NCBI GenBank assembly: GCA_976226885.1
Contig: OZ320318.1
Location: forward strand, 83,142,001-83,206,000
Reading direction: 5' to 3'
DNA from: Iphione sp. A-MEVVRFRX5
Lineage: Eukaryota
DNA length: 64,000 nucleotides
In this document: positions 1 through 64,000 of the stretch, in pieces
Position numbering within the stretch: position 1 is the first letter of the stretch
Layout: each line of letters begins with the position of its first letter
Program-made: the position numbers and the translations under genes
The notes under the pieces: generated by a model
What the model saw: the letters and a program-made list of their open reading frames with translations, nothing else
Database searches by the model: none
Told to the model about the DNA's origin: nothing

Positions 1-451
1 CTCATTTTCAGTTTTTTTTACCTGCGAGAAATATTTTCCATATGGAATCTTATACTTTACAGTTTACTGCAGATTCAGACAGACGGTGAACTTGTCGGTG
101 AGAATGTCCGAATTGAATTCTCACAAGAGGAGTCTAGAGGGTAATATTCTGAGGATGTACCAGAACCGTCATTTTATCTCAGCTGATCTAATTATAAATG
201 TTGGCATTTTTTTTATTGGATGACGGACATGATGGGAATATCATTTAAACAGCTGCCTGTGTTGATTTAGGGGCATAGGCCCATTATTATTTTGTCCATT
301 TATTAGTGGGCAAACAGCCTCTGCAGCACCAATAACACAAATACCCAGACTAGCTATAAGCCCGTTCCCGACATAAATGCGACGGGCCATATGTTGACGG
401 ACTTGTATGACGAACGCAGAACAGATGAATAATTATACATTGCCCGCTCAC

Positions 452-619
452 CTGCAATCGTTTGCGGACCGTAGTAAACACGTATTGCCGTAAGTCCGCC
501 CGTCCTCACCGCAAACGGGCGCGTATTCAAGCGTACACATCATCTTACCCCGACACAGCGGATCTCGGGGGTCAGGGTCACATGGTCCAAGGTGACGTAC
601 TGTCACGTTCGTATCCTCC
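452..619 (-). CDS. Multi-Kazal serine protease inhibitor, internal exon (end of one Kazal domain plus most of the next); gene continues beyond the left edge
   Basis: Translates [55 protein letters not shown], the Kazal C-x-P1..PVCGxDGxTYxNxC pattern. Bounded by aatgacag| and |gtgagc, phase 2-2, 168 nt. Confidence 0.9.
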
Positions 620-3600
620 CTGTCATTGAGAAGGAGGACGTAAAGGTCAATCTGGTTCATAATGTCAGAAGGTCAACGCCATTGGTAAAAGTCATCGGAA
701 GGTGAACTGCATGTCCCATCGTAACGTGACTCAAGTGTAAAGTTTCGGCTCATAAAGCTTAGGGCCCATTTATGTAGTGGAACTTGAACACATCATAGAC
801 CTTTCGTCCCACAGTATACAGGTATATATATATAAATATATGAATGTATATGTGCGTGATAACAGGTTGTTTGGTAGACCACTGCTGGCAGACTGGTTGC
901 TGGCAGTGGGTGCTTCTGGAGGAGAGGGATCAGTTCCCGGTAGTTCCTCAGGGACTGTGACTTCAGGATGTACATATTCTAAAAGGGGACGTTAATCTTG
1001 CTTCCGATACACAAAACCTTTAGAAAGAATGTGGGTGGCAATAAGGTAAGTGAGGGCAAGTAAGTCCCCCCCGCAACAGCTACACATGTACATGCACAGT
1101 CAGTCTCCCAACAACAACTACATTTACATATATATGTACAGCGAGTCTCCATACAAAAACTATATACACATTGTCGTTCAATTTGGTCCTAACTTTCCAA
1201 AAGTGCCGACCTTCACAGACAGCCCTTTGTATTGCAGTTTTAACATTGTTGTGGCATACTATCCTCACACGCATATTTGTATTATTACAGTAGCTCTCTT
1301 ACCAACGCCTCCATTCCCTCTTTTTTAAATCTTCAATGCCACCCATTAGCCATGTATCTGCCAGACCCTTGTTAGTCTTAGGACCAGATTTGGTCCCAGC
1401 TTCACCATGTTTGGGTCTAATTTCCATGTACCCGTGTCTCTGTGAAGTGCGGTAGCATGTTTTTACCGTGGGAATTGGCAACTATGTTTATCACCAGGAG
1501 TGTATCAATGTATGTGTGTAACATTCACTCAATAGTATGTCTCTGTGTAGCATGTTTTTGGAATGGACCTAGTACTTTTCTGCCACATTTTTAACAAACA
1601 TGTATATGTTATTTAAATGGGAACTATGGTTAAATACAGGGGTAATGCAAGGTACAACATTACTTCCGTTATGATTTAGGGTTAACACGGCATCATCTTT
1701 TCAATGGGCTACATGCTTGTGAAAACACACTACATGGGTTTATGGAGATTTAGTCTACGTTTCAATAAAAATATTTCCAAACAAGCTTTTGGAATAATTA
1801 ATTCAGATATATTTTATTTGTATGAAAGAAAATACTATTCGGAATGATTTACACTTAGTAGAAACTGGCATTTGTAAGGATTCATACGCACATTCAAAAC
1901 ATATCTAAGATATACCGAATCAGAGAACTTCAGTAAACCACTTTCTAAATGTATCACCAAAGGACATTCTATTGAGTGTATCTTTATGATGCATAGGGAT
2001 AGAAGCAAGTGGAATGTACTCCTTCTAGTTATGTTTACATCTCAAGTCGTTAAAGTCGGTCATACGTAACTAATTTCGTTGACGCAGGTCACATGTGGGA
2101 CACCAGGACAACGTCAAGGATGAATACAGCTAGGGAATAACTCTGTCGTAATTAAGCAAATGATAACGTCTCTGTGACCATCTTAACTTATGCGTACAAG
2201 TAGTGACCATTTCTCAGCGTATAATGCAGAAAACTGAGGAAGATATTTGTGAGCGAGAAAAATATCATGTGATATTTAGAGAAACTGTACGTGTTATCGG
2301 TAAACAAAGACAACATCTCTTGCTGTAGAAAACACTCATGTATCATCTCTGATTTATGTGTTTGTTTAGAGTTACTGAAATTGTGTCGACGATTTCGAGA
2401 GGGCAAAGGAGGCCAAGGATTGGTTGGGGTAGAATGCATGCAGTTACTAATGAATTAGCCGCATTGGGAAAAAAATTAATCTAGAATAACAAACTGTTTG
2501 TCTCCATTATACAAAAGCGAGTCATTTCCATAAACACATTTTCAGGAAAAGTAATGATATAAACTTTAATATAAATATAATAATACAGAATACATTACAT
2601 GCACATTCTTCGGCTTTTATCAGTAACAATGATACAGTTAATTGCTTTTATTACAGAGGTGAATGTGACTAGTGATTAACTGTGAAAATCTGGTAATTTC
2701 AGTATCATACTGTTGAGTAATTATCAGACTATCTACATGTATTAAGAATTATAATCAATAGAACAAATATTAGAACTTATGCTACAATCTATTGTTTGTC
2801 ATCACATGGTTGACTATAATATAAAATATATAAAGTATTATCACATACACAGTAGTATTTCAACATGTGAACAACTCAGCAAGGAGGACAACTCAGAATG
2901 AAGACGCATTTAACTGGTATGGAAGTTAACTGTCCCTAACATAAACTCGGGTAGCAGGGCAATTTGCAGCTCAGGGCAAAATTGTGTGTTACTATTGGCG
3001 GTCTTATTTAGGAGCTGCTACTCTACACATATAATGGGTGGGGCCTGGGATACATTTCCTATTAAGCCAGTAGCAATGAAATAATAGGGAAAATAATAAA
3101 TGTTTATTTTATTCATATGTGAATGGCATAACTACATTGACCATACAGATTGCCACAACAATATTGTTTTAAATTGTAATACTCTATACACCATAATTAT
3201 TAACTTTACATTTATAGTACAGAAATCTATACTGTGGTCAATATCGAGGATTGGATATGATACAACTAATTATATGAGAGTGACTCATGTATTCTAAGTC
3301 TATAAGGGTGATTTAGGTAACGATACATAGCATCAATTTAACGTAACATCAGTTTGAATTGCTGAAAATATATGTGGAGGAGGGTAAGAATTTCCATCAC
3401 TACTTTTAAGAAATTATATCAGGTCGACGTTGGCTAGGCCTTAGCTCATTGAGTGCAACCGAGTCAAGTAACCAGCCTTCCACACTGCTGTGCTTATAAA
3501 CCTAAGCTTGTTTATCTGTTGCTATGGTGAGAAGTTTGTTAAGGTCTCACTATCTTATTTGCAGTGGTGGGAGTATTTTTGATTTTTACTTCTATAACAC

Positions 3601-4009
3601 GGTTTCGACTGTGTCTCATCAGGCACTCTTATATGTTTATGGTGGAGATTTCTGTCTGAAGGTTTTAAATGACAAATCATTGTTATCTTTTTAGAGTTTC
3701 ACCCATGTGCTGTATATAAACAGGTATGGGGTAAATTTTTTTTTAAAACTTTTAAGAAATTAATTACACCGCCACCTCGTAAACCAGACAACATCAAAGA
3801 CGATTCTTATAACAAGTTTACAGCATTGATATATATATATATATATGTATATATATTTTATATATGCGGCCCACCCCTTGACCAACACTCAGAGGAAATG
3901 TTCGGTCTAGCTCACGAAGTGTTGATAGCGTATATTCTTTCCCTACTTTTTATCGAAGATGTTTAGCATAATCTTCTCAGAAAGTAACAGGTATTTTGTT
4001 GCTTCTCAC

Positions 4010-4168
4010 CTGCATGCCGCAGCAATGTTGAGCATACATTCGTTGCGGTACTCATTGTTGTCGGTCCCACACACCAGGTGGATACCTTCGCCTTCACACC
4101 GAGAGACGTCGCTGGCAGCGCTGCAGCCGCAGCGCCCCCTGTGGTGGATATATACGTGACTGTCCGAC
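4010..4168 (-). CDS. Multi-Kazal inhibitor, internal exon
   Basis: Not in the ORF track. Translates SDSHVYIHHRGRC-GCSAASDVSRCEGEGIHLVCGTDNNEYRNECMLNIAAAC. Bounded by catcttcag| and |gtgaga, phase 2-2, which joins in frame to the 452-619 exon. Confidence 0.88.
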
Positions 4169-5143
4169 CTGAAGATGTTTAAGAGGTTTTAACGGTAGCG
4201 AATCGTGGGAAAGTTGCTTTCCAACCTTCTTTTAAATTCACTGAAATTCTAAACTGACAACGCAAAATAACAGGGGTTGTCTGTCCGTAATTCTATATAG
4301 GAATACAATTGTTTTTTTCCTTGCATACCAAGAGCATGGAATGTAATCATAAGACAGAATAGTTCCCTGTCATGATATCCGACAAGTGACTTGCACCGTG
4401 ATAAATTGATTTTCACGGAAACAATGCCCTAAATCTCCTTGATTTTCTATAAAGTAGGGTTTCATGTTAAGAATCAGTTCAGTATATACCGAGGAGACAA
4501 GTGGTCGAGAAACTCTGATGTAGAATGGTCAAGACCGATGTGATCAAAGCAGGACGTTGTCATCGTCCAATGATATTTTAATGGTATTAGGCCATGTCAA
4601 ATCACTTTGGACGGTTTCTGCCCTAGTTTACTTGCTACCCTGACTGTTTTGTAACTTGATCATTTCATATCTTAACTATTTTATAGCTGGGTCATTTACA
4701 TCACTGGTCACTTTAACAACTTCATTATCTCAATCACACACAAGATTTTGCACAGTGCTCAAAGGCCCCCCATAATGCTACACACTACGCACATCTATGG
4801 AAATGAAGCCTAACCCTATATATATATATACAGTGGAACACCGCAGACCAGGACACCATGGAGACTGTCTACTTCTTTTCACATTAATGTTCTGGTCTGT
4901 CTTCATTATCTCAACCCTTAGAATTAAGAGGAAAACCATTGTTTTCTGTCCATATCCGTCCCTAGTCCTTGTCTGTTCCCATTACTATTCTGTCCCAAAG
5001 GTGGAGTTCCACTGTATGACGTCAGACCTCTTCTACAAATAAGAGCAGATCCGAAAATGCAGGGCAGACCCTATTGAAGGGAAATTTTATAATATACATA
5101 TATAGATCTGATGGCACATCTAGGGTGAGATTACCTTCAAATG

Positions 5144-5316
5144 CAGGCCCGTAGCCAAGAGGTTTTCTGGGGGGTGGGGGGGGGTATCGGACGATACCCC
5201 CAATACCAGAGAGGTGGAACTAATATTTTTGTTTTCCTATCAAGTTCTATAGTAATGAATGTCTATGGGGGTATTGGACGATACCGGCCCCCGATACCCC
5301 CGTGGCTACGGGCTTG
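5144..5316. mobile_element. MITE (non-autonomous DNA transposon)
   Basis: 14-bp TIRs CAGGCCCGTAGCCA / TGGCTACGGGCTTG (1 mismatch), flanked on both sides by AAATG (5-bp TSD). Confidence 0.75.
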
Positions 5317-5538
5317 AAATGTGACGATAAGATTGGGACACGTTTTAGTTCGAGTAGAGAGGGTTTTTTTAGTGACATGTGCTTAGTTATTGATATAATT
5401 AGTTTTAGATTGGACCGAGGAGAAATCTTTATATAGTACGTTGGACACTGTATAAAGTAGAACCTCTCTGCAGCGGACATCATAAGGACTGACATCAAAG
5501 CGTTAGTAGTAGGGGATGTCTGCTATAACCGAGCTACC

Positions 5539-5541
<3 letters not shown>

Positions 5542-5588
<47 letters not shown>

Positions 5589-5606
5589 CTCTATCTATCT
5601 CTCTCT
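5542..5606. repeat. (CT)n/(CTAT)n microsatellite
   Basis: Read directly from the sequence. Confidence 0.95.
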
Positions 5607-7137
5607 CCTATGAAGTATAAGCAAGTCATAATCAAAGGAGTGGGTGGTTGCGGCTCGTCTAGGGTGTTGGGGGTGAGCTTGTTCCTCTCCCAGACTCCCA
5701 CCTGTAAATTATACCCTTACAAAAGAGTGGAACATCGCACCGGTGTCTACCACAGTCCTCCCTTCAACACCAGCCTTTCCCTCAGACCTCCCTCAGGTGT
5801 TGGTAGCTCTGAGGATATGTTCTGCAGTATCCCTGATCAGTCCTTCCTTTACCACAAGTCCGTCCCTCACACCTTCCTCAGATGTTGAAAGATGGGCTTC
5901 AGTCACACTAATGATTGCGTTAAAACCTCGCCCAGCAGGTTAGACCATGAAAACACCTCCAACACTGAGGTGGGGGGGGGTGTTGGTGTCCGCTGCACTT
6001 TTCCGTAATAAACGTCTAGGACTGTAAAATGGGTGTCCACAGATGGGTGTCTGCAGTAGGTGAGTGGCCAAGCAAACTTGAATATGATAAAGGGTTTCAT
6101 TTGGGATTGGACTAAGTACGTCCTTTGTGCGGGTTGTCCGCAGTGGCCAGGTGCCCGTTAACAACTTTACTGTATATTGTGATAGATAGAGTGCATGGGA
6201 TACTCTGGCAAGGGCGTTCCAGTATTCCATGATCCAGTACTCCTGTATCTGCTCCAGTATTTTGCCATCTCTGCCAGTGCCCTGGATCAACCTTTTGCAA
6301 TACTGGATTGCAAAACGATTGCAAGATATTGTATATTGTGAAAGCACTTTGGGTACTCACTACATATAAGGCCACCTACCTAGTAAAACCCCTACGTAGT
6401 AAAACCTCACCCTACCTAAACATTTTTGGCCCCAAAGAGTCTCTAAGGCTGAATTTCCTTAGATATGTGTTTAATGAAACATGTTTTTGGTAAATTCAGT
6501 AGAAAAACAATAAAATCCATGGAAATTCACAAAAAAATGTAAAACTTATACAGATTGGTCAAAATTCTTGATATTTTCTTTATCATTATTGAAAACCAGA
6601 GGAAGGAACTATAAAAAAAGATACCACCCCTACCTAGGTTTTTGGCTGGTTGTTTCCAGAAACACACCTATTTTTTGCCTAAGCAGGATCAAATGTAGAA
6701 TAAGCAGACTGCCATTCACCCTAATGTTGTGTACTTGGAGTGAACCAGATAATTTTCATATAGACATTCTTCATTCACATAAACGAGACATAACATTGGC
6801 ATACTCTGTACCAGGCCAATGTCACCATATACATATAATTACGTATATACAGTACACTCCACCTAAAGCGACAACCAAAGGGAATGAACAAAACTGGTTG
6901 CCTAAGGCAACTGGTCGCTGAGCCAGTGGTTAGGGGGCCAAACCACAAAATGAAATCACTTTCTCTCTTTCTGTCTACAAAGTGAATAAAGGCCCAAAAA
7001 AGTTTTAAAAGTGCTGAATTTGATGGGGAAAGTCCAAAAGTTCTAAAAGTACTGAATTTGATGGGGAAAAGTCCAAAAAAGCTCTAAAAGTGCTCTTTTT
7101 TTAGGGTGCCTTGAGACTCCAATGTCAACTACAAAAT

Positions 7138-7345
7138 GGGCGACCACCAACTTTTCTCACCAGAAATCCTCCAACAACATAGGTAACCTGGGGTTGAGGC
7201 TCCAACATCACCTATAAATTGGGCGACCAGCAATTTTTCTTGACAGAAATGCTGGAACAACATAGGCAACCTGGGCTTGAGGCTCCAATATCACCATAAA
7301 GTGGGCTACCGCAATCTTTTCTCACCAGAAACGCTCCAACGACAA
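7138..7345. repeat. ~83-bp degenerate tandem repeat, about 2.5 copies
   Basis: GGGCGACC-like unit starts at 7138, 7221 and ~7303, with shared AACATAGG.AACCTGGG.TTGAGGCTCCAA. Confidence 0.7.
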
Positions 7346-7553
7346 GGGGGACCTGGTGAGTGGTCACCCAGGACAACTGAAAACATTGCTTCATACTGAA
7401 AATGCCAGAAAATGGGCGGAGTTTATCATATAGAGAATGCACTGAAATTTGATTCGTTCTGTGCAAAAGTGGTCGCCCTACCCGAATGGTCACAGTATGA
7501 GAGTGTACTATACATGTATATGTACATTTATTATATATTGTCTACGTACTTAC

Positions 7554-7677
7554 CCACACTGGGCGTTCGTCAAGAAGCAGTGATTTGTGTAGGTTTGGTT
7601 GTCAGAACCACAGACAGGATTATAGACATCGGGACAGTCGCGGGTACAGTCGTCCAGAGACCAGCCGTCGAGGGTAT
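7554..7677 (-). CDS. Multi-Kazal inhibitor, exon carrying the first visible Kazal domain
   Basis: Translates TLDGWSLDDCTRDCPDVYNPVCGSDNQTYTNHCFLTNAQC. Bounded by ctctcatag| and |gtaagt, phase 1-2, in frame with the 4010-4168 exon. The upstream signal-peptide exon was not confidently located. Confidence 0.88.
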
Positions 7678-10600
7678 CTATGAGAGAAACAAAGGATAAA
7701 AGGCCTTGTTAGAGTGGCCATATGTACATCCCTGCTTCAGAATGTATGAGGAAGTACATGGCTTCCGTCGAAGTGACATCTCTCAACGCTCCCACCATTG
7801 ACATGGGTTTTATACTTAGCATCTTGTATACATGTATAGCGTCAAGATACAGGCGCTTTCGGTTCCCGCTTAAGCTCCCTTGAGTTAGCCCATACAGCGC
7901 ACATGTTCTCAGAGGAATTATAGGCTGGGGGGAGGGGGGTAAGGGGTACTACCGCTACCCCTTATTTGTTCTTCAGGTGTATCTTTTGGTATACGCGGGG
8001 AGTAATAGAATCACGATGAGGGGAGAGGTTAGGAACGCGGTGTGTGTGTGTGTGGGGGGGGGGGGGGTGACCAGTTATGTCAAAGGAAAGGGGATTATAG
8101 CATGTCGTTTGGGAGTAGGGTCAATAATTGTCATTTATCATTTTGCTACATAATACTTTTTTTTCAGATTTCAGTGCGCTCGTTATGAGTAGCTGGTTGA
8201 AAAAACATCCGTTGTACGGATGACTTCTTCTTTGCTCAATAAACATCATTGTCATTGTCATTGACATCGTCAACATTAATAGCACCATCATCAGTGTCGA
8301 AATCAGACACACTGTGACAGATAGATAGTTAGCTATGTGTTGGGGTTTTTTTTGTCAATGTTAATACTAGGAGGATGAATGTACATGTAAGAATACTGGA
8401 TAATGTTCTATTTGTGTGATGAAATCCAGTGGAAATAAAAAAGTTTAAAAAAAATGTATTGAGGGGGAAAAACAACTCACTGAGTTCGTTAATTAATATA
8501 TAGTGGAGGGTTACCATCGAGACGGACCAGGAAGAGGGGACAGATCAGAAATGGAGACAGACCTATGTGTAATCGGTGCTGCACAATCTGATGGACTAGT
8601 TTAAATGTCAATACTATGTTCCCATTTCTGGAAACCTTTATCATTTTTAACTCGTCAGAATGATGCCTTTGAAGAAAGATGCAGACAAAGCACTGGATAA
8701 ATAAGTATGTTAATTGATATGTTGGCATCATTAGTGACACATACCGGCGTCTAACATTCTTCAGTGGTGACCTTAAAAGGTCAAATAATACATTGACCCT
8801 TGCCAAACATGAGTGTGCTTGGAGAACGTTTTTTTTCTGAATTGATTCGTCCTATCAGATATGTAGTTCAAAACTTATTTAAAGTGAAGTGTTAATTTTT
8901 AGTTATAAAAATAATTCATTCGTGGTACTGTGCTATCTCTACAGTTCTTTTGCAAGGGAAAATACACAAGAACCACTTCGTTACAAATACATGAAGAACA
9001 TGTAGAATATGTTCCGATGTACATGTATTAACAAACATCAGTATCATGCATTATAAAACAAATCTCTGTAAGGAATATCGCATCGGAAGCAAACCATTCT
9101 ATAGCTCTTCGTGATACATCCCCATCTAGTCCACTGACAATCAGTGGACTGTTTATGATGTTAGGAGAAACATGCATCCCGACATCTGCTCACGAATGCA
9201 GAATTAGGACAGTCATTTTTGTCATCAGGGCCTCATTAAATATTGCTACTTCATGAGGTCGACAGCTCTTTAGAGTATAATAAGATAAGGATACTGATCA
9301 TTTTAAAACGTATAGCAGTTATAATGAAATAACCAACTCTTACAAAATTTAGTTGGAAATTGATATTACTGGTTTCTATTTTGTATATTGGTATTTATAT
9401 GATATAATCCATACTTAAAAGAAAATAATAGGGAAACTGGTATATTCAATATTTAAAGAACTATACAGAGAAACATGGACCACTGTTTACTGCTCTCCCT
9501 CATGGTCACATTTTCGTGGTGTGGACATGCCTCTCATGTTAAAGATATTCAAATGCATAGCAGCCCCGGTTCACCCTTGGTCTGATATGTATATTTTATG
9601 AAGACCAGGCTAAATTCCACTTCTAAAAAATCAGACTGTTTCCCATTCTCCGTCTACAAGGGACCGCGCTGGCAAAAAAGGCCGCCTCTCACATCACGTT
9701 GGGTTGCAACCTACACTCAACTACATAAACAATGCATACCTCTAGCATGGACTGGTGTGGGTGTGAAAAGAAGGCAATGTAAACGTAGAAAAAGGGCTGG
9801 GGGGGGGCGGGGTAGGTGCGAGGCGACCTTTTGGCAGCGTGGTCTATTCTAGGCGGAGAACAAGGGAACATTCTAGATTTCTTAGGATAAGAACTAAAAA
9901 TAGACGGGAGAACACCCGAAATGAACTGACAATATCTTAAACATATGACGAGGGAGGAGGAGATAAATAATAAAGAGGGAGCGAGGCATAGGGTAGTAAC
10001 TATAGCCATAAAAACAGGATAGCAATAAAGGCAAAGCAGGTCTGAGCGGTTAATTACTCTGCGGTTGCACCTCGAGCACGCACCTGAAGACGTTCTCCAC
10101 CCCCCTTGGACACCTACCTGTGGATAGTGTCAGCAATGCTGTCAGGACTAGTAGTCTTTGCTGGTGTGTTTCCATGTCTTAGAACACGCCTTATATTGGC
10201 TGCCTGTCTGCAAAAGACACACACGCACCCAGCCCGGGAGAAAATTCCCACGCACTCTCCCGTGTCTCTCTCTCTCTCCCCCTCTTCTCTATCCTTCTCT
10301 GCTTGGATCGGGGGCGATCGATGCTCTGCTCCCCCTGACGAAGGCTGGTCGGATCAATAGGTTACCAATGCTCGGGGATGCGGATTTGTGTGCAGTGATG
10401 GGTAATGGAATATATATACTGGTCAGTGTATGTGTAGCAGTCTCGGGGGCTGTGACTGTGTCAAAACAGATAATCGATGACAGTGACTTAAAATCTTCAA
10501 GGATATAGCCGAGATAGGAGCACGAGTGGGGGAGGGAGAGGAATCCTGACACCAGCTAGACCTGCTGCCGTCGTGGTGCTATATTATCCATGGAGGTGCT

Positions 10601-12849
10601 TGCAGTGACAGGAGCAGGCAGTTCGGCATCTCTGCCGGGGATCGTTCGCTGCAGCCGAGGGATACAAAGCGCCGACTGTGGTACCGGTCGCGGGCGCATG
10701 GGGGCATGCGTGCATGCCTCTGGGTGCGTCTACACATTACATCGACACACACACACACACTTACCCGCCCACCCACCTGCACACACGCACGCACTTACCC
10801 ACACACCCACCTGCACACACACACGCACGCACATACGTGGACTCGGTCAACCCTGGCCGGATAGTTAGTGGATGAATGTGGCTGACTCATACGACCATAC
10901 TTGCCATCCCCGACCCACCAACCCCCACCTCCTCATGCTGCTACCACATATATGTATAGATTCCCAATCTCTTCCATTCAGTCTCCTCTCTCCTCTCCCC
11001 TCCGCCCAACGCCCTCCCCCCCGACAGGCAGTCATAGATGACGACCACAACTGCACTAGTAGTGGTTTTTTGTTTGTTAGCTGGGTCACAGTCCCTCAAA
11101 GTGCTACCAGAACGCAAATATATACACTTTCCACTTCGCCAGCTCTGTGCTTAAGGATCTGGGAGCGTTAACGAATGATCAACGCATGGGGCTTGACCTC
11201 ATAAATGAAAATGAAAATGAAATGTTGATAAATAGGATGGGATATCTGATGGATCCTTCTAAAAATTGGAATGTTATAATCAATTCCACATACATGTCTT
11301 CCCTATGTGATGATTTATACATAATAGGTGCCAGACTAATGTTGTCATCTAGAAAACTCTGAAGAGAGGATGGATATAAATCATGTACATGCACATACAC
11401 ATGTTACTTCTACTTATCAACCCCTGTAAGCATTATTGACCACACCCACCGTATGATAGCAATTAATATAGAACAGATAAAAAAAGCTATGCTAATGGAG
11501 ATGTAGACATAGGTAAATATGCATACATGTGAACACCACCTAACAAACAGAGTCACGTGTACCGACATGTTGGGTAATATGTACGAGAGTCTGAGGAGGA
11601 AAATCACCAAATGCACCAATGCCTATCTCATACAACGAGTCGTCTATGAAGAGAGAAAATAGAAATCCGCGGGCTGGAGAGACATCGGAAACGCAGGTGG
11701 CTCTAGGTAGACCTACTTCCAGGTGATAGTGGATCTCTGTTTGTTTCCGGCTTTTGAAGACCTCTCCAGTCCAGGGGGATGTCTCCATCCGGGTCACTCC
11801 CGTGTAGTTACTGATGTTTGTCCCTCACACAACTACAAAATCACGATCCGAAGTCTTATTTGAAAAGCTAAGTAGATGGGTTGAGTGAATAAACCCAGAA
11901 TGTATCGAGATTAAGTCAAAAGTATACGTCCACGCATACCTTTCACATAATTTTCAATTATGTATGAAATTCGGTCACGATTAAGTGGAGCAGTTTTGAG
12001 TAATAATGATAATAAACGGATGGTCGAAAATGGGCGGTGAAAGCGGCGTGAAGATCAGGATAAAAATACATCATATCACTGTTAATCCTCACCCTTATTT
12101 CGAACCCTATTTAACAATTTCTCACATCGTAATAATAAACCTCACTCAATATCCATTCTGCTATAACATGGAGAATCTATTATAGGAGATACATCTAAGG
12201 TGTCCGTGTAGCGGTGCCCAATGCATTACACGTTTAGATTCATCTGGAAGTTTTACTTTCACTCATTGCTTCTACATAATATTTTCCAACAGATCACTAC
12301 CTTGAACACTAGACAGATCTCCTCATTTTGGCGAATGATATTAACGAACGTGCAAGTATTAGTTCACAGATATAATATAAAATATACACACATATATTCA
12401 CATGATAAATCGTGAATAAGGTCAACTTTCCTCTGAATGACTTACGGGGAATTCCCTATGGCTGACTTAACCGGCGGGGTGGAAAAGATTGGTGCTTTAC
12501 GTAAATACACGTGAGATCATGATTCATGAAGCTGAAGCCATGTTGTCAATCTTGTCAGCTAAGTGATATATTGGGCCCCAATGCAGACGGTCAGCAGTTA
12601 AAGTCCCAGTTTCAGTTATCCATGATACATGGAAACACATACATATTTATAGGCCTAAATATGATATCACGAAAGGTAATTGGAAGTTTTTGTATTGATG
12701 TTTCCTATATATTGAAGTTCCTGGAAACATCATGAAACATTTAGTACCAGGTTAAGAATAACCTATTCACCAATGATGCCCTAACCATGACCAATTCGAT
12801 CATTGACATTTTTTTGTTTAAATGCGAAAAGACCAGTGTTGACATTTAC

Positions 12850-13680
12850 TGTGTCTAAGGGTCAGTTTCCTTATGTGTGTTAGTGTCCGTGTGCATTGGT
12901 GTGCATTTGTATGCATTTTTAACCAGCACACTGATTTCAATGGAGGGTGTCTATTGTGTGTGTGAGCTGTCTGTGTGCATTGACATGCATTGACATGCAT
13001 TACCCATTTTAAGTCCCTTCCTGATAATTCAATGCACACGGATACCAACGGATAACAGTATACAGGAGATAGTCCTTGAAGGAGGCTTGGTTAATATGAT
13101 AAGCGCACATTTCTGCAAATATCCATAGATATCCGCACATTTCCGCACAGATTTGCTGTTTTTTGTCACTTTCTCCCTGAAATTCACTTTTTGGCACTTT
13201 CTCCCTGAAATTTGCCAGTTTTTTTTGTCACTTTCACCCTGAAGTTTGCCATTTTTTGGCACTTTCTCCATGGAATTGGCCATAATCTCCCTGAAATGGC
13301 CGTTTCCCTCCATTTTCTCCCTTAAATTTGCCTTTTGTCACAGATAACAAATGCACACTAATAGGTACCCCTATCTGTTAGACTGTGTTAAGGGAAAACA
13401 CATGTAAAACGCATGGGAACACACATGGAAGACAAACGCATAGAAATGCATGACAACGCAGGTAAGGAAACTGGCCCTAAGGGTCGGTTTCCTTACCTGC
13501 TTTGGTGTCCGTGTGCATTGCCATGCGTTTTTTACCAGCACACTGATTTCAATGGAGGGTGTCAATTGTATGCATGAGCTGTCCGTGTGCATTGCCATGC
13601 GTTGACTGTTTTCAGTCCTAGACTGATAATTTAATGCAAACAGACCAAAAACGCACAGTAGTATACCACAGATACTCTTT
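12850..13680. repeat. Internally duplicated repeat with short T-rich tandem units
   Basis: CTAAGGGTC.GTTTCCTT...GTGTCCGTGTGCATTG...CCAGCACACTGATTTCAATGGAGGGTGTC occurs at ~12856 and ~13477; CACTTTCTCCCTGAAATT units lie between them. Confidence 0.6.
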
Positions 13681-15409
13681 GCATCAGGTGAAAATACAAT
13701 AAACTATGTGACATTCACCAGTTTTCATACTTTTTCCAGTGAAAATCACCAGTTTATATACTTTTTCCAGTGACATTCACCAGTTTTTGTACCTTTTTCC
13801 AGTGAAAATCACAAGTTTTTATACTTTTTCCCATGAAAATCACCAGTAGTAATGAATAATCGGAATTGAGTTCATTGACTACAGCCAGCCGGTATGAATA
13901 ATCACCAACATTCATTCGCAAAGACAGCTGTCCTGCATTGTGCATCGTACATACAGCTGTGCATCTTACTCTGAGGGCCCTTACATTTGTGCAGTGCATA
14001 TGGGATGGACAGAAAGAAATGTATAGGGTTGCTTCCATGCTTCTATTGCATTGGTGTATTTCAGTGCATGAGCATGATGGTGCATTGTTCATTTTTTTGA
14101 GAATTGCTCATCATTTTCACATAATAACATGTTTGCATATTCCAATACATCAGTTGTGTATGCAAGATAACGTTACGAGCAGACTCTATGTGTGTGTGTC
14201 TCTCTCTGTGTGTTTCAGTTTATTCCTGTCATCAAAATACAGGGAATATTGTGGCGGTTAGGTTAAAAACATTTTAATGAATAAAAATACAGAGAATTGT
14301 GCTGGAGTCTAAGCTGACGATTTCCTTAATTCTTGAAAATAGAAGAATTTGTACTGAAGGGCTACAATTTAGTCCAAAGATCCTGTGAGTGACATGGCAC
14401 CTCAAAGAGGAAGAATGACACATTCATGCACCCCAGCACAAACACCCGCACAAGCGTGTCACTCTTTCTATGCCTATTATTTGCACGTCTGTTGTCTCAC
14501 TGGATTCCATACCTTGCCCCGAATGCTTCTCGCTTTCCATATGCCTACCTTTTACATGTGCATGGATTCCCCAAAGTAAAACAGTAACATGAACTTATGG
14601 CAGATTTATTGCGAGATCAGTTTAAAAAAAAGAGAACAATGAGATGTGCACATGCCACTTAGTATCCCAATTATTACATCATGTAGTACGTCCCTGTGGC
14701 TTAAGATGATTGTTTGTCCGTTTACTGGTATAAATTGGCAATGCTCTAATCATTCTACTTATAGTATCAACAGGTACTCATTACCAACAGATTGCTCTCA
14801 TCAAGTTGAGAGTTGCAAGCCTGGAATGGATAAGGCAGATACAATTTTGTCATTGTACAGAGTGTCACGTAATTCGGGACAGATTAATTATGAGGGTGAG
14901 GCTTAAGGAATGACAGTTATTATAACTTACTAATCTATTGCTTCAGTTTATTAGTTGCTATCCTATGTTGGTTGTACATTTTAGTGGCCACACCCCTATT
15001 TGCCATAATATTTACAAATCGTATTGAAAGTGAGCCAACTACATGTACATTGAAAAATGTATATATAACGATGGTGTGGTTTGGTTCATCTCCTTGCCCT
15101 TTTTTTGAGATACTCGCTCATGTGTTTTGATTTCATCATCTATTTTGTAATACAGATAGATGTCTCTGGGTCAAAAACTGAAATGAAAAATGTTCGTATT
15201 TCCCTATCAAAATATGACCGAAAAACAGTTTGTTTACATTTATATACACTAGTAGGTAAACATTATTGTAATCAACATGATGTATTTAATTCCCTGTACC
15301 TATCATATAACCTACACGTCTGTGGTAGATATAGGTTAACCGATTGCTTTTGGTTAACAAAACAAGTTAAAAACATTTCAACAACTGTCAAATCTCATAT
15401 ACCTGACTA

Positions 15410-15517
15410 AGGCCTGTTTTCCATGTGTATGTTTTTTCCATACTCCGTACTGGTGCGGATAAATGGCCGATTTTCCAGAAAATCATGGAGACCCAGTTTC
15501 CATGCCTCTGGGATTGA

Positions 15518-15557
<40 letters not shown>

Positions 15558-16060
15558 CTCTCTCTCTCGCTCTCTCTCTCTCTGTCTCTCTCTCTTGAGA
15601 GTGAGAGTGTGTGTGTTTTGTTTTGTGTGTCTTTTGTGCCGATTAGAAAAAATTACACTCAATTTTGTCAAAACTGTGTGTCTTTTGTGCTGATCAGAAA
15701 GAGTTACACCCAATTCTGTCAAAACTATGTGTCTTTTGTGCTGATCAGAAACAGTTATGCTCAGTTCATTATTTTTATGCATATTATTTGCAAATTAAAA
15801 AATATTTCGTATAATCTATCATATGATAGACTGTGGCTATCCCAATGAATACCCCCATCTCTCTATTTTCTTGACATCTGGCTATCCGGAGCCCGGAGAA
15901 CATGTAAAATTACAGACATTGTCCATTTTGTATCTCCACACCATGCACCACGCACCCAGACACATGGAAACAACCCTGTAGTTTGACATAGAATCTTTAT
16001 TTTCCACACCACATTGTCTGTGGTGCTGAAAGAAATTCCGCACACATGGAAACCAGGCCT
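15410..16060. mobile_element. MITE, PIF/Harbinger-like termini, with an internal (CT)n tract
   Basis: TIRs AGGCCTGTTTTCCATGTGT / ACACATGGAAACCAGGCCT (1 mismatch), TA on both flanks. Confidence 0.7.
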
Positions 16061-16797
16061 TAATCACTGGCAGCAGAAAATGTCTGTTACAGTGGGATCA
16101 GTGTATATATTTGGATGCTTTCCTCCTTCAACGTTTTCTGTATAAACGTTACGAGTGTATAAACGTATTATTTTATAAATCACTAAAGAAAACATAGAAT
16201 ACCCTATACACAAAAAGGTTAAAAATAAAAGCATAGATATACACATGTAAATACGAAGGCAGAAGAGCATCCAAACTCAGACAAGAGTACCGTAGTGTAA
16301 GATTCAGAGTAGAAACCAACCTATTATGTCTCTCCAACAGATTGCCTGTATGAAGCGTGTTAAGGATTAAATGTTTTCCATGCACTCGCAGAGATCACAG
16401 CGTGTTGTCCTCACTGGATCTATGTTGGAGTAATGTGACAACATGTTCTCTTGGCGAAAGGTGCCACTGTGATAAAATTCTCTGCGTGTCTGACAGAACG
16501 GACAGCCAAAACATACGGTACACTCCGTTCACGTAGCCACAGCAAGCGTGGGTTCTCGTCAGCTATTCTTTATAAAGGGGCGCACCAAATTATGGTATGT
16601 TTCACCTCTGTAGCATGATTTACAAATAGATAGAGAGCACTACGCATTCTACAATAGCAGGGCAGTAAAGGCCTATCCCTCTATATGGATAGTCATTGCG
16701 AAATCAAAACAAATAAGTGTTGGTGTGATAATGCTCAGCAAGAGAGATAAATGGAGCCTCTTACTAGCCATTGGTTGTCACCATGGTTAACAAACTT

Positions 16798-17101
16798 AGG
16801 CCTAAACAAAAAATATCTACACGTCTTTCCCCGTCACCCGAACGACCCTGATTTTGATCCAAATGAAACTTTTTATTTTTGAATTAAGACAGAGACACAT
16901 GTACGACGCCATTGTATTTCTTGCATTAGTAGCTTGCATTTGATATTATGTTTCATTAAGATCTGAACAGTGTAAGTGGTATTAACATATACATTTTTGC
17001 TTCCAGGACCTTTTAACATTGATAAAAATAAATGAAATACTACCTGCTGACCGACCCTGTATTTTTCAGCATGTTACCGGAAACAGATATGATTTAGGCC
17101 T
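16798..17101. mobile_element. Probable degenerate MITE
   Basis: AGGCCTAAA at the left end and TTTAGGCCT at the right end; internal CGACCC motifs near both ends. TIR similarity is short. Confidence 0.4.
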
Positions 17102-20100
17102 CAGCACTGCGAACGTTTTCTCCATAAATGCATATGTACTGGTGGAGGAAGGCTAGATATAGTTCTATCAATTTCATACCAGTATTGATTGTCTGAAGGA
17201 GGAAAACACATGGAGGAGGTGCAAACTCTTCAATGAGTAGCTATCCCTTTGAAAGGCTGGAGCCAGGGGAATGACAAGGAGCACATTGGTGAGGCACTAG
17301 GGCCCGTTTCACATGTATCTGTAAAAAAATCCATCCATGGGTCCATATCCATAGAAAACATCCTGTGGATCCATTTTTGTATGGATACCAGATGTCTTTT
17401 TAACATTGCTTCCTATGGGAACTGGATGGGTATCTGTAAAATATAATCCGTCGGCGACAGATTCAGAAAATGGATACATGTCAGTATCCGTTTTAAAGCA
17501 GAAGCATGTGATAGAGATTAGTATAACTGCTATGGTTGGGAGAAAAACGTCTATGGATACATGCATACACGTTTTTGAAGGAAAAAAGATGCATGTGAAC
17601 ACCCCCTTACTCCTCAATCAAAAGCTAACCCTTTGAAGGAGGATAGGTTAAGGAATGAGAAGCATTCGTTTTTTGAGCACAAATATAAGGTATTCTTTTA
17701 CCAAGGAAGAGTATTCAGATTCGGATTTCCGGTTATTTCAGTTGTCTGAGTATGTATATAGTGAAATATGATTTGATCCTGGAAAATTTGTTCGGAAAAT
17801 GGATTTGTCAGTTTTCGAATGTGTAGATCTCAAGTCCCTACGGTATAACTCCCTTATTCTCTATTACACGTACCTGCATTCATTCCACCTGTTCCTCAAC
17901 TTTACTAGTAGTACTTCTGTATCACCAGATGGTTACTTATTAATTGCTTCTGCTCTATAAACATACCATGTTGTCCATGACAATCAGGCCAAATGTTGTC
18001 CCGCTGTGTCCTCATACAGTTATTATAACATTATATTGATTAATATCACTGCTGTGTCTGCCAAAGCCACAACAATGGCTGTCTGAGATTATCTGATTAA
18101 TAGGCAACGTATTAACCTATTTATGTCACATTTTGGTCTTTCACTCACTTGTGAATAATTCTCTCCTGTGAGGGGACACGTCTGCAACCCTGTCCTTATA
18201 TACACCTCCCCTCTGCTACATTGCTACCTCCACTGCCTCTGCAAATCCCTCCGCTGTCTCTCCTGATCAACAATCCCTGCCACTCCCCTTCCTGTAACTA
18301 TGCCCTCTAACACTCTGCTACCCACCCCTCCGCCATGCTACAATGTTTTAGCTCAATCTTTAATAGAGATTCGTGCAAATCATACTAAACCAGGGGTTCT
18401 TAACCCCTATGAATTGTGGCCCAAACTTGGGTCGCCGTACGAGTATTATTAGTATAGATTGACATGGACCTCATAGAAGTTTCTTTTTGCCTTTATCATC
18501 TATATATTGATCATACAAGTGAGGATAGTCCGTCGGCGCCATGGCCATAGTTTGAGTCATATGTGGAAGGGGTTAAGAGCCCATGGACGAAACGGTATGC
18601 CAGCTTGAACGGATCAGTGAAATGTAGTTCTTAAAAGTAACACCAGAGGGTCGAACAGATAAATTTACTGATCACGTAAGTGCCAAAGTACATAATACGA
18701 AACGGGTCTAAAAACAAGAATCAGATCAACTTGTTGCTGATCTGGGGAAAATGTTATATTTTTCGACAAAAAAGGTTTCACTCTGGCCACTTTGAGTCAT
18801 ACGAATGGTTAAGAGAATTTAAAAAATATATTGTACACAGAGAAAACAGCTTGGAGCTGTCCTCACCAAATCAGAGAAATTTCAACCATGGGAATATATA
18901 TTTGAATCAATTTTAACCGTATACTGTTAATTTCTTTCTTTCTTTTTATTGTTGTTTCCTTTTTACCTAACTCTCGTTTAAGCAAAACGCTAAAAAAAAG
19001 CTCCGCTTTTACTGTTACCCAAGTATCTGTATTAAGAAATAAACTAGCAGGTGCCTTTAGAAAGTCAAAGTGCATGATTTACGTTGTACGATGGATGTCC
19101 AACCTTGATTATAAAATACACTACATGTACATGTATTAATTTCCAGTAGGCCCATAGTTCCATTCCAAAACTATGTGTATGCATTGAATCTGATTCTTGT
19201 CCATTTCATGAAATAAGCAGGACAATTTATCTTTTTCACATGACTTTGAACAATCAGGCAAAAGACCTGTTGGGTCGGGTAATGTTCAAGCATTTTAACT
19301 TGTTTATAGTGTATAATATGCAGTAGACATCACCTTGTTAATATCGCTTGATTAACATTTGCAGTAGGATTTTTTTTCTCTGTGGTAGGTACGGCCATTA
19401 TCCATGGCTACTACACTTACTACAGTAACACCTTTAAATGTTGCTAAAACGGAGAGTTGGTTGAGCATGGTTTTAAGTTTCAAATAGCTTATGACCAAAT
19501 TGCTACCTTAGATGCTTTAGATTCTCTTTCTCCAGTTGTTATCTCGCTTAATGGTCACTGGCTGACTGGAACCAAGGGTGACCTCTTTGGAGAGTTCCCA
19601 CTGTATCTGTTAAAGAAATGTACCTCGGAAAAAAAATGTCATCAAATAAAGAGTTCAATTCTGTGGTGGAAATCTAAAAAGGAATTATGACTACGACATT
19701 CCTTTCGTTTGACAGGCGTTTTATGTCCTATAAAAATCTTTAATGATTGGTTACATGAGGGGTATTGGCTCCTCTTGCTACTTTAACACAAGAATGGGGT
19801 ATCGGTTTCAAGGTCCACTTCGCTCCTAGAACTGTCACGGGGAACTATTTATAATTAGAGGAAATAAAACATATATATTCTGTATGCTAAGATCATCTCC
19901 ATTTGTCTCACTGCTATGGCCCGATACTAGTTGACGTTTCGCAGTATGGCGACAGGGATATAGTTTGGGAACAGGTCAAGCAGGGGACAGTGTATAGCCA
20001 AGTACTCCTTCTATAATGCCTCAAACCCAATATGAGCCGGCAGTGTGATCACTAAAAAATACCATAGGATCATTTTTACATAGTTATCCTCTTTTAAGGG

Positions 20101-21468
20101 TGACGGTCTGAAACTATTGTTTGGAATAAATTTGATGAGTACTACAAGCATGTAAAAATTAAAGAAAATACATACATTTTGTAAGTTGTTTCACTCAAGT
20201 ATTATAGTTTATTCAGAATGAATAGGAATAAGCTGACCTCCTCAGGCTTTCCGTTCAAAAATATATAAATACAATTAAACTAAGTTTTGAATTCAGCTTG
20301 TGGACATACATATTAGGAAACTAGATAACTTTACAAATAACTAAAACAAACCATTTGTTTGAAAATTTTTAATTTGTTTTCTATCTTTGATGTACAATGT
20401 ATATGACAGTTCAGTTTTTAGGGGCATGAATACTCATTCTAGAATTAGGCTCATTTAGCAATATTTATATACATTTCGAAATAATTATAAGGCGTGTAAA
20501 GATTGCGTGCCTGTATAATGATGACTCCCCATACAACGATAAAGTCTTAGACATATATTCGTAAACCTCTTCGGAATGGCCCTATAACTTTGAGGTGGAA
20601 ACCTCCCTTTTAGTATGGGTAATTAATATACAGCAATGTTGGCAGTGCTTCTTCTTCTTCTTGTTATCCCGACCAGCAGGCGAAAGACAGATTTAAAGGT
20701 TCCCTTTCTCAACAATTAGTTGGAACAATGAGGAAATTAAATAGAAAGGTCATGAAATCCCTGTAAATAACAAGTACAGTTACATATGGAAGACTGATAT
20801 GAAAGTATTAATTGAGTATGCAGGATGGTCGGAAGTCATATAATATCGTGAATATACTTGAGATTTCTCCTCAGGGTAATCAAAATATAATGTCCTCTCT
20901 CTAAATAATGAGTACACTCTAACATAAGAAGTTGCTAGGAGATGAGGGCAATGTACATGTGCTAAAGATGAATAGAAAATATCTACAACTTACAACTATC
21001 ACTTCTTTACCTGCTTCTTTCTCTTACTCGTAACAATTTGGCAGACCTATTTCTTTCTTGCTGGTGTTCAGTGAATATTACATTTATGCAGATGATACAG
21101 TCGGTATATGTACTTGTGTAGTTTTTTCCCCACTGGATTAGATACATTTGCAGTCGGTATTCCTAGAACAGCACCTTTGAAAAACAGCTTGTGCTCAATT
21201 GTACAACATCTGGGATACTTCAAGCTGAAGTGTGCGAGCTATACAAAAATACAACCTATTAAAGGCCTATTTAGGACACAACAGGCCTGTACCCAAGAGT
21301 GTATCGGAGGTATTGTCTGATACCTCCCCACACAATTCCCTGGCTGCAGGTCTGTGCAAGATACTTTTAATGCAATGGACTGTATAAAATACCCACGTCG
21401 ATTTGAACACGAACGCCAAGGTATTATATCACACCAACAATTATAACCTAACGATATTCATATTAAGC

Positions 21469-21653
21469 CTAGAAGTGCGACTCGTCCATCATTGGATCTT
21501 CCAGTATGCACGCGCAGCAGGCTTTTCTGCACACCCGGAAGAGCAGACCGGAAGCGAAGATGACGTTCACGACCATCATTAAGAAGTAGACGCCAGTGAA
21601 CGTCAAGGACGTAATGGCTTGATTGCGACTTGCGGTGTCTTTATCGGTGAACT
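21469..21653 (-). CDS. MS4A-like gene exon 8 (TM8 plus Cys-rich tail, stop)
   Basis: ttttcaacag|FTDKDTASRNQAITSLTFTGVYFLMMVVNVIFASGLLFRVCRKACCACILEDPMMDESHF*, phase 1 start matching exon 7. Confidence 0.8.
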
Positions 21654-22351
21654 CTGTTGAAAATTGTGAAAAAAAAAACGTATCTGCATCAGAAAACTGA
21701 AACTTTGAACCCAAATGAACATGTTATCTTTAACTGATAACTGAAACTTTGGCCATGTTTTCTGAAAACCCGTTAGTGAGTACAATTGTTAGAAGCAGCA
21801 TATATGGCCCAAAGATGAATAACGTCTGTCGTCTGGACTGAGATTGGGTCGTTAACTTCCATGATAAAAGCTGGATGATCAAGTGCCAAACTAGCAAATG
21901 AAGAAATTGTTTTACATATTATGTCCCAAAAAGGTTTGGCTATAGCAGGAAAAAGCCATGCTTTAAGTCTAGAGCAAAGAAAAGTCGAATGCCTGCCAAC
22001 AACCACTTTTATTTTGTAAATAGCGCTACCTTGCTATCAAGTAGACAGAATTTTCTAGAAGTACTACTGCTATATAACGCATGTAATGAAGACTATTTCC
22101 CATAGTGGGTTTGCCAGTGTCTTGATAGTATTTTCAGCTAGTCAGCATAACAAAATGTCTGCGACAAATCAAGAAAACGTATTCTATGCGGACACAGACT
22201 GGGTCAGACGGGGTTGTCTTTAGAGGCACAGCTCAGACCTGGATAAAATTAAAAGGTGCACGAAGGTACATTTACACGTGTATATATATATAGGGAATAC
22301 ATGTCCCTCATGCCCGATCCTCCAAGATGAACTCCACCACAGTAGGTTTAC

Positions 22352-22702
22352 CAGAGGTGTAGGAAGTAAAATTAAAGTGGGGTGGCCAAGTTTGAGTCGA
22401 GGCCTGAAGGGCCGAGGTGCAGCTTATGCTGCCTTAAAAAAAATTTTGAATGGATTTTTGATTACTAAAACTGCAATCTGAAGAGCTTTAAATTGTAAAT
22501 ATTTGATCTTTTTTCTTTTTTTTATGATTTTTTTTTGTGTTTGCTATAATCTGTATAATATTTTTTATAATATTATATTATGAAAATATTATACACAAAC
22601 ATGCACACAAAAAGTGGGGGGGCCAAACCACATGATGGCCCCTCCACTTTCTTAAGTGGGGGGGCCATGGCCCCCCTGGCCCCCCCGCTTCCTACGCCAC
22701 TG
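22352..22702. mobile_element. MITE in an intron, same type as 5144-5316
   Basis: TIRs CAGAGGTGTAGGAAG / CTTCCTACGCCACTG (2 mismatches), 5-bp TSD TTTAC on both sides. Ends 24 bp from a splice donor. Confidence 0.75.
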
Positions 22703-22726
22703 TTTACTCATATTGTCTAAACTTAC

Positions 22727-22817
22727 CTAAGTCCTCCACGAGAGCCAGTGTGAGTATGACGGTGGCGGCACCACACAGGATCAGAGCCAAAGTCTCCAAT
22801 ATGAATGCCAGTATACC
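22727..22817 (-). CDS. MS4A-like gene exon 7 (TM7)
   Basis: cctgcag|GILAFILETLALILCGAATVILTLALVEDL|gtaagt, phase 0-1. Confidence 0.8.
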
Positions 22818-24078
22818 CTGCAGGTTTGAAACAAACCATGATTAGAACACAAGGCTGAGAACAGTTCTAAATGTGCTGGCTGTGGTGCTGACTGAAGATA
22901 TATTAGTTTGATCAGTAGATCCCATATATAAACCCCTAAGAGATGTGGGTGTTAATTACATCTGACCAAAAATTATATTAACAACAGCGCTGGAAAAGTG
23001 TATTTTCCCTCGCCTGAACATACTTAAAGAATCACAGGACCTCTAATCTCATCTTAAGTTCTTCCTATTTTTACCAAAACCAGGCACGAGCAAGGTCCAC
23101 TAAGAAGCAGGGAGTTTGTAGTTGTCAGTCTTACACATAATGGTTCAAAAGTTGCTTGATGAGCCTGAGGAATGCTTATACAGTTTGACATTTCTAGGGT
23201 CTCTCAAATGTGGGGGAACAACCAGAAAGGAATAAGATATTCAGTGGCGGGATAAACAATTGCCTAGGCAGTGAAATAACTAATTTATTCATTCGAATAT
23301 GCAACTGGCCATAAAGACATACGACATGCAACCAGTTGGTTTTTCTTGATAATTTGATCTTCGAAATGCTGCTTTGTCTGGCAATATTTTCTTGGAAACT
23401 GATGTTGCAGTCCTCATATATAGCGTAACCGGACAACATGCAAAAGCTACTTCATTTAATTTCCTCAAAGTCTATTTTAGAATTCACGTATATTCGGAGC
23501 ACGTCTTTTTAGTACATGTATATCAGTGGGAAAACAAAGTCACGGATTTTCCAATATATGTAATCTGTTCTTTTCTACAAATTCTAACCAATTTAAGTTT
23601 ACTTTCATTATTTGAAGCAGACGTTGTACAGGGGTGCCTAATTGAGTGCTAACTTTGGGGCCAACAGTTACACCCACTGCCCACAGTTAGGTGCTTAGAA
23701 GGTAAACAACCTGCTTGTTGTCCAAGGCTTTATCCATTCATTTGTTGAATCTCACAGTTTAAGAACTACACAACCAAACTTCACCAAACTGACAGGGAAT
23801 GATCTTCAATGTGTTTAGATATATGTTGATGTGTAAAATCTTATTATTCTATCATCAATATCTTCATGAACATTAACAACTATCATTAAACTGACAAAAG
23901 GGTCGAGCATTGAAGAACATTTTATTACAATGCTAGACACATTTGATGGTCTCATCTTTGCAACTCATAACTCATAATATCAAGAAATGTCATTGGGGGG
24001 CAGTGCGAATGAAGTGATCAGTGAATATCAAAGGTTGTTGATCGATAAAAAAGTTACGGAGAACGGGAGATGACATAC

Positions 24079-24138
24079 CAATGAAATCGCGTCGGGACGT
24101 TTGCCGTAGCAGAAACTGGCGAATCCGGCAACTATGAT
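24079..24138 (-). CDS. MS4A-like gene exon 6 (TM6)
   Basis: tattgcag|IIVAGFASFCYGKRPDAISL|gtatgt, 60 nt, phase 0-0; same size and phase as exon 2. Confidence 0.8.
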
Positions 24139-26333
24139 CTGCAATACAGAAAATAAATACACACTCTGAACAAGTGACTTCCTCCTTTAACATACGTGCA
24201 GTTAAATCTACATAAATCATGAAAACAAAAAAACAACTGCGTTTCATGAAACACCCTACCAAACTACTCCACCCCGCTCATGTGCACCTTGGGCCCCGAT
24301 ATACATGACGGACCGGCTAGAGTTAAATCACTCCTATTGTCTTCACTACGATACGCTCTGAGTAACGACTGTTAAGAACCACAGGGTAGAGGCTCGCTTC
24401 TCAGGTCAACCCACTGTCTTTTTTAAAAACTTTTCTTTAATCCTGGCGGTTAATTTGCCAGGACATAATTAGTAAACAGAGGCTGACGGTCAAGCAACCT
24501 TTTTAATTGTGTTCAATATGTAAATAGCTTCACAGGATGAAGTATTATAATTCATTATTTGCATAAAACAGCTTGGTAAAGAATAAAGTGAGAAATAATT
24601 ACTACTATGGAGTGACGTCTGAGACCAGGGTGTGTATAATATGGCTGCCTGCCAGTACTCACTGCAGGTGATCGCAGGAGGTACATGTCTACGTGTCTTT
24701 TCAAGTCAAGTCAAGTCAAGTAATCTTTATTCACAAGCTCTTTTGGCCCAAGCCAGAGGCCTTACAGTGAATTATAAGGGGAAGAAATTAAATAAAAATA
24801 TCTTATTTTCACTTCCCTTTATGCTAACAGAAAGATCCCCTTCCCATACAATCGAAACTTACCTAAAGACCAACCCACAGGGGGAGACAGAGGGAGAGAC
24901 CAAAATCTTCTAGTCCCAAACTATATTTCTATACTAATAATCAACTCACAGGGGAGACCAACTTAAGAGAGAGAGACCAAAATTGATCGGTCCCAAGCTT
25001 GGTCTCCTACGTGAGTTTCTACTGTAGACGAACTGCGGTTCTGTATAGACAGTTAATGTAGAATCAAGTGATTTATTTTCAGAATAAGAATAGGAATATT
25101 TCATTGACAGTCTCTCACACAGAGTAGAGTTCTTCTGGCGCCAGAACATGTATAAGAAGAGTAGATATGGTGGGACTGATAATACGAACAAATGCAGATC
25201 CTCGAGAGCCTAGGATGATCTCTACACCGAGTTACATAAAGTATGGACGAAACGCAACTTTGCCTAAAAAAATTCAAAGGAGAAGGGTGGGGTACATGTA
25301 CTTGAAACTACAAGGTATTGCAGCGAACAATGTCGCAAATAATGAGTTTTGTCGGTTACCGAGTCCTCCGTTATCGAGGGTATTACTCTGTTTATTAGGG
25401 GTTAATTTCTATCGGTCCAGTGGGCAATTCACGCCTTGCAGTCAAATTCTATTAAAAGTTTTAAAATCGAATTACAGTTACCTAGTTCCCGGCAATCTTC
25501 TTTTTAAATGGTTTATCGCCATGGCGTTTATCATAATATTGATATAAGTATATGATTAGTTCCCGATTGGTTTTACCTCAGAGAACAGACAGATTATCAG
25601 TAATGGGGAGAATATCACTAATTCTAACAATTTAATAGCAGAAAATTACCTTCGTCTGCGAGTGTCTAAAATGGCAACGTTCTGGGATAGGACACTTAAA
25701 TATTGTCCCCCTAGTCCGCGGAGGTTTTGGATAGGTTCTATGTAAGGACGGCTGTGAGAACGTGGACTTGATTATGAAAACAATATCTTGAGGCTTACCT
25801 ATACTTATAGGGTGTCATGTGAAGAAAGAGAGCTGGCAACTTAGGAGAACAGTTTTAAATTGTCTATTTATTGCTTTTAAGCTCGCATAGCTTAATTACA
25901 AACGTTTTTGGAGTCTCTTCAGCCCTTCGTCAGGTGCAGTTGTGAGAGAAACTGTTACATTTTTATACTTTCATTGGCTAGGGTATCCAGGAAGTGGAAT
26001 AAATCGCAATACAATGGAACCTATCTAATGCGGAGAGCAAAGGGACTGAGCATAAACTGTCAATAAAGTGGGATACGTGTCCATAGTAGCAGGATTATTT
26101 GAACATGTAATATACAGATTTGGTTCTGTTTCCAGCCTGTCGCTAATGTGAGGTGTCCTGAATAGAGTGTCCTCCCTAATGAGGGGTTCTACTGTAGTCA
26201 TATACAATGGTTTCGCTAGCTGGAGGTAAACAGTGATAAACTGGTGTGATCGGTGTTAAATATCAACAATGGATTAGAGAGACAAACCAGCTATGACATA
26301 TCACAGGCAATCATAGTATATGTTCGTACTCAC

Positions 26334-26477
26334 CATGCCTCCGGCAATCGCTGGAATTCCATAGACATGAGCGAACTGGGTAAAGGCGATGACAATCAGA
26401 CCGATTAAACAGGCCACCATTCCAAGGATGGCCTGCTCCATGGGGTTGAAGAGTCGAGGGGTGCCTCGGTGGTCACA
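26334..26477 (-). CDS. MS4A-like gene exon 5 (TM5, first TM of the second unit)
   Basis: ttattcacag|CDHRGTPRLFNPMEQAILGMVACLIGLIVIAFTQFAHVYGIPAIAGGM|gtgagt, phase 0-0. Confidence 0.8.
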
Positions 26478-28032
26478 CTGTGAATAAGAGTAGGGTAGTT
26501 TTTTAATCGTCAGACTGCCATCGAAACAAGGATCTACAAGGTCTATTGTTCCCCTGCCTGCCTGCTGTTACATCAAGAGAAACTGACTGTTTCGGTTTGG
26601 GTGAGAACACTCAAAACAAAAAAAGACCTGTTTGCAAGCCATATATATTTCAAAGTCAAATACATCTTAAATTAACTTAAGATGACACCCATATATTCCA
26701 GTCCTAAGCATTCATAGAGCAGTTCGAGTAACATGCTAAAAAATCAGTTTATTCGATGCAGTGGTGTTAAAAGTTATAAGACCCACAAGGTTATGAAGAA
26801 TGGTCAGCAAGTTGGAAAGCAGGTCTCCTCCCCCCAGCCTTCTATAAGATTGGGGACAATAAAGGATAATCATGTGTATTTTTTGGGGGGTATCATCAAG
26901 AGTACAGTACTGTTCTTGATGGGGACGTTGATAAAAAGAGCAAAGAAAGGGGCTTCTCTGTCCAGGATAGCTTTGTTCCATGGTGTTAAACAGGGGAGGA
27001 GGTTTGCTGGCAGTTATATAGTGTGGATGTCACAGAGCCCGCCTTCACCATGCCAAACTGTCTGGTTCAGAGCGGATTGGGCTGACGATAACAGTAATTA
27101 AACATGACAACTCCCCTTTGTGATACGGAAATGCATGCTTTTGATCCAAGAATTCAGACGAGTGGGCTTTGGATGACTGCGTGTTACTGTACATGTAGCA
27201 GTCTGTTTTCAAAACATCATGCATATCAAGCATTTTTCCTCCAGTTGACCTCTCTTACTTTTCCAGGGCCAAACATCTCTCATATTTTTCTCTATGCTTC
27301 TTTATCTATCTGTAACCGTGATACATTTAACTGAAGCATTTCAAAATAATGCTAACATTTGGAGATCGGGGGGGGGGGGCAAAACGTATGCTGTTTAGCT
27401 CGATCCGACATACTACTGAATATGTATATCCATAAATGGCATTTCAAGAAGCGATGTTTTCTGGTTGAGTTCCCAAGCAAAATGACTGCCAAACAGAGAA
27501 GTGGGGGGGGGGTGCACAGAAAATTGCACAGAAATTACTCTGTTTGTACCCTAAAACGAGTCCAATATTCACCACACTTTATCCGGAGGTAAAATCACTG
27601 AGTATGGAAGTAGGTGACAGTTCTGCACTTATATTGGTATCAATATAGGTGGATCTAATCAGTCTGGACAGACAATCTTATGGTTGGAAAGTTGGAAGGC
27701 ACACAACACATTCATTCAGCTCCCCCATCACCAAGGGGAGGAGTGTCCAATACAAAGGAGCATTACATATCAACTGACATGAACTGTGCATCATAGCCAA
27801 ACTCAGGAGTTCCTGTCTGCCGAGCATAAGTACAGTAGCAACTCAACTTTTGGACAACTCAACTTGAGGTCAACTGAGAAATATGCACAAGCTTGGCTGG
27901 TGCCAAAGGGTTATTTACTACAGAATAATTAACCGGGGAATACACAGTTAAAGGCTGAATTGTTTAGCCTCATTGGTGGTCTTGATTCTGAGTTGCTACT
28001 GTACATGTAAAGAGTATGCTTATACTACTCAC

Positions 28033-28189
28033 ATCGCCAGTGACCATATATACAGCATCCCAGTGGTTAGAGATGGCCACTATCGTTGCTGTTATGGAGT
28101 ACAAGCTGATCAAACATAGCACGAGGATCGCCATGTCTAGCCCGATGTTCAGTGGCACTATATTTGTAACCGGCATGTCTCCCACTAAC
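28033..28189 (-). CDS. MS4A-like gene exon 4 (TM4)
   Basis: gttttcag|LVGDMPVTNIVPLNIGLDMAILVLCLISLYSITATIVAISNHWDAVYMVTGD|gtgagt, phase 2-0. Confidence 0.8.
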
Positions 28190-28505
28190 CTGAAAACAAA
28201 CGTTCGGAATTATAACTAAGCATTCATAATTACGTACCTTTTAGTCGTCACTGAATATGAAATTTATCATTGCTTTTGTTAATTTATTACATAATCGGAT
28301 AAATTACCATGAAACTATAGAACTGTCCTGCGGTATTGACTCATCTTGCTCTTTTAAGATGAAACTTGGTCTTTGATCGCATAGGAACCCCCCGCCCGGT
28401 TAAATCCACAAGCAAAGTCCACGAGCTTTTAGCAATAAAATTAGAAAAGGCTCTGCCAAGAGAAACACACATAAATACATCTGGAATCGTTAAGGTAGAA
28501 CTTAC

Positions 28506-28666
28506 GATCTGCCGGAGCTGGTGTGGTTGTTCATTAAGACAATGGCCTCTGGAGGGATGCCTGAACCAAGCTGCACTGTCTGTGGCCCCACCTCGCGGAG
28601 AAGCAGGCCACAACAGGCCAGAGCAGTCCCCAGGCTTAACACACCGAAGCAGATGTATAAAGCATT
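28506..28666 (-). CDS. MS4A-like gene exon 3 (TM3 plus loop)
   Basis: ttacag|NALYICFGVLSLGTALACCGLLLREVGPQTVQLGSGIPPEAIVLMNNHTSSGR|gtaagt, phase 0-2. Confidence 0.8.
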
Positions 28667-30252
28667 CTGTAATCCACACAAAATAAAAGAGAAAATTGGA
28701 TTATTAAAAAAAAGATGCAATAGAGAGAGGGTAAGACATAGGCACGCATATATTCTGATGACATAAAATATTTGTTATCTGTGGATAGTAAAGAAATATC
28801 TGTTTTTCATTAAAATCCAACCATTAGACATGGTAGTTTGGGGCTTGAAAGGTACTGCTCAGCTTACTAAGTAGAGGCCCAGCTGAAATTGAAAAATACA
28901 AGGATGCCCTACATGTGTTATAAGGAGTAACCCCCCTCATGCACTCATTGGACAGAGACATTCTATCTCTAAGAGCAGAATGTACAGCAAGTTACCACTG
29001 TTGGACTTGCAGGACATCTATAAAAATATTCACACGAAATACCAGCTTTATAAAGGTAGAGAATGGAGTGAAACTAGCAGGGCCATATGGCCCTGCGGGA
29101 CACACTGCCACAAGCAGACCGGTAGTGGCCAATTATAGTGCAGATAAAAAAACAGTCTCTTCGTGTGATCTATGTTTATTATCAACATATGAAGAAGATT
29201 TCAGTCCCAAGCTTGCAACCTAGGGCTATTCGAAATCAACGAAGTTCCTTGAGAGAAGGCTTTTTGATGTGAGCACCACCAGATGATTACGATTTTCTTC
29301 TAAAGTCAGAAGACGGACCTTGGGATGATTTCGTAATTTTGCTTCGACTGGTAATTGGAGGAGACGGGTGTAAATGCATGAATAATTCTCTGATAAACGC
29401 GATACCAAGTGCTTGAGGTGGTGGGACACGTTGCCAACTTGGACGGGGTCCTGGAATTGGCGCCCCAAAACTTCGCTATCTAGCAAGAGGTATCAAAACA
29501 TACCTGATGGTATCAATGGATTCTAACTCGGAGCGATCGAACTACATATACATATCTCGGGCTCTTTTCTCCCCTTCTAGTTAAAGTACTATTGATGTTA
29601 GTCCCAATGAACACTAATATGGGAGATATAATTTCCTAATAGTGAGGTGTTCAGAGAGAGAACCTTAGTCTGAACTGATAGTACAATGTATATTACTCGG
29701 ATGCGGCAGAATTTTGCAATTTTGTCTTCTATTCTTGTTGGGTCTGTTCAGTCGGATTTCCATTAAAAAAAACGTTCTCAACAATGCATGCATGTAATAT
29801 TGCATGCTTTTATGTAAATTTTTTAGATTTTAGTAATATGAGTGGTAACATATATGTAACCGGTACACCGATGTACAAAGGATATTTCTCCGTTTTTACC
29901 ATTCTGTAGCCTGGAAGTCTTTGCGAGGTCGCTATTTAAGTTTTTTATTTTACGAGTGCACTACATGTTACATGTTGTATGTATGTATACGTACCACATA
30001 TTATAAAACACATTCATTTGACCGTTAAATCTCAGAAACAAACAGATGGCCAGTGATGTTCAGAAGAAAAGTGTATTGAAAAAAAATCAAGTCGTTTGAA
30101 ACAGACATTTGGAATGTTAAAAGGGCAACAAAATCAAGATAGACGGACGGGTCGGACAGCAGCATTCCTAGCCCCCCCCATGAAAAGGGGGGGGCACACG
30201 TCTTTGATAATCGTGTACATGTATGTGTGTAGTAAGAAAGAAACATACGTAC

Positions 30253-30312
30253 TCTCCACGTTGTGAGGTAGTCTCCGCGGTGTAGGATGCCGGCAATTCC
30301 AAGGCAAATTAT
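30253..30312 (-). CDS. MS4A-like gene exon 2 (TM2)
   Basis: ttcttttag|IICLGIAGILHRGDYLTTWR|gtacgt, 60 nt, phase 0-0. Confidence 0.75.
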
Positions 30313-31889
30313 CTAAAAGAAACAAATATAAAATCACATAATTACACTTCAGCAGGTACATGATCACCATCACTTTATACCTGCTACATTTTGCCAAATG
30401 TTTACAATTTCAAGGTATAATAGAAATGCATTGTGCCAACACAAAATGAAAACTAGACAACTATGTGTATGGGTGATATCTGCAACGCTAAAGATAAAGG
30501 GCATTTCTTAATTAAGACTGAATGGGGCATTGATATATAAGAATTAATTTATTAATATGTAAGAAATAGTCTGAACATTTTATGTGCGTTTAATTGCCAG
30601 GAATGTGCGGTAGATGATCATGATAAGAACCGGTAACGTTCAAATTAAAAACGTATAATGAGTCCTGGAAGACGGAACAGATTGTTAGGAAATACACCTG
30701 GAACCAATGACTCATTGACGGGGGGGGGAGAGTAGAGCATGGGCACACGTGAAATATTTGCAAAGGAATCTGGAGAACCACATCAGTGTGGCCCCAGAAA
30801 CCTTTGACGTCGAATCTAATTTGGGACACTCTGCGCATGAGGTATAATGGGGTTAACGTTATGGTAAGAAGCGTTCTGAAGAGTGCGATGCTTGTCCGGG
30901 CAAGCAGAATCTAAAATGGCAAACAGGTTCTTCGAAAACGTAACTATATCATGATTTTATACACAAGCTGGTCTTTATAATGATGTAAATAGAACTCGGT
31001 TGTATTTGTTCGTAACCCGGGACGAATTCAAAGGACATATAACAGTTCACTTAATGAATGTTAGAGATAGAGAAGATTACAGAAAAGCTCCTACAACAGT
31101 ATATAATGAATATACAGACGAAAATCCTGTCAAAAATGTTCTTTGTTACCTATTATTTGCTCGACTGTCGCTGGAATGCCGTTTAGTAAATAAATACATC
31201 TCAGATAAGCACGACGGTATACCGGGAGAAAGTGTACGTACGTAAGAAAGTTAAAGGAAGACGCACATATAAGAAAGTATGTAAACATATTACTCTGGAG
31301 ATGGAAAAGCATGTTTTATGTTAAAGGTCGATAAACGCTATTAAAAGCACCTATGAGAAAGTAGCAAACGCTTTTGCAATCACGGAGCATCACAAATAGT
31401 AGCACAATGTTACTCACACACTGATGGATCATATATTTTACCAACTGCTTCATCCTACATTTTTTTAAACTGTTATTTACACTGGAGGGTGTATACATCG
31501 AAGTATAACTTGGTCCAGTATCTTACATAGTACTGGGTTTCAGTTTATGATATATAGAATGAGGACAGAGCAGGAGGTGTGTTATGTTACATAGGCACGA
31601 ATCCTGCAGAGAGTTATGATTACAGAGAGAATAGTGATACATATGGACATTATGATCATACTATTTCACTGGTATAATTCATGTTTCTCTTAACAAGTGT
31701 GTCGACCTGTGAGGTCTATTTTCCCATGTCATCAACTGCTCTGGTAGGGTAGGAGAGAGAGAGAGAGAAAGAGAAAGTGAGTGAGTGTATGTGTGTGTGG
31801 TATCTCTCTCTCTTTATAAACCCCTTGATTGCCATCTTGTTTTTGGGTGGTTGGGTGGGCTTGTTTAAGTCCTTCAAGTTTACAAGCCC

Positions 31890-31968
31890 CAGTTCTGCCT
31901 GACTGAGCACACAACAATCAGTTCTGCCTGACTGAGCACATCACCCTCAGTTCTGCCTGACTGAGCAC
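31890..31968. repeat. 29-bp-period tandem repeat x3
   Basis: CAGTTCTGCCTGACTGAGCAC at 31890, 31919 and 31948. Confidence 0.9.
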
Positions 31969-34900
31969 CAGACTGCTATAAACTTATACTGGTAGAAGGG
32001 AGGTATTTGTGAGTGTGTGTGTGCATGTGTGTGCACTGTCAGACCTAAAAATCCCTAAACCAGGTATGTATGTTTGTAGGTGCATTAGCAAAAGGGTAAA
32101 ATTGACATAATTTCACCTATAAAAAACTTGAATTACTACTAAAATTACCCAGTGCCATAGGGCCATGTATACAAATATATATTAATATCAGTCCTTTTGA
32201 GTGAAGGGTTTGAGAGTTATAAGACCCGCAAGTGTGTGATGGAATGTTGGGACACCAGCCAGCAGCATTCCTTAGGTCTCCCCTCTCTTAGAGGTGGGGG
32301 ACAATAATAGTAGGGGTGGCATCATTACCAAGTCCTGCAGTTGAACGCATCTTCTTTTTACCAGTCTAATCAAGGTCAAATTCTATATATACGTAACAAG
32401 GGCCATGCCCTGATTGATAGGTCAATGACTTGCACCCTGACAAATTAGAAGCATTCATATAGTTCTTGGGCCACACCCGGTTGAGTACATAGGGCTACAC
32501 CTGTTTTTGAAGATATAGAATTGTTATTGCGAGGTCCATGACATGCATCCTAGTATATTTCGTAAACACATAGAAGTCACGGGCCATACATGGTCCACTG
32601 AGAGAATCGCCGAACTGACAGTCACACCATTACTACACTCATGTCTTTAAATACAGCGAGCTGATTGGTGAAGGACATCACAAATAGTAAAACATCACCT
32701 GTAGTGATGGTGTCTGGCGATCCCTCCTTTGTAGGGCTATGCTTACTATCTCATGGTACTGTAACACAACTCAAGACGACACAGGTTTCCAAGTTAGTTG
32801 ATCTTTATTCCAACAGGTAGACACTACAAGGTGGCGGATCAGAGCTCTCTGAAAAGCAGTGAGGGGATCCGGTCATTATATACTGATAGCTCACGCCCCT
32901 ATGTCAAGGGTTAGCACCCTTCCGGTCATAGTTCGTAACCCAAGCACATAGGCCGCGACATATCATAACCTTAGGTCATAGGTCTCCGGACCTCTGACCT
33001 GTTCACGTGCTCTTGGGTCAGGACAGGTCAAGAATTACATTAACCCTTGGTCCCACCCTAGCACCCTTCGATGATGGATGTGAAAACTGTCAGCACCCAC
33101 CCTGGAAGTGCCTCGAAATCCCCATTCCGACACAATGTTTGTTTAGACTAACCCGTCACCTGAACATAGTTTATGAGTGTCTACTGGTGTGTGGGATGTC
33201 GATTCCCAGACTATCGATGGCGCCATGTCAGCGACATGATACACCTGTTGTCTGTGAATCGAGGATCCGTGTTAAAAGACTTATATCTATACACTGTACA
33301 ATAGAACTCTCTTTCTTTCACTTACCACTGTGTTTCAGGATCATATTCATTATAGTATATACGCACAATCATATCCTCAATGTACACAAAATCGTATGTA
33401 CACAGTTGCATTCATGAGGTACGCAAAATACAATGTCCATTAAATGACCATAAAACAATGTCCGCATGTCTGCCAAACTCATATGATTCATTTGTATGTG
33501 AAACTCAATGTCCGCAATACGATGTCTGCAAAACTGGATGTCCGCAATATAACACTACTGTGTTACAGTACCTTGTCATTTGCCGTCACGCTGCAATGTC
33601 TTCTGCCTCATAAAATTATTGGGAGGTAAAATTTGTTTCCCATCCATAATTGACCCCATTATTAGCATGTGTGTCCTGCAACATCCAATAGCGATATACT
33701 CCGCGCTTTTACCAAAATTTCCATAGCTCTATGCTGAAATAACATCTGTATTGGGATCAGAATATCTCAACCACTGTTAGACAAGTGGGAAGAGGCCAAA
33801 AACCATCAGAGATGTAACAACAAGGTACACAATCAGATACAATGGACCCATCCGCTCACGCTAGATGGCGTGCACAAATATGACCTAGTTAGAGACCCCT
33901 CAACATTGGAGTGACAGTTTGGCTTGGATCCTACCTAAAAAGCCCCATTTTTCTGCCACTGTAGTTTTGTTAGTTCTGTACCCCCCAAAAAATGTATCAA
34001 ACTTTGACAGAATGATCCTTAATATGTGAGGTACATATGTGCCAAACCTTTTTCTCTTACTGTTAGAGTTTTCAGTACAGGTCAAAGAAAGCTCACCCTC
34101 TTGCTTCAAGTCTCTCACCTCTGCCACATGCACATTGTTTGTTGAGGGAGCACTTTTGTGTACCATGCACTGACTGGCTGTAACTAAAGCAACAGGCCTC
34201 GCCCCTCGCAAAAACACAAACCATGCATCATTGCATCGGGCTCGAGGGGTGGGTTCATTCTTCAAACATACACGTTGTACACACCCTCTGTTTCTCTATG
34301 TCACTGTCTTTATCTCGTACCTTGTCTCTTGCTCTCTCTCTCTTTTTCTCTCTCCACCCCCCTCGGTCTCTCCCTTCCCCACTGTTGCATATGCAGTCAC
34401 AATAAAGGTACTGTGAGTGATAAAACATGTCCAGTGTCTTGATCCCCCAACACTCTCACTCGCCCAGTCAGTTTATAAGCTAGACACTGTTATTCAGCAT
34501 CACAGGCAACTATAGATGTGATCTAGACACCCTCCGTTCTCTGTGTGTCCCACATTCTCTGTGTGTCCCCTCTACTCATATGACATCATGGTCTGATGCA
34601 CTCTTAAATGTTTTCAGTATTACAATGTTAATGTGTTGGTCGCAAATGCAGATGTAAACAAAAATAAAGAATCTATAGTCTGAGAATCTTACAGACAAGT
34701 TAATCAATTTTTAAAAATAAATAGTTGGTAATTCTATCAACACATTAACATTTATAAAGAAACATGTTAGACAAGAAAGTGCTTAGAAGTAAACACTTGT
34801 GTTTAGAATGTGTTTTTGGCATGTTATGGTTCTGAAGTATGAAGTGTACAATTAGTGGGTTACACAAACTTACGTATTAGGACACAGGTGTCTAACTGCC

Positions 34901-35342
34901 CACCTCTCCCCTCCCATGTGGGCTTTTAGTTTCCTTCATCCTCATAGGTTTCATTCTCATCCTATTGCTGTGGGGTTCCTGACTTCTTTGAATAGTGACA
35001 ACAACCAAGATGGCTGACTGTGGTGGCGCCACTGGGCTGTATCTCAGGGAGACACCTAGTGTCCTATGCTGGTACTAAAGTTATTGGTTTTTGTTTTGTC
35101 TTAACGAACACTGAGCTACAAACAGATTCCTGCCTACAATGAGAAGTCTATACATTTATTTTTATGACTCCAATATGCCTACAAACTTATATTAGCTCTA
35201 AGATTGGTAGATTATACTGTAACATGCAGAGACACTTTTCCCGAAATACAGACGGTCAAGAAGCGAAGAGTTACTATACGCATGGTGTTATGACTGGATG
35301 GTTATAATTACGAGGAGAGAGAGAGAAAAGGGTCGAACTTAC

Positions 35343-36134
35343 CATGACGGAGGTCCACAACGGAGCGTAGAAACTCTGCCACCAGGAGAGCAACAATTTA
35401 ACGAGCGCTAACACCAGCATGACCACACCGCACACGAGGAAGAAGAGCCCCGGCAACTTCTCCTCGGCGATCTTCTTGTTGCGCACGTCGACCAGCTCGG
35501 GGATGTCGTCCAGAACGGAGCCGTTCGCCATGTAGGCGGAGCCGCTCTTGGTGTACACCTCCTCGTGGGGTGCGCTCTTGGACGGACGCTTCAGCGTGCC
35601 GATGCTCAAACGCTTCTTCACCTTGCGCCGGCCGAGCGAGCCCGGATACGGCGTGGCGGCCGCCGACGGGTGCGTGGCGGGCCGCCGTCGACTGCGGCCG
35701 CGGTCCGACATGGTGCCGACCAGGTTGAGCGAGCCGAACTCGGGCGTGTCGTCGTCGTAGTCGGCGCCCGGAGACTCCTGACTAGTTCGCCAGCGGCGCA
35801 GCTTCCGCTGCAGGCTGCGCGAGCCGCCGGAACTCAGCGTGCTGCTGATGTTCTTCACCTCGCGCTCGTAGCGGCTCGGCTCGCGCGGCCGGAAGCGCCG
35901 CTCGCGCTTGGGATCGTAGCTGCGGTAAGACTGGACGTCGACGTCCTGCTCGCCCGTCTCCGAGTCCGGCTTGACGTCGTTGTCGTTGGGATCCTTCTTG
36001 AAGTCGGGGATCTTCTCGCGCCGCTTGCCGCCCGACAAGGGGAAGGTGCCCTCGCCGTCCGTGACGAAGAGGCGGCCCCCCGGGGCGAAGGCCACCTCGG
36101 GGATGAGCCGGCTGCGATGTCGCTCGAGGGTCAT
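35343..36134 (-). CDS. Tandem MS4A/CD20-like 8-TM protein, exon 1 (long cytoplasmic N-terminus plus TM1)
   Basis: 264 codons from ATG, ending ...GLFFLVCGVVMLVLALVKLLLSWWQSFYAPLWTSVM at donor atg|gtaagt, phase 0. Strongly GC-rich at third codon positions. Confidence 0.85.
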
Positions 36135-38268
36135 GGTGGATCTCTCCGAAAAATACTGATCAACTGTAGTAGTAGTAGTAGTAGGGGGCCGGTAATTCCA
36201 AACACGGTATAAGCAAAGTACTGAGCTCTACTCAGTGACAAACACACACACAAAACTACTTGTCTCTACGAAGCCTCCCTCAGGTTTCCGAAAAGCCGAT
36301 ATAGTGTAGGGCAGGTCCTTTAAATTATCGAACAATCTCGTCCCCAGGGTAAGGTTTCCAAGTAAGGTGAAACAGGGCGAACAGAGGGTGAAATCTTAAA
36401 GCGTGCCCGGTGTCCTCTGCTCTGGTTGTGGCTCTTTCTAAGACCATTTGTTACTTGGCAGTCTTTTCGGCGGCCTTCGACTGGCTGTCCCCATAAACAG
36501 CTTTATCCTTGGCTGTCCTCCAGGTATACGGATGATGCCTCGGACGGCTTCGACAGGCCGCCATTCCCAACGCCTGCAACTTTCTGGTTCGGGACGACGG
36601 CAGGAAATGTTCCAGCAGGGCTAGGTCGATCTCGAAGAGGGTATATAAGGACGGCTAGAGGGGTGTCAGTCTGCGTCCGTCGAATTTTACTGCATCTACA
36701 CAAAAGAAAAGATAGATACTGTGTGAGATTTTAATAAGTGAATCTCTCTTGTTTTGCATAGTATATATATATATACTCGTATTACTTCGACACTCTAACA
36801 GATGACATTTGCATGAGATTCCAGTGAAGGGAAAGTGGGGACAGGCATGCAAGGAAAGCGAGCAATTGGAAAAGGCAAGAAGGCACAAAAACAATATTTG
36901 TGTAATACAGATTTGCATTTACAAAGATGAAGACACATATCTATTTATATTTCAGGCACACAAACGCATACATATAATTATATTAAACAACCCAACCCTA
37001 CCCCGCCTAAAGCTACAATCCACCCAACACACACTGCCACGAACATGGGGATGTATCTTAGGCCTAGACACATAAATAAAACGTTATTTACATACACGTT
37101 ATGAAAATTATTTCCTTCTTTGCCCCGAGATGAAATGGGGAACTGACAATAAATCGTCCGGTGAAACCTTTCATCATTTAGTATCAAACACACACAAATA
37201 TATATATACATATATCCACATCCTTCACTTTAGTAATATTCATAGTTCCTCCACTTCGACTGCATGTATATTTTTGTGTAATCTGTGATGGTGAATATCA
37301 GAGATATCAAAGTGTTAACTTTGACCAAGAAACGGCTCTTAATCACCAAATCTATAAATTAGGATGGTTATCTGTACAGGTATACATTGCCTCTTTATAG
37401 TGATATCTCTTTTGGGCAAAATGCACCGTCATTCAAGCCTGTGTATACTTTACCCCACACTTCTGGCAGAGGTGGAAAGTGGCAGTTCTGCTCCATTTCT
37501 TCGCCACTCCCGTTAAGGCCAAGAAACAGCCAGCACTAACTTAATGTATCCTACCGTGTATAGTTAAGGAGGCCCACACCCAAAATGATAAATGACATTA
37601 TCTCTATGGATAAAAACATTCTAGCAATCCTTTATAAAAAAAAATACGGTGCTGTAAAGAATCCGAATCTGGTCATCTTTCCGGAGAAATCTGAGGCCAA
37701 AAGTCTCATGTTCAGCTTTTGTTACTCCGATACCATTAGGATCGATATTTTTACATCTACATGTAAAGTTAAACGTCTCTAATCAGGACACCTTTGGTTC
37801 TTTCCCAAACTGTTCCCACTTGAGACATGTCCCTGTTAGATACTATTTTTATATGCGTATTCGTAATACGATCTGTTCTTCCTAAAATACCCCTTTTTAG
37901 AAGCACATCCCTATTGGAGATGTGTCGCTAATGTGGGGGCTTTGCACTGTAGCATCCCTCCATCATTTGAATGATTATATACCATAAGGAACGTTCCTAT
38001 TTCAAAGACACATAAAACCTAAAAAAGACTCCCACCATTATGCGTAAGCCTTCTATTATAATCCATGCTACTTTTGAGTGACTATGGGTGCAGTATCATG
38101 ATAATAAAGGATTTCGCACCTATTGAGGGCAAAGGATATAAGGGTTAGAAAGAAATGTGAAGTCGTAACTGTGTACAGAGTGTATTCGAAGTCAGTGTGA
38201 TAATATAGGATGTTTGTGATGCCGTAGAGAAGATGGGCCGGTGTTTTATGATGACGGAGGGAGTGGTT

Positions 38269-38342
38269 AGTAGTATAGTGGGGTAAGGGGTCGCGAAAAG
38301 TTTCTCCTGATTGGCTGAGCCGTGACCTCTGTGACGTCACAG
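38269..38342 (+). repeat. Left terminal inverted repeat (74 bp)
   Basis: Exact reverse complement of 61432-61505. Contains an E2F-like TTTTCGCG, a CCAAT box and the palindrome CTGTGACGTCACAG (CRE core). Confidence 0.97.
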
Positions 38343-38371
38343 TCTGTGATTCGTCGTTTTCAAAGTTATGC

Positions 38372-38600
38372 AATCAATCTGTTCTGTGATTGGTTGCTTT
38401 CAAAGTATTGCAACACCGATCAGCCTGTTCTGTGATTGGTTGGTTTCAAAGTATTGCAACACCTGTCAGCCTGTTCGATGATTGGATGCTTACGAAGTAT
38501 TGCAACACCTGTCAGCTTGTTCTGTGATTGGCTGCTTACGAAGTATTGCAACACCTGTCAGCCTGCTTTTGTCATTGCTTGCCTATGAAGTAATGCAATA
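38372..38600. repeat. Subterminal 46-bp tandem array (~5 copies), enhancer-like
   Basis: GTATTGCAACA at 38405, 38451, 38497 and 38543, plus a degenerate copy at ~38590. Most units also carry TGATTGG (CCAAT box). Confidence 0.85.
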
Positions 38601-38796
38601 CATATCTCAGTGACGAAGTAAAGCAAATTCGTGGAGCAATATGTGTTTCATTTTTTGTTACAATGTGGTGCAATTCGTATTTCAGTTAGCATGTTGATAC
38701 GAAGTGTTGCAATACGTGTATCAGCCAGTTTGAACGAAATCAGGAAAATGTTTTCTAATTTGTGTATGGCTTGTATGTTTGAAAAAATGAAACAGA

Positions 38797-38869
38797 ACCT
38801 AGATAGCTCAATTGGGAGAGCGTCAGACTGAAGTTCTGAAGGTTCACGGTTCGAACCCGTGTCTAGGTA
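38797..38869 (+). tRNA. tRNA-Phe(GAA) gene inside the Polinton
   Basis: 73-nt cloverleaf with all stems paired: ACCTAGA/TCTAGGT, GCTC/GAGC, TCAGA/TCTGA (loop CT-GAA-GT), CACGG/CCGTG (loop TTCGAAC). A and B boxes intact; T4 run 7 nt downstream. Confidence 0.9.
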
Positions 38870-39037
38870 TATTCATTTTATTGGAAGTAAATTTGTTTCT
38901 AGCTATTGTGTAATATCGTTTCTCCTATGTCCAGACTATAAAAGTCATACAATTGTGTCAGATTTAGCACATTCGTTTCACAGAGGTTGGAGAGAAAAGC
39001 AGTTTTTTCTTCATCTTCACGATTTTATTCATTTACA

Positions 39038-39580
39038 ATGTCTGAGGAGAGAGATTATTCCGCTGTCGATGGATCTATTCAAGCTGATTCATGTATTGAG
39101 TCCGATTCCGGGTGTATTGAGACTGATTCCGGGTGTATTGAGACTGATTCCGGGTTTGTACCGAGCGGTAACAGACCTTTTGCTTGTTCGTTGGAAAGGA
39201 ACACAGCAACCATTCGACCATTGTATGTTAATCCGAAATCACGTTGCAATGTACCAGCATTTCCCAAGTTCAAAGATAAAGAGGTTCGCCGTCAGACGTT
39301 CGCAGGATGGAGCGGTTTGATTGACATAGAAGAACTGGTTCAGAGTGGTTTCTTCTATATAGGAGTAGGAACTGTACAATGCTTTCATTGCGGACTTTGT
39401 CTTCATTCCTGGGAGTCTTCGGATACTCCACACATTGAACATTTGAAGTTTGCACCAGAATGTGCTTTTAATTCTTCATTATCTAAACCGACGCGTCAAA
39501 GAGAATTCTTTGTTACTGTGCTACGTGATATAATCAAAGTTGCTAAGAGTGTTAAAGAACTAAAGGATTCTTTTGTTTGA
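39038..39580 (+). CDS. BIR-domain inhibitor of apoptosis-like protein (single BIR, no RING), ~180 aa
   Basis: RRQTFAGW...LVQSGFFYIGVGTVQCFHCGLCLHSWESSDTPHIEHLKFAPEC carries the BIR CxxC-H-C zinc ligands. ATG at 39038 preferred over the upstream TTG. Confidence 0.9.
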   Translation: MSEERDYSAVDGSIQADSCIESDSGCIETDSGCIETDSGFVPSGNRPFACSLERNTATIRPLYVNPKSRCNVPAFPKFKDKEVRRQTFAGWSGLIDIEELVQSGFFYIGVGTVQCFHCGLCLHSWESSDTPHIEHLKFAPECAFNSSLSKPTRQREFFVTVLRDIIKVAKSVKELKDSFV

Positions 39581-39805
39581 GATGCAAAAAAAAAAAATGT
39601 TTATGTCAAACGAAATATTTTTCAATGTTTATGATGAAATAAAATGCAATAATTGAAAAAAGTGTTGTCTTTTTTATTTAAAATATATCTTGTTTAATTG
39701 AAAAAGAATGATCTTAATAGTTTGAATAATGACGAATCTTAACTAAAATATATTGAATAATGACGAATCTTAACTAATATTGTTGTTCAGTTCTCAAATA
39801 GATAA

Positions 39806-39947
39806 AAGATGGCGCCTTCTTTGAATGAATCATTAACGAAAAAAGTTAGATGGCGCACCTATTTCTGAACCAATGTTAACCAGCTTTTAAGATAATAGAT
39901 GGCGCCTATTTCTGTCTCTTTGTTAACCTGTATTAATAGAGGGCGCC
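39806..39947 (+). promoter_or_regulatory. Cluster of four YY1-like AGATGGCG motifs upstream of ORF 40134
   Basis: AAGATGGCGCC (39806), AGATGGCGC (39848), AGATGGCGCC (39897), AGAGGGCGCC (39938). A likely 5'-UTR intron follows at 40005-40111 (gtaagt...ttttttcag). Confidence 0.55.
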
Positions 39948-40133
39948 TTGAATTTGTCAGCTGTCGTTCCATCACTAGTGACTTATCATCGGATCGAGAA
40001 AGTGGTAAGTTGTATTCATAATTCATTTCTCTTTTTTTTTTTTTTTTTTTTTTGCAATTGTGAATATTTTTTTAAAGTTTAATTTTAATAGTTTTTTGTC
40101 CCTTTTTTCAGTTTTTCCATCTATTGGTTCATC

Positions 40134-40802
40134 ATGGAGCTTCTTCAAACTCTTCGAGTTGGAAAGAACTATAAGCTTACTGCTTACGATCCCTTCATTG
40201 AAAGCGAAGAAAGGACTGAACCAACTATCTTTCTTTCACACATAGAAAATCGTTTTAAGCGGATTCCCTTTACATTGGATGACTTTTTACGAGAAGAGGG
40301 GAGAAATGATTTAGTTGTTGTAATTTCACCAGACCAATACATTGAGCAAGAACTCAAGGAACTTGATGACAGACCGCTTGAAATTATGAGTCTTTTTCTG
40401 TATAGCATGAGAAAAATGCGCAAGGCTATGTTTCATCAAAAGTTGAGCTTATTCCATCTTTCTGCTCTCTCTGTGGTGGGACAGATGTGGATGGTTGAAA
40501 ATTCAGAAGAATCCGATTCAGAAAGCGAAGATGCTGCATTTGATTGGAGTGTAATTCATCCATGGCATACTGAGTTTACGAAAATGTCAAAAGTAATTCA
40601 GAATCTAAAAAAACTCCCCATTCCAAAACATCTTATATCAAAAATTAAAGAAGATGTGTGTGTGAATGAATCTGGTCGATTTGTTTATGGAATCATCGAC
40701 CGAAGTGTTCATATGGAGTGGAATATTTACGTAGAGCAGGCTATGATGGATCTCTTTTCATCTCCAGATCCTAAAAAAGTTCTTCGGGAAATAAAAAGGT
40801 GA
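40134..40802 (+). CDS. Hypothetical protein with BC-box- and Cul5-box-like motifs; may splice (intron 40799-40916) to end at 40971
   Basis: 222-aa ORF with SLFHLSALSV and LKKLPIPKHL. Donor ag|gtgatt and acceptor ttacag| are phase-compatible and would add DDGTYDLFAIESNGKNH*. Confidence 0.7.
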   Translation: MELLQTLRVGKNYKLTAYDPFIESEERTEPTIFLSHIENRFKRIPFTLDDFLREEGRNDLVVVISPDQYIEQELKELDDRPLEIMSLFLYSMRKMRKAMFHQKLSLFHLSALSVVGQMWMVENSEESDSESEDAAFDWSVIHPWHTEFTKMSKVIQNLKKLPIPKHLISKIKEDVCVNESGRFVYGIIDRSVHMEWNIYVEQAMMDLFSSPDPKKVLREIKR

Positions 40803-41598
40803 TTCTACTTTGAATTTATTTTACAATGTAATTGAAAAAAAATTAAACATTTATAATCTTTCATCTGTGTTTGAAAAGTGTTAATATGTTTTAACACCAA
40901 ATCAATTCTATTACAGGGATGATGGAACCTATGATTTATTCGCCATCGAATCTAACGGAAAAAATCACTGAGGGAAAAAATTGCTTCATCACCACACTCA
41001 TGTTTCAGGTAATTTTCATTCCCAGTTCGAAATTTAAAATTCTTTTTTTTCTCAAATTTTTTCCATCAAATTTTTTTTCTGTATCTTTTTTCGCTAGTTT
41101 AAAAAATGATATTCATGAAGACAAATTCTTTTTTTTTCAGAATGAATGATGGAAATGGTGCTTCCTGATTTCTGGTGCTCTCATTCATCACCTGATTTTC
41201 TCAATCTCTACTGATGGACGTTTAACGTTTTAAGAAAGAATATATATTTCATATAATTTCATATAATTTTTTCAATAAAAGCGAAGAATTATAAGAAAAC
41301 AGTCTTTTTTTTTATTTGTAAAATTCTAAACGTCACTGTTCTCAATAAAGCTATCAAATCAGTTCAAGAGTAATCTCTGATTATTAAAATCAGGTTGACA
41401 GGTCAGGTTCAATCACGAAAAGGTGATTCACCCACCTATTTTCTTTCCAATGAAAATGGAGTCAGGTGTAATTCGTTTAAGGACCTGTTTCACTGAATAG
41501 TGAAATCATGCCAGATATCGGGTTAGAGTCCCCCTTAAAAGTTTTCGATTGGTCTCTTTTTCCCGCGTAAAGATAGTGAAAAGCTCTACCCCTAGTAC

Positions 41599-41607
41599 TA
41601 TATAAAG
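41599..41607 (+). promoter_or_regulatory. TATA box of the PC4-like gene
   Basis: TATATAAAG about 90 bp upstream of ATG 41694. Confidence 0.6.
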
Positions 41608-41693
41608 TTGCTTCTGACTTTCCGTCATCATTGTTCAGTCCAGCTTTCCCATCACAGCATCAGTTTTCCAGCACTGATTTCACGAATTTCAAC

Positions 41694-42766
41694 ATGGAGA
41701 AGATTTCACCACAAATCTATATCGAGGTTGCTGAACCTTTCTTGAATCTTGAACGAAGAAAGGAAACTGGCATCAGACAATTGGAAATTCATCTTGGTCT
41801 CTTTCATATTGCGAAAGAGAAGCAGTCTCAAATTTTCAAGGGGAAAGTTATCAAGGTGGATAATTCGCAAAAGCATTGGAGCATTGAACGGAAACAATTT
41901 CATAACAAATACTATATCTGTTTCACCAGGCTTGATGATGACGGCGAACGTGTAAAGTGAGTAAGAAATTGTTGTGTCTGTTTTTTCCACAGGTCAGGAA
42001 TGAGTGCGCTAGTAAATTTCCTCTTTCATAGTGAATTCAATATTATTTTTTAAATTTGTTGGTTTTGTTTTTTAGTTATGATTCATTCAACCTGCTGGTC
42101 AGTGAGTTCGAGTCCATCTGTGAAATTCTCCATAAGAGGAAAGTGAATACCACCCCAGATTCATCCTCATCACCCACGAAGAGAAAGTCTGTGGCGACTT
42201 CACCGATGAAGAGAAGAAAGACATTACAAAACCTCTCTGCCAAACGGTTTTCATATCAATTGGTAACTTGTCTTACCGGAACAGTGCGTAATGTGTGTGA
42301 TGTGTATCTTGAAGAAGAGACTTGTATAAAAGAGGCTCAAGCTAGTGTTCAGGACGGTGAAATTCCAGAATACATTTCACTTCCATCTGTTGAACTAACA
42401 TTGAATCAGTTTGTACAAAGATGTTATGCTTATCTTTTATTGCTGGAATATAAAAAAAGAATAAAAGAGTTTTGTGAAGGTTGTCTGTTTAACGAAGACG
42501 CCCAAAATCACATTGAAGGTTGTATCTTTTCTGGAAGAGAGCCTGATGCAGACCAGTTGCATGCTGCACACATTAGAATTAGTGCACTGAGACTCATGGA
42601 AGCGTCTAAGTATATGTTAGATTACTACCATTGCTCTGATCCTAAGATCGACCTTGAAATAGATACATTGCTCTGTGAAACTGTTTTGAATGAAGCAAAA
42701 GATCATGAGAAGGATTACATTGTTGTGGAACATGAAAAGGAATATGAAGAATTATCAAGGCTTTAG
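41694..42766 (+). CDS. Spliced ~317-aa protein (exons 41694-41956, 42076-42766) with a PC4/Whirly-like ssDNA-binding-type segment and a C-terminal CxxC..H..C motif
   Basis: Donor aa|gtgagt and acceptor ttttttag|t are both phase 2 and join two ORFs in frame. WSIERKQFHNKYYICFTRLDDDGERVNYDSFNLLVSEFESI resembles the PC4 core; CEGCLFNEDAQNHIEGC lies downstream. Confidence 0.65.
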
Positions 42767-43875
42767 AGACGAAAAAACGTTTATTCAAAAGTCTTCTGTG
42801 TGCGCTGATTAGAAGAAAGTTTTCCTATGTCTAGAATCATTACACGTCAAAGTGTGCACGTTCAATGACAAGAAAAAGTTTAACATGCGTCTTGCTTTCA
42901 TGTTCAATGAGTAAGATCATTAGTCATCTATCTATCTATCTAAATGAACTAGAGTAGTTTTTCTTCCTTATTTCTTGAATCATATGTGCTGATTTGTTCT
43001 TACTTGTTTGTTTCCTTTTACAAATAATCATCTGTATTTTAACAGTACATACTGATTGTTTAGACTTGCTTGAAAAAAAATCTTAGTTTTGATTTCTCTT
43101 CAATAAAAAAACCTATGAAAAAAAATGTTATTTCTTTTTTTCTGATAAGTCTACAAATGTCCTAAGAAACAAAAAAATGTTGAGAACACAATGAAATAAC
43201 AAAAGAAAAAAAATTTCAAAAAGAAAAAAATGTTTCAAACTGAAAAAACTACCTCTATCTGAAACTAATGTGGAAAAGAGCGAGCTGTTGACCAGTCTTC
43301 TATTCAGCATCGTTGTCGACATCGTCACTTGAGCACAAACATCATTTGTTCTGGAAAAAAAAATATTTTCTAAGTCAACTGTCCTTTTATTATTTCAGTC
43401 AATTTTTTTTTGGAATAAGGTTGTGTAACTACTTATTCAAGAATTTTTAATAACTGAGTAAATCAAATTATATTTAGTTTCAAAGTAGATAAATTAACGT
43501 CTGTTTTTTTCTTAACATGTTAGTTGAAAGCTGAAAAAAATTATCACCTGAATTATCTTTCGCTTCTTGTTTTTTTTCGTGCTTGAAAAAATAAAGAACA
43601 TCTTCAAGGGCCTGGCTCTCCATCCTTCGTTACACACGTCAGGGATAGCTGCAAATCTGGCTGTCTCTCCATCCTTCGTTACACACGTCAGGGATAGCTG
43701 CAAATAAATCTGGTCCGCAGAGTTCTCACTCAAACTGGACACCCAAAAAAATTTTTCCTATTAGTAATTCTTCTTTCTTAATAAGAGATTAGTAATTCTT
43801 TTTTTTTCCAAAAAATTTGTTATATATTTCTTTCTTAACAAGAGTCTGAATTTTTATCTCCAAAAAAAAAATCAA

Positions 43876-46800
43876 TCAGTTAATGAAAAAAACAATTACC
43901 TGCAATTTGCGGAATCGTTTAGGTGTCGGTGGTGGCGCCATTGCTGTGTCAGCTGAAGCATCTGATGAGTGACTTGTCTTCGACATGCTTGCTAAGCGTC
44001 TTGAGCGTCTTGGAGTAGAAGGGGGCGTGGCACGACTTGAAATGCTCACATCTGAATCACTGTCAAACCCCGTTGCTCGTTGGGACTTGACAGACAAGCG
44101 TCTTGAGCGTCTTGGAGTAGAAGGGGGTGTGGTTCGTTGTGAAATGCTCACATCTGAATCACTGTCAAACCCCGTTGCTCGTTGGGACTTGACAGACAAG
44201 CGTCTTGAGCGTCTTGGAGTAGAAGGGGGTGTGGTTCGTTGTGAAATGCTCACATCTGAATCACTGTCAAACCCCGTTGCTCGTTGGGTCTTGACAGACA
44301 AGCGGCTTGAGCGTCTTGGAGTAGAAGGGGGTGTGGTTCGTTGTGAAATGTTCACATCTGAATCAGTCTCAAACCCCGTTGCATGTTGGGTCTTGTCAGA
44401 CAAGCGGCTTGAGCGTCTTGGAGTAGAAGGGGGTGTGGTTCGTTGTGAAATGTTCACATCTGGATCAGACTCAATCCCTGTTTGCCGTATTTCTGAAGAG
44501 CATGCTAACTGACTCATGTCTTTGTTACTAGTTTTTTCTGTTGTTTGTTTTGAAGTTTTCAAGTACTTTTCTACCACTGTCGAGTCAAGTCTGACAACTG
44601 GGTTTATTGTTTTGACGAATTTTTCCATTAATTTTCCATCTAGAAGTTTCAGAGGAAGTTTGACAATGATTTCTGGTTGCTTGCTGAGTGATGCAAAAGG
44701 GATGTTGCTTGAAGATGGAACCACTTCTGTTGACGAGAGATTGGGAGTAGGTTTGAAACACACACTTCTTGGAATTGCTTCAACTGTGTTTGAACCTGTG
44801 ACAAATGGTTTCTTTTGTGTCAGGGAAGCCTCATCTCTCGGTGGGGTGGTAGTGGAGGTGGTAGATGAAACTGTTTCCACATCTGTTGTTGATTCAATGC
44901 TACTAGAACTGGAACAAACACTTCCTGGAATTGGAACATTTGAGTTAGTGCTTGTGGAAAACGGTTTTCTAGTTGTCAGACAAGATGGGGTGGCTGAAGA
45001 AGCTNNNNNNNNNNNNNNNNNNNNNNNNNNNNNNNNNNNNNNNNNNNNNNNNNNNNNNNNNNNNNNNNNNNNNNNNNNNNNNNNNNNNNNNNNNNNNNNN
45101 NNNNNNNNNNNNNNNNNNNNNNNNNNNNNNNNCTCTGTCGGGGTGGTGGTGGTGGAGGTGGTGATAGGTGTTGAAGAGTCATCTTTTGTTGGGGTGATGG
45201 GGATAGTTGAGTCACGTGCAAAAGGATTAGTAGGCGACAGTGTTGAAGAAGAAGAAGACACATCTCTCGTTGGGCTGCTCGATAAACCAGCTACTGCATA
45301 TGCTGATGAGACATGAGCAAAAGGATTAGTAGGCGACAGCGTTGAAGAAGTCACATCTCTCGTCGGGGTAGTCGTTAAACCCACTAATGCATATGTTGAT
45401 GAGTCATGGCTAAAAGGATTAGTAGGTGACAGCATTGAAGAAACCACACCTCTCGTTGGGCTGACCGATAAAACAGCTACTGCATATGCTGACGAGTCAT
45501 GAACAAAAGGATTAGTAGGCGACAGCGTTGAAGAATTCACATCTATCGACGGACTGCTTGTTAAAACTGCTTCTCCATCTGCTGACGAGTCATGGGTTGG
45601 AGAGGAAACAGTGCAGAGACTAGCTGCTACTGCATCTGCTGTCTGTTCATTGCCAGATGGGTTGGGACAAACATCATTGTTAATGAATGAAGCAAAAGGG
45701 TTATTGCTGGAGAACACTGGCTCATTCTGTTGTCTTTCTGGTTGAACAGACTTCAGGCTGCTGATGTTTACAGGTGAAAATGATCTTTCCAATGCTGATG
45801 AATGTGTAGGTATATGAGTGAGTGAACATTCTGTTGGAGAATGACTGGGAGACGTGTTCTGCATGTTCTTTGGGAGAACATCCTTCAGACTTCTACTGGA
45901 AAAACATGATAGGTGAGAAGAAGAAGAGTGTGATGCTGTTTGAGATTGTTGTGGAGGAGTAGGTGATCGTGGTGATGGTGGTGGAGGTGGTGGACTCGTT
46001 CGCTCTGGTGATGGAGGTGGTGTTCGAGGTGATGGAGGGGGTGGTGGTGGACTCGTTCGCTCTGGTGGTGGTGGTGAACGGAGTGATAGTGGTGGATTCG
46101 TTCGCTCTGCTGGTGCTGGTGAAGAACGTGCTGGACCAGGTGAACGCTGTGGTGGTGGGATAGATTGCTCTGCTGGTGCTGGTGAAGAACGTGCTGGACC
46201 AGGTGAACGCTGCGGGAAAGGTGAACGTGGTGGTGGACTCGTTCGCTCTGGTGGAGGTGGTGATCGTGGTGATGGAGGGGGAGGTGGTGGACTCGTTCGC
46301 TCTGGTGAAGAACGTGCTGGTCCAGGTGAACGCTGTGGGAAAGGTGATCGTGGTGGTGGTGAAGAACGTGCTGGAGCAGGTGAACGCTGTGGGAAAGGTG
46401 ATCGTGGTGGTGGTGAAGAACGTGCTGGACCAGGTGAACGCTGTGGGAAAGGTGATCGTGGTGGTGGTGAAGAACGTGCTGGAGCAGGTGAACGCTGTGG
46501 GAAAGGTGATCGTGGTGGTGGTGAACGCTGTGGGAAAGGTGATCGTGGTGGCGGTGAAGAACGTGCTGGGTCAGGTGAACTTGGTGGTGTTGGTGAATGA
46601 AGGTGTACTGGATATGGAGATGTGGGGACTGGAAGCGTTGAACGTGGTCGTGCTGTCGATGATGATGATGAGGTGCCTGGAAGTGGTGAACGTGGACGAG
46701 GTGTCAATGATGATGGGGATCCTGGAAGTGTTGAACTTGGACGTGGAGACAATGATGAGGGTCCTAGAAGCGATGGTCGTGAACGTGGTGTCAATGATGA

Positions 46801-47272
46801 TGAGGGTCCTGGAAGCGATGATCGTGCTCGTGCTGACAATGATGATGAATGGGGTGGAAGAGGAGGTGGTGGAAAATGTGCTCGTGCTGGCAAGTTTGAT
46901 GTATGGGCTGGAAGAGGTGGAAGTGATGTTGAACGCGGGCGTGGTGTCAATGCTGAGTGGCCTGGAAGAGGAGGAGGTGGAAGAGATGCTGAACGTGGTG
47001 CTGGAGTTGGTCCCATACCTGATGTGGAAGGTTCCCCGTGCTGTGTTTTAGATAGAAACAGTTTTTTCAGAACATCAATTCCTGATAGACAACCACGTGT
47101 ATAATCTGGAGCTTGCCCAATGCTTCGATTTGTTGGTTTACTCTTCTGAGAAAATGTAGTATCTTGCCATAAATTGGGTGTTTCAGGGGGTTCCTCATCA
47201 TCCTCACTGTTTACTTCACCAAGCACTGCATCAGTTTGTCTGTTGTTAACTCTTGAAGGAACAGATCTATTT
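43876..47272 (-). CDS. Large Pro/Ser/Thr-rich repetitive coding exon (~1120 aa, spans a 128-N gap); probable cytoplasmic tail of the 47591-48216 membrane protein
   Basis: Stop-free frame with 54-bp, 93-bp and 102-bp coding repeats. Acceptor caaag|a at 47272 (phase 2); donor cag|gtaatt after 43900. Confidence 0.75.
45005..45132. other. Assembly gap (128 N)
   Basis: Run of N inside the repetitive large exon. Confidence 1.
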
Positions 47273-47590
47273 CTTTGAAAAATAGAATAGGAAAAAACAA
47301 AAATATATATATGCCTATTTCCAATTTTATTCTTTTTTAAAAAAAAAACCCACAGAAAATTACTAACACTCCCCTTGAATTTAGTTTTAGCAACTTTTTA
47401 CTTTTAGGGTTAGCTTCATTCAAGAAAAAAAAAATTCAGAGCCCACCTTGTCAACCTAGGCTGACAAGGATGCAACAAAAGTAGAATTTTTTTTTACCAT
47501 TTGTTTTCTTAATTAACGATTGAAAGAATTTTAGAGGGATTTTTTTTTTTCTCTAAAAAAAATCAAGGGAGTAAAAATGAACACACTAAC

Positions 47591-48216
47591 CTACGGTTCC
47601 CAAGCCATTCGAAAGCTCGTTCATAGAATGACTGCTGTGGATGTAAACTTCGTCTAGTTAAACACGGTGGTTGCACCTTATGTTTGATCCAAGCTACCAC
47701 TCCAATTGCTAATATACCAAGAATTCCCACTCCTAAGATGACTCCGACGATCACTAGATCTGTACTTTCCGTGATTTTCTTATCTTGAACCAACACCATC
47801 ATACTAGTTAACTGTTTATCAGTTTCGGAAACTGTAACATGATTCCGCTCATCAGAACTTGACCGACCTTCATTTTCTCTGTTTGATGTGTCAAGTGTCG
47901 AAGTTATCCAAGCCTCGTCGTCATTCTTTGTGGAAGATTCACTTTCGAACGGGAGTCCTTTCAGTTGAAGCAAGTTTGGGAAGATTTTATGAATGTGCGC
48001 AATAAATTCATGGCGGACACCGGTGACTTGGGGATCGACCAACTCCAGAATCTTAACACTCGGGTGTGGATAGTTTATGGTGAAGAAAAAAGCTATCTCG
48101 GTTTTGACACAATACACGTGTCCATTAAGACATGAACATTGCCTGCATAATTCCTTTGCGTCGCTTTTTCCAATAAAGAAGAACAATAAAATGATCCAAA
48201 AGATTGACAGCGTCAT
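47591..48216 (-). CDS. Type I membrane protein A: signal peptide, LRRNT-like Cys cap, short LRR-like segment, TM helix (exon 1)
   Basis: MTLSIFWIILLFFFIGKSDA; CRQCSCLNGHVYC; VKILEL...FPNLLQL; TM LVIVGVILGVGILGILAIGVVAWI; donor ag|gttagt, phase 2. Confidence 0.75.
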
Positions 48217-48700
48217 TCTTCTTTCACTTTCATCACTCCAAACACTCGGAACCGCATCTTCGTAAAAACAAGTCTGCACAAAATAAAATCTTCAAAGAGA
48301 AAAGATCTTTTATCATTCTAAATAAATATCATTTATTTCCTCTTTTTTTATCATTAGAAAAAAGAGATTTTTTTTTTTGTAACTAAATACGAAACTAAAG
48401 AACCGGAAGAGATAGAGGAAAAACAATATGGTGGTTTGTAGCTCGTCAAATCTTCTAATCTATGTTATTTTGTTGATTTTTTCCGATAAGCGAGAAAAGA
48501 GATAACACCTATCCCTGGAAAACGTTATCCCATTTATTAAAAATCGTTATCGCTTCATATGAAAGATAGTCAATGTGATTTAGGGTCAACCTTTTATCAG
48601 TGTGTCCTTTGAAACTTATCTGATTCACTCAATTATACGAAGATATAAGAGTCGTTCAGCTTTTTGTTTGTCAGTACATGAAAGCGAACGCACTGTCATC

Positions 48701-49618
48701 ATGCAGGTAAAACCAGATATATTGCTTATTGTTTTTATCTTTTCTACAAGTCAGAGCTGTCCTATAGAATGTTGGCCTTGTGCTGGAGTCATTATGAGTT
48801 GTCGTGGAAGAATTGATCCATTTAAATTTCATTTTATTAAGAATTATGCTGTTAAGGTTTTGGACTGGAAATCATGTGAAATTGAAAGAATTCATTTCAA
48901 AACATTTCTTTCTTTCCCCAATCTAATGGAATTAGATATTCGTTTTTCCTTGAAAAAATTTAACTGTAGCACATTATCTCTAATTCCAAGTCATATTTCC
49001 TATTTTTCGGATTGTTCGGCTTCAGAATCAACCTCTTCATCCACCACGGATTTTAATCGAACCTACTCATCTTATTCCACTCCACCTGTTGTTAATTCTT
49101 CAACAATTCTTAGTTTGTCCACCCCTTCACACTCTGTGATAAACACAACTATTTCTTCTCCAATAATCAGCACTCTGTTAATGTCTTCTTCTTTTTTCTC
49201 CAGCGTCCTTGTTCCAAATTCCTCTTTGTCGTCAACAACAAATACCACGCCCTCATTTCTTTTCACGACAACTTTTGTTCAAAATTCAACACATACTATT
49301 CTTTCGAATGGTATTTCTGTTAGAACCCTTAAAATTGCATTAGGATGTGTATCTGGTTTCACCATTCTGTGCTTCGGTGTTCTGTTGTGGAAAATTATTG
49401 TAAAGAAAACAAGTCAACGACGAAGCAAGGTATGTTGGTTTATTTTTGTTTTACAAACAATCATATTTTTTTTCTTGCATTTCTTTGTCTTCAGAATCAG
49501 TTCACTAATTATTTTTTTTTTCTCATTCCAGATAAACTTTTCGTCAGATGCAATGGAGGTAAAAAAAATCCAGAAAAAGTGTGAATTCTTTATTAATCAA
49601 ATGAGCACATGTTCATAA
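48701..49618 (+). CDS. Type I membrane glycoprotein B: signal peptide, LRRNT-like cap, LRR-like repeat, mucin-like S/T stalk, TM (probable intron 49430-49531)
   Basis: ILLIVFIFSTSQS; CPIECWPCAGVIMSC; VKVLDW...FPNLMELDI; several N-x-S/T sites; TM IALGCVSGFTILCFGVLLW; aag|gtatgt...cattccag| in frame. Confidence 0.78.
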   Translation: MQVKPDILLIVFIFSTSQSCPIECWPCAGVIMSCRGRIDPFKFHFIKNYAVKVLDWKSCEIERIHFKTFLSFPNLMELDIRFSLKKFNCSTLSLIPSHISYFSDCSASESTSSSTTDFNRTYSSYSTPPVVNSSTILSLSTPSHSVINTTISSPIISTLLMSSSFFSSVLVPNSSLSSTTNTTPSFLFTTTFVQNSTHTILSNGISVRTLKIALGCVSGFTILCFGVLLWKIIVKKTSQRRSKVCWFIFVLQTIIFFFLHFFVFRISSLIIFFFSFQINFSSDAMEVKKIQKKCEFFINQMSTCS

Positions 49619-49644
49619 TCATCTCGCAGTTTAAAGAAAAGCTT

Positions 49645-50127
49645 TCAATTTTTGAGACATCTTAACATTTCACTATTCACTACTCTAAAATCATTCTTTT
49701 CTAAATCTACGCTATCATAATGGTTAATATATTTTTTCAAAGACCATCCTTTAAGTTTGAAGAAAATATATTCCATACAAAAATGACCACACACTGGTTG
49801 TTTTCCTTGAATTTTCGTGTTTGAAAACAGGAATTTTGAAGCATTTACTATAAGGAAATCTTCAATTCTCTGACTGTAGGATTGGGGTGGTTTTCCTAAT
49901 GGATCGAAAAATTCAGCAGGTTCGTTATTTTCAGGGAGGAAAATGACTACCCAGTGTTTTCCTATCCCAGTAACCTGATCTGTATTCACAACATAGATAG
50001 CTGGTTTTTGCGAAACAGGAAAAGATGGTAGGTTCTGATATGAGTCCACAGCTTTGAAAATGCTTTCGTGAGCAAAACATTTCTTGAAATCAGTACTAGT
50101 TAATGGTTTAGGTGGTGAGTTGAACAT
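49645..50127 (-). CDS. Adenain-like cysteine maturation protease (PRO)
   Basis: VVNTD...GKHWV (His), EFFDPLG (Asp), IQ...VCGHFC (Gln, Cys) catalytic pattern. Confidence 0.93.
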   Translation of the reverse strand: MFNSPPKPLTSTDFKKCFAHESIFKAVDSYQNLPSFPVSQKPAIYVVNTDQVTGIGKHWVVIFLPENNEPAEFFDPLGKPPQSYSQRIEDFLIVNASKFLFSNTKIQGKQPVCGHFCMEYIFFKLKGWSLKKYINHYDSVDLEKNDFRVVNSEMLRCLKN

Positions 50128-51466
50128 TTCTTGCTAAATCGATACTGACAAGAGCAGGGAAAGTTGCATAGGCTATTATATTGATGGAATTGGGTAATGC
50201 TTTAGAAAACTTGATAGTTAGTCTGGTGTTTCCACGCCGAAGGAAGGAAGCAAGTTCTCGATCTCTTGCCTTATTCAAATCAAAGACAAATAGAGTGTAA
50301 CCTGACTTGAAGTCATCTTCAGAGATATCAGGTAGTTGTCCCACATGCCAGTCAGGAAAAGCATCAAACAGAGCAAGATATGATGTAGCACAGAGTCCGT
50401 CTGTGAAGTTCGGTTGAAAAGCTCGTCCTGGTCGCGATTCACCGTTAACCTCGAAACTGATGTAGTTCACATCGAAGGGTTGAAAATTGAAGGGGTTCTT
50501 CTGAGCATCTCCAGCATAGGCTTTGGATTCCACCATTCCCACGATCAGTCTGTCTGGGATTCGATCTTGGAAAATGTTTTCACCAGAAAATTCGTAACTA
50601 GCATTTGACACGGTGAAAGAACGAAGTTCACTTCGAATGAAGGGGTAGAGTACTGGAGTCTTTTCTAGCTGATTACGATGCTTTAGAATGAGTCCTTCGT
50701 GCACTTTTGTGAATGTAACCAGTAAGGTCGGTTTACTTATTTTCAAATGATAAATCTTTGAAGTGCGTGTACTGGGAGTTGTGACAGCTTGAACATTAGA
50801 AGATGCAGGTGGTGTATATGCTGTATACATTAAACGGAAGTTGTCTGAGGATTGATGGAATTTTATATTGATGGGTACCCCGTTGATGAGTGGTCTAGTT
50901 TGATTACATATATCACTGAATACTTTAGTGATCAGTTGGGTGGTTTTTCCATTTTCTGTTCTTCGTTTTCTCCTCACAAGCCCGAGATTTCTGTCAGTTG
51001 TTGCATCATCCATGTCAGATTCATTATCTTTGGAGAAACCTGCCACGCGTAGCCAACCGATCTCGTCACTCAGTCCTGATTCAGCAAGAGTGTCTAGCAT
51101 GGCTTTGAATGGGAAATTTCCTCCAACACTGCTATTGATTACTGTTTGTTGAAGGGAAAATTCCATTTGACTGAACATTGTGGAAGATATCAAATTGATA
51201 AATCCGACTTTATCGACTGAAGTGATGGGTTTCTTCTCATCAGTTAAAATCTGTAAATTCATTCTCAATCTGGTTTTATCAAGCATGATATAATCCAATG
51301 AATCATTGGGGATATTAAATTCGATAACTCCGTCCAAGGAAACATCACTCACAGGAGAATATTCCTTTATGTACTGTTGGGTTAGAGCAGTTTGCGTGGG
51401 AGGAACATCAAAAAGATCTAGGTTCATTCCATAACCTTCTTCTGAATCTCTAAGAACGTATGCCAT
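50108..51466 (-). CDS. Major capsid protein (double jelly roll, hexon-like)
   Basis: 452 aa; Polinton MCP N-terminal LDLFDVPPTQT...EYSP...IEFNIP...YI, plus IPDRLIVGMV and NPFNFQPFD motifs. Confidence 0.92.
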   Translation of the reverse strand: MAYVLRDSEEGYGMNLDLFDVPPTQTALTQQYIKEYSPVSDVSLDGVIEFNIPNDSLDYIMLDKTRLRMNLQILTDEKKPITSVDKVGFINLISSTMFSQMEFSLQQTVINSSVGGNFPFKAMLDTLAESGLSDEIGWLRVAGFSKDNESDMDDATTDRNLGLVRRKRRTENGKTTQLITKVFSDICNQTRPLINGVPINIKFHQSSDNFRLMYTAYTPPASSNVQAVTTPSTRTSKIYHLKISKPTLLVTFTKVHEGLILKHRNQLEKTPVLYPFIRSELRSFTVSNASYEFSGENIFQDRIPDRLIVGMVESKAYAGDAQKNPFNFQPFDVNYISFEVNGESRPGRAFQPNFTDGLCATSYLALFDAFPDWHVGQLPDISEDDFKSGYTLFVFDLNKARDRELASFLRRGNTRLTIKFSKALPNSINIIAYATFPALVSIDLARNVQLTT

Positions 51467-51752
51467 AACGTCTTGTTGTTTTCTTCTTCTTCTTATTTTT
51501 AGATTTTCTCTGGGATGTGGTTTTCCTCCTTCTCTTGTTGCTTGCTGACTTTCGACTGGTTTGTCTCTTCCGCTTTCGGCAATTTATAGGGGGATTTTTT
51601 TTCAGGCTTGCTTTTGCACGTTCCACAGCTTGTTCAGATGGAGTGACTAATTGAACTGGTGTCGTGGTTCCTCTTCCTATGAAGTGATTCCTTTTGCGAG
51701 AAACATGATCAAATGTGTTCATTTTGGGAATGAATGGAACAAATTCAGTCAT
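51450..51752 (-). CDS. Small basic core/genome-condensing protein
   Basis: 100 aa; FIGRG (adenain xxGxG-like site), VQLVTPSEQAVERAKASLK, K/R-rich C-terminal half; lies between the two capsid genes. Confidence 0.75.
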   Translation of the reverse strand: MTEFVPFIPKMNTFDHVSRKRNHFIGRGTTTPVQLVTPSEQAVERAKASLKKNPPINCRKRKRQTSRKSASNKRRRKTTSQRKSKNKKKKKTTRRYGIRS

Positions 51753-52117
51753 TTTTTCTGAACAGGTCTAATTTCAAAAAGAAGACGCTTGAAAATTGGT
51801 GCTTGATTTCCTTCCAGTGTTTTCCCAAAGACTCGAAAGCGTTCTAAACTCTTTCGTGATACGGGAAAGAACCACAGATGATCGAATTCACCCGTTGTCT
51901 TTCGTGTAATTCGCACTGTCGGAGCACTTTGTCCAGAAATGAAATTATCATTCACCAAGTCACAATTCACAATAATGTCACGTCCTCTGGGTACACCACT
52001 ACAGTATAGGTTCACCAAAGCACACTCCCACTCCCCTTCCAATTCGATGGGACGCGGTAGGGTGGTGATGAAGTCGTTTTCTGACTGAGTTTGAGAACGG
52101 ATAGCTTGCAGATACAT
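51749..52117 (-). CDS. Minor capsid protein (penton, single jelly roll), unusually short (~122 aa)
   Basis: NDFITTLPRPIELEGEWECAL, IIVNCDLV...GQSAPTVRI and WFFPVS motifs typical of Polinton pentons. Confidence 0.82.
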   Translation of the reverse strand: MYLQAIRSQTQSENDFITTLPRPIELEGEWECALVNLYCSGVPRGRDIIVNCDLVNDNFISGQSAPTVRITRKTTGEFDHLWFFPVSRKSLERFRVFGKTLEGNQAPIFKRLLFEIRPVQKK

Positions 52118-52156
52118 GAATGCACTGACTGAAGAACATTCCAACAACACAGTGTC

Positions 52157-53269
52157 TTATATACCTTCCTGTATGCGTTTCAGTTCCTCCTTACTGACCC
52201 AGGAATCATACTTACTGGGCCAACCGAGCCAGTGAACAATGAATCCGTCCTTTCCATTAAGCTTTTTTTTTCTGATAACTTTTTCTACTTTATATTGAGT
52301 ATCTTGGTTCACTTCCACCGGGATCATTTCTTCTGTATAGAATTTTCCATCTATTTCTTCATTGTCCCAAGACTTAAGTGAATATTGGGGAATACCTTGT
52401 TGCATTTTCCTGTCTGTAACCACAAACAATTCATGAGTCCAGTTTTCGTCATAAGCCCTTGTGAAGGTTTGTTTGAATTTAGATAACCTCACAACATCAC
52501 CCTTTTCAAACTTGAAAGGAAAAGTTTTGGGGATTTTCTTGTCTTTGGTAGTATCAAATTGAACGTTCCACAATTTGACTTTTTCACTCTCACTGGCTTG
52601 AAGGGGAGTCATTTTGATAGAACGATGAAAAGAATTATTGTATGAATCTGTGAAATGAGAAAGATTTTCCAACCACTTGTGACTTTGTAAGAAGTACATC
52701 TCTTTGGTGATCTTGGATTTTATTGTTTTTATGAAACGTTCAGCATAATTTGCTTTCACTTCGTTCCTCGTTACCACGTGCTTTATATTTTCTTTGTTCA
52801 GGTACTTCCTCACCCATTGATTATTGAATTCACTTCCTCCGTCAGTTCGTAGCACTTTACAAACTTGCTCTTGAAAGACAGATTTCAGTGCGCTCAATGT
52901 TTCTTTTCCCGAGAGAGTTTTGAGGGGACGAGTCCAAGCATACCTGGGAAAAACATCTATGACCACTAAGAAATAACTCATTCCATCGTTTTCTTTAGAC
53001 CATGTGACCATATTAGCAGTATCTGCATCGAATTGAAAGAATTTATCCGAAACCACCACCCTTGGTCGTTTCACAGAACGAGAAGGTTTTGAAGGGGCAA
53101 ATAACGTATATGTCTCCTGTGCTTTCAACCATTCTCGTATTTTCTTGAGAGAGATATTCTTGCCATCTTTCTTAGCTCTCGTATAAAGTGCTGTCACACC
53201 AGAAAAAGCTTCGGGTTCATTGGGGTCATAATAAATCTTGTTTAAGTACTCTTCCATCCATCGTGCCAT
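52157..53269 (-). CDS. Retroviral-type DDE integrase with C-terminal chromodomain
   Basis: FQFDADT (D), LRTDGGSEF (D), YAERFIKTIK (E); chromodomain YKVEKVI...FIVHWLGWPSKYDSWV. Consistent with the 6-bp TSD. Confidence 0.96.
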   Translation of the reverse strand: MARWMEEYLNKIYYDPNEPEAFSGVTALYTRAKKDGKNISLKKIREWLKAQETYTLFAPSKPSRSVKRPRVVVSDKFFQFDADTANMVTWSKENDGMSYFLVVIDVFPRYAWTRPLKTLSGKETLSALKSVFQEQVCKVLRTDGGSEFNNQWVRKYLNKENIKHVVTRNEVKANYAERFIKTIKSKITKEMYFLQSHKWLENLSHFTDSYNNSFHRSIKMTPLQASESEKVKLWNVQFDTTKDKKIPKTFPFKFEKGDVVRLSKFKQTFTRAYDENWTHELFVVTDRKMQQGIPQYSLKSWDNEEIDGKFYTEEMIPVEVNQDTQYKVEKVIRKKKLNGKDGFIVHWLGWPSKYDSWVSKEELKRIQEGI

Positions 53270-53628
53270 GCTAACTGCCTCTTCTTTTTTCTTAAGGGTT
53301 TACCTGGTGGTGGAGGAACGATTGCTAAAGGAGTTGACTGTTTCCTCTGTTTACTTTGTTTTTTCATTGACGAGGAGACTGGTTGTGTGCTCGATTGTGG
53401 TGGAGATGATGGCGGCGGTGACGGCGGCGGCGACGGCGGTGGTGGGGGCTGAGGCGACGATGGGCGTGACGGTGGAAATGGCATCAAAGGAAGCCTAGAT
53501 ACCCAACCACCACCACCCTGCAGTTCCTTTTGTGGGTGAGTATCCGAATGTTCGTCTTCACTCCTCTTTGTGGGTTGAGAAAATAAAGCTTGGTAACGCT
53601 CAAAGGGTATACACACCACTTTTCTCAT
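53242..53628 (-). CDS. Small Polinton hypothetical protein, Pro-rich
   Basis: 128-aa ORF overlapping both neighbours. MRKVVCIPFERY start and terminal Trp resemble the small ORFs usually found between ATPase and integrase. Confidence 0.7.
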   Translation of the reverse strand: MRKVVCIPFERYQALFSQPTKRSEDEHSDTHPQKELQGGGGWVSRLPLMPFPPSRPSSPQPPPPPSPPPSPPPSSPPQSSTQPVSSSMKKQSKQRKQSTPLAIVPPPPGKPLRKKKRQLAWHDGWKST

Positions 53629-53960
53629 TCTCTCATCAGTTTAAATAGATCTGGTTTGATTGAAAGAAGAATGCGATATAGCTGAGTACGTTGATGTGCA
53701 ATCAGTTTAGCTTTCTTTTTCAATGAGGAAGTGGGATCACTAAGATTCTTGATGAGTCTTATATTCTTGTCAACGACTCTTCTGACTGGTTGAGGGATAG
53801 GGAGATTGTTTAAATTAAAAGCAATCTCGCTCAAGACTAATGCCTGGTCTGGGGTTACAGTGTACAAGAGTGCTTCTGCTTGGTTCTTGTTTGGAGTGTT
53901 CAGAAGAAGAGTGAGAAAGTCTTTCTGGTTGTTGATCCGTGGACTCTTCATTTGTACCAA
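53625..53960 (-). CDS. Small Polinton hypothetical protein
   Basis: 111-aa ORF (FLTLLL...AEALL...DQALVLSEIAFN) directly downstream of the ATPase, with overlapping start/stop. Confidence 0.75.
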   Translation of the reverse strand: MVQMKSPRINNQKDFLTLLLNTPNKNQAEALLYTVTPDQALVLSEIAFNLNNLPIPQPVRRVVDKNIRLIKNLSDPTSSLKKKAKLIAHQRTQLYRILLSIKPDLFKLMRE

Positions 53961-54568
53961 ACTAGAACCTCGTCAGGGAAAATGTGAGAGGTTAACTTGA
54001 CTTCAGTGTGATTGCGTGGATGGAGGTCGACCACTAAATAACCGAATGGTTCGGAAGTGACGTCTTTATATGCTTCCTTTATGCTCGGCATTCCGACTTG
54101 TTGTGCCAGACGTGTTATCTGTTGAATATCCCTTGGATTTTTAAACAGCACTAAGTATTGAGAATTGAGAGCAATTGTCCTGGCACATTTTCCTTGACAA
54201 TATAAATTCTGATTCATATAAATAATAGTAATATCCCTATGGTGAGATCCTCTAGTAAACAAATGCTGAATTTCCGAATCGTTCACTACAATATCCATCA
54301 AGTCGTCTAGTATCAAAAGAATTCTTCCACCTTCTTTCAAATCCTCCAAATTGATTCCCTCGCGGAATTCAACATCTTTAACATCTTGAAATCCAGTTTG
54401 CCAAGCACCATAACAATATACGATTTTTTTGAAAGGTTTTTCAAACAGTTGTTTTCTATATCGGATGAGTTTCTTCACGAAATATGTCTTACCAGAAGAG
54501 GTGGCTCCAGAAATGGATATGGTGCTTGGTGTAGCGAAGCTGAACGATGGTATGTCTAGTTCAGTCAT
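53948..54568 (-). CDS. A32/FtsK-like DNA packaging ATPase
   Basis: Walker A GATSSGKT, Walker B LLILDD, FTRGSHHRDITIIYMNQNLY, FKNPRD. TATAAAA about 40 bp upstream of ATG 54568. Confidence 0.95.
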   Translation of the reverse strand: MTELDIPSFSFATPSTISISGATSSGKTYFVKKLIRYRKQLFEKPFKKIVYCYGAWQTGFQDVKDVEFREGINLEDLKEGGRILLILDDLMDIVVNDSEIQHLFTRGSHHRDITIIYMNQNLYCQGKCARTIALNSQYLVLFKNPRDIQQITRLAQQVGMPSIKEAYKDVTSEPFGYLVVDLHPRNHTEVKLTSHIFPDEVLVWYK

Positions 54569-54661
54569 TGTGAGAACACAATATGTCAAGACAAAATACA
54601 AACTTATGGTTTTATATTGCAGTGCAATGAAATAATAACTGAAACAAATTAGTTTTTTTTT

Positions 54662-57600
54662 TCATTTATTCAACTCCATGCGTACTCTCACCTCTTCCCA
54701 TAACTCCCCGAGTTTATTCTTTCCTTTGAATTCACATGGTCGAGAAATTTTCACATTTCCAACATCCATACCTACACCCCAAAACCTGTCTAGACTAGCA
54801 TATACAATCTTTTTACAATGAGAGAGTTCTTTCCTCACTTCAGGGAAAGTTCTAGCTATATACAACATGAGATCCCTCATGATTTTGAGATTAACCTCTT
54901 CGAGATTCTCACTAGGTTTTATGAAAGAAAGTAATGACTTCATTTCTTTTGGATCAGAAGAAGAATGAATTAATCGAGCCACTTCGGTTGCACGGTGAAA
55001 CACGGCGAGGTTATAATAAAACATGTGAAACAAAGATTGAAAACCAGCAAGTTGCCATCTGTAAAAGGGATTCAAGACTTCCCAGGGTTTAGCAATTATA
55101 AAATAATCATCAACATTCCATGGGGATAATGTGATCTGAAGAGGTGAGGTGTTGATTCCATCATCATGAACGATTCTCTTTACATAGAAGTAAGAAAATC
55201 CCACTCGTTCCTGCCTATATGTAAAAATTGTTCCGTCTCGAGCTCGGAAACCAGAATTGGTACCTGATTTAGGAATCTGTGTTTCCAGAACTGAAGAATA
55301 CAACGCTAAGGGTTCTGTCACCTTAGATTTTGAAATTCCTTTACAACTGAATTTTGACACACCCTTGTTATCTAAAACATAAGTCTTACTGGTCAGTGCT
55401 ATGATGGAATCGCCTCTCGCCTCCTCTTTCATGATCCCTGGAACTCTTCTGTCAAATGAATGATGTCTGTCACAACACTGACGCATGAACCAAATCGGAG
55501 AGAGCTTATCATCACATCTATCCCTGATCTCACTGACATACTCCATCTTCTTATCAACAAAGATGTTGTCTTCAAAGTTTTCGTATGCAAAAGCAATATA
55601 AGCACTGTCGGTATCCATAGTTACGTATTGAAAATGATTTCTAGGAATAAGTCTGTCTATACAATCATAATAGAAAGATAACATAGTTAATTTAGCATAT
55701 TGTAAAATGGTGAAACCGATATAAATAGGCATATCGAGAACAATACGGGGTTTAACAGATTCTACCTCAAAAAGACCATTTAATTCATTTACTTTTCTGA
55801 AACGGGGAGAATTAATTGCATTGATCGTTTCAGTGGGATCTGAAAAATATTTTACATTCATTTGCTTTTCTTTTTGCATGATAACTCCCCCATAAGCAGA
55901 ATTCCCTATGAGCTTCATGGTGTCAGCAATCACTGCACTATCAGGATCAGAGTCACCCTGTCTTCTTGCACTTGTTACATCTTCTGTAAATTTCTTGAAA
56001 CAATCTTTGGGAACGAATTCAATCATCTGGTAAATTTTTGTAACCAGCAAACCATGTTCCATATACCATTTTAGAAGAGGAGAAGCTATGAGGATCTTTT
56101 TAGCAGACAAAGCACTGACCAGAAGCTCTCTCGGATTTCGTGATAGATTATGTTCTTCAACATGTTTCTGCATGTGGGGACCAAAATGATTGAATTCGAC
56201 ACTTGCCTTTCCAAATAAAGGACACATTTCTGAGAAATATTCCTTTGGTGGGAGTTCCCTCTCCATTCCTTCAGGCCAAACATTGGGAACTGAAATATCC
56301 ACTTCCAGAGCACCAAACAGACTTCCATCAGAAACCCCCTTTAAAATATCCTTAGTCGTGACCTTTCCAGGATGCTTGCGAGTGAACTCAGGATAAAATA
56401 AATTCACCCAGTCTTGAAGCTCTGTTGAATTTTGAATCATTTCCCTGAAGTAGCACTCGTTCATACTAATTACTTCATAACCATTTTTTTCAAAAAAATG
56501 CTTTCTCTTTTTTGTTCGTTCCTCATTTTTCTTTCGGATATTTTCTTTCATTTTTCCCTTCATACAAATATGACCATGAAAATAACACCCATCGAACTCG
56601 AAAATCTGTTTGGAACTCTGTGAATGACTATAACCATCGACCCTATAAGGACCCACTCTGACTTCACCCTCAGCTCTGTTCTGAAAATGAGAGATATGAA
56701 TCCCACGCTTTTCAGATTCCCACTCCAACCAGATATACATCAATTGGTAAACAGAATGACGAACAGGTTTGAAACCAGTCTCTTCATGCCTTCTGACAAA
56801 ATTTCCAGTCGGCATTGCATTTCCAATTGCAGATAAATAGAGACTGTTTGCATCAAAGCCAATAATTGTTTGACATTTGTGTGGACCAGATCTGATGAAA
56901 GTTTCATTAGCAATATGCTTTCGAGTAAATACTATTGCTGGACCACCTACTAAATTCCTCTTATAAGTTTGATATAAATCTTCCTCAGAATTATTGAATA
57001 AAGGGAAATGTGTGTTACTCTCTGAAGCTGACTGGAAAAGCATTCTACGTGCTATCCCTGGAGCAGAGACTGAAATCTTGAATATATCTATTTCTCTTTG
57101 AAAATAGAAATCTTGTAAACGAACAACAGCTGTAACAAAAGGTCCAACATCCAGATTATTATAATAGGCTAAAAAATCCCTCAGCGTTTCCATCCCTTCC
57201 CTTTCCCATATACACAATAATTGTTCGTATTCCTCTCGGGAAATATTTGAGTTCCTAAAAGATGAATAAAAAGCATCATGTGGAGGAAGAGAGCGATCAT
57301 TTAACTTTTCTGGGCAGTCCAAATATTCATAACAAAAGAAGGATTTCTGCTCTGGTACTCCATATGCCTTCAGAAATTTCGAATAGGATACCCCTGGACT
57401 CAAATACTGACATATGTCAAGAAATTTGAATTGATCATTGGATATACAGATATAAGAATTCTCTCGTTTAATGACAAAGGTTTCCTTTCCCACCAGATCC
57501 AAATGGTTTAAGAGTTGCTTTCTGAGAAGATTTAGGTCATATCTCGCCGAATTGAATCCTAAAACTGGAAGACAAGAAATGTAAGCCAGTAGACGCTTTT

Positions 57601-59470
57601 CCAAACTTCCAATCAATTTCAACATTTCTAAACTCTCATGTTCTTTCCTTTCAGAGTCCACGTCATCACCAGCCGTGTCTCCATCATCGATCACACCACC
57701 AATCCCCACGTCACATTCATGAATTGGATAACAGTCAACCCAAGAGGAATCTTCTTCTGTCATCATCACCTCCTCCACCACCTCCTCCTCCACCTGCACT
57801 TCACGTTCGATTCCCGCATGCTTAAGTTCTTCCAAAAGATCCTTTCTCATTTCCTTTAAAGCACTCAATGCAAAAGCCCATTTCTCTTTACCCTTCTTTA
57901 GAGTCTCCTCTTGAATTCTCTTTAGATAATCCACCATTTCCTCAACAAGAGCAGACATGTCCTCATTGATAAAGCAACGTGGAGTTGAGAAATTTTCCAC
58001 ATTACTACAGACAGAAACTGAAATCGTCTCGTGTTTGTTAATCCAGTGTAATTTAGAACAATTTCCAGGATCTGTGGCACGAAGCATTGCCTCGCAATCG
58101 AACACTGCAAAATCACGAAAAAGTCGATCCTCTCGTGGAACATGAATCCCAACACTTTCCAATTCTTCAAAAATTGTGGAAGGATTACTATAGAAACCCC
58201 CTTTGTAGTGATACGTTGTTTTAAGAGGACAGGTTCTCATGTGTCTGAGAAAATGGTGCTTCTTTTTTAAACAGAAACCACACATTGAACACTCAAATTT
58301 CTGAGCATACCTTGGAAAATCTGAAACATACGAGAGATGACCATGGTACACATTTAAGTACATTGTGTCAGTGAAACAAGTGAATGGTTTATGTTTGAGT
58401 TTCACTGAATCATTAACAGTCATTTCATAAATGTATATACTCGTCTCGAAACATCTCTCGAACTCTCCTACAAGTTTCATATCAAGACCAGCAAACTCAA
58501 AAGGATCAGAGGGAATAGATAGTTTGAGTTTTCTGTTGCAATACTGATTCCATTGTTCATAATATACAGTAACTGCAGCCTCGATATCTGCTTGTTGATT
58601 GTGAACGGCCAAACACCTAAATGCACAAAGCGAGTCTGTGATCTGTGTGGAATCATCGTGACGGTCAAGTGAAATGAGAAATGGTTTCCTTTTTAAAAAT
58701 TCAGGCAAGAAACCGTATCCTAAAGTAAAAGACGTTTTCGAAATGAAATAAGTCACATTTGTAATCATGACTGCTTTCCATTTGGTGTCTGGTCGATTCA
58801 CAGTAAAATAACCCTCTGGATCAAAAGCACTAAGCCTCTCCAAGATTCGGGGTATGTCTGACCTTCTTGAAATAATGACAGGATCTGAAAATACTGTACT
58901 GTTCCGATACGGAACAAAGTACCTGTACTCTCCACTCTCCACATGTCTTAAGATAACTCCAAACCCGAGATTCAGTTTGATTCGTGAGTCTTCGAGATGG
59001 AAAATCTCGTTTAGTTGGCTAGTAAATTCATTCACACCATCTGAAAGATTATTGGTAGGGAAATTAAAAGTACTCGAAACCTGACCCGACCTGTGATTTG
59101 CAAGAATATGTCCACGATTAGCTTCATACACTCTTCTCAGGGGTTCATCAACAACCGAACCATGTTCATCAAGCCATGGTGCAGCATTGTGCTGCCATGG
59201 TTCTTCCTGAAGTGTATCACCACTTCCATGCTGAATGCCATTGTGCATATACAAATCTTTTTTGGAATTAAAGACCTCAGAACATTTCCTACACCTATAA
59301 GATTTTCTTTTGCTGTGATATGACATGTGATGGTTTAATTGCTGAACAGTTCTAAAGCGCCTATTACATTGCATACATGTTAGGTTTTTCTTCTGCTGAC
59401 ACTTGGGAATATGGTTCTTTGCATTCTTCTCACGAACGAAGGATCTGGAGCATATGGGACATATGTGTCT
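54662..59470 (-). CDS. Protein-primed family B DNA polymerase (pPolB), main exon: zinc fingers, terminal-protein region, vOTU-like protease, exonuclease, polymerase with Vsr-like insertion, C-terminal NADAR-like domain
   Basis: ExoI FDCE, ExoII FNSARYD, ExoIII YNNLD; Pol DANSLY, KLIGNSAYG, MDTDS. Frame stays open upstream of ATG 59374 to acceptor ttttttctag| at 59470. AATAAA overlaps the stop codon. Confidence 0.97.
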   Translation of the reverse strand, partial: RHICPICSRSFVREKNAKNHIPKCQQKKNLTCMQCNRRFRTVQQLNHHMSYHSKRKSYRCRKCSEVFNSKKDLYMHNGIQHGSGDTLQEEPWQHNAAPWLDEHGSVVDEPLRRVYEANRGHILANHRSGQVSSTFNFPTNNLSDGVNEFTSQLNEIFHLEDSRIKLNLGFGVILRHVESGEYRYFVPYRNSTVFSDPVIISRRSDIPRILERLSAFDPEGYFTVNRPDTKWKAVMITNVTYFISKTSFTLGYGFLPEFLKRKPFLISLDRHDDSTQITDSLCAFRCLAVHNQQADIEAAVTVYYEQWNQYCNRKLKLSIPSDPFEFAGLDMKLVGEFERCFETSIYIYEMTVNDSVKLKHKPFTCFTDTMYLNVYHGHLSYVSDFPRYAQKFECSMCGFCLKKKHHFLRHMRTCPLKTTYHYKGGFYSNPSTIFEELESVGIHVPREDRLFRDFAVFDCEAMLRATDPGNCSKLHWINKHETISVSVCSNVENFSTPRCFINEDMSALVEEMVDYLKRIQEETLKKGKEKWAFALSALKEMRKDLLEELKHAGIEREVQVEEEVVEEVMMTEEDSSWVDCYPIHECDVGIGGVIDDGDTAGDDVDSERKEHESLEMLKLIGSLEKRLLAYISCLPVLGFNSARYDLNLLRKQLLNHLDLVGKETFVIKRENSYICISNDQFKFLDICQYLSPGVSYSKFLKAYGVPEQKSFFCYEYLDCPEKLNDRSLPPHDAFYSSFRNSNISREEYEQLLCIWEREGMETLRDFLAYYNNLDVGPFVTAVVRLQDFYFQREIDIFKISVSAPGIARRMLFQSASESNTHFPLFNNSEEDLYQTYKRNLVGGPAIVFTRKHIANETFIRSGPHKCQTIIGFDANSLYLSAIGNAMPTGNFVRRHEETGFKPVRHSVYQLMYIWLEWESEKRGIHISHFQNRAEGEVRVGPYRVDGYSHSQSSKQIFEFDGCYFHGHICMKGKMKENIRKKNEERTKKRKHFFEKNGYEVISMNECYFREMIQNSTELQDWVNLFYPEFTRKHPGKVTTKDILKGVSDGSLFGALEVDISVPNVWPEGMERELPPKEYFSEMCPLFGKASVEFNHFGPHMQKHVEEHNLSRNPRELLVSALSAKKILIASPLLKWYMEHGLLVTKIYQMIEFVPKDCFKKFTEDVTSARRQGDSDPDSAVIADTMKLIGNSAYGGVIMQKEKQMNVKYFSDPTETINAINSPRFRKVNELNGLFEVESVKPRIVLDMPIYIGFTILQYAKLTMLSFYYDCIDRLIPRNHFQYVTMDTDSAYIAFAYENFEDNIFVDKKMEYVSEIRDRCDDKLSPIWFMRQCCDRHHSFDRRVPGIMKEEARGDSIIALTSKTYVLDNKGVSKFSCKGISKSKVTEPLALYSSVLETQIPKSGTNSGFRARDGTIFTYRQERVGFSYFYVKRIVHDDGINTSPLQITLSPWNVDDYFIIAKPWEVLNPFYRWQLAGFQSLFHMFYYNLAVFHRATEVARLIHSSSDPKEMKSLLSFIKPSENLEEVNLKIMRDLMLYIARTFPEVRKELSHCKKIVYASLDRFWGVGMDVGNVKISRPCEFKGKNKLGELWEEVRVRMELNK

Positions 59471-59572
59471 CTAGAAAAAATGTAATAAATCGTTATAAAA
59501 AAACAAATTCATTGAAAAAGCGAAATTGACAAAAAAAATCTTTTTTTAAAACCACAAATTGTTAGCTCTTAC

Positions 59573-59626
59573 CTTTTTTTCTTCACTAGTTCCTGAACCA
59601 GCAGATGATGACACAGTGGGAGAGTT
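59573..59626 (-). CDS. pPolB putative exon 3
   Basis: tttacacag|NSPTVSSSAGSGTSEEKK|gtaaga, phase 0-0. Confidence 0.6.
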
Positions 59627-59760
59627 CTGTGTAAACAGAGACAAGGGCGCAGGTAGGATTTACTTTTGGAATAATGTCGTAAAAAAAACAAGAATCTATT
59701 CATATATTTAAAAAAAGTAAAAAAACATGGAAGCGAAACATAGATTTATTTCTCTCTTAC

Positions 59761-59856
59761 CACAGGTGAAGATGAAGAAGGCCGAGCAGATGTGGAAGGA
59801 CTATTAGGAAGGAACTCGCTGCTAGAGTCAACAAAAAATTCATCAAGCACTGCCCT
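59761..59856 (-). CDS. pPolB putative exon 2
   Basis: ttttcttttcag|RAVLDEFFVDSSSEFLPNSPSTSARPSSSSPV|gtaaga, phase 0-0. Confidence 0.68.
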
Positions 59857-59947
59857 CTGAAAAGAAAAGGATAAAACAAAAGGATTGTCTTCAATGTGAA
59901 ATAAATGAAAGATTAAAAAAACTATAAAAAACAAAATTAAACTTTAC

Positions 59948-60109
59948 CTCTTCACTTGTTAAATGCTGAATACGCTCCAATTTTCTCTTCTTTTCAAGAA
60001 CGAGTGGATTATCTTCAATGTTGTTGTCATTCGCCCATTGCATGAGCTCATGAACGTTTGTGAAATCTCTGAGTCCATTCCTGATGAAATCGATGTTAGC
60101 TTGTGCCAT
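59948..60109 (-). CDS. pPolB putative exon 1
   Basis: ATG...MAQANIDFIRNG...LTSEE|gtaaag, 54 codons, phase 0. Confidence 0.68.
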
Positions 60110-60148
60110 TCTTGAATACTGAAGGGATTCGGTTAAAATCAGCCTCCC

Positions 60149-60156
60149 TATTTATA
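60149..60156 (-). promoter_or_regulatory. TATA box for the pPolB transcript
   Basis: TATAAATA on the minus strand 40 bp upstream of ATG 60109. Confidence 0.65.
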
Positions 60157-61046
60157 GAGGATGGGATATCAGTTATCAGATATGAAATGTGATTTCACAA
60201 CCAAGTGAAAGGACTGGAAAATAGATTCGAATACTTTTTTCCCAATATCTAATAAATGTATCCTAATTGAAAGTATTGTTTTTTCATTCATTCCCGTCAT
60301 AATAGAAAACTATGATGAAATCATTTTTATGGAATATCAAAACACATACGCCATCTATATTTAAGTTTCAGCAAAAGCGAAAATATTTTTCCTGCATATG
60401 ACACTAGGTGGAGTTGAAGGGACATGATTGCAACAAGATTCGAGTCTCCATCTATCCGCTAGATGGCTACATAAAAATCATTGCTCTAGTTCCATTGCTT
60501 ACCGGTAGGATTGAAATAGACGCTAACAAACAACGATTCGTCTTTTTTTAGCAAAATATAAATGATTGACAATGTTTTCCATCTCTACATACAGTTAAAA
60601 AGTTGAAATACTCCATAATTAAATGAAAAAATGAATAGGGAATTGAATACAAAACCGAAACAAGCATATTAATATGGAATACAGTTATTTTTTCAAACAT
60701 CTCCTAAAAAACACCATTTACAGATACATTTAAATTAAATATAGTCTTATCTGAAATGAAATCCTGGTATGTTTGTTTTGGGACAGTCTTCCCTTGATCA
60801 TTGGAGGACTGGCTCATTTTCGGGTCAGCACCTCCCTGAATCATTGGAGGACTACCTGAATAGTTTTAGGAAGGATTCCTCGTGCATAGTTGCCCCAAGG
60901 TCCGCTCGTGTCCCGCCTGGCACGAGCGGCAATTTTTGAACAGGGACGCTCTAATTAGCGTCCCGATAATCAAATAGAAAAAAAAATCCCCATAGTCCAC
61001 GTTCAATAATTGAACCACCATACGTTACTCCAATGTAAAAAAGGTC

Positions 61047-61118
61047 TTCCCAGACTCGGATTTGAACCGAGGACATACGGATATTCCGTCCGACGCTCTC
61101 CCACTGAGCTACCTGGGA
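61047..61118 (-). tRNA. tRNA-Phe(GAA)-like Pol III gene with a non-canonical anticodon loop
   Basis: 72 nt: TCCCAGG/TCTGGGA, GCTC/GAGC, TCGGA/TCCGT (one mismatch, loop CG-GAA-TA), CTCGG/CCGAG (loop TTCAAAT). A and B boxes intact; T6 terminator 4 nt downstream. Confidence 0.78.
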
Positions 61119-61254
61119 TCTATACGTTTTAACACAGAAAAAAAAAAAGCTACTAAACCACGTTGAACGATTGCACCGCTAAACGTTACTCCAATGAGGA
61201 ATAAAGCAGATTTCACCACACCCCAACAATGAGAAAAAGACGGATTACACCATA

Positions 61255-61418
61255 GCTATTTCACCACAGCACGTTCCAGCCTATTTCACCACACTTCGTT
61301 CCACCAATGACAACACAGCAAGATTACACCATACCTATTTCATCACACCGCGTTCCACCAATGACAACACAGCAGGATTACACCATACCTATTTCATCAC
61401 ACCGCGTTCCACCAATGC
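61255..61418. repeat. Right subterminal repeats (54-bp unit x2 plus partial CTATTTCACCAC copies)
   Basis: CCACCAATGACAACACAGCA.GATTACACCATACCTATTTCATCACACCGCGTT is duplicated. Confidence 0.8.
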
Positions 61419-61431
61419 AGAGGCAGGAAAC

Positions 61432-61505
61432 CTGTGACGTCACAGAGGTCACGGCTCAGCCAATCAGGAGAAACTTTTCGCGACCCCTTACCCCACTATA
61501 CTACT
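61432..61505 (-). repeat. Right terminal inverted repeat (74 bp)
   Basis: Exact reverse complement of 38269-38342. Confidence 0.97.
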
Positions 61506-61807
61506 GTGGTTGGAGTTTTGGGTGTGGCTTCCGGGTCATGTCTGCCAAGGCACGAACGAATCTGCTTAACAACGAAAAAGGACCCTTGTCATCTTAGAGT
61601 CAGTGTCCTCGCGCTGACCATTTTTATTATGAAAAGGTAGCCCCCAAAATGCTTGGTGGATCTCTGTTTAACGCTCAAGCGGTTATGCGGAGTATATAAT
61701 ATGAGACACGCCTAATCTCAAGCATATATTTCTGTCGTGTTTGTACATCTGAGGATTTCGTCCAAGGTATCTTAGATGTTCATGCGGTCAAGCCTCATTA
61801 ATTGAAT

Positions 61808-61957
61808 NNNNNNNNNNNNNNNNNNNNNNNNNNNNNNNNNNNNNNNNNNNNNNNNNNNNNNNNNNNNNNNNNNNNNNNNNNNNNNNNNNNNNNNNNNNNN
61901 NNNNNNNNNNNNNNNNNNNNNNNNNNNNNNNNNNNNNNNNNNNNNNNNNNNNNNNNN
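61808..61957. other. Assembly gap (150 N)
   Basis: Run of N in the host flank. Confidence 1.
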
Positions 61958-64000
61958 GAAGGTGATCTTACTGCACGATTTGAAGTTACGTCTCGTAGAT
62001 CTAGTCGTCTCCACCTATATTTTTCGAGCGGTTAATCACTTTTTGCAATGATGAATTGGGACTAAGATGGAGACTTAGACATGTAACCATGTGCTTCAAA
62101 CAGGTGGGTCGTATGGCTTGGCAAAACAGAACTCACCAATCGACTCTCAGTCATATACTATTCACAATTGCTGATGAGAGGCCAGCTTTCAAAATAAGCA
62201 TGAATCTAAATAAGAGACAGACAAAAACTGCCAGACTTCACGTCAAGGACAAATAATTCTGGCTATCTCTGAAAATATTTCAGATGGACACAAGAGAGAG
62301 ACAGACAGACAGACAGACAGAGGCGAAGGTGAAGGTGATTTACTGCAAGTTTTGAAGTTAGATCTGATACATTTATACTCGTAACGGTTCCAATTTATAT
62401 CGAGTCTGGAGAAGCTAGCAGTTTGCCTCGTATCTGTGCACATGTCTGTGACATCAGTATAGTGGACAGAGCTTCGGCATGGCAATCAATCAGGGATTAG
62501 AAACACAAGTTGCCTTTTAATGGTCACATGAGACGAGAATTACCCCTTAACAGAGAACAACTGTGGACGGTGCGGTTGAGTAGTTATAAAGGTGAAAACT
62601 GCCCTACGGTAGACACCTGTCATGGTAGATGGGCAGGTGCTTTGGGAGCATAAGCTGGGTGATTCCTATTTGGTTGACAGTTGAATATGTACCTGCTTTT
62701 AAAACTACACGTCGTATATGCATTTGGCCATAAACATATCTGCGTTTCCGGCAAAAAAAATGAAAAAATATAGAGTCGGTAGTTCCGTGGATATTTTTTT
62801 TGTACAATAAGAAAATCCAATCAAAAGGGTCGGCAAGACTCTACACTCATAGAAACATAATTTCTGCTTCTATCTTTATGAAACTGGTAACATCTGAAAG
62901 CTAAGGCCCTATAAGGAAGAAAATGATGTTTCATATAAATAATAAAAAGCTCCTTTGGGTAAAAAGAAATCAGGGCTGGTCGGCTTACAGGAAACACAAA
63001 TAATTTTCTTTTTTTTACCAGGCCTTGGGATTCACATTATTTACAGTGAGTCAAAAGTCACTGCAACTAAGCACGTTAGATCGGCGATGGCATGCGGTTA
63101 AAAAGAACTTATCGAAGAGGGTACTGGGACGGTTAATGCGATCCAACTGTTTACTCGCGCTTTCAAAATGTAGTAGAAATTGGAATTTCTGTATAACCCT
63201 CACAGAAACTTCGTTCAAATTCAGATTTAAAAAAAAGACAATACGTCAAACGCACGAGTGTTTCTCATACATTCCGATCATTCCTCTGTGAAGTCATTCA
63301 CATCGGAATGACGCCGTCACGCTCGGTCACAGCGTCAGAACTTACTATAGTCTTCTGAACGGAGACAGTGTAAAAATTCCCCACACATAAGTAACTTACA
63401 AATAAAAGTAGCTTCATGAGAACAATTCACTAAACGAATGATGCCACTCTTGTTGAACGGGTCAACGAATCCAAAAATATAAGCCGAACCACCCAGTTGT
63501 AGAGGCACTATGCAGACCAAAAATGTCTGAAAAAATAAAGAAAAAAAAACACATACTACGTATCCCAAGGGTGTAATTTTCTAGATCGAGCAGCGTACAC
63601 CCCCTCCCCTTAACCCTCTCTGTCATGCTCTATTTGCCTGGCTACCACTTCCTTCATGGAAAAAAGGTTAACATTTCCCTCAGGTTCCTGGGTTCAAGTT
63701 AGTAAATCTCTGTCCGGACATCTTTGTTAGATGATCTCTGTTATTGCGTACGTATTACATGCCTTTCTATTTCAAACGTTTGTTTTACATGCAAAATAAA
63801 TAAACCATTTGGCTTAAAGAGGTAGACTTTACCGACTTAAATTTGGCATACTACAGAAATAGTACCCTCCTTATTATTTAAATTATTACTTTATGTGGAA
63901 AACGATATAATTGCACAACCTGGCTCGAAGAAACAGACGTTACCAAGTAAAAAGTCACAAAACTATAGAAATAGACCAGATGGTACAATGAAATAATTAT

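What the first reader, a model, noticed from the sequence alone, without database searches (positions are those of the whole stretch)
38797..61118. Inward-facing pair of tRNA-Phe(GAA)-like genes bracketing the Polinton, both with altered anticodon loops
Seen: 38797-38869 (+, 528 bp from the left end) and 61047-61118 (-, 387 bp from the right end) lie outside the TIRs and differ in sequence, yet both keep paired stems, A/B boxes, T-run terminators and GAA. Loops are CT-GAA-GT and CG-GAA-TA versus the usual eukaryotic CT-GAA-GA; stems are diverged with compensatory pairing. Established: SAMD9/9L antiviral nucleases cleave tRNA-Phe in the anticodon loop; phages carry variant tRNAs that offset anticodon nucleases; adenoviruses make Pol III VA RNAs; tDNA/TFIIIC sites can act as chromatin barriers. 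Inference: these RNAs may be nuclease-resistant replacements or decoys against a tRNA-Phe-cleaving defence, and/or boundary elements shielding the provirus from silencing. I do not recall tRNA genes being described as a Polinton module; a literature search is needed.
Basis: partly seen in the sequence, partly recalled or inferred. Interest (0 to 1): 0.85.

Follow-up and report, generated by a model that had tools for sequence, protein, structure and literature searches.

The report
Paired tRNA-Phe genes inside a Polinton
An apparently intact virus-like transposon (a Polinton) in what is most likely a marine invertebrate genome carries two diverged phenylalanine-tRNA genes, one just inside each end; both have kept the tRNA shape, which suggests the element needs its own copy or variant of this one tRNA.

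Summary
ARAGORN and Rfam both call tRNA-Phe(GAA) at 38797-38869 (+, 68 bits) and 61047-61118 (-, 53 bits). The element runs 38269-61505: a perfect 74-nt terminal inverted repeat and a 6-bp target duplication (GTGGTT). Both genes therefore lie inside it, 528 and 387 nt from the termini, pointing inward. Apart from the repeat, the tRNAs are the only similar sequence between the two ends (76%). Of 21 stem pairs, 20 are kept, through four double compensatory changes and a covarying 15:48 tertiary pair (P about 1e-4). Both keep the eukaryotic PheRS identity set, a B-box-like segment and a T-run. The left gene looks standard. The right one has G33, U37 and a 27-43 mismatch, and can refold its anticodon arm.

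Best reading: these are paralogues left from a once longer terminal repeat, kept as Pol III RNAs that back up Phe decoding for a Phe-rich, TTC-leaning gene set. The SAMD9-type evasion idea stays open, but the altered positions are not the published direct determinants. The boundary idea is untested. tRNA genes are known in Polinton-like viruses and virophages, so this is a new variant, not a new kind.

The parts
38263..38268 (.). left copy of the 6-bp target-site duplication (GTGGTT)
   Evidence: read directly; same hexamer at 61506-61511
38269..61505 (.). whole Polinton/Maverick-type element (23,237 nt as written, including a 128-N gap)
   Evidence: TIR plus TSD; hallmark genes
38269..38342 (+). 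left terminal inverted repeat, 74 nt, 100% identical to the right one
   Evidence: identity ends abruptly after 74 nt
38343..38603 (+). left subterminal array of 46-bp repeats, each with an ATTGG box
38797..38869 (+). left tRNA-Phe(GAA) gene, standard-looking (U33, G37; U38); points inward
   Evidence: B-box-like match
38876..38879 (+). T4 run, likely Pol III terminator of the left tRNA gene
39038..39580 (+). first protein gene inside the left end: BIR (IAP-type) domain protein
   Evidence: Pfam PF00653, 57 bits
43876..47226 (-). repetitive P/S/T-rich ORF that contains the assembly gap 45005-45132
   Evidence: continuity across the gap not demonstrable
49645..50127 (-). adenain-like cysteine protease candidate
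   Evidence: Pfam PF00770, 17.3 bits, below cut-off
50108..51466 (-). double jelly-roll major capsid protein
   Evidence: model pLDDT 78.7, pTM 0.80; Foldseek top hits are Sputnik and mavirus capsid proteins, E about 1e-15
52157..53269 (-). rve integrase with C-terminal chromodomain
   Evidence: Pfam PF00665 34.2 bits, PF00385 32 bits
53948..54601 (-). A32/FtsK-type packaging ATPase candidate
   Evidence: weak Pfam and PHROG matches
54662..59374 (-). protein-primed-type family B DNA polymerase with N-terminal C2H2 fingers and C-terminal NADAR domain
   Evidence: 199 relatives, many carrying PF03175
60978..61035 (-). 58-nt unit ending in T9, interior to the right tRNA; 76% like 61139-61196
   Evidence: family D16
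61037..61042 (-). T6 run, likely Pol III terminator of the right tRNA gene
61047..61118 (-). right tRNA-Phe(GAA)-type gene with non-standard anticodon arm (G33, U37, unpaired 27-43); points inward
   Evidence: B-box-like match
61139..61441 (-). right subterminal array: one 58-nt unit plus 54-bp repeats, each with an ATTGG box when read inward
61432..61505 (-). right terminal inverted repeat
61506..61511 (.). right copy of the target-site duplication (GTGGTT)

Best explanation
Shown: the two loci are genuine tRNA-Phe(GAA)-class genes of the eukaryotic Pol III type. They belong to the element itself, an apparently intact Polinton of an animal host, and lie just interior to its terminal repeats. 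Inferred: they are paralogues left over from a formerly longer terminal inverted repeat. Only the outer 74 nt are still kept identical. The inner part has diverged beyond recognition except for the tRNA, which selection has kept folded at the RNA level in both copies. This ancestry, rather than a need for symmetry, explains the mirror-image, inward-facing layout. Inferred function: the left gene makes a chargeable, decoding-competent tRNA-Phe that supplements or insures Phe decoding for a gene set that is Phe-rich and leans toward UUC. The right gene makes a tRNA-shaped RNA that keeps the synthetase identity marks, but its anticodon arm is non-standard and can refold. It probably does not decode normally: it is either a specialised tRNA-like RNA or a copy that is losing its decoding role.
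For: Two independent callers identify the genes. The element borders are fixed by the TIR and TSD. Between the two ends only the TIR (100%) and the tRNA (76%) are alike. 20 of 21 stem pairs are kept through 4 double compensatory changes, P = 1.2e-4. The tertiary 15:48 pair covaries (A:U against G:C), and positions 8, 14, 18, 19, 21, 26, 46, 53-56, 58 and 61 are identical in both (read). Compensatory changes at 1-72 and 4-69 lie outside the internal promoter boxes, so they argue for selection on the RNA and not only on a DNA site. The eukaryotic Phe identity set (A73, G20, G34, A35, A36; PMC9976931) is present in both. Neither gene encodes CCA, and a T-run follows each within 4-6 nt. Non-repeat ORFs of the element hold 6.35% Phe against 4.6% expected from base composition, and TTC makes up 43% of Phe codons against 29% C-ending codons in the other two-codon NNY families (Fisher p = 4.9e-6). 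The PolB and capsid protein lie in the upper part of their homologues' Phe range. tRNA genes are a known cargo of related viruses (PMC12220804).
Against: There is no expression or charging evidence. Host coding sequences and host tRNA-Phe genes are not available, so neither the codon argument nor 'variant versus host' can be calibrated. Element and flank GC differ little (38.6% against 40.8%), so classical codon compensation is weak. Every eukaryote reads both Phe codons with this anticodon, so a simple supply role is not compelling on its own. The pairwise compensatory pattern could also arise from two separate captures of already different tRNA-Phe genes. Conservation in related elements was not examined (referred step).
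Confidence: 0.5

Rival explanations
1. Counter-defence: one or both RNAs offset a host anticodon nuclease that depletes tRNA-Phe (SAMD9/9L type), as a replacement that is not recognised or as a decoy. This would be the eukaryotic parallel of phage tRNAs with altered anticodon loops.
For: tRNA-Phe is the specific target of human SAMD9 (PMC10246899). SAMD9/9L homologues are widespread in vertebrate and invertebrate animals but absent from arthropods and nematodes (PMC13245274), and the named PolB relatives come from molluscs and lancelets. A small element spends two genes on this one tRNA. U37 in the right copy excludes m1G37, a prerequisite for Gm34 by human FTSJ1-WDR6 (PMC7403668), and Gm34 is required for SAMD9 cleavage. 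The right copy's arm can also refold into a 5-bp stem with a 3-nt loop, outside the 7-8 nt loop rule. The same FTSJ1 paper reports that loss of these methylations lowers UUU but not UUC decoding, which fits the element's TTC lean. Phage precedent: PMC10264068 and PMC11555353.
Against: Both RNAs keep C32, G34 and a stem, and the positions that differ (33, 37, 38) are not direct determinants in vitro. The left, decoding-competent copy keeps G37 and is predicted to be as sensitive as a host tRNA-Phe. The copy predicted to escape has G at 33 and U at 37, against the conserved model positions, so it is a poor replacement. The rules come from human enzymes, and the host and its nuclease are unknown.
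Confidence: 0.2
2. Chromatin boundary: the two tDNAs act mainly as TFIIIC/Pol III-bound barrier or insulator sites that bracket the integrated element's Pol II genes.
For: There is one tDNA at each end, between the terminal repeat arrays and the first Pol II gene. The only two B-box-like matches in 64 kb are in these genes. tDNAs and TFIIIC sites are documented barriers (PMC2040200, PMC3395662).
Against: A DNA-level role needs only the promoter boxes, yet acceptor-stem and Levitt-pair covariation and the full PheRS identity set are kept. The symmetry is explained more simply by descent from a longer terminal repeat. No chromatin data are available.
Confidence: 0.15
3. Passengers without function: captured host tRNA-Phe genes, or one gene duplicated with the ends, that are drifting. 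The right copy is already a pseudogene.
For: The right copy has a lower score (52.8 bits), an opened 27-43 pair and unusual loop positions. With only two sequences, compensatory changes cannot be dated.
Against: The flanks have diverged completely, while 20 of 21 pairs, all tertiary positions and all identity nucleotides survive 24% divergence. Space in a 23-kb capsid-packaged genome is limited.
Confidence: 0.12
4. Two insertions of a tRNA-derived SINE of the host.
For: None beyond the tRNA-like head.
Against: Similarity is confined to the 72-73 nt tRNA and 3 nt upstream. T-runs follow at once, with no body or tail. There is no other copy in about 40 kb of host flank and no further tRNA-like match at E up to 1.
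Confidence: 0.03

Closest known systems
tRNA genes carried by Polinton-like viruses, virophages, giant viruses and phages
   Same: A virus-borne tRNA gene as small cargo. The usual explanations are codon supply or protection of the tRNA pool (PMC12220804; flags in PMC8502044 Fig. 6).
   Different: Here the carrier is an integrase-bearing Polinton of an animal. There are two diverged paralogues of one specificity in mirror positions next to the terminal repeats, and one has a non-standard anticodon arm. The reported PLV cases in cryptophytes are His, Leu and Arg.
Phage tRNAs with anticodon-loop changes that avoid host anticodon nucleases (PMC10264068; PMC11555353)
   Same: A virus-encoded copy of a tRNA that a host defence is known to target, with loop positions that differ from the standard.
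   Different: In phages the changes sit at known cleavage determinants. Here they do not match the published direct determinants of the SAMD9 tRNase, and the host nuclease is unknown.
tDNA / TFIIIC chromatin barriers (fission yeast centromere 1, budding yeast ETC sites; PMC2040200, PMC3395662)
   Same: Pol III promoter elements placed at the edges of a chromatin domain.
   Different: Those are host loci shown to act as barriers. Here nothing is measured, and RNA-level conservation goes beyond what a barrier needs.
Pol III RNAs of animal DNA viruses (adenovirus VA RNAs; tRNA-like genes at one end of murid gammaherpesvirus 68). Named from my own knowledge; no sequence was fetched or typed.
   Same: Small Pol III genes with internal promoters near a genome end of a linear dsDNA virus. 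The gammaherpesvirus RNAs are tRNA-shaped but, as I recall, not charged.
   Different: No Rfam family other than tRNA matches either end at E up to 1. Terminators follow the tRNAs directly, so there are no co-transcribed hairpins. Both RNAs keep a full synthetase identity set.
Gene pairs duplicated in long terminal repeats of linear dsDNA viruses (own knowledge)
   Same: Mirror-image gene copies near both ends.
   Different: Here only 74 nt remain identical and the tRNA is the sole surviving island of similarity further in.

Membership tests
tRNA gene (Rfam RF00005), eukaryotic nuclear Pol III type | Cloverleaf scoring above the family's gathering score | tested here: met
   68.1 and 52.8 bits against 29; ARAGORN agrees
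tRNA gene (Rfam RF00005), eukaryotic nuclear Pol III type | Conserved tertiary positions (8, 14, 18, 19, 21, 53-56, 58, 61; 15:48 pair) | tested here: met
   All present in both; 15:48 covaries, A:U against G:C (sequences)
tRNA gene (Rfam RF00005), eukaryotic nuclear Pol III type | Internal B box, T-run terminator, no encoded CCA | tested here: met
   The only two B-box-pattern matches in the window are these (the pattern was a consensus recalled from memory, so treat it as a lead). T4 and T6 runs and no CCA
tRNA gene (Rfam RF00005), eukaryotic nuclear Pol III type | Standard 7-nt anticodon loop with the conserved U at 33 and a purine at 37 | tested here: inconclusive
   The left copy meets it. 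The right copy has G33 and U37, an unpaired 27-43, and an alternative arm fold 1.6 kcal/mol better than the cloverleaf
tRNA gene (Rfam RF00005), eukaryotic nuclear Pol III type | Transcribed, processed and aminoacylated | not testable with these tools
   Needs RNA data from the host
tRNA-Phe identity (eukaryotic PheRS) | A73, G20, G34, A35, A36 | tested here: met
   All five in both copies, against the set in PMC9976931
Polinton / Maverick | Terminal inverted repeats and 6-bp target-site duplication | tested here: met
   74-nt perfect TIR; GTGGTT on both sides
Polinton / Maverick | Family B DNA polymerase of the protein-primed type | tested here: met
   1570-aa ORF. Pfam did not call the polymerase domain in it directly, but 199 relatives were found, many carrying PF03175, with 55-58% identity to the best
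Polinton / Maverick | rve-family integrase | tested here: met
   PF00665, 34.2 bits against 32.6, plus chromodomain
Polinton / Maverick | Double jelly-roll major capsid protein | tested here: met
   Model pTM 0.80; Sputnik, mavirus and PBCV-1 capsid proteins at E about 1e-15
Polinton / Maverick | Adenain-like protease and A32/FtsK packaging ATPase | tested here: inconclusive
   Both match only below Pfam cut-offs (17.3 and 17.4 bits). Weak terminase-like PHROG match
Nuclease-evading viral tRNA (phage paradigm) | Loop changes at positions known to govern cleavage by the host nuclease | tested here: not met
   Against the published SAMD9 rules both keep pyrimidine 32, purine 34 and a stem; the changed positions are not determinants. 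There is only an indirect route through position 37
Nuclease-evading viral tRNA (phage paradigm) | Host encodes a nuclease that targets this tRNA | not testable with these tools
   Host not identified; only a family-level distribution from PMC13245274
tDNA chromatin barrier | Measured barrier or insulator activity, or TFIIIC occupancy | not testable with these tools
   Only the position and the promoter box are seen
tRNA-derived SINE | tRNA-like head plus body and tail; dispersed copies | tested here: not met
Adenovirus VA RNA or other curated viral Pol III RNA | Match to the Rfam family | tested here: not met
   No family but tRNA at either end at E up to 1, apart from chance-level rows

The most novel reading that the evidence does not exclude
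An animal virus-like element carries its own tRNA-Phe variants as an answer to a SAMD9-type tRNA-Phe anticodon nuclease. One copy tops up the pool. The other keeps the synthetase and nuclease recognition marks but lacks the features needed for the wobble methylation that licenses cleavage. This would be the first eukaryotic counterpart of phage tRNA-based evasion, and it would date tRNA-Phe-targeted immunity back to invertebrates.
Probability: 0.15. Interest if true: 0.9.

Novelty: new variant of a known kind. Interest (0 to 1): 0.6.

Why it matters
Virus-borne tRNA genes are familiar in phages, giant viruses and Polinton-like viruses of protists. A mirror pair of diverged tRNA-Phe genes in an intact animal Polinton has not been described in the literature I could search. 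tRNA-Phe is the one tRNA known to be cut by an animal antiviral nuclease, so the pair offers a sequence-level handle on two questions: whether tRNA-targeted immunity and viral answers to it exist outside mammals, and what small Pol III genes do in the Polinton-adenovirus lineage. If the pair proves to be a conserved module, it also gives a marker for the inner ends of these elements.

Tried and rejected
- **SINE origin:** rejected.
- **VA-RNA-like or tRNA-plus-hairpin units:** rejected. Terminators follow at once and there is no Rfam match. The strongly folding hairpins at 60902-60965 lie beyond two T-runs.
- **Relic tRNAs in the subterminal arrays:** none found.
- **Host identification:** ten flank ORFs gave no Pfam family. 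Only the PolB search gave named animal relatives.
- **Exact look-up of further copies:** it would find nothing, because the window's own capsid and PolB proteins are not in the protein collection.
- **PLV tRNA tables:** the supplement search gave nothing usable.
- **Wasted search:** one literature search was badly framed.
- **Classical codon compensation by GC difference:** weak, 38.6% against 40.8%.
- **Spliced gene models:** none made. The stretch 59375-60900 probably holds spliced genes that I left unmodelled.

Full report
**What is there**

ARAGORN finds exactly two tRNA genes in the 64-kb window, both tRNA-Phe(gaa): 38797-38869 on the plus strand and 61047-61118 on the minus strand. Rfam's tRNA model confirms both over their full length, at 68.1 and 52.8 bits against a gathering score of 29.

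**Element borders**

- A 74-nt inverted repeat, 100% complementary, lies at 38269-38342 and 61432-61505.
- It is flanked on both sides by the hexamer GTGGTT (38263-38268 and 61506-61511).
- The element is therefore 38269-61505. The tRNA genes lie inside it, 528 and 387 nt from the termini, both transcribed inward.
'Outside the TIRs' should be read as 'just interior to them'.

**The assembly gap**

The gap (45005-45132) lies in a repetitive proline/serine/threonine-rich ORF on the minus strand. On each side only one frame is open, and it is the same coordinate phase. Because the gap length is an estimate, continuity cannot be shown. The gap has no bearing on the tRNA loci. A second gap (61808-61957) lies in the host flank.

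**What the element is**

| Gene | Evidence |
|---|---|
| BIR-domain protein | Pfam, |
| rve integrase with chromodomain | Pfam, |
| Adenain-like protease candidate | weak Pfam match, |
| A32-type ATPase candidate | weak matches, |
| Family B polymerase, 1570 aa, with N-terminal C2H2 fingers and C-terminal NADAR domain | |
| Capsid protein, 452 aa | model (pLDDT 78.7, pTM 0.80) matches Sputnik, mavirus and PBCV-1 double jelly-roll capsid proteins at E about 1e-15 |

Together with the TIR and the 6-bp duplication, this makes it a Polinton/Maverick. In the five hallmark genes I counted no stops or frameshifts: each lies in one uninterrupted ORF. The identical repeats and the intact duplication indicate a recent insertion.

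The polymerase has 199 relatives. The best are 55-58% identical, and many share the finger-polymerase-NADAR layout. The named relatives come from animals: Pinctada, Argopecten, Littorina and Branchiostoma. The host is therefore most likely a marine invertebrate. I could not identify it further. Nothing in the window looks human.

**Anatomy of the ends**

- Reading inward, each end has the 74-nt repeat, then an array of tandem units, then the tRNA gene with its T-run, then the first TATA-preceded protein gene.
- The units are 46 bp on the left and 54 bp plus two 58-nt units on the right. Each carries an ATTGG box in the same orientation.
- Between the two ends, the only similar segments are the repeat (100%) and the tRNA (76%, from 3 nt upstream to 2 nt short of the 3' end). 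Everything else is unalignable.

**The two tRNAs compared**

- They are identical at 54 of 73 positions.
- Ten substitutions fall in paired columns. Eight of them make four double compensatory changes (1-72, 4-69, 29-41, 50-64), one keeps a G-U pair, and one opens 27-43 in the right copy. That leaves 20 of 21 pairs intact.
- Random placement of ten substitutions gives a mean of 13.9 pairs kept and reaches 20 with P = 1.2e-4.
- The tertiary 15:48 pair covaries, and the other conserved tertiary positions are identical in both.
- Both copies carry the eukaryotic phenylalanine identity set A73, G20, G34, A35, A36 (PMC9976931).
- The only two matches in the window to a B-box pattern are in these genes.
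- Neither gene encodes CCA. T4 and T6 runs follow after 6 and 4 nt.
- The left copy is standard apart from U at 38.
- The right copy has G at 33 and U at 37, where the Rfam consensus is strongly conserved and where position 37 is normally a purine (PMC7403668). Its arm can refold into a 5-bp stem with a 3-nt loop, 1.6 kcal/mol better than the cloverleaf.

**Not a SINE, and not another known RNA**

There is no further copy in about 40 kb of host flank. There is no body or tail, and no other Rfam family at either end at E up to 1.

**Best explanation**

The mirror layout is most simply the trace of a once longer terminal repeat that contained one tRNA-Phe gene. The outer 74 nt are still kept identical, the inner part has drifted, and the tRNA has been held in shape in both copies.

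Compensatory changes in the acceptor stem and in the 15:48 pair lie outside the promoter boxes. Selection has therefore acted on the RNA, not only on a protein-binding DNA site.

For function I favour support of Phe decoding:
- The non-repeat ORFs hold 6.35% Phe against 4.6% expected from composition.
- TTC makes up 43% of Phe codons against 29% C-ending codons in comparable families (p = 4.9e-6).
- The polymerase and capsid protein sit in the upper part of their homologues' Phe range.

This part is inference. I have no expression data and no host codon table.

- Human SAMD9 cuts tRNA-Phe between positions 31 and 32. It needs a 7-8 nt loop, a stem of at least 3 bp, a pyrimidine at 32 and a 2'-O-methylated purine at 34; the neighbours of 34 do not matter (PMC10246899).
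- Both RNAs satisfy the sequence-level rules, so the altered positions do not by themselves predict resistance.
- An indirect route exists for the right copy. Gm34 formation by human FTSJ1-WDR6 requires m1G37 (PMC7403668), and this copy has U37. However, the same copy looks unfit for decoding.
- SAMD9 homologues are widespread in invertebrates other than arthropods and nematodes (PMC13245274).
- Phage tRNAs with loop changes are a precedent (PMC10264068).

The model stays open at about one chance in five.

**The boundary model**

It fits the geometry and known tDNA barriers (PMC2040200, PMC3395662). It does not explain the RNA-level conservation, and it cannot be tested here.

**Novelty**

tRNA genes are known in Polinton-like viruses and virophages (PMC12220804) and are flagged in some midsize linear dsDNA viruses (PMC8502044). 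I found no report of a subterminal tRNA-Phe pair, or of Pol III genes, in animal Polintons. I rate it a new variant of a known kind.

Its yield would also be limited: the closest relatives are only 40-58% identical in protein, and most of their contigs are a few kb long.
- Early in my reasoning I began to recall a host-type tRNA-Phe sequence from memory.
- The B-box pattern was a promoter consensus recalled from memory and should be treated as a lead.
- The alignment tool printed a consensus line by itself.

Noticed in passing
window 39038-39580 (+): The first gene inside the left end encodes a BIR (inhibitor-of-apoptosis type) domain protein (Pfam 57 bits). It has a 21-bp x3 coding repeat at 39092-39155 and a TATA-like box about 100 nt upstream, only about 70 nt after the left tRNA gene.
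   Followed up: partly
window 54662-59374 (-): The polymerase ORF is a fusion: two C2H2 zinc fingers at the N-terminus, the family B polymerase, and a C-terminal NADAR domain (43.5 bits). Many relatives share the finger-polymerase-NADAR layout.
   Followed up: partly
window 43876-47226 (-): A large repetitive proline/serine/threonine-rich ORF (units of 102, 93, 54 and 45 bp, all multiples of three) contains the assembly gap. It has no Pfam family and its role is unknown.
   Followed up: partly
window 38269-38603 and 61139-61505: The terminal repeat carries an ATTGG box and the palindrome TGACGTCA (38332-38339). The subterminal arrays repeat the ATTGG box 5-6 times per end, always in the same orientation reading inward, with different unit lengths at the two ends (46 and 54 bp). 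These may be transcription-factor, replication or packaging sites.
   Followed up: partly
window 60902-60965 (-): Two GC-rich perfect hairpins lie downstream of the right tRNA gene, beyond two T-runs. The 147-nt stretch folds far better than shuffles (z = -4.4). It matches no Rfam family.
   Followed up: partly
window 60978-61035 and 61139-61196 (-): Two 58-nt units, 76% alike, each ending in a run of 9-10 T, flank the right tRNA gene. The tRNA gene thus sits inside the repeat array on this side, but beyond it on the left side.
   Followed up: no
window 61808-61957: A second assembly gap (150 N) lies in the host flank about 300 nt outside the right target duplication.
   Followed up: no
window 59375-60900: No ORF of 90 aa or more lies between the polymerase gene and the right tRNA. 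A TATA-like box near 60150 and short consecutive ORFs on the minus strand suggest one or more spliced genes. No splice model was made.
   Followed up: no
window 1-38262: The host flank is gene-poor, with microsatellites and short tandem repeats. None of ten ORFs of 112-286 aa has a Pfam family. A 286-aa ORF at 35274-36134 (-) in a GC-richer patch may be a host exon.
   Followed up: partly

Follow-up and report, generated by a model that had tools for sequence, protein, structure and literature searches.

Tandem HMGN-like RRSxRL motifs in a Maverick/Polinton element of Iphione sp., located on the predicted tail of a likely membrane protein

The window analysed is a stretch of 64,000 nt from Iphione sp. 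A-MEVVRFRX5 (contig OZ320318.1 of assembly GCA_976226885.1, forward-strand positions 83,142,001 to 83,206,000), and coordinates given below refer to it. A complete mobile element of the Maverick/Polinton type resides in the window, recognised by its terminal inverted repeats (TIRs), 6-bp target site duplication (TSD) and core gene set. The inverted arms, located at 38269-38342 and 61432-61505, measure 74 nt and are 100% identical. The integrase of the element ends in a chromodomain, a candidate chromatin-reading module of its own. Pfam also finds a BIR domain in the element, as well as a NADAR domain ending the PolB-like frame; matches to Pox_A32 (E=0.003) and Peptidase_C5 (E=0.004), for the packaging ATPase and the adenovirus-type protease, are weak and below the cut-off. 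The genes which we take to be those of PolB and the capsid, from sequence motifs, size and gene order, have no Pfam match. At least 152 matches, spread across many families, were obtained by searching the genome for the protease. The element in the window belongs to a family, called A here, made of 13 close copies in the genome, the window's included, plus one diverged broken copy. Sister lineages were named A2, B and C, and their proteases are 86%, 74% and ~67% identical, respectively, to that of family A. The element and the gene which carries the repeat under study are laid out as follows.

38269..61505, no strand assigned: complete Maverick/Polinton, 23.2 kb, TIRs starting AGTAGT, 6-bp TSD GTGGTT; identified by arms, flanks and core genes
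52157..53269, minus strand: rve integrase with C-terminal chromodomain (Pfam PF00665, E=3e-8, and PF00385, E=1e-7)
47591..48216, minus strand: predicted first coding exon, with donor AG/GTTAGT at 47591/47590
47273..47590, minus strand: predicted phase-2 intron, 318 nt, with conserved splice signals
47273/47272 and 43900/43899, minus strand: acceptor (phase 2) and donor (phase 0), predicted borders of the large exon
43900..47272, minus strand: predicted large exon, 1,124 codons, rich in S, P and T, holding the repeat; splicing is predicted, and part of the exon reads N in the window
47155..47172, minus strand: LWQDTT motif, kept in all 11 families, upstream of the first ATG of the frame (47016)

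The repeat stands at the end of an open frame of 1,173 codons, and a same-strand ORF of 217 codons found upstream encodes a transmembrane (TM) helix. In the predicted first coding exon a signal-peptide-like start is followed by a Cys-rich, LRR-like ectodomain, a linker, the TM helix and a basic stop-transfer stretch. The helix maps at about 47695-47754 and has a hydropathy of 2.88. The ectodomain is presumably LRR-like, as judged from a weak match to an LRR-TM protein and the residue pattern. In the AlphaFold2 model of the exon the mean pLDDT is 52.8, and values of 80-90 mark the helix (residues 151-180). The hydrophobic start, the single TM helix and the basic stop-transfer stretch are features of type I membrane proteins, and the large exon has no second TM segment. 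The likely membrane-protein gene to which the repeat belongs had gone unnoticed in the original prediction.

A simple consensus model served to score splice sites in 33 of 40 loci from other families, as well as in the window. Two loci in which the TM exon is broken (L065 and L068) and seven distant loci (L069-L075) were left out of the count; the loci, drawn from 11 related families, do not count as independent observations. The best donor 3' of the TM helix is in phase 2 in 32/32 loci scored, against a background of 77/238 GT sites. The best stop-free acceptor is in phase 2 in 27/32 loci, which is weak evidence because the background is already 61% phase 2 (199/327). The aligned acceptor, which has the less common form AAG, precedes R/NR in 24/25 of the listed loci from lineages A to C. 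When loci are compared, protein similarity breaks off at the donor, and picks up again at the acceptor. The core of the large exon varies in length from 3,312 to 3,765 nt, but is a multiple of 3 in 13/13 family-A copies, 3 of which feature one stop. At the opposite side, the exon is closed in A, A2, B and C by a phase-0 donor placed after K[L/F]Q, and a conserved acceptor near 43351 would append two residues and a stop beyond the 43900 donor; no exon shared by B and C was found beyond the closing donor. The large exon is likely joined by splicing to the exon encoding the signal peptide, the ectodomain and the TM helix. Taken together, the conserved in-phase splice signals, the similarity breaks and the presence of LWQDTT before the ATG place the repeat, most likely, at the far tip of a type I membrane protein's cytoplasmic-side tail, ~950 residues away from the membrane.

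Tandem Repeats Finder detects a 102-bp tandem repeat at 43994-44467 (4.6 copies, 95% matches). The repeat units, and the other motifs of the tail, are listed in the order in which they are read on the minus strand.

~45215..45705, minus strand: five NPF motifs, featured by family A and absent from the B and C tails examined
44560..44670, minus strand: best-conserved tail block, IIVKLPLK...NPVVRLD...KYL, with a PxVxL motif (PVVRL, 44601-44587)
43990..44481, minus strand: five 34-aa (102-bp) units in minus-strand translation, each with an acidic stretch, TPPSTP and RRSxRL
44398..44418, minus strand: motif 1, RRSSRLS, whose six leading residues are those of Dsup RRSSRLTS (PMC13347269)
44296..44316, minus strand: motif 2, RRSSRLS, by translation
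44194..44214, minus strand: motif 3, RRSRRLS, by translation
44092..44112, minus strand: motif 4, RRSRRLS, by translation
43990..44010, minus strand: motif 5, RRSRRLA, by translation
43900..43935, minus strand: basic exon end (PPPTPKRFRKLQ), NLS-like by consensus

The motif shared by all units is STPRRSxRL, read on the minus strand. Residues R1, R2 and S3, the anchor R5 and the hydrophobic residue next to it are found in 5/5 units of the window array. The original prediction had described five tandem RRSxRLS motifs in a 34-aa repeat, each accompanied by an acidic patch and a CDK-type TP site. The five units are real, but RRSxRLS is found in four only, the fifth unit ending in RLA; in lineages B and C the serine following RL is replaced by R, A or Q. 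The unit as then quoted is matched exactly by units 3 and 4 only, since unit 1 starts TGIESDPDVN and unit 2 TGFETDSDVN. The acidic stretch is present in the units of the window; DSDSD is not conserved in lineages B and C. The CDK-type site, given as TPxR in the original prediction, is T-P-R-R in each unit, and overlaps RRSxRL. The broader proposal of a multivalent, HMGN-like motif next to a TP site agrees with the presence of R1, R2, S3 and R5, and with the conservation of TP.

The five copies derive from one amplification event, and chance is therefore to be judged on one copy. When the array was collapsed to one unit, RRSxRL was found in 0.4%, and [ST]PRRSxRL in 0.015%, of 20,000 composition shuffles of the frame, figures which only indicate scale because the pattern was picked after sight. 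CDK-type [ST]Px[KR] sites are expected from the composition of the frame, as they occur in 99.8% of the shuffles.

Family-A copies carry 5 to 8 units each, and the number varies between near-identical copies. RRSxRL is intact in 66/75 units from the 13 copies, and arginine losses are changes of CGC to CAC or TGC. The motif is found in all three sister lineages, TPRRSxRL being kept in 4/6 A2 units, 10/16 B units and 20/32 C units. Units differ in length among lineages, and their spacers either differ or cannot be aligned. In units chosen by the motif, each of the T, P, R1, R2, S, R5 and L residues is encoded between lineages by more than one synonymous codon, and position x is free, being occupied by S, R, H, L, P, K or Q. 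Degenerate units, which hold TP..S.RL but lose RR, are found in B and C. The preservation of TPRRSxRL despite synonymous codon changes, a free x and unrelated spacers points to a selected motif, and the sequence behaves as a short linear motif under selection. None of the 28 more distant loci (eight families plus seven further loci) carries the motif in its tail frame, so the wider group can do without it. One stray motif match was noticed among the distant loci, outside any long frame.

Other motifs of the tail have different distributions. PxVxL, a motif linked to HP1 (PMC13371100, available text), was found in 16/17 tails examined, and tails of distant families also have LW[E/D/Q]DT and a NP[C/V]VxL block. 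The basic K[L/F]Q end is kept, together with the donor, in lineages A2, B and C. No Pfam domain, HMGN included, was identified at E<=0.01 on either part of the repeat-bearing frame. Membership of the HMGN family was considered and discarded, given the lack of the Pfam HMGN domain, the 1,124-codon exon, and the wrong size and context.

Among the residues fixed in the Maverick motif are the arginines on which acidic-patch binding by Dsup and Dot5 depends, together with S3. According to the available text of PMC13347269, three arginines are essential in the Dsup motif RRSSRLTS, and nucleosome binding by Dot5 (RRSARIAT) is lost if R6, R7 or R10 is changed. The fifth-position arginine is the anchor both of Dsup (R367) and HMGN2 (R26) in cryo-EM structures, and HMGN2 phosphorylated at S24, the third position, repels the acidic patch in models (10.1101/2025.01.06.631586, available portion). 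By sequence, the Maverick motif falls in the HMGN-like class of acidic-patch motifs, of the Dsup/Dot5 type, and binding is predicted. The HMGN core (RRSARLSA), tardigrade Dsup and yeast Dot5 have the same R-R-S-x-R-hydrophobic core in a disordered context, and RRSSRL of Dsup is identical in 2/5 Maverick units. The serine after the leucine is found in HMGN, but is replaced by T in Dsup and by A in Dot5 (PMC13347269, available text). These proteins carry one copy of the motif; the Maverick features 5-8 tandem copies, a fixed S-T-P ahead of each, and a likely membrane protein as carrier. An RxxRL loop of APC3 is also predicted to sit on the same acidic patch (10.1101/2023.10.26.564157, available portion).

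Folding of the repeat with H2A-H2B had been suggested as a check. One unit folded with the host H2A-H2B gave a median of 0.48 (0.47, 0.48, 0.69), and the best of 3 controls, none an arginine-rich or basic peptide, gave 0.00. The runs share at least 75% of the contacts with a partner pLDDT of at least 53, had no interface output, and made no use of the supplied alignment. In the benchmark, which is calibrated on partners other than peptides, the mark was reached by 51/78 solved pairs and 2/108 mismatched pairs; passes at scores <=0.60 came from only 5/78 solved pairs, and from every one of the 4 mismatches, out of 180, that passed. The unit scores above its controls, but in a range where mismatched pairs pass as well, and the pass may reflect memory because complexes of the Dsup, HMGN and LANA type have already been solved. 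Docking of the repeat unit on H2A-H2B is weakly supported by the model. AlphaFold 3 misplaces the anchor of HMGN2 (10.1101/2025.01.06.631586, available portion).

We tentatively favour the hypothesis that the array is a phosphorylation-gated chromatin tether, similar to that of the lamin B receptor (LBR), mounted on a membrane protein of the Maverick; this is a possible rather than a probable account. The TM exon and the large exon would be spliced together, and the protein would enter the ER, leaving the tail on the cytosolic or nucleoplasmic side. The basic C-terminal end, along with ~950 disordered residues, may let the tail reach chromatin, either at the inner nuclear membrane, or during the opening and re-forming of the envelope. 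R5 would be the arginine anchor, R1 and R2 would contact a second site of the acidic patch, and several units could dock on several nucleosomes. Phosphorylation at the neighbouring TP site and at S3 would free the binding in mitosis, and the PxVxL block may contribute HP1 binding. The likely gain would be that host chromatin is remodelled or moved in cells in which the element is active, rather than that viral genomes are carried.

Precedents for single steps are available. LBR attaches to chromatin and HP1 and lets go when it is phosphorylated in mitosis (PMC5617974, available text), and an NLS plus a disordered linker are able to bring membrane proteins to the inner nuclear membrane, although active import concerns a small subset of proteins only (PMC4569319, available text). 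Against the tether, a tail of such size is large for inner-membrane import, and the NPF motifs and the receptor-like ectodomain suggest plasma membrane or endosomes. In the predicted working, the Maverick protein and LBR are alike in having a membrane anchor, a basic R/S-rich chromatin stretch, an HP1 site and an adjacent CDK site (PMC5617974, available text). They are not related in sequence; LBR spans the membrane eight times, and carries a Tudor domain along with sterol reductase activity (PMC5617974, available text), and the Maverick protein would have a single TM helix, a lumenal ectodomain and a far longer tail. The most specific form of the hypothesis, that a Maverick clade encodes an LBR mimic, i.e. 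a receptor-like single-pass protein which ties nucleosomes to a membrane by means of a ~1,100-residue tail with a variable-copy, CDK-gated acidic-patch array and an HP1-type site, is in our opinion unlikely.

The repeats may instead be read by kinases, the degradation machinery or import factors, as part of the tail of a membrane protein of the cell surface or endosomes, with no nucleosome binding in the cell, an explanation which we regard as somewhat unlikely. Plain basophilic kinase sites had also been named as an alternative in the original prediction. Candidate signals are T-P-R-R for CDK, RRxS-type basophilic sites, TPPSTP as a phosphodegron of the GSK3/Fbw7 type, and a repeated weak NLS. 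TPPSTP resembles the T58/S62 degron of Myc. The TP located right before RR is as invariant as RRSxRL, the degenerate B and C units retain TP..S.RL without RR, and TPPx[ST]P, present in all nine tails inspected from A, B and C, is missing from the eight more distant ones. NPF motifs suggest endocytic adaptors. The weak support provided by the H2A-H2B fold for docking counts against this reading. Kinase sites poorly explain the combination of fixed R5 and L6 with a free fourth position. The Fbw7 consensus has a hydrophobic residue directly before the first Thr, and the Maverick unit lacks it. Tandem RRSxR motifs lie in a region of the plant protein CMT2 required for nuclear localisation, which fits import signals (10.1101/2024.07.11.603080, available portion). 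The CMT2 N-terminus, a disordered region of a chromatin protein, carries one to nine such motifs in tandem; CMT2 is a soluble cellular enzyme, and the acidic patch is not addressed in the available portion of that work (10.1101/2024.07.11.603080).

It is improbable that the tail is a soluble nucleosome binder, produced either by cleavage, or by splicing of the large exon to a non-coding leader and translation from its own ATG (47016). Such a tail would compete for the acidic patch and change the state of host chromatin, in the manner of IE1, LANA or Dot5 when overexpressed, and competition of this kind has been proposed for viruses (PMC9040877, available text). An in-frame ATG near the start of the exon is found in A, A2, B and C, but its position differs between lineages, and in family A LWQDTT precedes it. 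A splice-acceptor-like site, identified by eye at ~48274, upstream of the TM gene, and the basic NLS-like end of the exon are compatible with a soluble form; the consensus cleavage site of adenovirus proteases is absent from the 4 family-A tails examined.

In the original prediction, the repeat was seen as a possible means of keeping viral genomes or integration complexes attached to chromatin, in the manner of LANA or foamy-virus Gag. Likeness of the motif, multivalency and the presence of an integrase in the element speak for this function, and viral tethers bound to the acidic patch are established (PMC9040877, available text). The tail is of low complexity and has no Pfam domain able to hold viral DNA or the integrase, is likely anchored to a membrane, and coexists with an integrase provided with its own chromodomain; in addition, multi-copy families which lack the motif also populate the genome. 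The proposal was abandoned as very unlikely, and the tail is not classed with genome tethers of the LANA/Gag type because no genome-holding part was found, although a short motif with this role is conceivable. LANA, IE1 and foamy-virus Gag are not known to be membrane proteins. KSHV LANA, HCMV IE1 and foamy-virus Gag resemble the Maverick protein in being virus-encoded and in having a short arginine motif for the same patch, a match which for the Maverick is predicted, and differ in being described as tethers of viral genomes (PMC9040877, available text).

Least probable of all are a neutral origin of the array, by slippage within a frame of low complexity, and a coding sequence on the plus strand (ORF 43985-44512), since the variation from 5 to 8 units between near-identical copies and the 175-aa antisense ORF spanning the array, open in 12/14 A and A2 copies, are outweighed by a frame kept in 13/13 length variants and a motif kept through synonymous changes in B and C, where spacers cannot be aligned. 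The antisense ORF was rejected as a true gene, being broken in 12/12 B and C copies.

Relatives of the membrane exon were sought outside the genome. No longer fused homologue was found at E<=0.001 among 7,992 proteins scored out of 5.8 billion, which is weak evidence, and a profile search of 1.84 billion representatives retrieved 4 weak matches to the linker and TM region, one to an LRR-TM protein, and no true relative. No match to the exon was found in a phage collection. Literature searches pairing the name Polinton, in main texts, with the nucleosome acidic patch retrieved no paper linking the two, and none on RRSxRL-type motifs in Mavericks was found among mostly open-access papers; likewise, the search retrieved no virus-like element with an LBR-type arrangement of nucleosomes and membrane. 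Tandem RRSxR arrays have been described before, in plant CMT2. Viral acidic-patch binders are likewise known, those reviewed coming from herpesviruses and a retrovirus (PMC9040877, available text).

The value of the array lies in being a selected, expandable motif of nucleosome type on a likely membrane protein. Were binding to occur, an HMGN-type array in a Maverick would extend the acidic-patch strategy to another virus lineage, and the membrane anchor would make a new arrangement, in which a mobile element sets the position of host chromatin. If the array serves phosphorylation only, the protein would be an ordinary viral membrane protein with a motif-rich tail. Hardly any accessory gene of animal Mavericks is known to have an assigned function.

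Motif-laden tails are found in other viral membrane proteins. Vaccinia A36 is an integral membrane protein with NPF repeats in its cytoplasmic tail; it uses phosphotyrosines to recruit actin regulators, and no nucleosome-type motif is described in the available text (PMC10883800). The Maverick NPFs are family-specific. Spliced or transmembrane genes are not mentioned in the available main text on adintoviruses, whose supplementary gene tables may bear on the point (PMC8502044). Adintoviruses share with the element TIRs, the 6-bp TSD, a PolB-like gene, ATPase, rve integrase, capsid-like genes, protease and IAP, and the proteins named in the same text include the membrane-active PLA2X, GasderminX and Cupiennin, as well as the motif-bearing Oncoids (PMC8502044).

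Downstream of the large tail exon of the membrane-protein gene, two features stand out from the sequence:

43253-43351, minus strand: short exon-like stretch, conserved
43612-43705: 49-bp direct repeat containing TGACGTGT, within the predicted intron 3' of the large exon

In phase 0 the exon-like stretch meets a stop after two codons (TGA in the window copy, TAA in the diverged, broken copy), and in phase 2 its frame is open. Since this is the phase of the TM-exon donor, a short-tailed form of the membrane protein could arise by skipping of the large exon onto this stretch. The TGACGTGT motif is CRE/G-box-like, and TGACGTCA is found in the terminal repeats of the element as well.

The tail carries a further motif:

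44640-44670, minus strand: PEIIVKLPLKLL, tail of the gene studied

It resembles ET-domain or AF9-binding peptides; the sister lineages B and C feature LI[I/V]RLTSP at this position. In the tail frames of distant Maverick families (L048-L068), a conserved SPVF[F/L]S[Y/F]R.IH..G block takes the place of the RRSxRL end, and KGKGK repeats are found 3' of LW[E/D/Q]DT. The ectodomain module is tandemly duplicated in one family (L055-L058). At L069, a locus of a more distant family, the TM gene is followed by an ORF with PLRRPERERRQPDRL (from 3711 onwards in the protease-strand orientation), which resembles CENP-C-type or retrotransposon chromatin motifs.

The opposite strand hosts additional genes:

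48701-49618, plus strand: second membrane-protein gene, head to head with the one studied
39038-39580, 40134-40802 and 42206-42766, plus strand: IAP/BIR gene (BIR by Pfam) and two orphan ORFs

The second membrane-protein gene features a signal-like start, an LRR-like part, an S/T-rich stalk and a TM segment, and likewise appears to terminate at a splice donor. The last orphan ORF (42206-42766) contains a CxGC...HxxxC motif similar to that of Maverick accessory proteins.

Upstream of the PolB-like frame (59470-60160, minus strand), inspection by eye picks out a TATA-like box and, near 60106, an ATG, along with several short segments flanked by GT...AG signals; this pattern suggests spliced 5' exons for PolB. 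A NADAR domain (PF08719, E=5e-11, Pfam search) makes up the C-terminal end of the protein (54662-55050, minus strand).

tRNA-Phe-like sequences reside ~0.4-0.5 kb inside the element ends, one at each:

38797-38869, plus strand: tRNA-Phe-like sequence
61047-61118, minus strand: tRNA-Phe-like sequence, opposite end

The two are inverted relative to each other and may serve as Pol III promoters or represent genes for small RNAs.

Follow-up and report, generated by a model that had tools for sequence, protein, structure and literature searches.

Does a short membrane-protein ORF and a very long Pro/Ser ORF on the same strand form one gene, and what would a mobile DNA element do with the product? 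This question is raised by the stretch of 64,000 nucleotides analyzed here (the window), which contains the following element.

38269 to 61505 (no strand assigned): complete Maverick/Polinton, 23.2 kb, with the ends AGTAGT...ACTACT

The element has terminal inverted repeats of 74 nt, a 6-bp target-site duplication (GTGGTT) and (AGT)2...(ACT)2 ends, the features by which Maverick/Polinton ends are defined in the available part of PMC8097293. It encodes a retroviral-like integrase with a chromodomain, for which Pfam rve passes the cut-off at E 3.3e-8, and candidates for an A32-like packaging ATPase (Pfam Pox_A32, E 0.004) and an adenain-like protease (Pfam Peptidase_C5, E 0.004), both short of the cut-off. 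The Pfam search of the element gave no polymerase match; motifs recognized by eye in one ORF we take to be those of polymerase B. The gene presumed to encode the major capsid protein was assigned from its position, its 14 homologues all being unnamed or hypothetical. No envelope or fusogen was identified in the element. The two ORFs in question, here called gene A, are arranged as follows.

47591 to 48216, reverse strand: gene A exon 1, 626 nt, ATG at 48216, last base 47591
47273 to 47590, reverse strand: gene A intron 1 (predicted, phase 2), 318 nt, with conserved splice signals
43900 to 47272, reverse strand: gene A exon 2, 3,373 nt, 1,124 codons, a low-complexity P/S/T tail containing a run of 128 N
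43726 to 43734, reverse strand: predicted coding part of gene A exon 3 (Phe-Glu-stop), after an intron from 43899 to 43735

The first-pass annotation had fused the membrane ORF to the long Pro/Ser exon via a phase-2 donor at 47591 and a phase-2 acceptor at 47272, and the comparison of loci bears this out, phase and frame being kept. In the window the donor reads tag/gttagt and the acceptor ttttcaaag/aaatag; when the two exons are joined in the other two phases, the frame closes after 20 and 1 codons. An automatic phase rule found the phase-2 join in 33 of 40 loci (locus L040, where exon 1 was unmatched, was left out of the comparison), and all 12 divergent copies anchored by hand were phase 2 at both sites, with 214-1,132 open codons versus 1-194 in the other phases. 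Three loci (L048, L049, L052) have two overlapping donors 4 nt apart, the second of which alone gives phase 2. No two of the 13 close copies agree in the length of exon 2 (3,325-3,778 nt), which is 1 mod 3 in every one, and intron 1 (318-352 nt) is spread over all three frames. Across families the splice sites of this intron stay in one phase with interiors that do not align. The tandem-repeat rows of exon 2 have a period divisible by 3 in 13 of 13 cases, versus 1 of 9 outside any listed ORF. That the splice joining exons 1 and 2 is real is well supported by these comparisons, and gene A is likely to be one spliced gene encoding a predicted single-pass membrane protein of 1,335 aa.

The C-terminus differs from the one originally read. 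The 100%, 72%, 55% and 51% families all keep a phase-0 donor at 43899 (cag/gtaatt) and the exon-3 acceptor at 43734 (cag/ttt(g/a)agtg). The long exon had been read through to the stop at 43876; the conserved donor ends the predicted protein earlier, with ...RKLQ/FE-stop. Exon-like segments downstream of 43726 were considered and rejected; they have no common reading across families and are for this reason probably untranslated. An optional 9-nt microexon had also been proposed (recounted position 47455-47447). It is confined to the 13 near-identical copies, none of the 27 more distant loci having it, and is therefore unsupported.

The 128-N run (45005-45132) lies inside exon 2 and had raised the concern that it hides a stop or a frameshift. 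Exon 2 with the run is 1 mod 3, as in the sister copies, and the run is thus frame-compatible. The 12 sister copies contain no N; exon 2 is fully open in nine of them, and the other three have one stop each (codons 434, 483 and 1004), none where the run sits. In the window copy itself an in-frame stop may lie under the N.

Upstream of the splice, exon 1 encodes a signal-peptide-like N-terminus, a Cys-capped mini-LRR-like domain, an S/T/E stalk, a TM helix and a basic juxtamembrane segment, and it faces a second gene, gene B, head to head.

47947 to 48150, reverse strand: ectodomain, about 68 aa, four invariant Cys followed by two LRR-like strands and a helix
47686 to 47757, reverse strand: TM helix, the sole strong hydrophobic segment after the leader
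48701 to 49429, forward strand: gene B exon 1, with Cys cap, LRR-like strands, mucin stalk, TM segment and donor-like end

The Kyte-Doolittle 19-residue peak is 2.88 in the TM helix and at most 1.21 in exon 2. The AlphaFold model of the ectodomain (pLDDT 88.5) has as its top structural match the GPIb ectodomain 3rfe_A (Z 5.7, rmsd 2.9, 65 residues aligned), and the top rows of VIA-align, with 5.7 as the best Z, are nearly all LRR proteins. Pfam LRRNT matched the ectodomain weakly (5 of 25 members, best E 0.018), no conserved Cys follows the N-cap in exon 1, Foldseek against PDB and BFVD gave no match at E<=0.001, and the PDB sequence search gave one match, at chance level. The small LRR-capped ectodomain of the original reading is thus matched by a head that is predicted to adopt a minimal LRR-like fold, closest to GPIb-beta/IX. 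The gene B pattern is present in 13 of the 14 loci examined; its ectodomain model has a pLDDT of 36.5, and the profile comparison of gene A with gene B was weak (probability 28%).

Exon 1 of gene A is found at most 6 kb from each of the 94 listed capsid genes; gene A is fixed in this Maverick lineage, not sporadic cargo. Exon 1 identity drops to about 30% while the capsid keeps 81-84%, a fast evolution as expected for a host-facing protein. Comparison between families shows saturation at synonymous sites (pS 0.81-0.87), with pN at 0.33 for exon 1 and 0.20-0.36 for the PxVxL block of the tail (see below). Close copies give mixed dN/dS values (0.22-4.6, from small counts), and the comparison with the decayed 72% copy gives 0.65-0.93. 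No homologue outside this genome was found at E<=0.001 with exon 1 against longer proteins or with its 13-row profile against near-length proteins. An HMM search of 1.84 billion representatives gave three weak matches, to the TM or an LRR strand of unrelated-looking proteins, and IMG/VR scans with ectodomain and capsid found nothing. These blanks carry little weight because the lineage itself is missing from the database, the nearest capsid there being 52% identical. A literature search of openly accessible articles found no description of such a gene.

The tail consists to 48% of P, S and T and to 18% of order-promoting residues, has no second hydrophobic segment, and varies across loci from about 400 to 1,250 aa. 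Judged from composition, the protein has the TM segment plus long disordered linker characteristic of Heh2 and Pom121. Pro/SP repeats (54-bp unit), five NPF motifs, a Thr-rich stretch and five PRRSxRL repeats follow each other in the order already described in the first-pass annotation, whose view of the tail as a short-linear-motif scaffold is supported.

47152 to 47172, reverse strand: LWQDTTF, core of PxLWxDTxF, after an acidic tract and ahead of exon 2's first Met (codon 86)
45220 to 45702, reverse strand: five NPF motifs, four within a 93-bp repeat
44587 to 44601, reverse strand: PVVRL, HP1-type PxVxL, within the conserved block NPx[VI]xLD...V..Y
43993 to 44421, reverse strand: TPPSTPRRSxRL in five repeats of a 102-bp unit, with PRRSSRL in the first and second
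43906 to 43923, reverse strand: C-terminal basic cluster PKRFRK, NLS-like on weak evidence

PxLWxDTxF is a near-universal motif of the tail (all 14 aligned rows keep LW[EDQ]DTxF) and precedes the first Met of exon 2 in the window family, L044 and L051. Its Trp has acidic residues after it only, whereas in W-acidic adaptors the Trp is flanked by Asp/Glu (e.g. EWD). NPF or DPF motifs occur in 7 of 12 representatives and have been amplified repeatedly, NPF in three different repeat units (window copy, L033, L044). NPF is missing in the 55% and 51% families and is therefore not the core of the protein. Heh2/Pom121-type proteins carry a strong importin-alpha NLS; in gene A the classical NLS pattern K[KR]x[KR], found in 7 of 12 representatives, is near chance (about 0.5 expected in each). 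The tails of the representatives scanned showed no enrichment of PPxY, LxCxE, RVxF or Yxx-hydrophobic patterns. The PSTS/PCSS repeats and KGKGKG of a distant clade presumably resemble USP7- or SPOP-binding motifs. Cleavage of the tail by the element's own protease at an adenovirus-type site, as once suggested, is not supported: in the pattern scan the window tail lacked any adenain-type site and 5 of 11 other representatives had one or two, at no single place common to all, the pattern being the generally known one, which may not be the specificity of this protease.

Two motifs point toward chromatin. Each TPPSTPRRSxRL repeat overlaps an S/T-P-x-R pattern, and PRRSSRL, present in two of the five window repeats, exactly matches the segment by which tardigrade Dsup binds nucleosomes; PPRRSSRLT of Dsup was located on the nucleosome acidic patch by cryo-EM (PMC12487698, in part). 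RRSxRL occurs five times in the window and two to eight times in intact relatives of the same clade, to which it is restricted (3 of the 12 representatives, none of the 9 distant ones), and has been retained in three families despite different repeat units. With ESMFold2 the repeat plus host H2A/H2B reached 0.66 versus 0.13 for the best control; in the calibration 51 of 78 solved complexes and 2 of 108 mismatched pairs attained the pass mark, peptides lie outside this calibration, and the pass may reflect structures already known to the model because similar complexes have been solved. Agreement between runs is 92% of contacts or more, at a partner pLDDT of 54-55; the contacts join peptide residues 14-20 (PRRSSRL) to H2A 60-61 and 64-65 and to H2B 45-48, 103-104 and 107. 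The PRRSSRL repeat is thus predicted to sit on the H2A-H2B acidic patch like Dsup and HMGN.

The other motif, NPx[VI]x[LI], occupies a single homologous position in 39 of the 40 loci, in 36 of these as PxVxL proper (for the definition in HP1 ligands see PMC7465937). In 15 aligned rows of Px[VI]x[LI] the P and L are invariant and the x positions free. So short a pattern is expected 0.6 times by chance in the window tail, and the conserved flanking N, D and V..Y may reflect a different interaction instead of HP1. The host genome carries an HP1 gene with its chromoshadow domain divided between two exons. The Dsup-identical repeat, together with the H2A-H2B model and the motif of HP1 type, much strengthens the earlier idea of a chromatin-binding tail, the binding itself being predicted.

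We therefore propose, tentatively and with somewhat less than even confidence, that the gene A protein is a single-pass protein with a long disordered tail, predicted to bind nucleosomes and HP1, that anchors chromatin at a membrane, the nuclear envelope being the most probable one. The proposal starts from what is in the sequence: conserved phase-2 splice signals, a conserved frame, one TM helix and a low-complexity tail. In the models the mini-LRR head would face the ER or perinuclear lumen and the PRRSSRL repeat would lie on the H2A-H2B acidic patch. Px[VI]x[LI] could bind the HP1 chromoshadow dimer, mitotic kinases could turn binding off via the overlapping TPRR sites, and the disordered linker plus the distal basic cluster could bring the protein to the inner nuclear membrane, in the manner of Heh2 and Pom121; alternatively, the protein might be captured as the envelope re-forms. 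Most speculatively, the tether would keep at the nuclear periphery the chromatinized element DNA, or heterochromatin, the would-be target of the chromodomain integrase, and this could serve persistence, integration or egress. That an endogenous non-enveloped DNA virus lineage has in this way its own LBR-like tether, with a luminal mini-LRR head, a grip on nucleosomes and HP1 and a mitotic switch, appears doubtful in this full form.

Against a tether, the NPF/DPF motifs point to cytoplasmic trafficking partners and the LRR head with its signal peptide suggests the cell surface. Both would fit a Notch-like sensor at the surface, internalized via NPF/DPF and cleaved by host proteases within the membrane or close to it, much as gamma-secretase releases the tail of Notch; the freed tail would regulate element or host genes via nucleosomes/HP1. 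Such a sensor would cover LRR head, short S/T/E stalk, endocytic motifs and chromatin motifs together, but is quite unlikely: no conserved cleavage signature was found, the window tail is without an adenain-type site, and a freed tail of 1,100 aa, variable in length, needs no such long linker. Also unlikely is that the tail works as in vaccinia A36 or adenovirus E3, recruiting kinesin-1 (by the W-acidic-like LWxDTxF) and EH-domain proteins or AP-2 (NPF/DPF) and so moving virus-containing vesicles or clearing host surface proteins, perhaps with gene B, the basic repeats being mere phospho-sites. A36 is indeed a viral membrane protein whose disordered tail has WD/WE and NPF motifs (PMC9333988, in part), NPF has been amplified in three different repeat units of gene A, and LW[EDQ]DTxF resembles TNLEWDDSAI of SKIP in the available text of PMC6214655; the gene A Trp, however, has neither the preceding acidic residue nor the Leu at -2 of SKIP. 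The absence of NPF from two families and the lack of enrichment of Yxx-hydrophobic and PPxY patterns also speak against this, and Dsup-identical repeats and conserved PxVxL would be left unexplained.

The gene structure allows other readings. Unspliced exon 1 stops 1-28 codons past the donor in 12 of 12 representatives and exon 2 of some families has an early Met, as if intron retention gave a short-tailed membrane protein and another transcript a soluble, LANA-like nuclear tail, the fusion being minor. We consider this improbable, since the residues read through past the donor are not conserved, the first Met of exon 2 in the window family lies beyond two conserved motifs, and both splice sites hold one phase. 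Two unrelated ORFs with chance splice-like signals are very improbable: the caaAG acceptor and the donor of the window are not top-consensus sites, but phase, position and frame are conserved across 40 loci.

To our knowledge, Maverick accessory genes are nearly unstudied, and persistence, integration-site choice and nuclear exit of these elements are unexplained. If the tether is real, a multivalent, membrane-anchored and virus-encoded HMGN motif would be a further non-vertebrate use of this motif, of which Dsup was then called the sole non-vertebrate user (PMC12487698, in part) and to which yeast Dot5 was later added (PMC13347269, in part), and it would offer a new route from membrane to chromatin. 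Gene A supplies short peptides open to direct testing. Annotation of Mavericks by intronless ORFs overlooks large spliced genes of this kind.

Among known systems, GPIb-beta and GPIX (3rfe and 8wfs, Z 5.7 and 5.3) are the top structural matches of the head, with Cys cap and minimal LRR in common, and the neighboring LRR-mucin-TM gene B recalls the GPIb-IX arrangement. Proteins of this type have a C-terminal Cys cap (LRRCT) and a short cytoplasmic tail; gene A, with Z below 8, 17% identity, no C-terminal Cys cap and a giant tail, works like the type and is not a member. Maverick and adintovirus accessory genes are likewise extra ORFs beside the core module. As far as the available parts of three sources go (PMC8097293, PMC8502044, 10.1101/2022.07.12.499685), nematode Mavericks have a TM fusogen and cargo with introns, those of vertebrates are reported to be intronless, and none of the membrane-active genes (PLA2X, GasderminX, cupiennin-like and MFUS-1) encodes an LRR-TM protein whose tail is of chromatin type.

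Vaccinia A36 is likewise a viral single-pass protein with a disordered motif-string tail containing NPF and Trp-acidic-like sites (PMC9333988, in part), whereas the gene A tail of about 1,160 aa is spliced, has chromatin-type motifs and is not enriched in Tyr motifs. With LBR and PRR14, which tether heterochromatin at the nuclear periphery, and with inner-membrane proteins of the Heh2/Pom121 type, as far as covered by the accessible text of PMC4569319, gene A shares a disordered Pro-rich chain or membrane anchor, a motif of HP1 type, clusters of basic residues and numerous S/T-P sites; it differs by the absence of sequence homology, a predicted type-I topology in which the luminal head is LRR-like, the presence of NPF motifs and its origin in a mobile element. 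With Dsup it has the PRRSSRL core in common, the gene A repeat being modelled at H2A E61/E64 and H2B alpha1-L1 (cf. PMC12487698, in part), and a phosphorylatable serine lies inside the motif in both. HMGN and Dsup are soluble, whereas in one clade of this virus-like element five tandem copies of the motif end a predicted membrane protein.

The element that carries gene A spans 23.2 kb of the window and has terminal inverted repeats of 74 nt, the termini AGTAGT...ACTACT and the target-site duplication GTGGTT; such inverted repeats, end motifs and duplication are Maverick marks, according to a portion of PMC8097293. A domain search of its ORFs found an rve integrase with a chromodomain, and weak matches to both an A32-ATPase and an adenain protease. 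An ORF of 1,602 codons contains polymerase B motifs and we take it to be polymerase B; the capsid-like ORF presumably encodes the capsid. The features are:

38269-61505, Maverick element
38797-38869 (+), tRNA-Phe(GAA) call (ARAGORN)
38942-39580 (+), BIR (inhibitor of apoptosis) ORF
42035-42766 (+), conserved ORF matching no known family
43100-43734 (-), segment with further splice-like sites
43900-47272 (-), gene A, exon 2 (tail)
47591-48216 (-), gene A, exon 1 (head, TM)
48701-49429 (+), gene B, exon 1
52157-53299 (-), integrase ORF
54662-59470 (-), polymerase ORF
61047-61118 (-), tRNA-Phe(GAA) call (ARAGORN)

The chromodomain sits at the C-terminal end of the integrase, in keeping with the heterochromatin theme. 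The polymerase ORF begins with C2H2 zinc fingers, and its end matches NADAR above the Pfam cut-off (E 5e-11); the stop-to-stop frame has no Met at the start, so there may be an upstream exon. The tRNA calls, one in each subterminal region, are inverted relative to each other and 72% complementary; they are possibly polymerase III genes or boundary elements. The BIR ORF (Pfam E 3e-15) belongs to the left accessory region, and related ORFs occupy the corresponding position in other families. The ORF at 42035-42766, which starts with ...FSYDSFNLL after an acceptor-like site, is convergent with gene A in most families examined.

In the genome searched (1.18 Gb, 89 contigs) gene A exon 1 has at least 154 matches, grouped in families whose identity ranges from 100% to about 32%, and a copy lies within 6 kb of 94/94 among the capsid genes listed (94 scored, of 1,458 candidates). 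Forty loci were examined: the window copy, 20 from the 46 matches of one search and 20 from the 154-match search, minus L040, left out because it has no exon-1 match. The donor (47591|47590) and the acceptor (47273|47272), both phase 2 as first read, have matching phase-2 counterparts in 33 of the 40 under an automatic rule. Outside the 33, L048, L049 and L052 have an overlapping donor pair of which the higher-scoring second is phase 2, L059, L050 and L060 are damaged or cut short, and in L057 the acceptor was placed by hand. Since the copies have common ancestry, these counts are not independent trials; the test derives its force from sites that last although intron interiors are alignable among close copies only and synonymous change has reached saturation (pS 0.81-0.87 vs. 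pN 0.20-0.36). Joined in phase 2, 12 hand-anchored divergent copies stay open for 214-1,132 codons, against 1-194 in the other phases. Exon 2 of 13 close copies has 13 lengths, every one 1 mod 3, their intron lengths being spread over all three frames, and a conserved motif precedes the first Met of exon 2. The dN/dS of close copies, mixed and based on few changes, and a stop in 3 of 12 sister copies count against a single gene. From the sequence comparison we nevertheless predict with high confidence that the exons form one spliced gene; that the two ORFs are not fused is very improbable.

The predicted product is 1,335 aa long, with about 1,160 aa beyond the membrane, and its tail repeats follow the order first described; the N-run in exon 2 is frame-compatible, and sister copies are open at the same place. 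The first-pass annotation had also proposed an optional 9-nt microexon, which turned out to be confined to 13 near-identical copies (0/27 others), and had read through past 43899, where exon 2 instead stops at a phase-0 donor (GT in 12 of 13 close copies, GC in L030). This donor is also present in the 72%, 55% and 51% families, in most of which a conserved acceptor follows and leads to Phe-Glu-stop. Past the predicted stop, 43100-43734 contains more acceptor- and donor-like sites, partly retained in L033, which are probably untranslated exons; one short segment there is open in both copies. At another locus (L027, about 6400-6450) an apparent inverted piece of the NPF-repeat region takes the place of the exon-3 acceptor.

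The head (residues ~23-90) was modelled from a 25-row alignment with pLDDT 88.5. A wide structural search placed the GPIb ectodomain on top (3rfe_A; Z 5.7, rmsd 2.9, 65 aligned), then GPIb-IX (Z 5.3, rmsd 3.0, 64 aligned) and mostly LRR proteins, where Z below 8 possibly indicates a common arrangement and no more; Foldseek gave no match at E≤0.001. As modelled, the head is LRR-like and outside the GPIb-type family, because the C-terminal Cys cap is missing. L053 and L057 have a doubled head domain (tandem mini-LRR duplicates at 2555-3019 and 2543-2995, respectively). Gene B, head-to-head with gene A, has a similar LRR-mucin-TM layout; its ectodomain conservation (59-91%) is above gene A's, and it likewise ends at a donor-like site.

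Gene A tails, about 400 to 1,250 aa long, are mostly unalignable, which makes retained motifs informative. PxLWxDTxF, invariant in 14/14 aligned rows, only partially resembles the kinesin W-acidic motifs (PMC6214655, in part). NPx[VI]x[LI] is present in 39 of 40 loci, in 36 as PxVxL proper, the HP1 chromoshadow pentapeptide (passages of PMC7465937); across 15 aligned rows the P and L never change, V hardly does, and the x positions vary. NPF occurs in 5 of 12 representatives (NPF or DPF in 7); the 55% and 51% families have no NPF. In the window clade (capsid 86-100% identical) the tail finishes with TPRRSxRL repeats, of which the first two in the window read PRRSSRL; in the distant clade (capsid 81-84%) there is no RRSxRL, and its place is taken by KGKGKGKN, [ND]PFxGE and, at the C-terminus, a SYRGIH...RKR block.

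The Dsup segment PPRRSSRLT, which straddles the nucleosome acidic patch (excerpt of PMC12487698), has PRRSSRL as its core. In a complex model, one natural repeat with H2A/H2B of the host genome scored 0.66 against 0.13 for the best control. In the calibration, which does not cover peptides, 51 of 78 solved complexes reached the mark, as did 2 of 108 mismatches. Runs agreed to at least 92%, partner pLDDT was 54-55, and the modelled contacts join PRRSSRL to H2A 60-65 and H2B 45-48 and 103-107; the pass may be a memory of solved complexes. We tentatively favour a gene A product that would tether chromatin from a membrane anchor, the nuclear envelope being the likeliest site; the NLS evidence in gene A is weak. 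A tail freed by regulated release appears unlikely; chromatin binding itself, common to tether and release, is somewhat probable. A trafficking scaffold like A36/E3 (for A36, part of PMC9333988) is rather unlikely, and alternative products are quite improbable.

In the sections available, three Maverick papers (PMC8502044, PMC8097293, 10.1101/2022.07.12.499685) report intronless core genes, nematode cargo with introns and other membrane-active proteins, and describe no gene of this type. Literature searches of open-access main texts listed no such gene, and no homologue outside this genome was found in sets from which the lineage itself is absent. Gene A would be a variant within a known kind, that of viral accessory proteins acting as membrane scaffolds and chromatin tethers. 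As a precedent, the agnoprotein of polyomavirus is reported to interfere with the HP1-LBR link (PMC12567619, in part).

What the first reader, a model, noticed from the sequence alone, without database searches (positions are those of the whole stretch)
54662..55105. NADAR (YbiA/DUF1768)-like domain fused to the C-terminus of the protein-primed DNA polymerase
Seen: after the polymerase ends (~SPLQITLSPW) the frame continues ~150 aa: LNPFY...FQSLFHMF...SSSDPKEMK...KIMRDLM...PEVRKEL...KIVYASLDRFWGVG...FKGKNKLGELWEEVR. This aligns in order with YbiA-type FSNF...TSEHYF...SSP..A...VMR.AL...ELR.LL...KLVE...D.YWG.G...KGKNRLG.LLMELR. Established: NADARs hydrolyse N-glycosidic ADP-ribose links, including removing ADP-ribose from DNA guanine (antitoxin of DarT1); pierisins and the clam enzyme CARP-1 ADP-ribosylate guanine in DNA. 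Inference: a replisome-tethered eraser or reader that protects viral DNA from host DNA ADP-ribosylation, suggesting an unrecognised animal defence/counter-defence pair. Caveat: the Asp of DxxWG is kept, but the conserved Glu/Lys of the SEHY..AQK motif and the Glu of VE are replaced, so the domain may bind rather than hydrolyse. I do not recall this fusion being described.
Basis: partly seen in the sequence, partly recalled or inferred. Interest (0 to 1): 0.9.

Follow-up and report, generated by a model that had tools for sequence, protein, structure and literature searches.

The report
NADAR-like domain on a Polinton polymerase
The DNA polymerase of an apparently intact, virus-like Polinton/Maverick element ends in a real NADAR (ADP-ribose glycosidase) fold shared by a whole clade of such polymerases, but this copy lacks nearly all residues known NADARs use to bind and cut ADP-ribose, so it is probably not an enzyme.

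Summary
The finding lies on the minus strand, at the end of one uninterrupted 1570-aa ORF (54662-59374). Its last ~150 aa match Pfam NADAR above the curated cut-off. They fold into the NADAR architecture (pLDDT 93), and the only significant PDB matches are YbiA and the Phytophthora NADAR. The rest of the protein is a protein-primed family-B polymerase; its best structural match is phi29 polymerase. The gene sits in a 23.2-kb Polinton with perfect 74-nt terminal inverted repeats and a 6-bp target-site duplication.

The fusion is not unique. All 36 NADAR-derived tails among 118 related polymerases fall on one side of a single tree split. Domain divergence tracks polymerase divergence (r = 0.92). 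Another lineage carries DUF4326, also ADP-ribose-linked, at the same C-terminal position.

The active site is decayed. The Glu/Lys/Glu set is complete in 39 of 48 stand-alone NADARs but in only 4 of 56 fused ones. This copy has Phe, Leu and Tyr there and has also lost other ADP-ribose contacts.

The best reading is a non-catalytic NADAR derivative descended from an active counter-defence enzyme. I found no paper describing the fusion. Interest is moderate.

The parts
54662..59374 (-). [quoted passage not shown]
   Evidence: 914 homologues were found. Relatives 43-48% identical to the window protein hit PF03175 above its cut-off. The Exo I-III, A, B, C and KxY motif residues are invariant in alignment A2. 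An AF2 model of aa 420-1570 has pLDDT 85.9 and pTM 0.83. Its top nine Foldseek PDB matches are phi29 DNA polymerase (best E 1.9e-11, TM 0.67 normalised to the target).
54674..55114 (-). NADAR-like C-terminal domain, about aa 1421-1567 (the Pfam-matched core is aa 1441-1566, window 54677-55054)
   Evidence: PF08719 48.8 bits against cut-off 35.1. Canonical-only HMM 88 bits. AF2 pLDDT 93.3, pTM 0.84. The only significant PDB fold matches are 2b3w (YbiA) and 8bau (NADAR with ADP-ribose). The same helices appear in a second model whose alignment holds no stand-alone NADAR. The catalytic positions are Phe, Leu and Tyr.
55139..58117 (-). Exonuclease and polymerase core, about aa 420-1412. The last family-conserved polymerase residues lie about 8 aa before the NADAR-like domain starts.
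   Evidence: Invariant columns in A2 and A3; model and phi29 matches.
56420..56692 (-). Inserted endonuclease-like module inside the polymerase, roughly aa 895-985 (approximate bounds)
   Evidence: Invariant D913, G914, G929, H933 and C937. JGI names two relatives 'very short patch repair endonuclease'. No Pfam hit in the window itself. Homing-endonuclease insertions in polinton pPolBs are reported in PMC11161782.
58175..59374 (-). N-terminal region, about aa 1-400: weak C2H2 zinc-finger matches and a Cys/His-bearing region. The position fits the published TP-vOTU part of polinton polymerases, but I did not model it.
   Evidence: Sub-threshold zinc-finger hits. The A2 profile's zinc-finger positions match many PDB zinc-finger chains. 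Invariant C250, C254 and H346. Published architecture in PMC11161782.
38269..38342 (.). Left terminal inverted repeat, preceded by the 6-bp target-site duplication GTGGTT (38263-38268)
   Evidence: 74 nt, 100% complementary to the right arm; flanks read directly.
61432..61505 (.). Right terminal inverted repeat, followed by GTGGTT (61506-61511)
52157..53269 (-). Retroviral-type (rve) integrase with a C-terminal chromodomain
   Evidence: PF00665 34.2 bits (cut-off 32.6) and PF00385 32.0 bits (cut-off 25.1).
53948..54601 (-). Probable packaging ATPase (A32-like / P-loop), directly downstream of the polymerase gene
   Evidence: Weak, sub-threshold hits only: Pox_A32 17.4 bits and AAA_14 17.2 bits; PHROG terminase large subunit E 1.4e-3.
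49645..50127 (-). Probable adenain/Ulp1-type cysteine protease
   Evidence: Sub-threshold hits to Peptidase_C5 (17.3 bits) and Peptidase_C48 (14.9 bits).

Best explanation
The last ~150 residues of this Polinton polymerase are a genuine NADAR-fold domain. It was acquired once by an ancestor of one polymerase clade and has been inherited together with the polymerase. In this copy the positions used for known NADAR chemistry, and most ADP-ribose contacts, are replaced. The two ribose-coordinating Glu are Phe and Tyr. The phosphate/adenine Lys is Leu. The Gly-Arg pair, the pyrophosphate Trp and an Arg are Leu-Ser, Leu and Asn. The domain is therefore most likely not a hydrolase. It is a non-catalytic derivative kept attached to the end of the polymerase (no stop, about 8 residues of linker, no Gly-Gly cleavage-type site) for a structural or binding role. 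Shown here: domain identity, fold, fusion, clade-wide inheritance, and the loss of catalytic and contact residues. Inferred: that the ancestral domain was an active ADP-ribose N-glycosidase serving counter-defence, and that the present domain still has a selected role that is not catalytic.
For: Identity and fold.

Fusion to a polymerase whose motifs are all intact.

Inheritance: all 36 NADAR-derived tails lie on one side of one split of the polymerase tree. Pairwise identity is 29% in the domain against 47% in the polymerase core, with r = 0.92 across 105 pairs.

Active-site decay, stand-alone NADARs (n=48) against fused ones (n=56): Glu 92% vs 34%; Lys 83% vs 45%; Glu125-equivalent 90% vs 5%. 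All three are present in 39/48 vs 4/56, and none of the three in 0/48 vs 21/56. The 56 fused sequences show 41 different residue combinations at these three positions.

Fold-marking positions stay conserved in the fused set: Trp 93%, and the Gly/Asn/Gly of the GxNxLG motif 95%, 89% and 82%. A sister group keeps only the C-terminal ~44 recognisable columns of the domain.

The roles of these residues are taken from the ADP-ribose co-crystal and mutagenesis in PMC11543638.
Against: A few fused relatives keep the complete canonical residue set (P0123, P0145, P0140), so activity is not excluded for the family as a whole. In E. coli C7 NADAR the catalytic acid sits at a non-aligned position (D171 rather than E173), so a shifted catalytic residue is possible in principle. 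However, I found no Asp or Glu within several positions of that site in the window. Asp130 and Trp133 equivalents, and a basic surface (pI 9.3), are retained. No binding or activity data exist. The window copy also deviates at two positions that are 93% and 84% conserved in the fused family, which could mean decay rather than a retained role.
Confidence: 0.5

Rival explanations
1. One reading: the domain no longer cuts but still binds ADP-ribose, an NAD-derived nucleotide, or ADP-ribosylated DNA. It would either target the polymerase to such sites or regulate it.
For: The Asp130 and Trp133 equivalents and the GxNxLG motif are kept in the window. In the fused family the pyrophosphate-contacting Trp89 equivalent is 93% conserved, while the ribose-coordinating Glu residues are lost. 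A second domain predicted to process ADP-ribose, DUF4326, occupies the same position in another polymerase lineage.
Against: In this copy the Lys50, Gly78, Arg79, Trp89 and Arg93 equivalents, which hold the adenine and pyrophosphate in 8bau, are all replaced. No family-specific conserved pocket emerged; the only gain is one Trp near the C-terminus (71% in fused sequences against 12% in stand-alone ones).
Confidence: 0.2
2. Decaying relic: the domain was useful once, is now dispensable, and survives only because it is attached to an essential gene.
For: The domain evolves faster than the polymerase core (29% against 47% identity). Nine members on the domain-bearing side of the tree split lack it. 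A sister group has a reduced version. The residues at the active-site positions are highly variable. The window deviates even at otherwise conserved Trp and Lys positions.
Against: At 35-55% polymerase identity, a neutral 150-aa tail would be unrecognisable or cut by stops. Instead, more than 50 diverged sequences keep full length and the fold-marking residues. The window still scores above Pfam's cut-off and models at pLDDT 93.
Confidence: 0.17
3. Active eraser: a polymerase-tethered hydrolase that removes ADP-ribose from bases in the element's DNA.
For: NADARs reverse guanine and cytidine ADP-ribosylation (PMC11543638, PMC12945103). Some fused relatives keep the full catalytic set. CARP-1-type DNA ADP-ribosyltransferases are reported mainly in bivalves, and the named polymerase relatives are mostly molluscan.
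Against: The window lacks equivalents of E88, K95 and D171/E173, each required in E. coli C7 NADAR. No DarG-type model matches it in PADLOC. No ADP-ribosyltransferase or second NADAR was seen in the window.
Confidence: 0.08

Closest known systems
YbiA-type NADAR hydrolases (E. coli YbiA, PDB 2b3w; Phytophthora nicotianae NADAR with ADP-ribose, PDB 8bau; DarT1-associated NADAR antitoxins)
   Same: Same Pfam family and fold. The DxxWG and GxNxLG motifs are kept.
   Different: Those are stand-alone enzymes with a Glu/Lys/acid set. This domain is fused to a DNA polymerase, has Phe, Leu and Tyr at those positions, and has lost most ADP-ribose contacts. No partner toxin gene is present.
NADAR domains embedded in replicase polyproteins of invertebrate RNA viruses (nido-like viruses, yellow head and gill-associated viruses), and NADAR proteins of giant viruses and phages
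   Same: A NADAR fold encoded with the replication machinery of viruses of invertebrates. These are structural matches in BFVD and are described in PMC9503650.
   Different: Those are RNA-virus polyproteins or stand-alone proteins. No BFVD match is a polinton or adintovirus polymerase.
NADAR domains in retrotransposon proteins (Ectocarpus Gypsy Pol; Crassostrea gigas Tx1 LINE ORF1)
   Same: A NADAR captured by a mobile element and fused to its replication or structural protein, including in a bivalve (PMC12477816).
   Different: Those are retroelements, with N-terminal or ORF1 placement. This one is a DNA element with the domain at the C-terminus of a DNA polymerase.
Polinton/Maverick pPolB architecture (TP-vOTU-Exo-Palm with homing-endonuclease insertions)
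   Same: Protein-primed polymerase with N-terminal extras and an inserted endonuclease-like module, inside an element with TIRs, a 6-bp TSD and an rve integrase.
   Different: The published architecture (PMC11161782) lists no C-terminal NADAR or DUF4326 module.
Caenorhabditis elegans SNA-3, NADAR domain 1
   Same: An animal NADAR domain in which the residues critical for YbiA activity are not conserved (PMC9303266). It is a precedent for non-canonical NADAR use.
   Different: A cellular trans-splicing factor with three NADAR domains. It is unrelated in context, and I did not compare it by sequence here.

Membership tests
NADAR superfamily (PF08719) | Profile match above the curated threshold | tested here: met
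   48.8 bits (domain alone) and 43.5 bits (whole protein) against cut-off 35.1. Below the cut-off of the narrower TIGR02464 model (37.8 against 73.7).
NADAR superfamily (PF08719) | [quoted passage not shown] | tested here: met
   AF2 pLDDT 93.3. Foldseek finds only 2b3w and 8bau at E<=1e-3, with TM 0.66-0.70. The same secondary structure appears in a model whose alignment holds only polymerase relatives.
YbiA-type catalytically competent NADAR | Glu coordinating the distal ribose (E43 in P. nicotianae, E88 in E. coli C7, E48 in YbiA) | tested here: not met
   Phe in the window. Glu in 92% of stand-alone and 34% of fused sequences.
YbiA-type catalytically competent NADAR | Lys seven residues after that Glu (K50/K95), contacting adenine and phosphate | tested here: not met
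   Leu in the window. Lys in 83% of stand-alone and 45% of fused sequences.
YbiA-type catalytically competent NADAR | Subfamily-defining residue at the E125 position (Glu in YbiA type, Asp in BC4488 type, His in phage type) | tested here: not met
   Tyr in the window. In fused sequences it is Tyr 46%, Phe 12% and Glu 5%. The window has no Asp or Glu at neighbouring positions.
YbiA-type catalytically competent NADAR | Asp and Trp of the DxxWG motif (D130, W133) | tested here: met
   Both are kept in the window.
YbiA-type catalytically competent NADAR | N-glycosidase or ADP-ribosyl-base hydrolase activity | not testable with these tools
   No biochemical data are available.
DarT1-associated NADAR antitoxin (DarG1) | E88, K95, D171 and K115 equivalents together with a neighbouring DarT1-type toxin gene | tested here: not met
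   Only the K115 equivalent is present. No DarG model matches in PADLOC. No ART domain was found among the element's ORFs.
[quoted passage not shown] | Exo I-III and Pol A, B, C and KxY motifs, and a phi29-like fold | tested here: met
   Motif residues are invariant in A2. The top nine PDB fold matches are phi29 polymerase. PF03175 hits relatives but not the window sequence itself.
Polinton/Maverick element | pPolB plus rve integrase between terminal inverted repeats, with a 6-bp target-site duplication | tested here: met
Polinton/Maverick element | Packaging ATPase, maturation protease, and double and single jelly-roll capsid proteins | tested here: inconclusive
   The ATPase and protease give only sub-threshold hits. 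No capsid protein was identified by Pfam or PHROGs, and no ORF was modelled for this.

The most novel reading that the evidence does not exclude
The C-terminus of polymerases in a clade of marine-invertebrate Polintons is a slot for ADP-ribose-processing modules: NADAR in one lineage and DUF4326 in another. These would have been acquired to clear or sense base ADP-ribosylation laid on replicating viral DNA by host CARP-1/pierisin-type enzymes. That would be an animal counterpart of the bacterial DarT1-NADAR phage conflict, with many copies, including this one, having since lost catalysis.
Probability: 0.15. Interest if true: 0.85.

Novelty: new variant of a known kind. Interest (0 to 1): 0.55.

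Why it matters
NADAR hydrolases are the only known erasers of guanine and cytidine ADP-ribosylation in nucleic acids. So far that role is tied to bacterial toxin-antitoxin and phage conflicts. Finding a NADAR physically fused to the replicative polymerase of a eukaryotic DNA virus-like element is therefore notable. It is inherited across a clade, and another lineage has a different ADP-ribose-linked domain at the same spot. Together these suggest that DNA ADP-ribosylation may matter in virus-host conflict in marine invertebrates, where DNA-targeting ADP-ribosyltransferases such as CARP-1 exist. The fused family also shows stepwise active-site loss inside a conserved fold, which makes it a natural series for studying how an enzyme domain becomes a pseudoenzyme. 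For this particular copy the practical message is caution: the Pfam label 'NADAR' should not be read as 'ADP-ribose hydrolase'.

Tried and rejected
- Word-indexed homology searches restricted to the C-terminal region and to the domain alone returned nothing. This reflects the 5-residue word filter, not absence. The exhaustive search and the polymerase-anchored search did find relatives.
- Single-sequence phmmer against PDB found no NADAR and no polymerase. A profile and fold searches were needed.
- Pfam DNA_pol_B_2 does not hit the window protein or its closest relatives P0001 and P0004, even at E<=10. Membership rests on motifs, more distant relatives and fold.
- The full-length profile against PDB was swamped by C2H2 zinc-finger chains and gave no information on the polymerase.
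- A DNA-binding shift in charge was tested and rejected. Median pI is 8.6 in both fused and stand-alone domains (p = 0.66).
- Membership of the DarG-type antitoxin family was considered and rejected.
- A shifted catalytic acid, as in E. coli C7 NADAR, was looked for and not found.
- Flank ORFs gave no Pfam hits, so the host could not be identified from the window.
- Process note: the profile files and one hhalign output in my scratch folder contain consensus annotation written by those programs themselves. I printed and used none of it. I also used none of the consensus lines that the alignment tool prints.
Full report
**1. What is there**

The finding's coordinates lie on the minus strand. 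They are the 3' end of one uninterrupted ORF, window 54662-59374, coding for 1570 aa.

Pfam NADAR (PF08719) matches aa 1441-1566. The score is 43.5 bits for the whole protein and 48.8 bits (E 1.2e-12) for the last 167 aa alone, against a curated cut-off of 35.1. The narrower NCBIfam model TIGR02464 matches below its own cut-off.

A profile I built only from 22 stand-alone NADAR proteins scores 88 bits on aa 1440-1567. These proteins came from the exhaustive search, and no fused sequence was included. A six-frame scan finds no other NADAR-like stretch in the window.

**2. Fold**

I modelled the last 167 aa with AlphaFold2 using alignment A1, which holds the window's C-terminus plus 33 short hits. 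The model has mean pLDDT 93.3 and pTM 0.84.

- Foldseek against the PDB gives two significant matches: E. coli YbiA (2b3w; E 8.4e-5, TM 0.66) and Phytophthora nicotianae NADAR bound to ADP-ribose (8bau; E 8.2e-4, TM 0.70). Nothing else is below E = 2.
- A profile of A1 finds the same two PDB entries by sequence (E 1e-34 and 3e-28).
- Against predicted viral structures, all 21 matches at E<=1e-3 that carry a name are NADAR/YbiA-type proteins of phages and giant viruses, and the unnamed ones include long multi-domain chains. Replicase polyproteins of invertebrate RNA viruses follow just below that threshold. None is a polinton or adintovirus polymerase.

A1 contains canonical NADARs, which could bias the fold. 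As a control I modelled aa 420-1570 with an alignment holding only polymerase relatives (A3). The C-terminal region shows the same helices and strands at the same residues, with pLDDT 82-93.

**3. The protein it is fused to, and the element**

Pfam's DNA_pol_B_2 model does not hit the window protein. The evidence that it is a protein-primed polymerase is as follows.

- The polymerase part (aa 400-1400) has 914 homologues.
- Relatives 43-48% identical over the whole polymerase part do hit PF03175 above threshold.
- The Exo I, II, III and polymerase A, B, C and KxY motif residues are invariant in a 21-sequence alignment that includes the window.
- The 1151-aa model (pLDDT 85.9, pTM 0.83) has phi29 DNA polymerase as its nine best PDB matches (best E 1.9e-11, TM 0.67 normalised to the target). 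phi29 is the only solved protein-primed family-B polymerase. Other family-B polymerases follow.

The gene lies in a 23,237-bp element spanning 38269-61505. The element has perfect 74-nt terminal inverted repeats and is flanked on both sides by the same 6 bp, GTGGTT. It also encodes an rve integrase with a chromodomain. It has weak, sub-threshold matches to an A32-like ATPase and an adenain/Ulp1-type protease. This is a Polinton/Maverick. No capsid protein was identified with the libraries at hand.

I saw no stop or frameshift in the polymerase gene. One other long ORF runs across a run of N, which I left as it is.

**4. Is the fusion unique?**

It is not. Among the 120 best polymerase relatives, 13 carry a precomputed PF08719 hit, including the four closest (46-53% identical over their full length).

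I mapped the end of the polymerase in 117 relatives:

- 75 have fewer than 50 further residues after that point.
- About 36 have a tail of 125-210 aa.

Apart from P0006 (see below), all the long tails are homologous to the window's tail by iterated profile search. They fall into two size classes:

- A long class of 16 sequences in the tree set, counting the window, which the canonical NADAR profile recognises over at least 100 positions.
- A short class of about 140 aa (20 sequences). Profile-profile comparison recognises only its last ~44 columns as NADAR (95% probability).

The exhaustive search with the domain alone adds many C-terminal gene fragments with the polymerase end directly upstream. 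This gives 56 fused domains in all, counting the window.

On a neighbour-joining tree of the polymerase core (118 sequences, 797 columns), all 36 NADAR-derived tails lie on one side of a single split, together with 9 tail-less sequences.

Among 15 full-length members, mean pairwise identity is 47% in the core and 29% in the domain. The two values are correlated across pairs (r = 0.92). This fits one acquisition followed by joint inheritance, with the domain evolving faster but clearly not neutrally. At this depth a neutral tail would not still pass Pfam's threshold or keep its length in more than 50 diverged sequences.

**5. A second domain at the same slot**

P0006 is a relative on the other side of that split, 43-44% identical to the window protein. 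It ends in DUF4326 instead (PF14216, 70.6 bits). [quoted passage not shown] Two unrelated ADP-ribose-linked domains at the same position in different polymerase lineages is the strongest circumstantial support here for a link between these polymerases and ADP-ribose biology.

**6. The active site**

Schuller et al. list the ADP-ribose contacts of the Phytophthora enzyme: E43, K50, G78, R79, V81, Y84, D86, W89, R93, E125, D130, W133, with K75 near the site but not touching the ligand. They show that E88, K95 and D171 of E. coli C7 NADAR are needed for guanine de-ADP-ribosylation (PMC11543638).

I anchored the alignment on the conserved Phe, Ser, Tyr and Ala around the first motif. The window compares as follows:

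| Position (P. nicotianae numbering) | Window residue |
|---|---|
| E43 | Phe |
| K50 | Leu |
| K75 | Lys (kept) |
| G78-R79 | Leu-Ser |
| W89 | Leu |
| R93 | Asn |
| E125 | Tyr |
| D130 | Asp (kept) |
| W133 | Trp (kept) |

The window has no Asp or Glu within several positions of the E125 site that could substitute, as D171 does in E. coli C7.

Across the family, stand-alone NADARs (n=48) and fused ones (n=56) compare as follows:

| Feature | Stand-alone | Fused |
|---|---|---|
| Glu (E43 position) | 92% | 34% |
| Lys (K50 position) | 83% | 45% |
| Glu (E125 position) | 90% | 5% (Tyr 46%, Phe 12%) |
| All three present | 39 of 48 | 4 of 56 |
| None of the three | 0 of 48 | 21 of 56 |

The 56 fused domains show 41 different combinations at these three positions. 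By contrast, fold-marking positions stay conserved in the fused set: Trp 93%, Lys 84%, and the Gly/Asn/Gly of the GxNxLG motif 95%, 89% and 82%.

Three fused fragments (P0123, P0145, P0140) keep the complete canonical set and a fourth (P0180) has His at the third position, so some members may still be enzymes.

The window copy is at the decayed end of the range. It also departs at the Trp and Lys positions that nearly all fused relatives keep. PADLOC gives only a weak match to a candidate-system NADAR model and none to DarG. Fused and stand-alone domains do not differ in charge.

**7. Interpretation**

The domain call and the fusion are right. The idea of an active polymerase-tethered eraser is unlikely for this copy, and a canonical ADP-ribose reader pocket is doubtful.

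The best-supported reading is a non-catalytic NADAR derivative that stays attached to the polymerase. About 8 residues separate the last conserved polymerase residues from the first strand of the domain, and there is no Gly-Gly type cleavage site. It probably descends from an active N-glycosidase acquired by an ancestor of this polymerase clade.

What the present domain does is not shown. A structural or binding role is inferred from retained length, retained fold residues and co-divergence with the polymerase. The rivals are a reader/sensor, a decaying relic and an active enzyme, in decreasing order of my confidence.

**8. Comparison with what is known**

- NADAR domains are already described in phages, giant viruses and the replicase polyproteins of invertebrate RNA viruses (PMC9503650).
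- They are also described in the Pol of an Ectocarpus Gypsy lineage and in ORF1 of oyster Tx1 LINEs (PMC12477816).
- Polinton polymerases are described as TP-vOTU-Exo-Palm proteins with homing-endonuclease insertions (PMC11161782).
- Searches combining NADAR, YbiA or DUF1768 with Polinton, Maverick, adintovirus or protein-primed found no paper describing this fusion. The adintovirus paper does not mention ADP-ribose.
- CARP-1 homologues, which ADP-ribosylate guanine in DNA, are reported mainly in Bivalvia (PMC12945103). The named polymerase relatives are mostly molluscan, with amphioxus and sea stars.

The hosts of the NADAR-bearing relatives, and of this window, remain unnamed.

**9. Verdict**

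This is a new domain architecture within known kinds: a Polinton polymerase and a virus-borne NADAR. It has a clear family-wide pattern of active-site loss. Interest is moderate (0.55). The conflict reading is possible but unproven (about 0.15).

Noticed in passing
window 38987-39580 (+): An ORF inside the element, near its left end, carries a BIR (inhibitor-of-apoptosis) domain (PF00653, 56.8 bits, E 3e-15). This is a likely host-manipulation gene carried by the Polinton.
   Followed up: no
window 38797-38869 (+) and 61047-61118 (-): Two tRNA-Phe(GAA) genes sit about 400-530 bp inside each end of the element, in inverted orientation. They are only ~72% complementary to each other, although the 74-nt terminal repeats are identical.
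   Followed up: partly
window about 56420-56692 (-), roughly aa 895-985 of the polymerase: An endonuclease-like module is inserted in the polymerase, with invariant Asp-Gly and Gly/His/Cys positions across relatives. JGI names two relatives 'very short patch repair endonuclease'. It has no Pfam hit in the window.
   Followed up: partly
window 57656-57802 (-), aa 525-573 of the polymerase: An acidic, predicted-disordered insertion lies in the exonuclease region (pLDDT below 50 over model residues 106-154).
   Followed up: no
window 59225-59374 (-) and about aa 360-381: C2H2 zinc fingers at the N-terminus of the polymerase give weak hits in the window. Relatives have arrays strong enough that a full-length profile hits dozens of zinc-finger structures in the PDB.
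   Followed up: partly
window 43876-47226 (-); N run 45005-45132: A 1116-codon open frame encodes highly repetitive Pro/Ser-rich sequence with tandem units and has no Pfam hit. It runs across a 128-base run of N, so its continuity is unknown. A second N run lies in the right flank at 61808-61957.
   Followed up: no
protein P0006 (relative found), residues 1489-1569: This relative has DUF4326 at the same C-terminal slot of a related polymerase, in a different tree lineage. DUF4326 is predicted in the literature to process ADP-ribose phosphates.
   Followed up: partly
proteins P0069, P0082, P0070 and 17 others: A sister group of polymerases carries a shorter tail of ~140 aa, in which only the last ~44 columns are still recognisable as NADAR. 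It looks like a reduced derivative of the same domain.
   Followed up: partly
window 52157-53269 (-): The integrase carries a C-terminal chromodomain (PF00385, 32 bits), which suggests chromatin-targeted integration.
   Followed up: no
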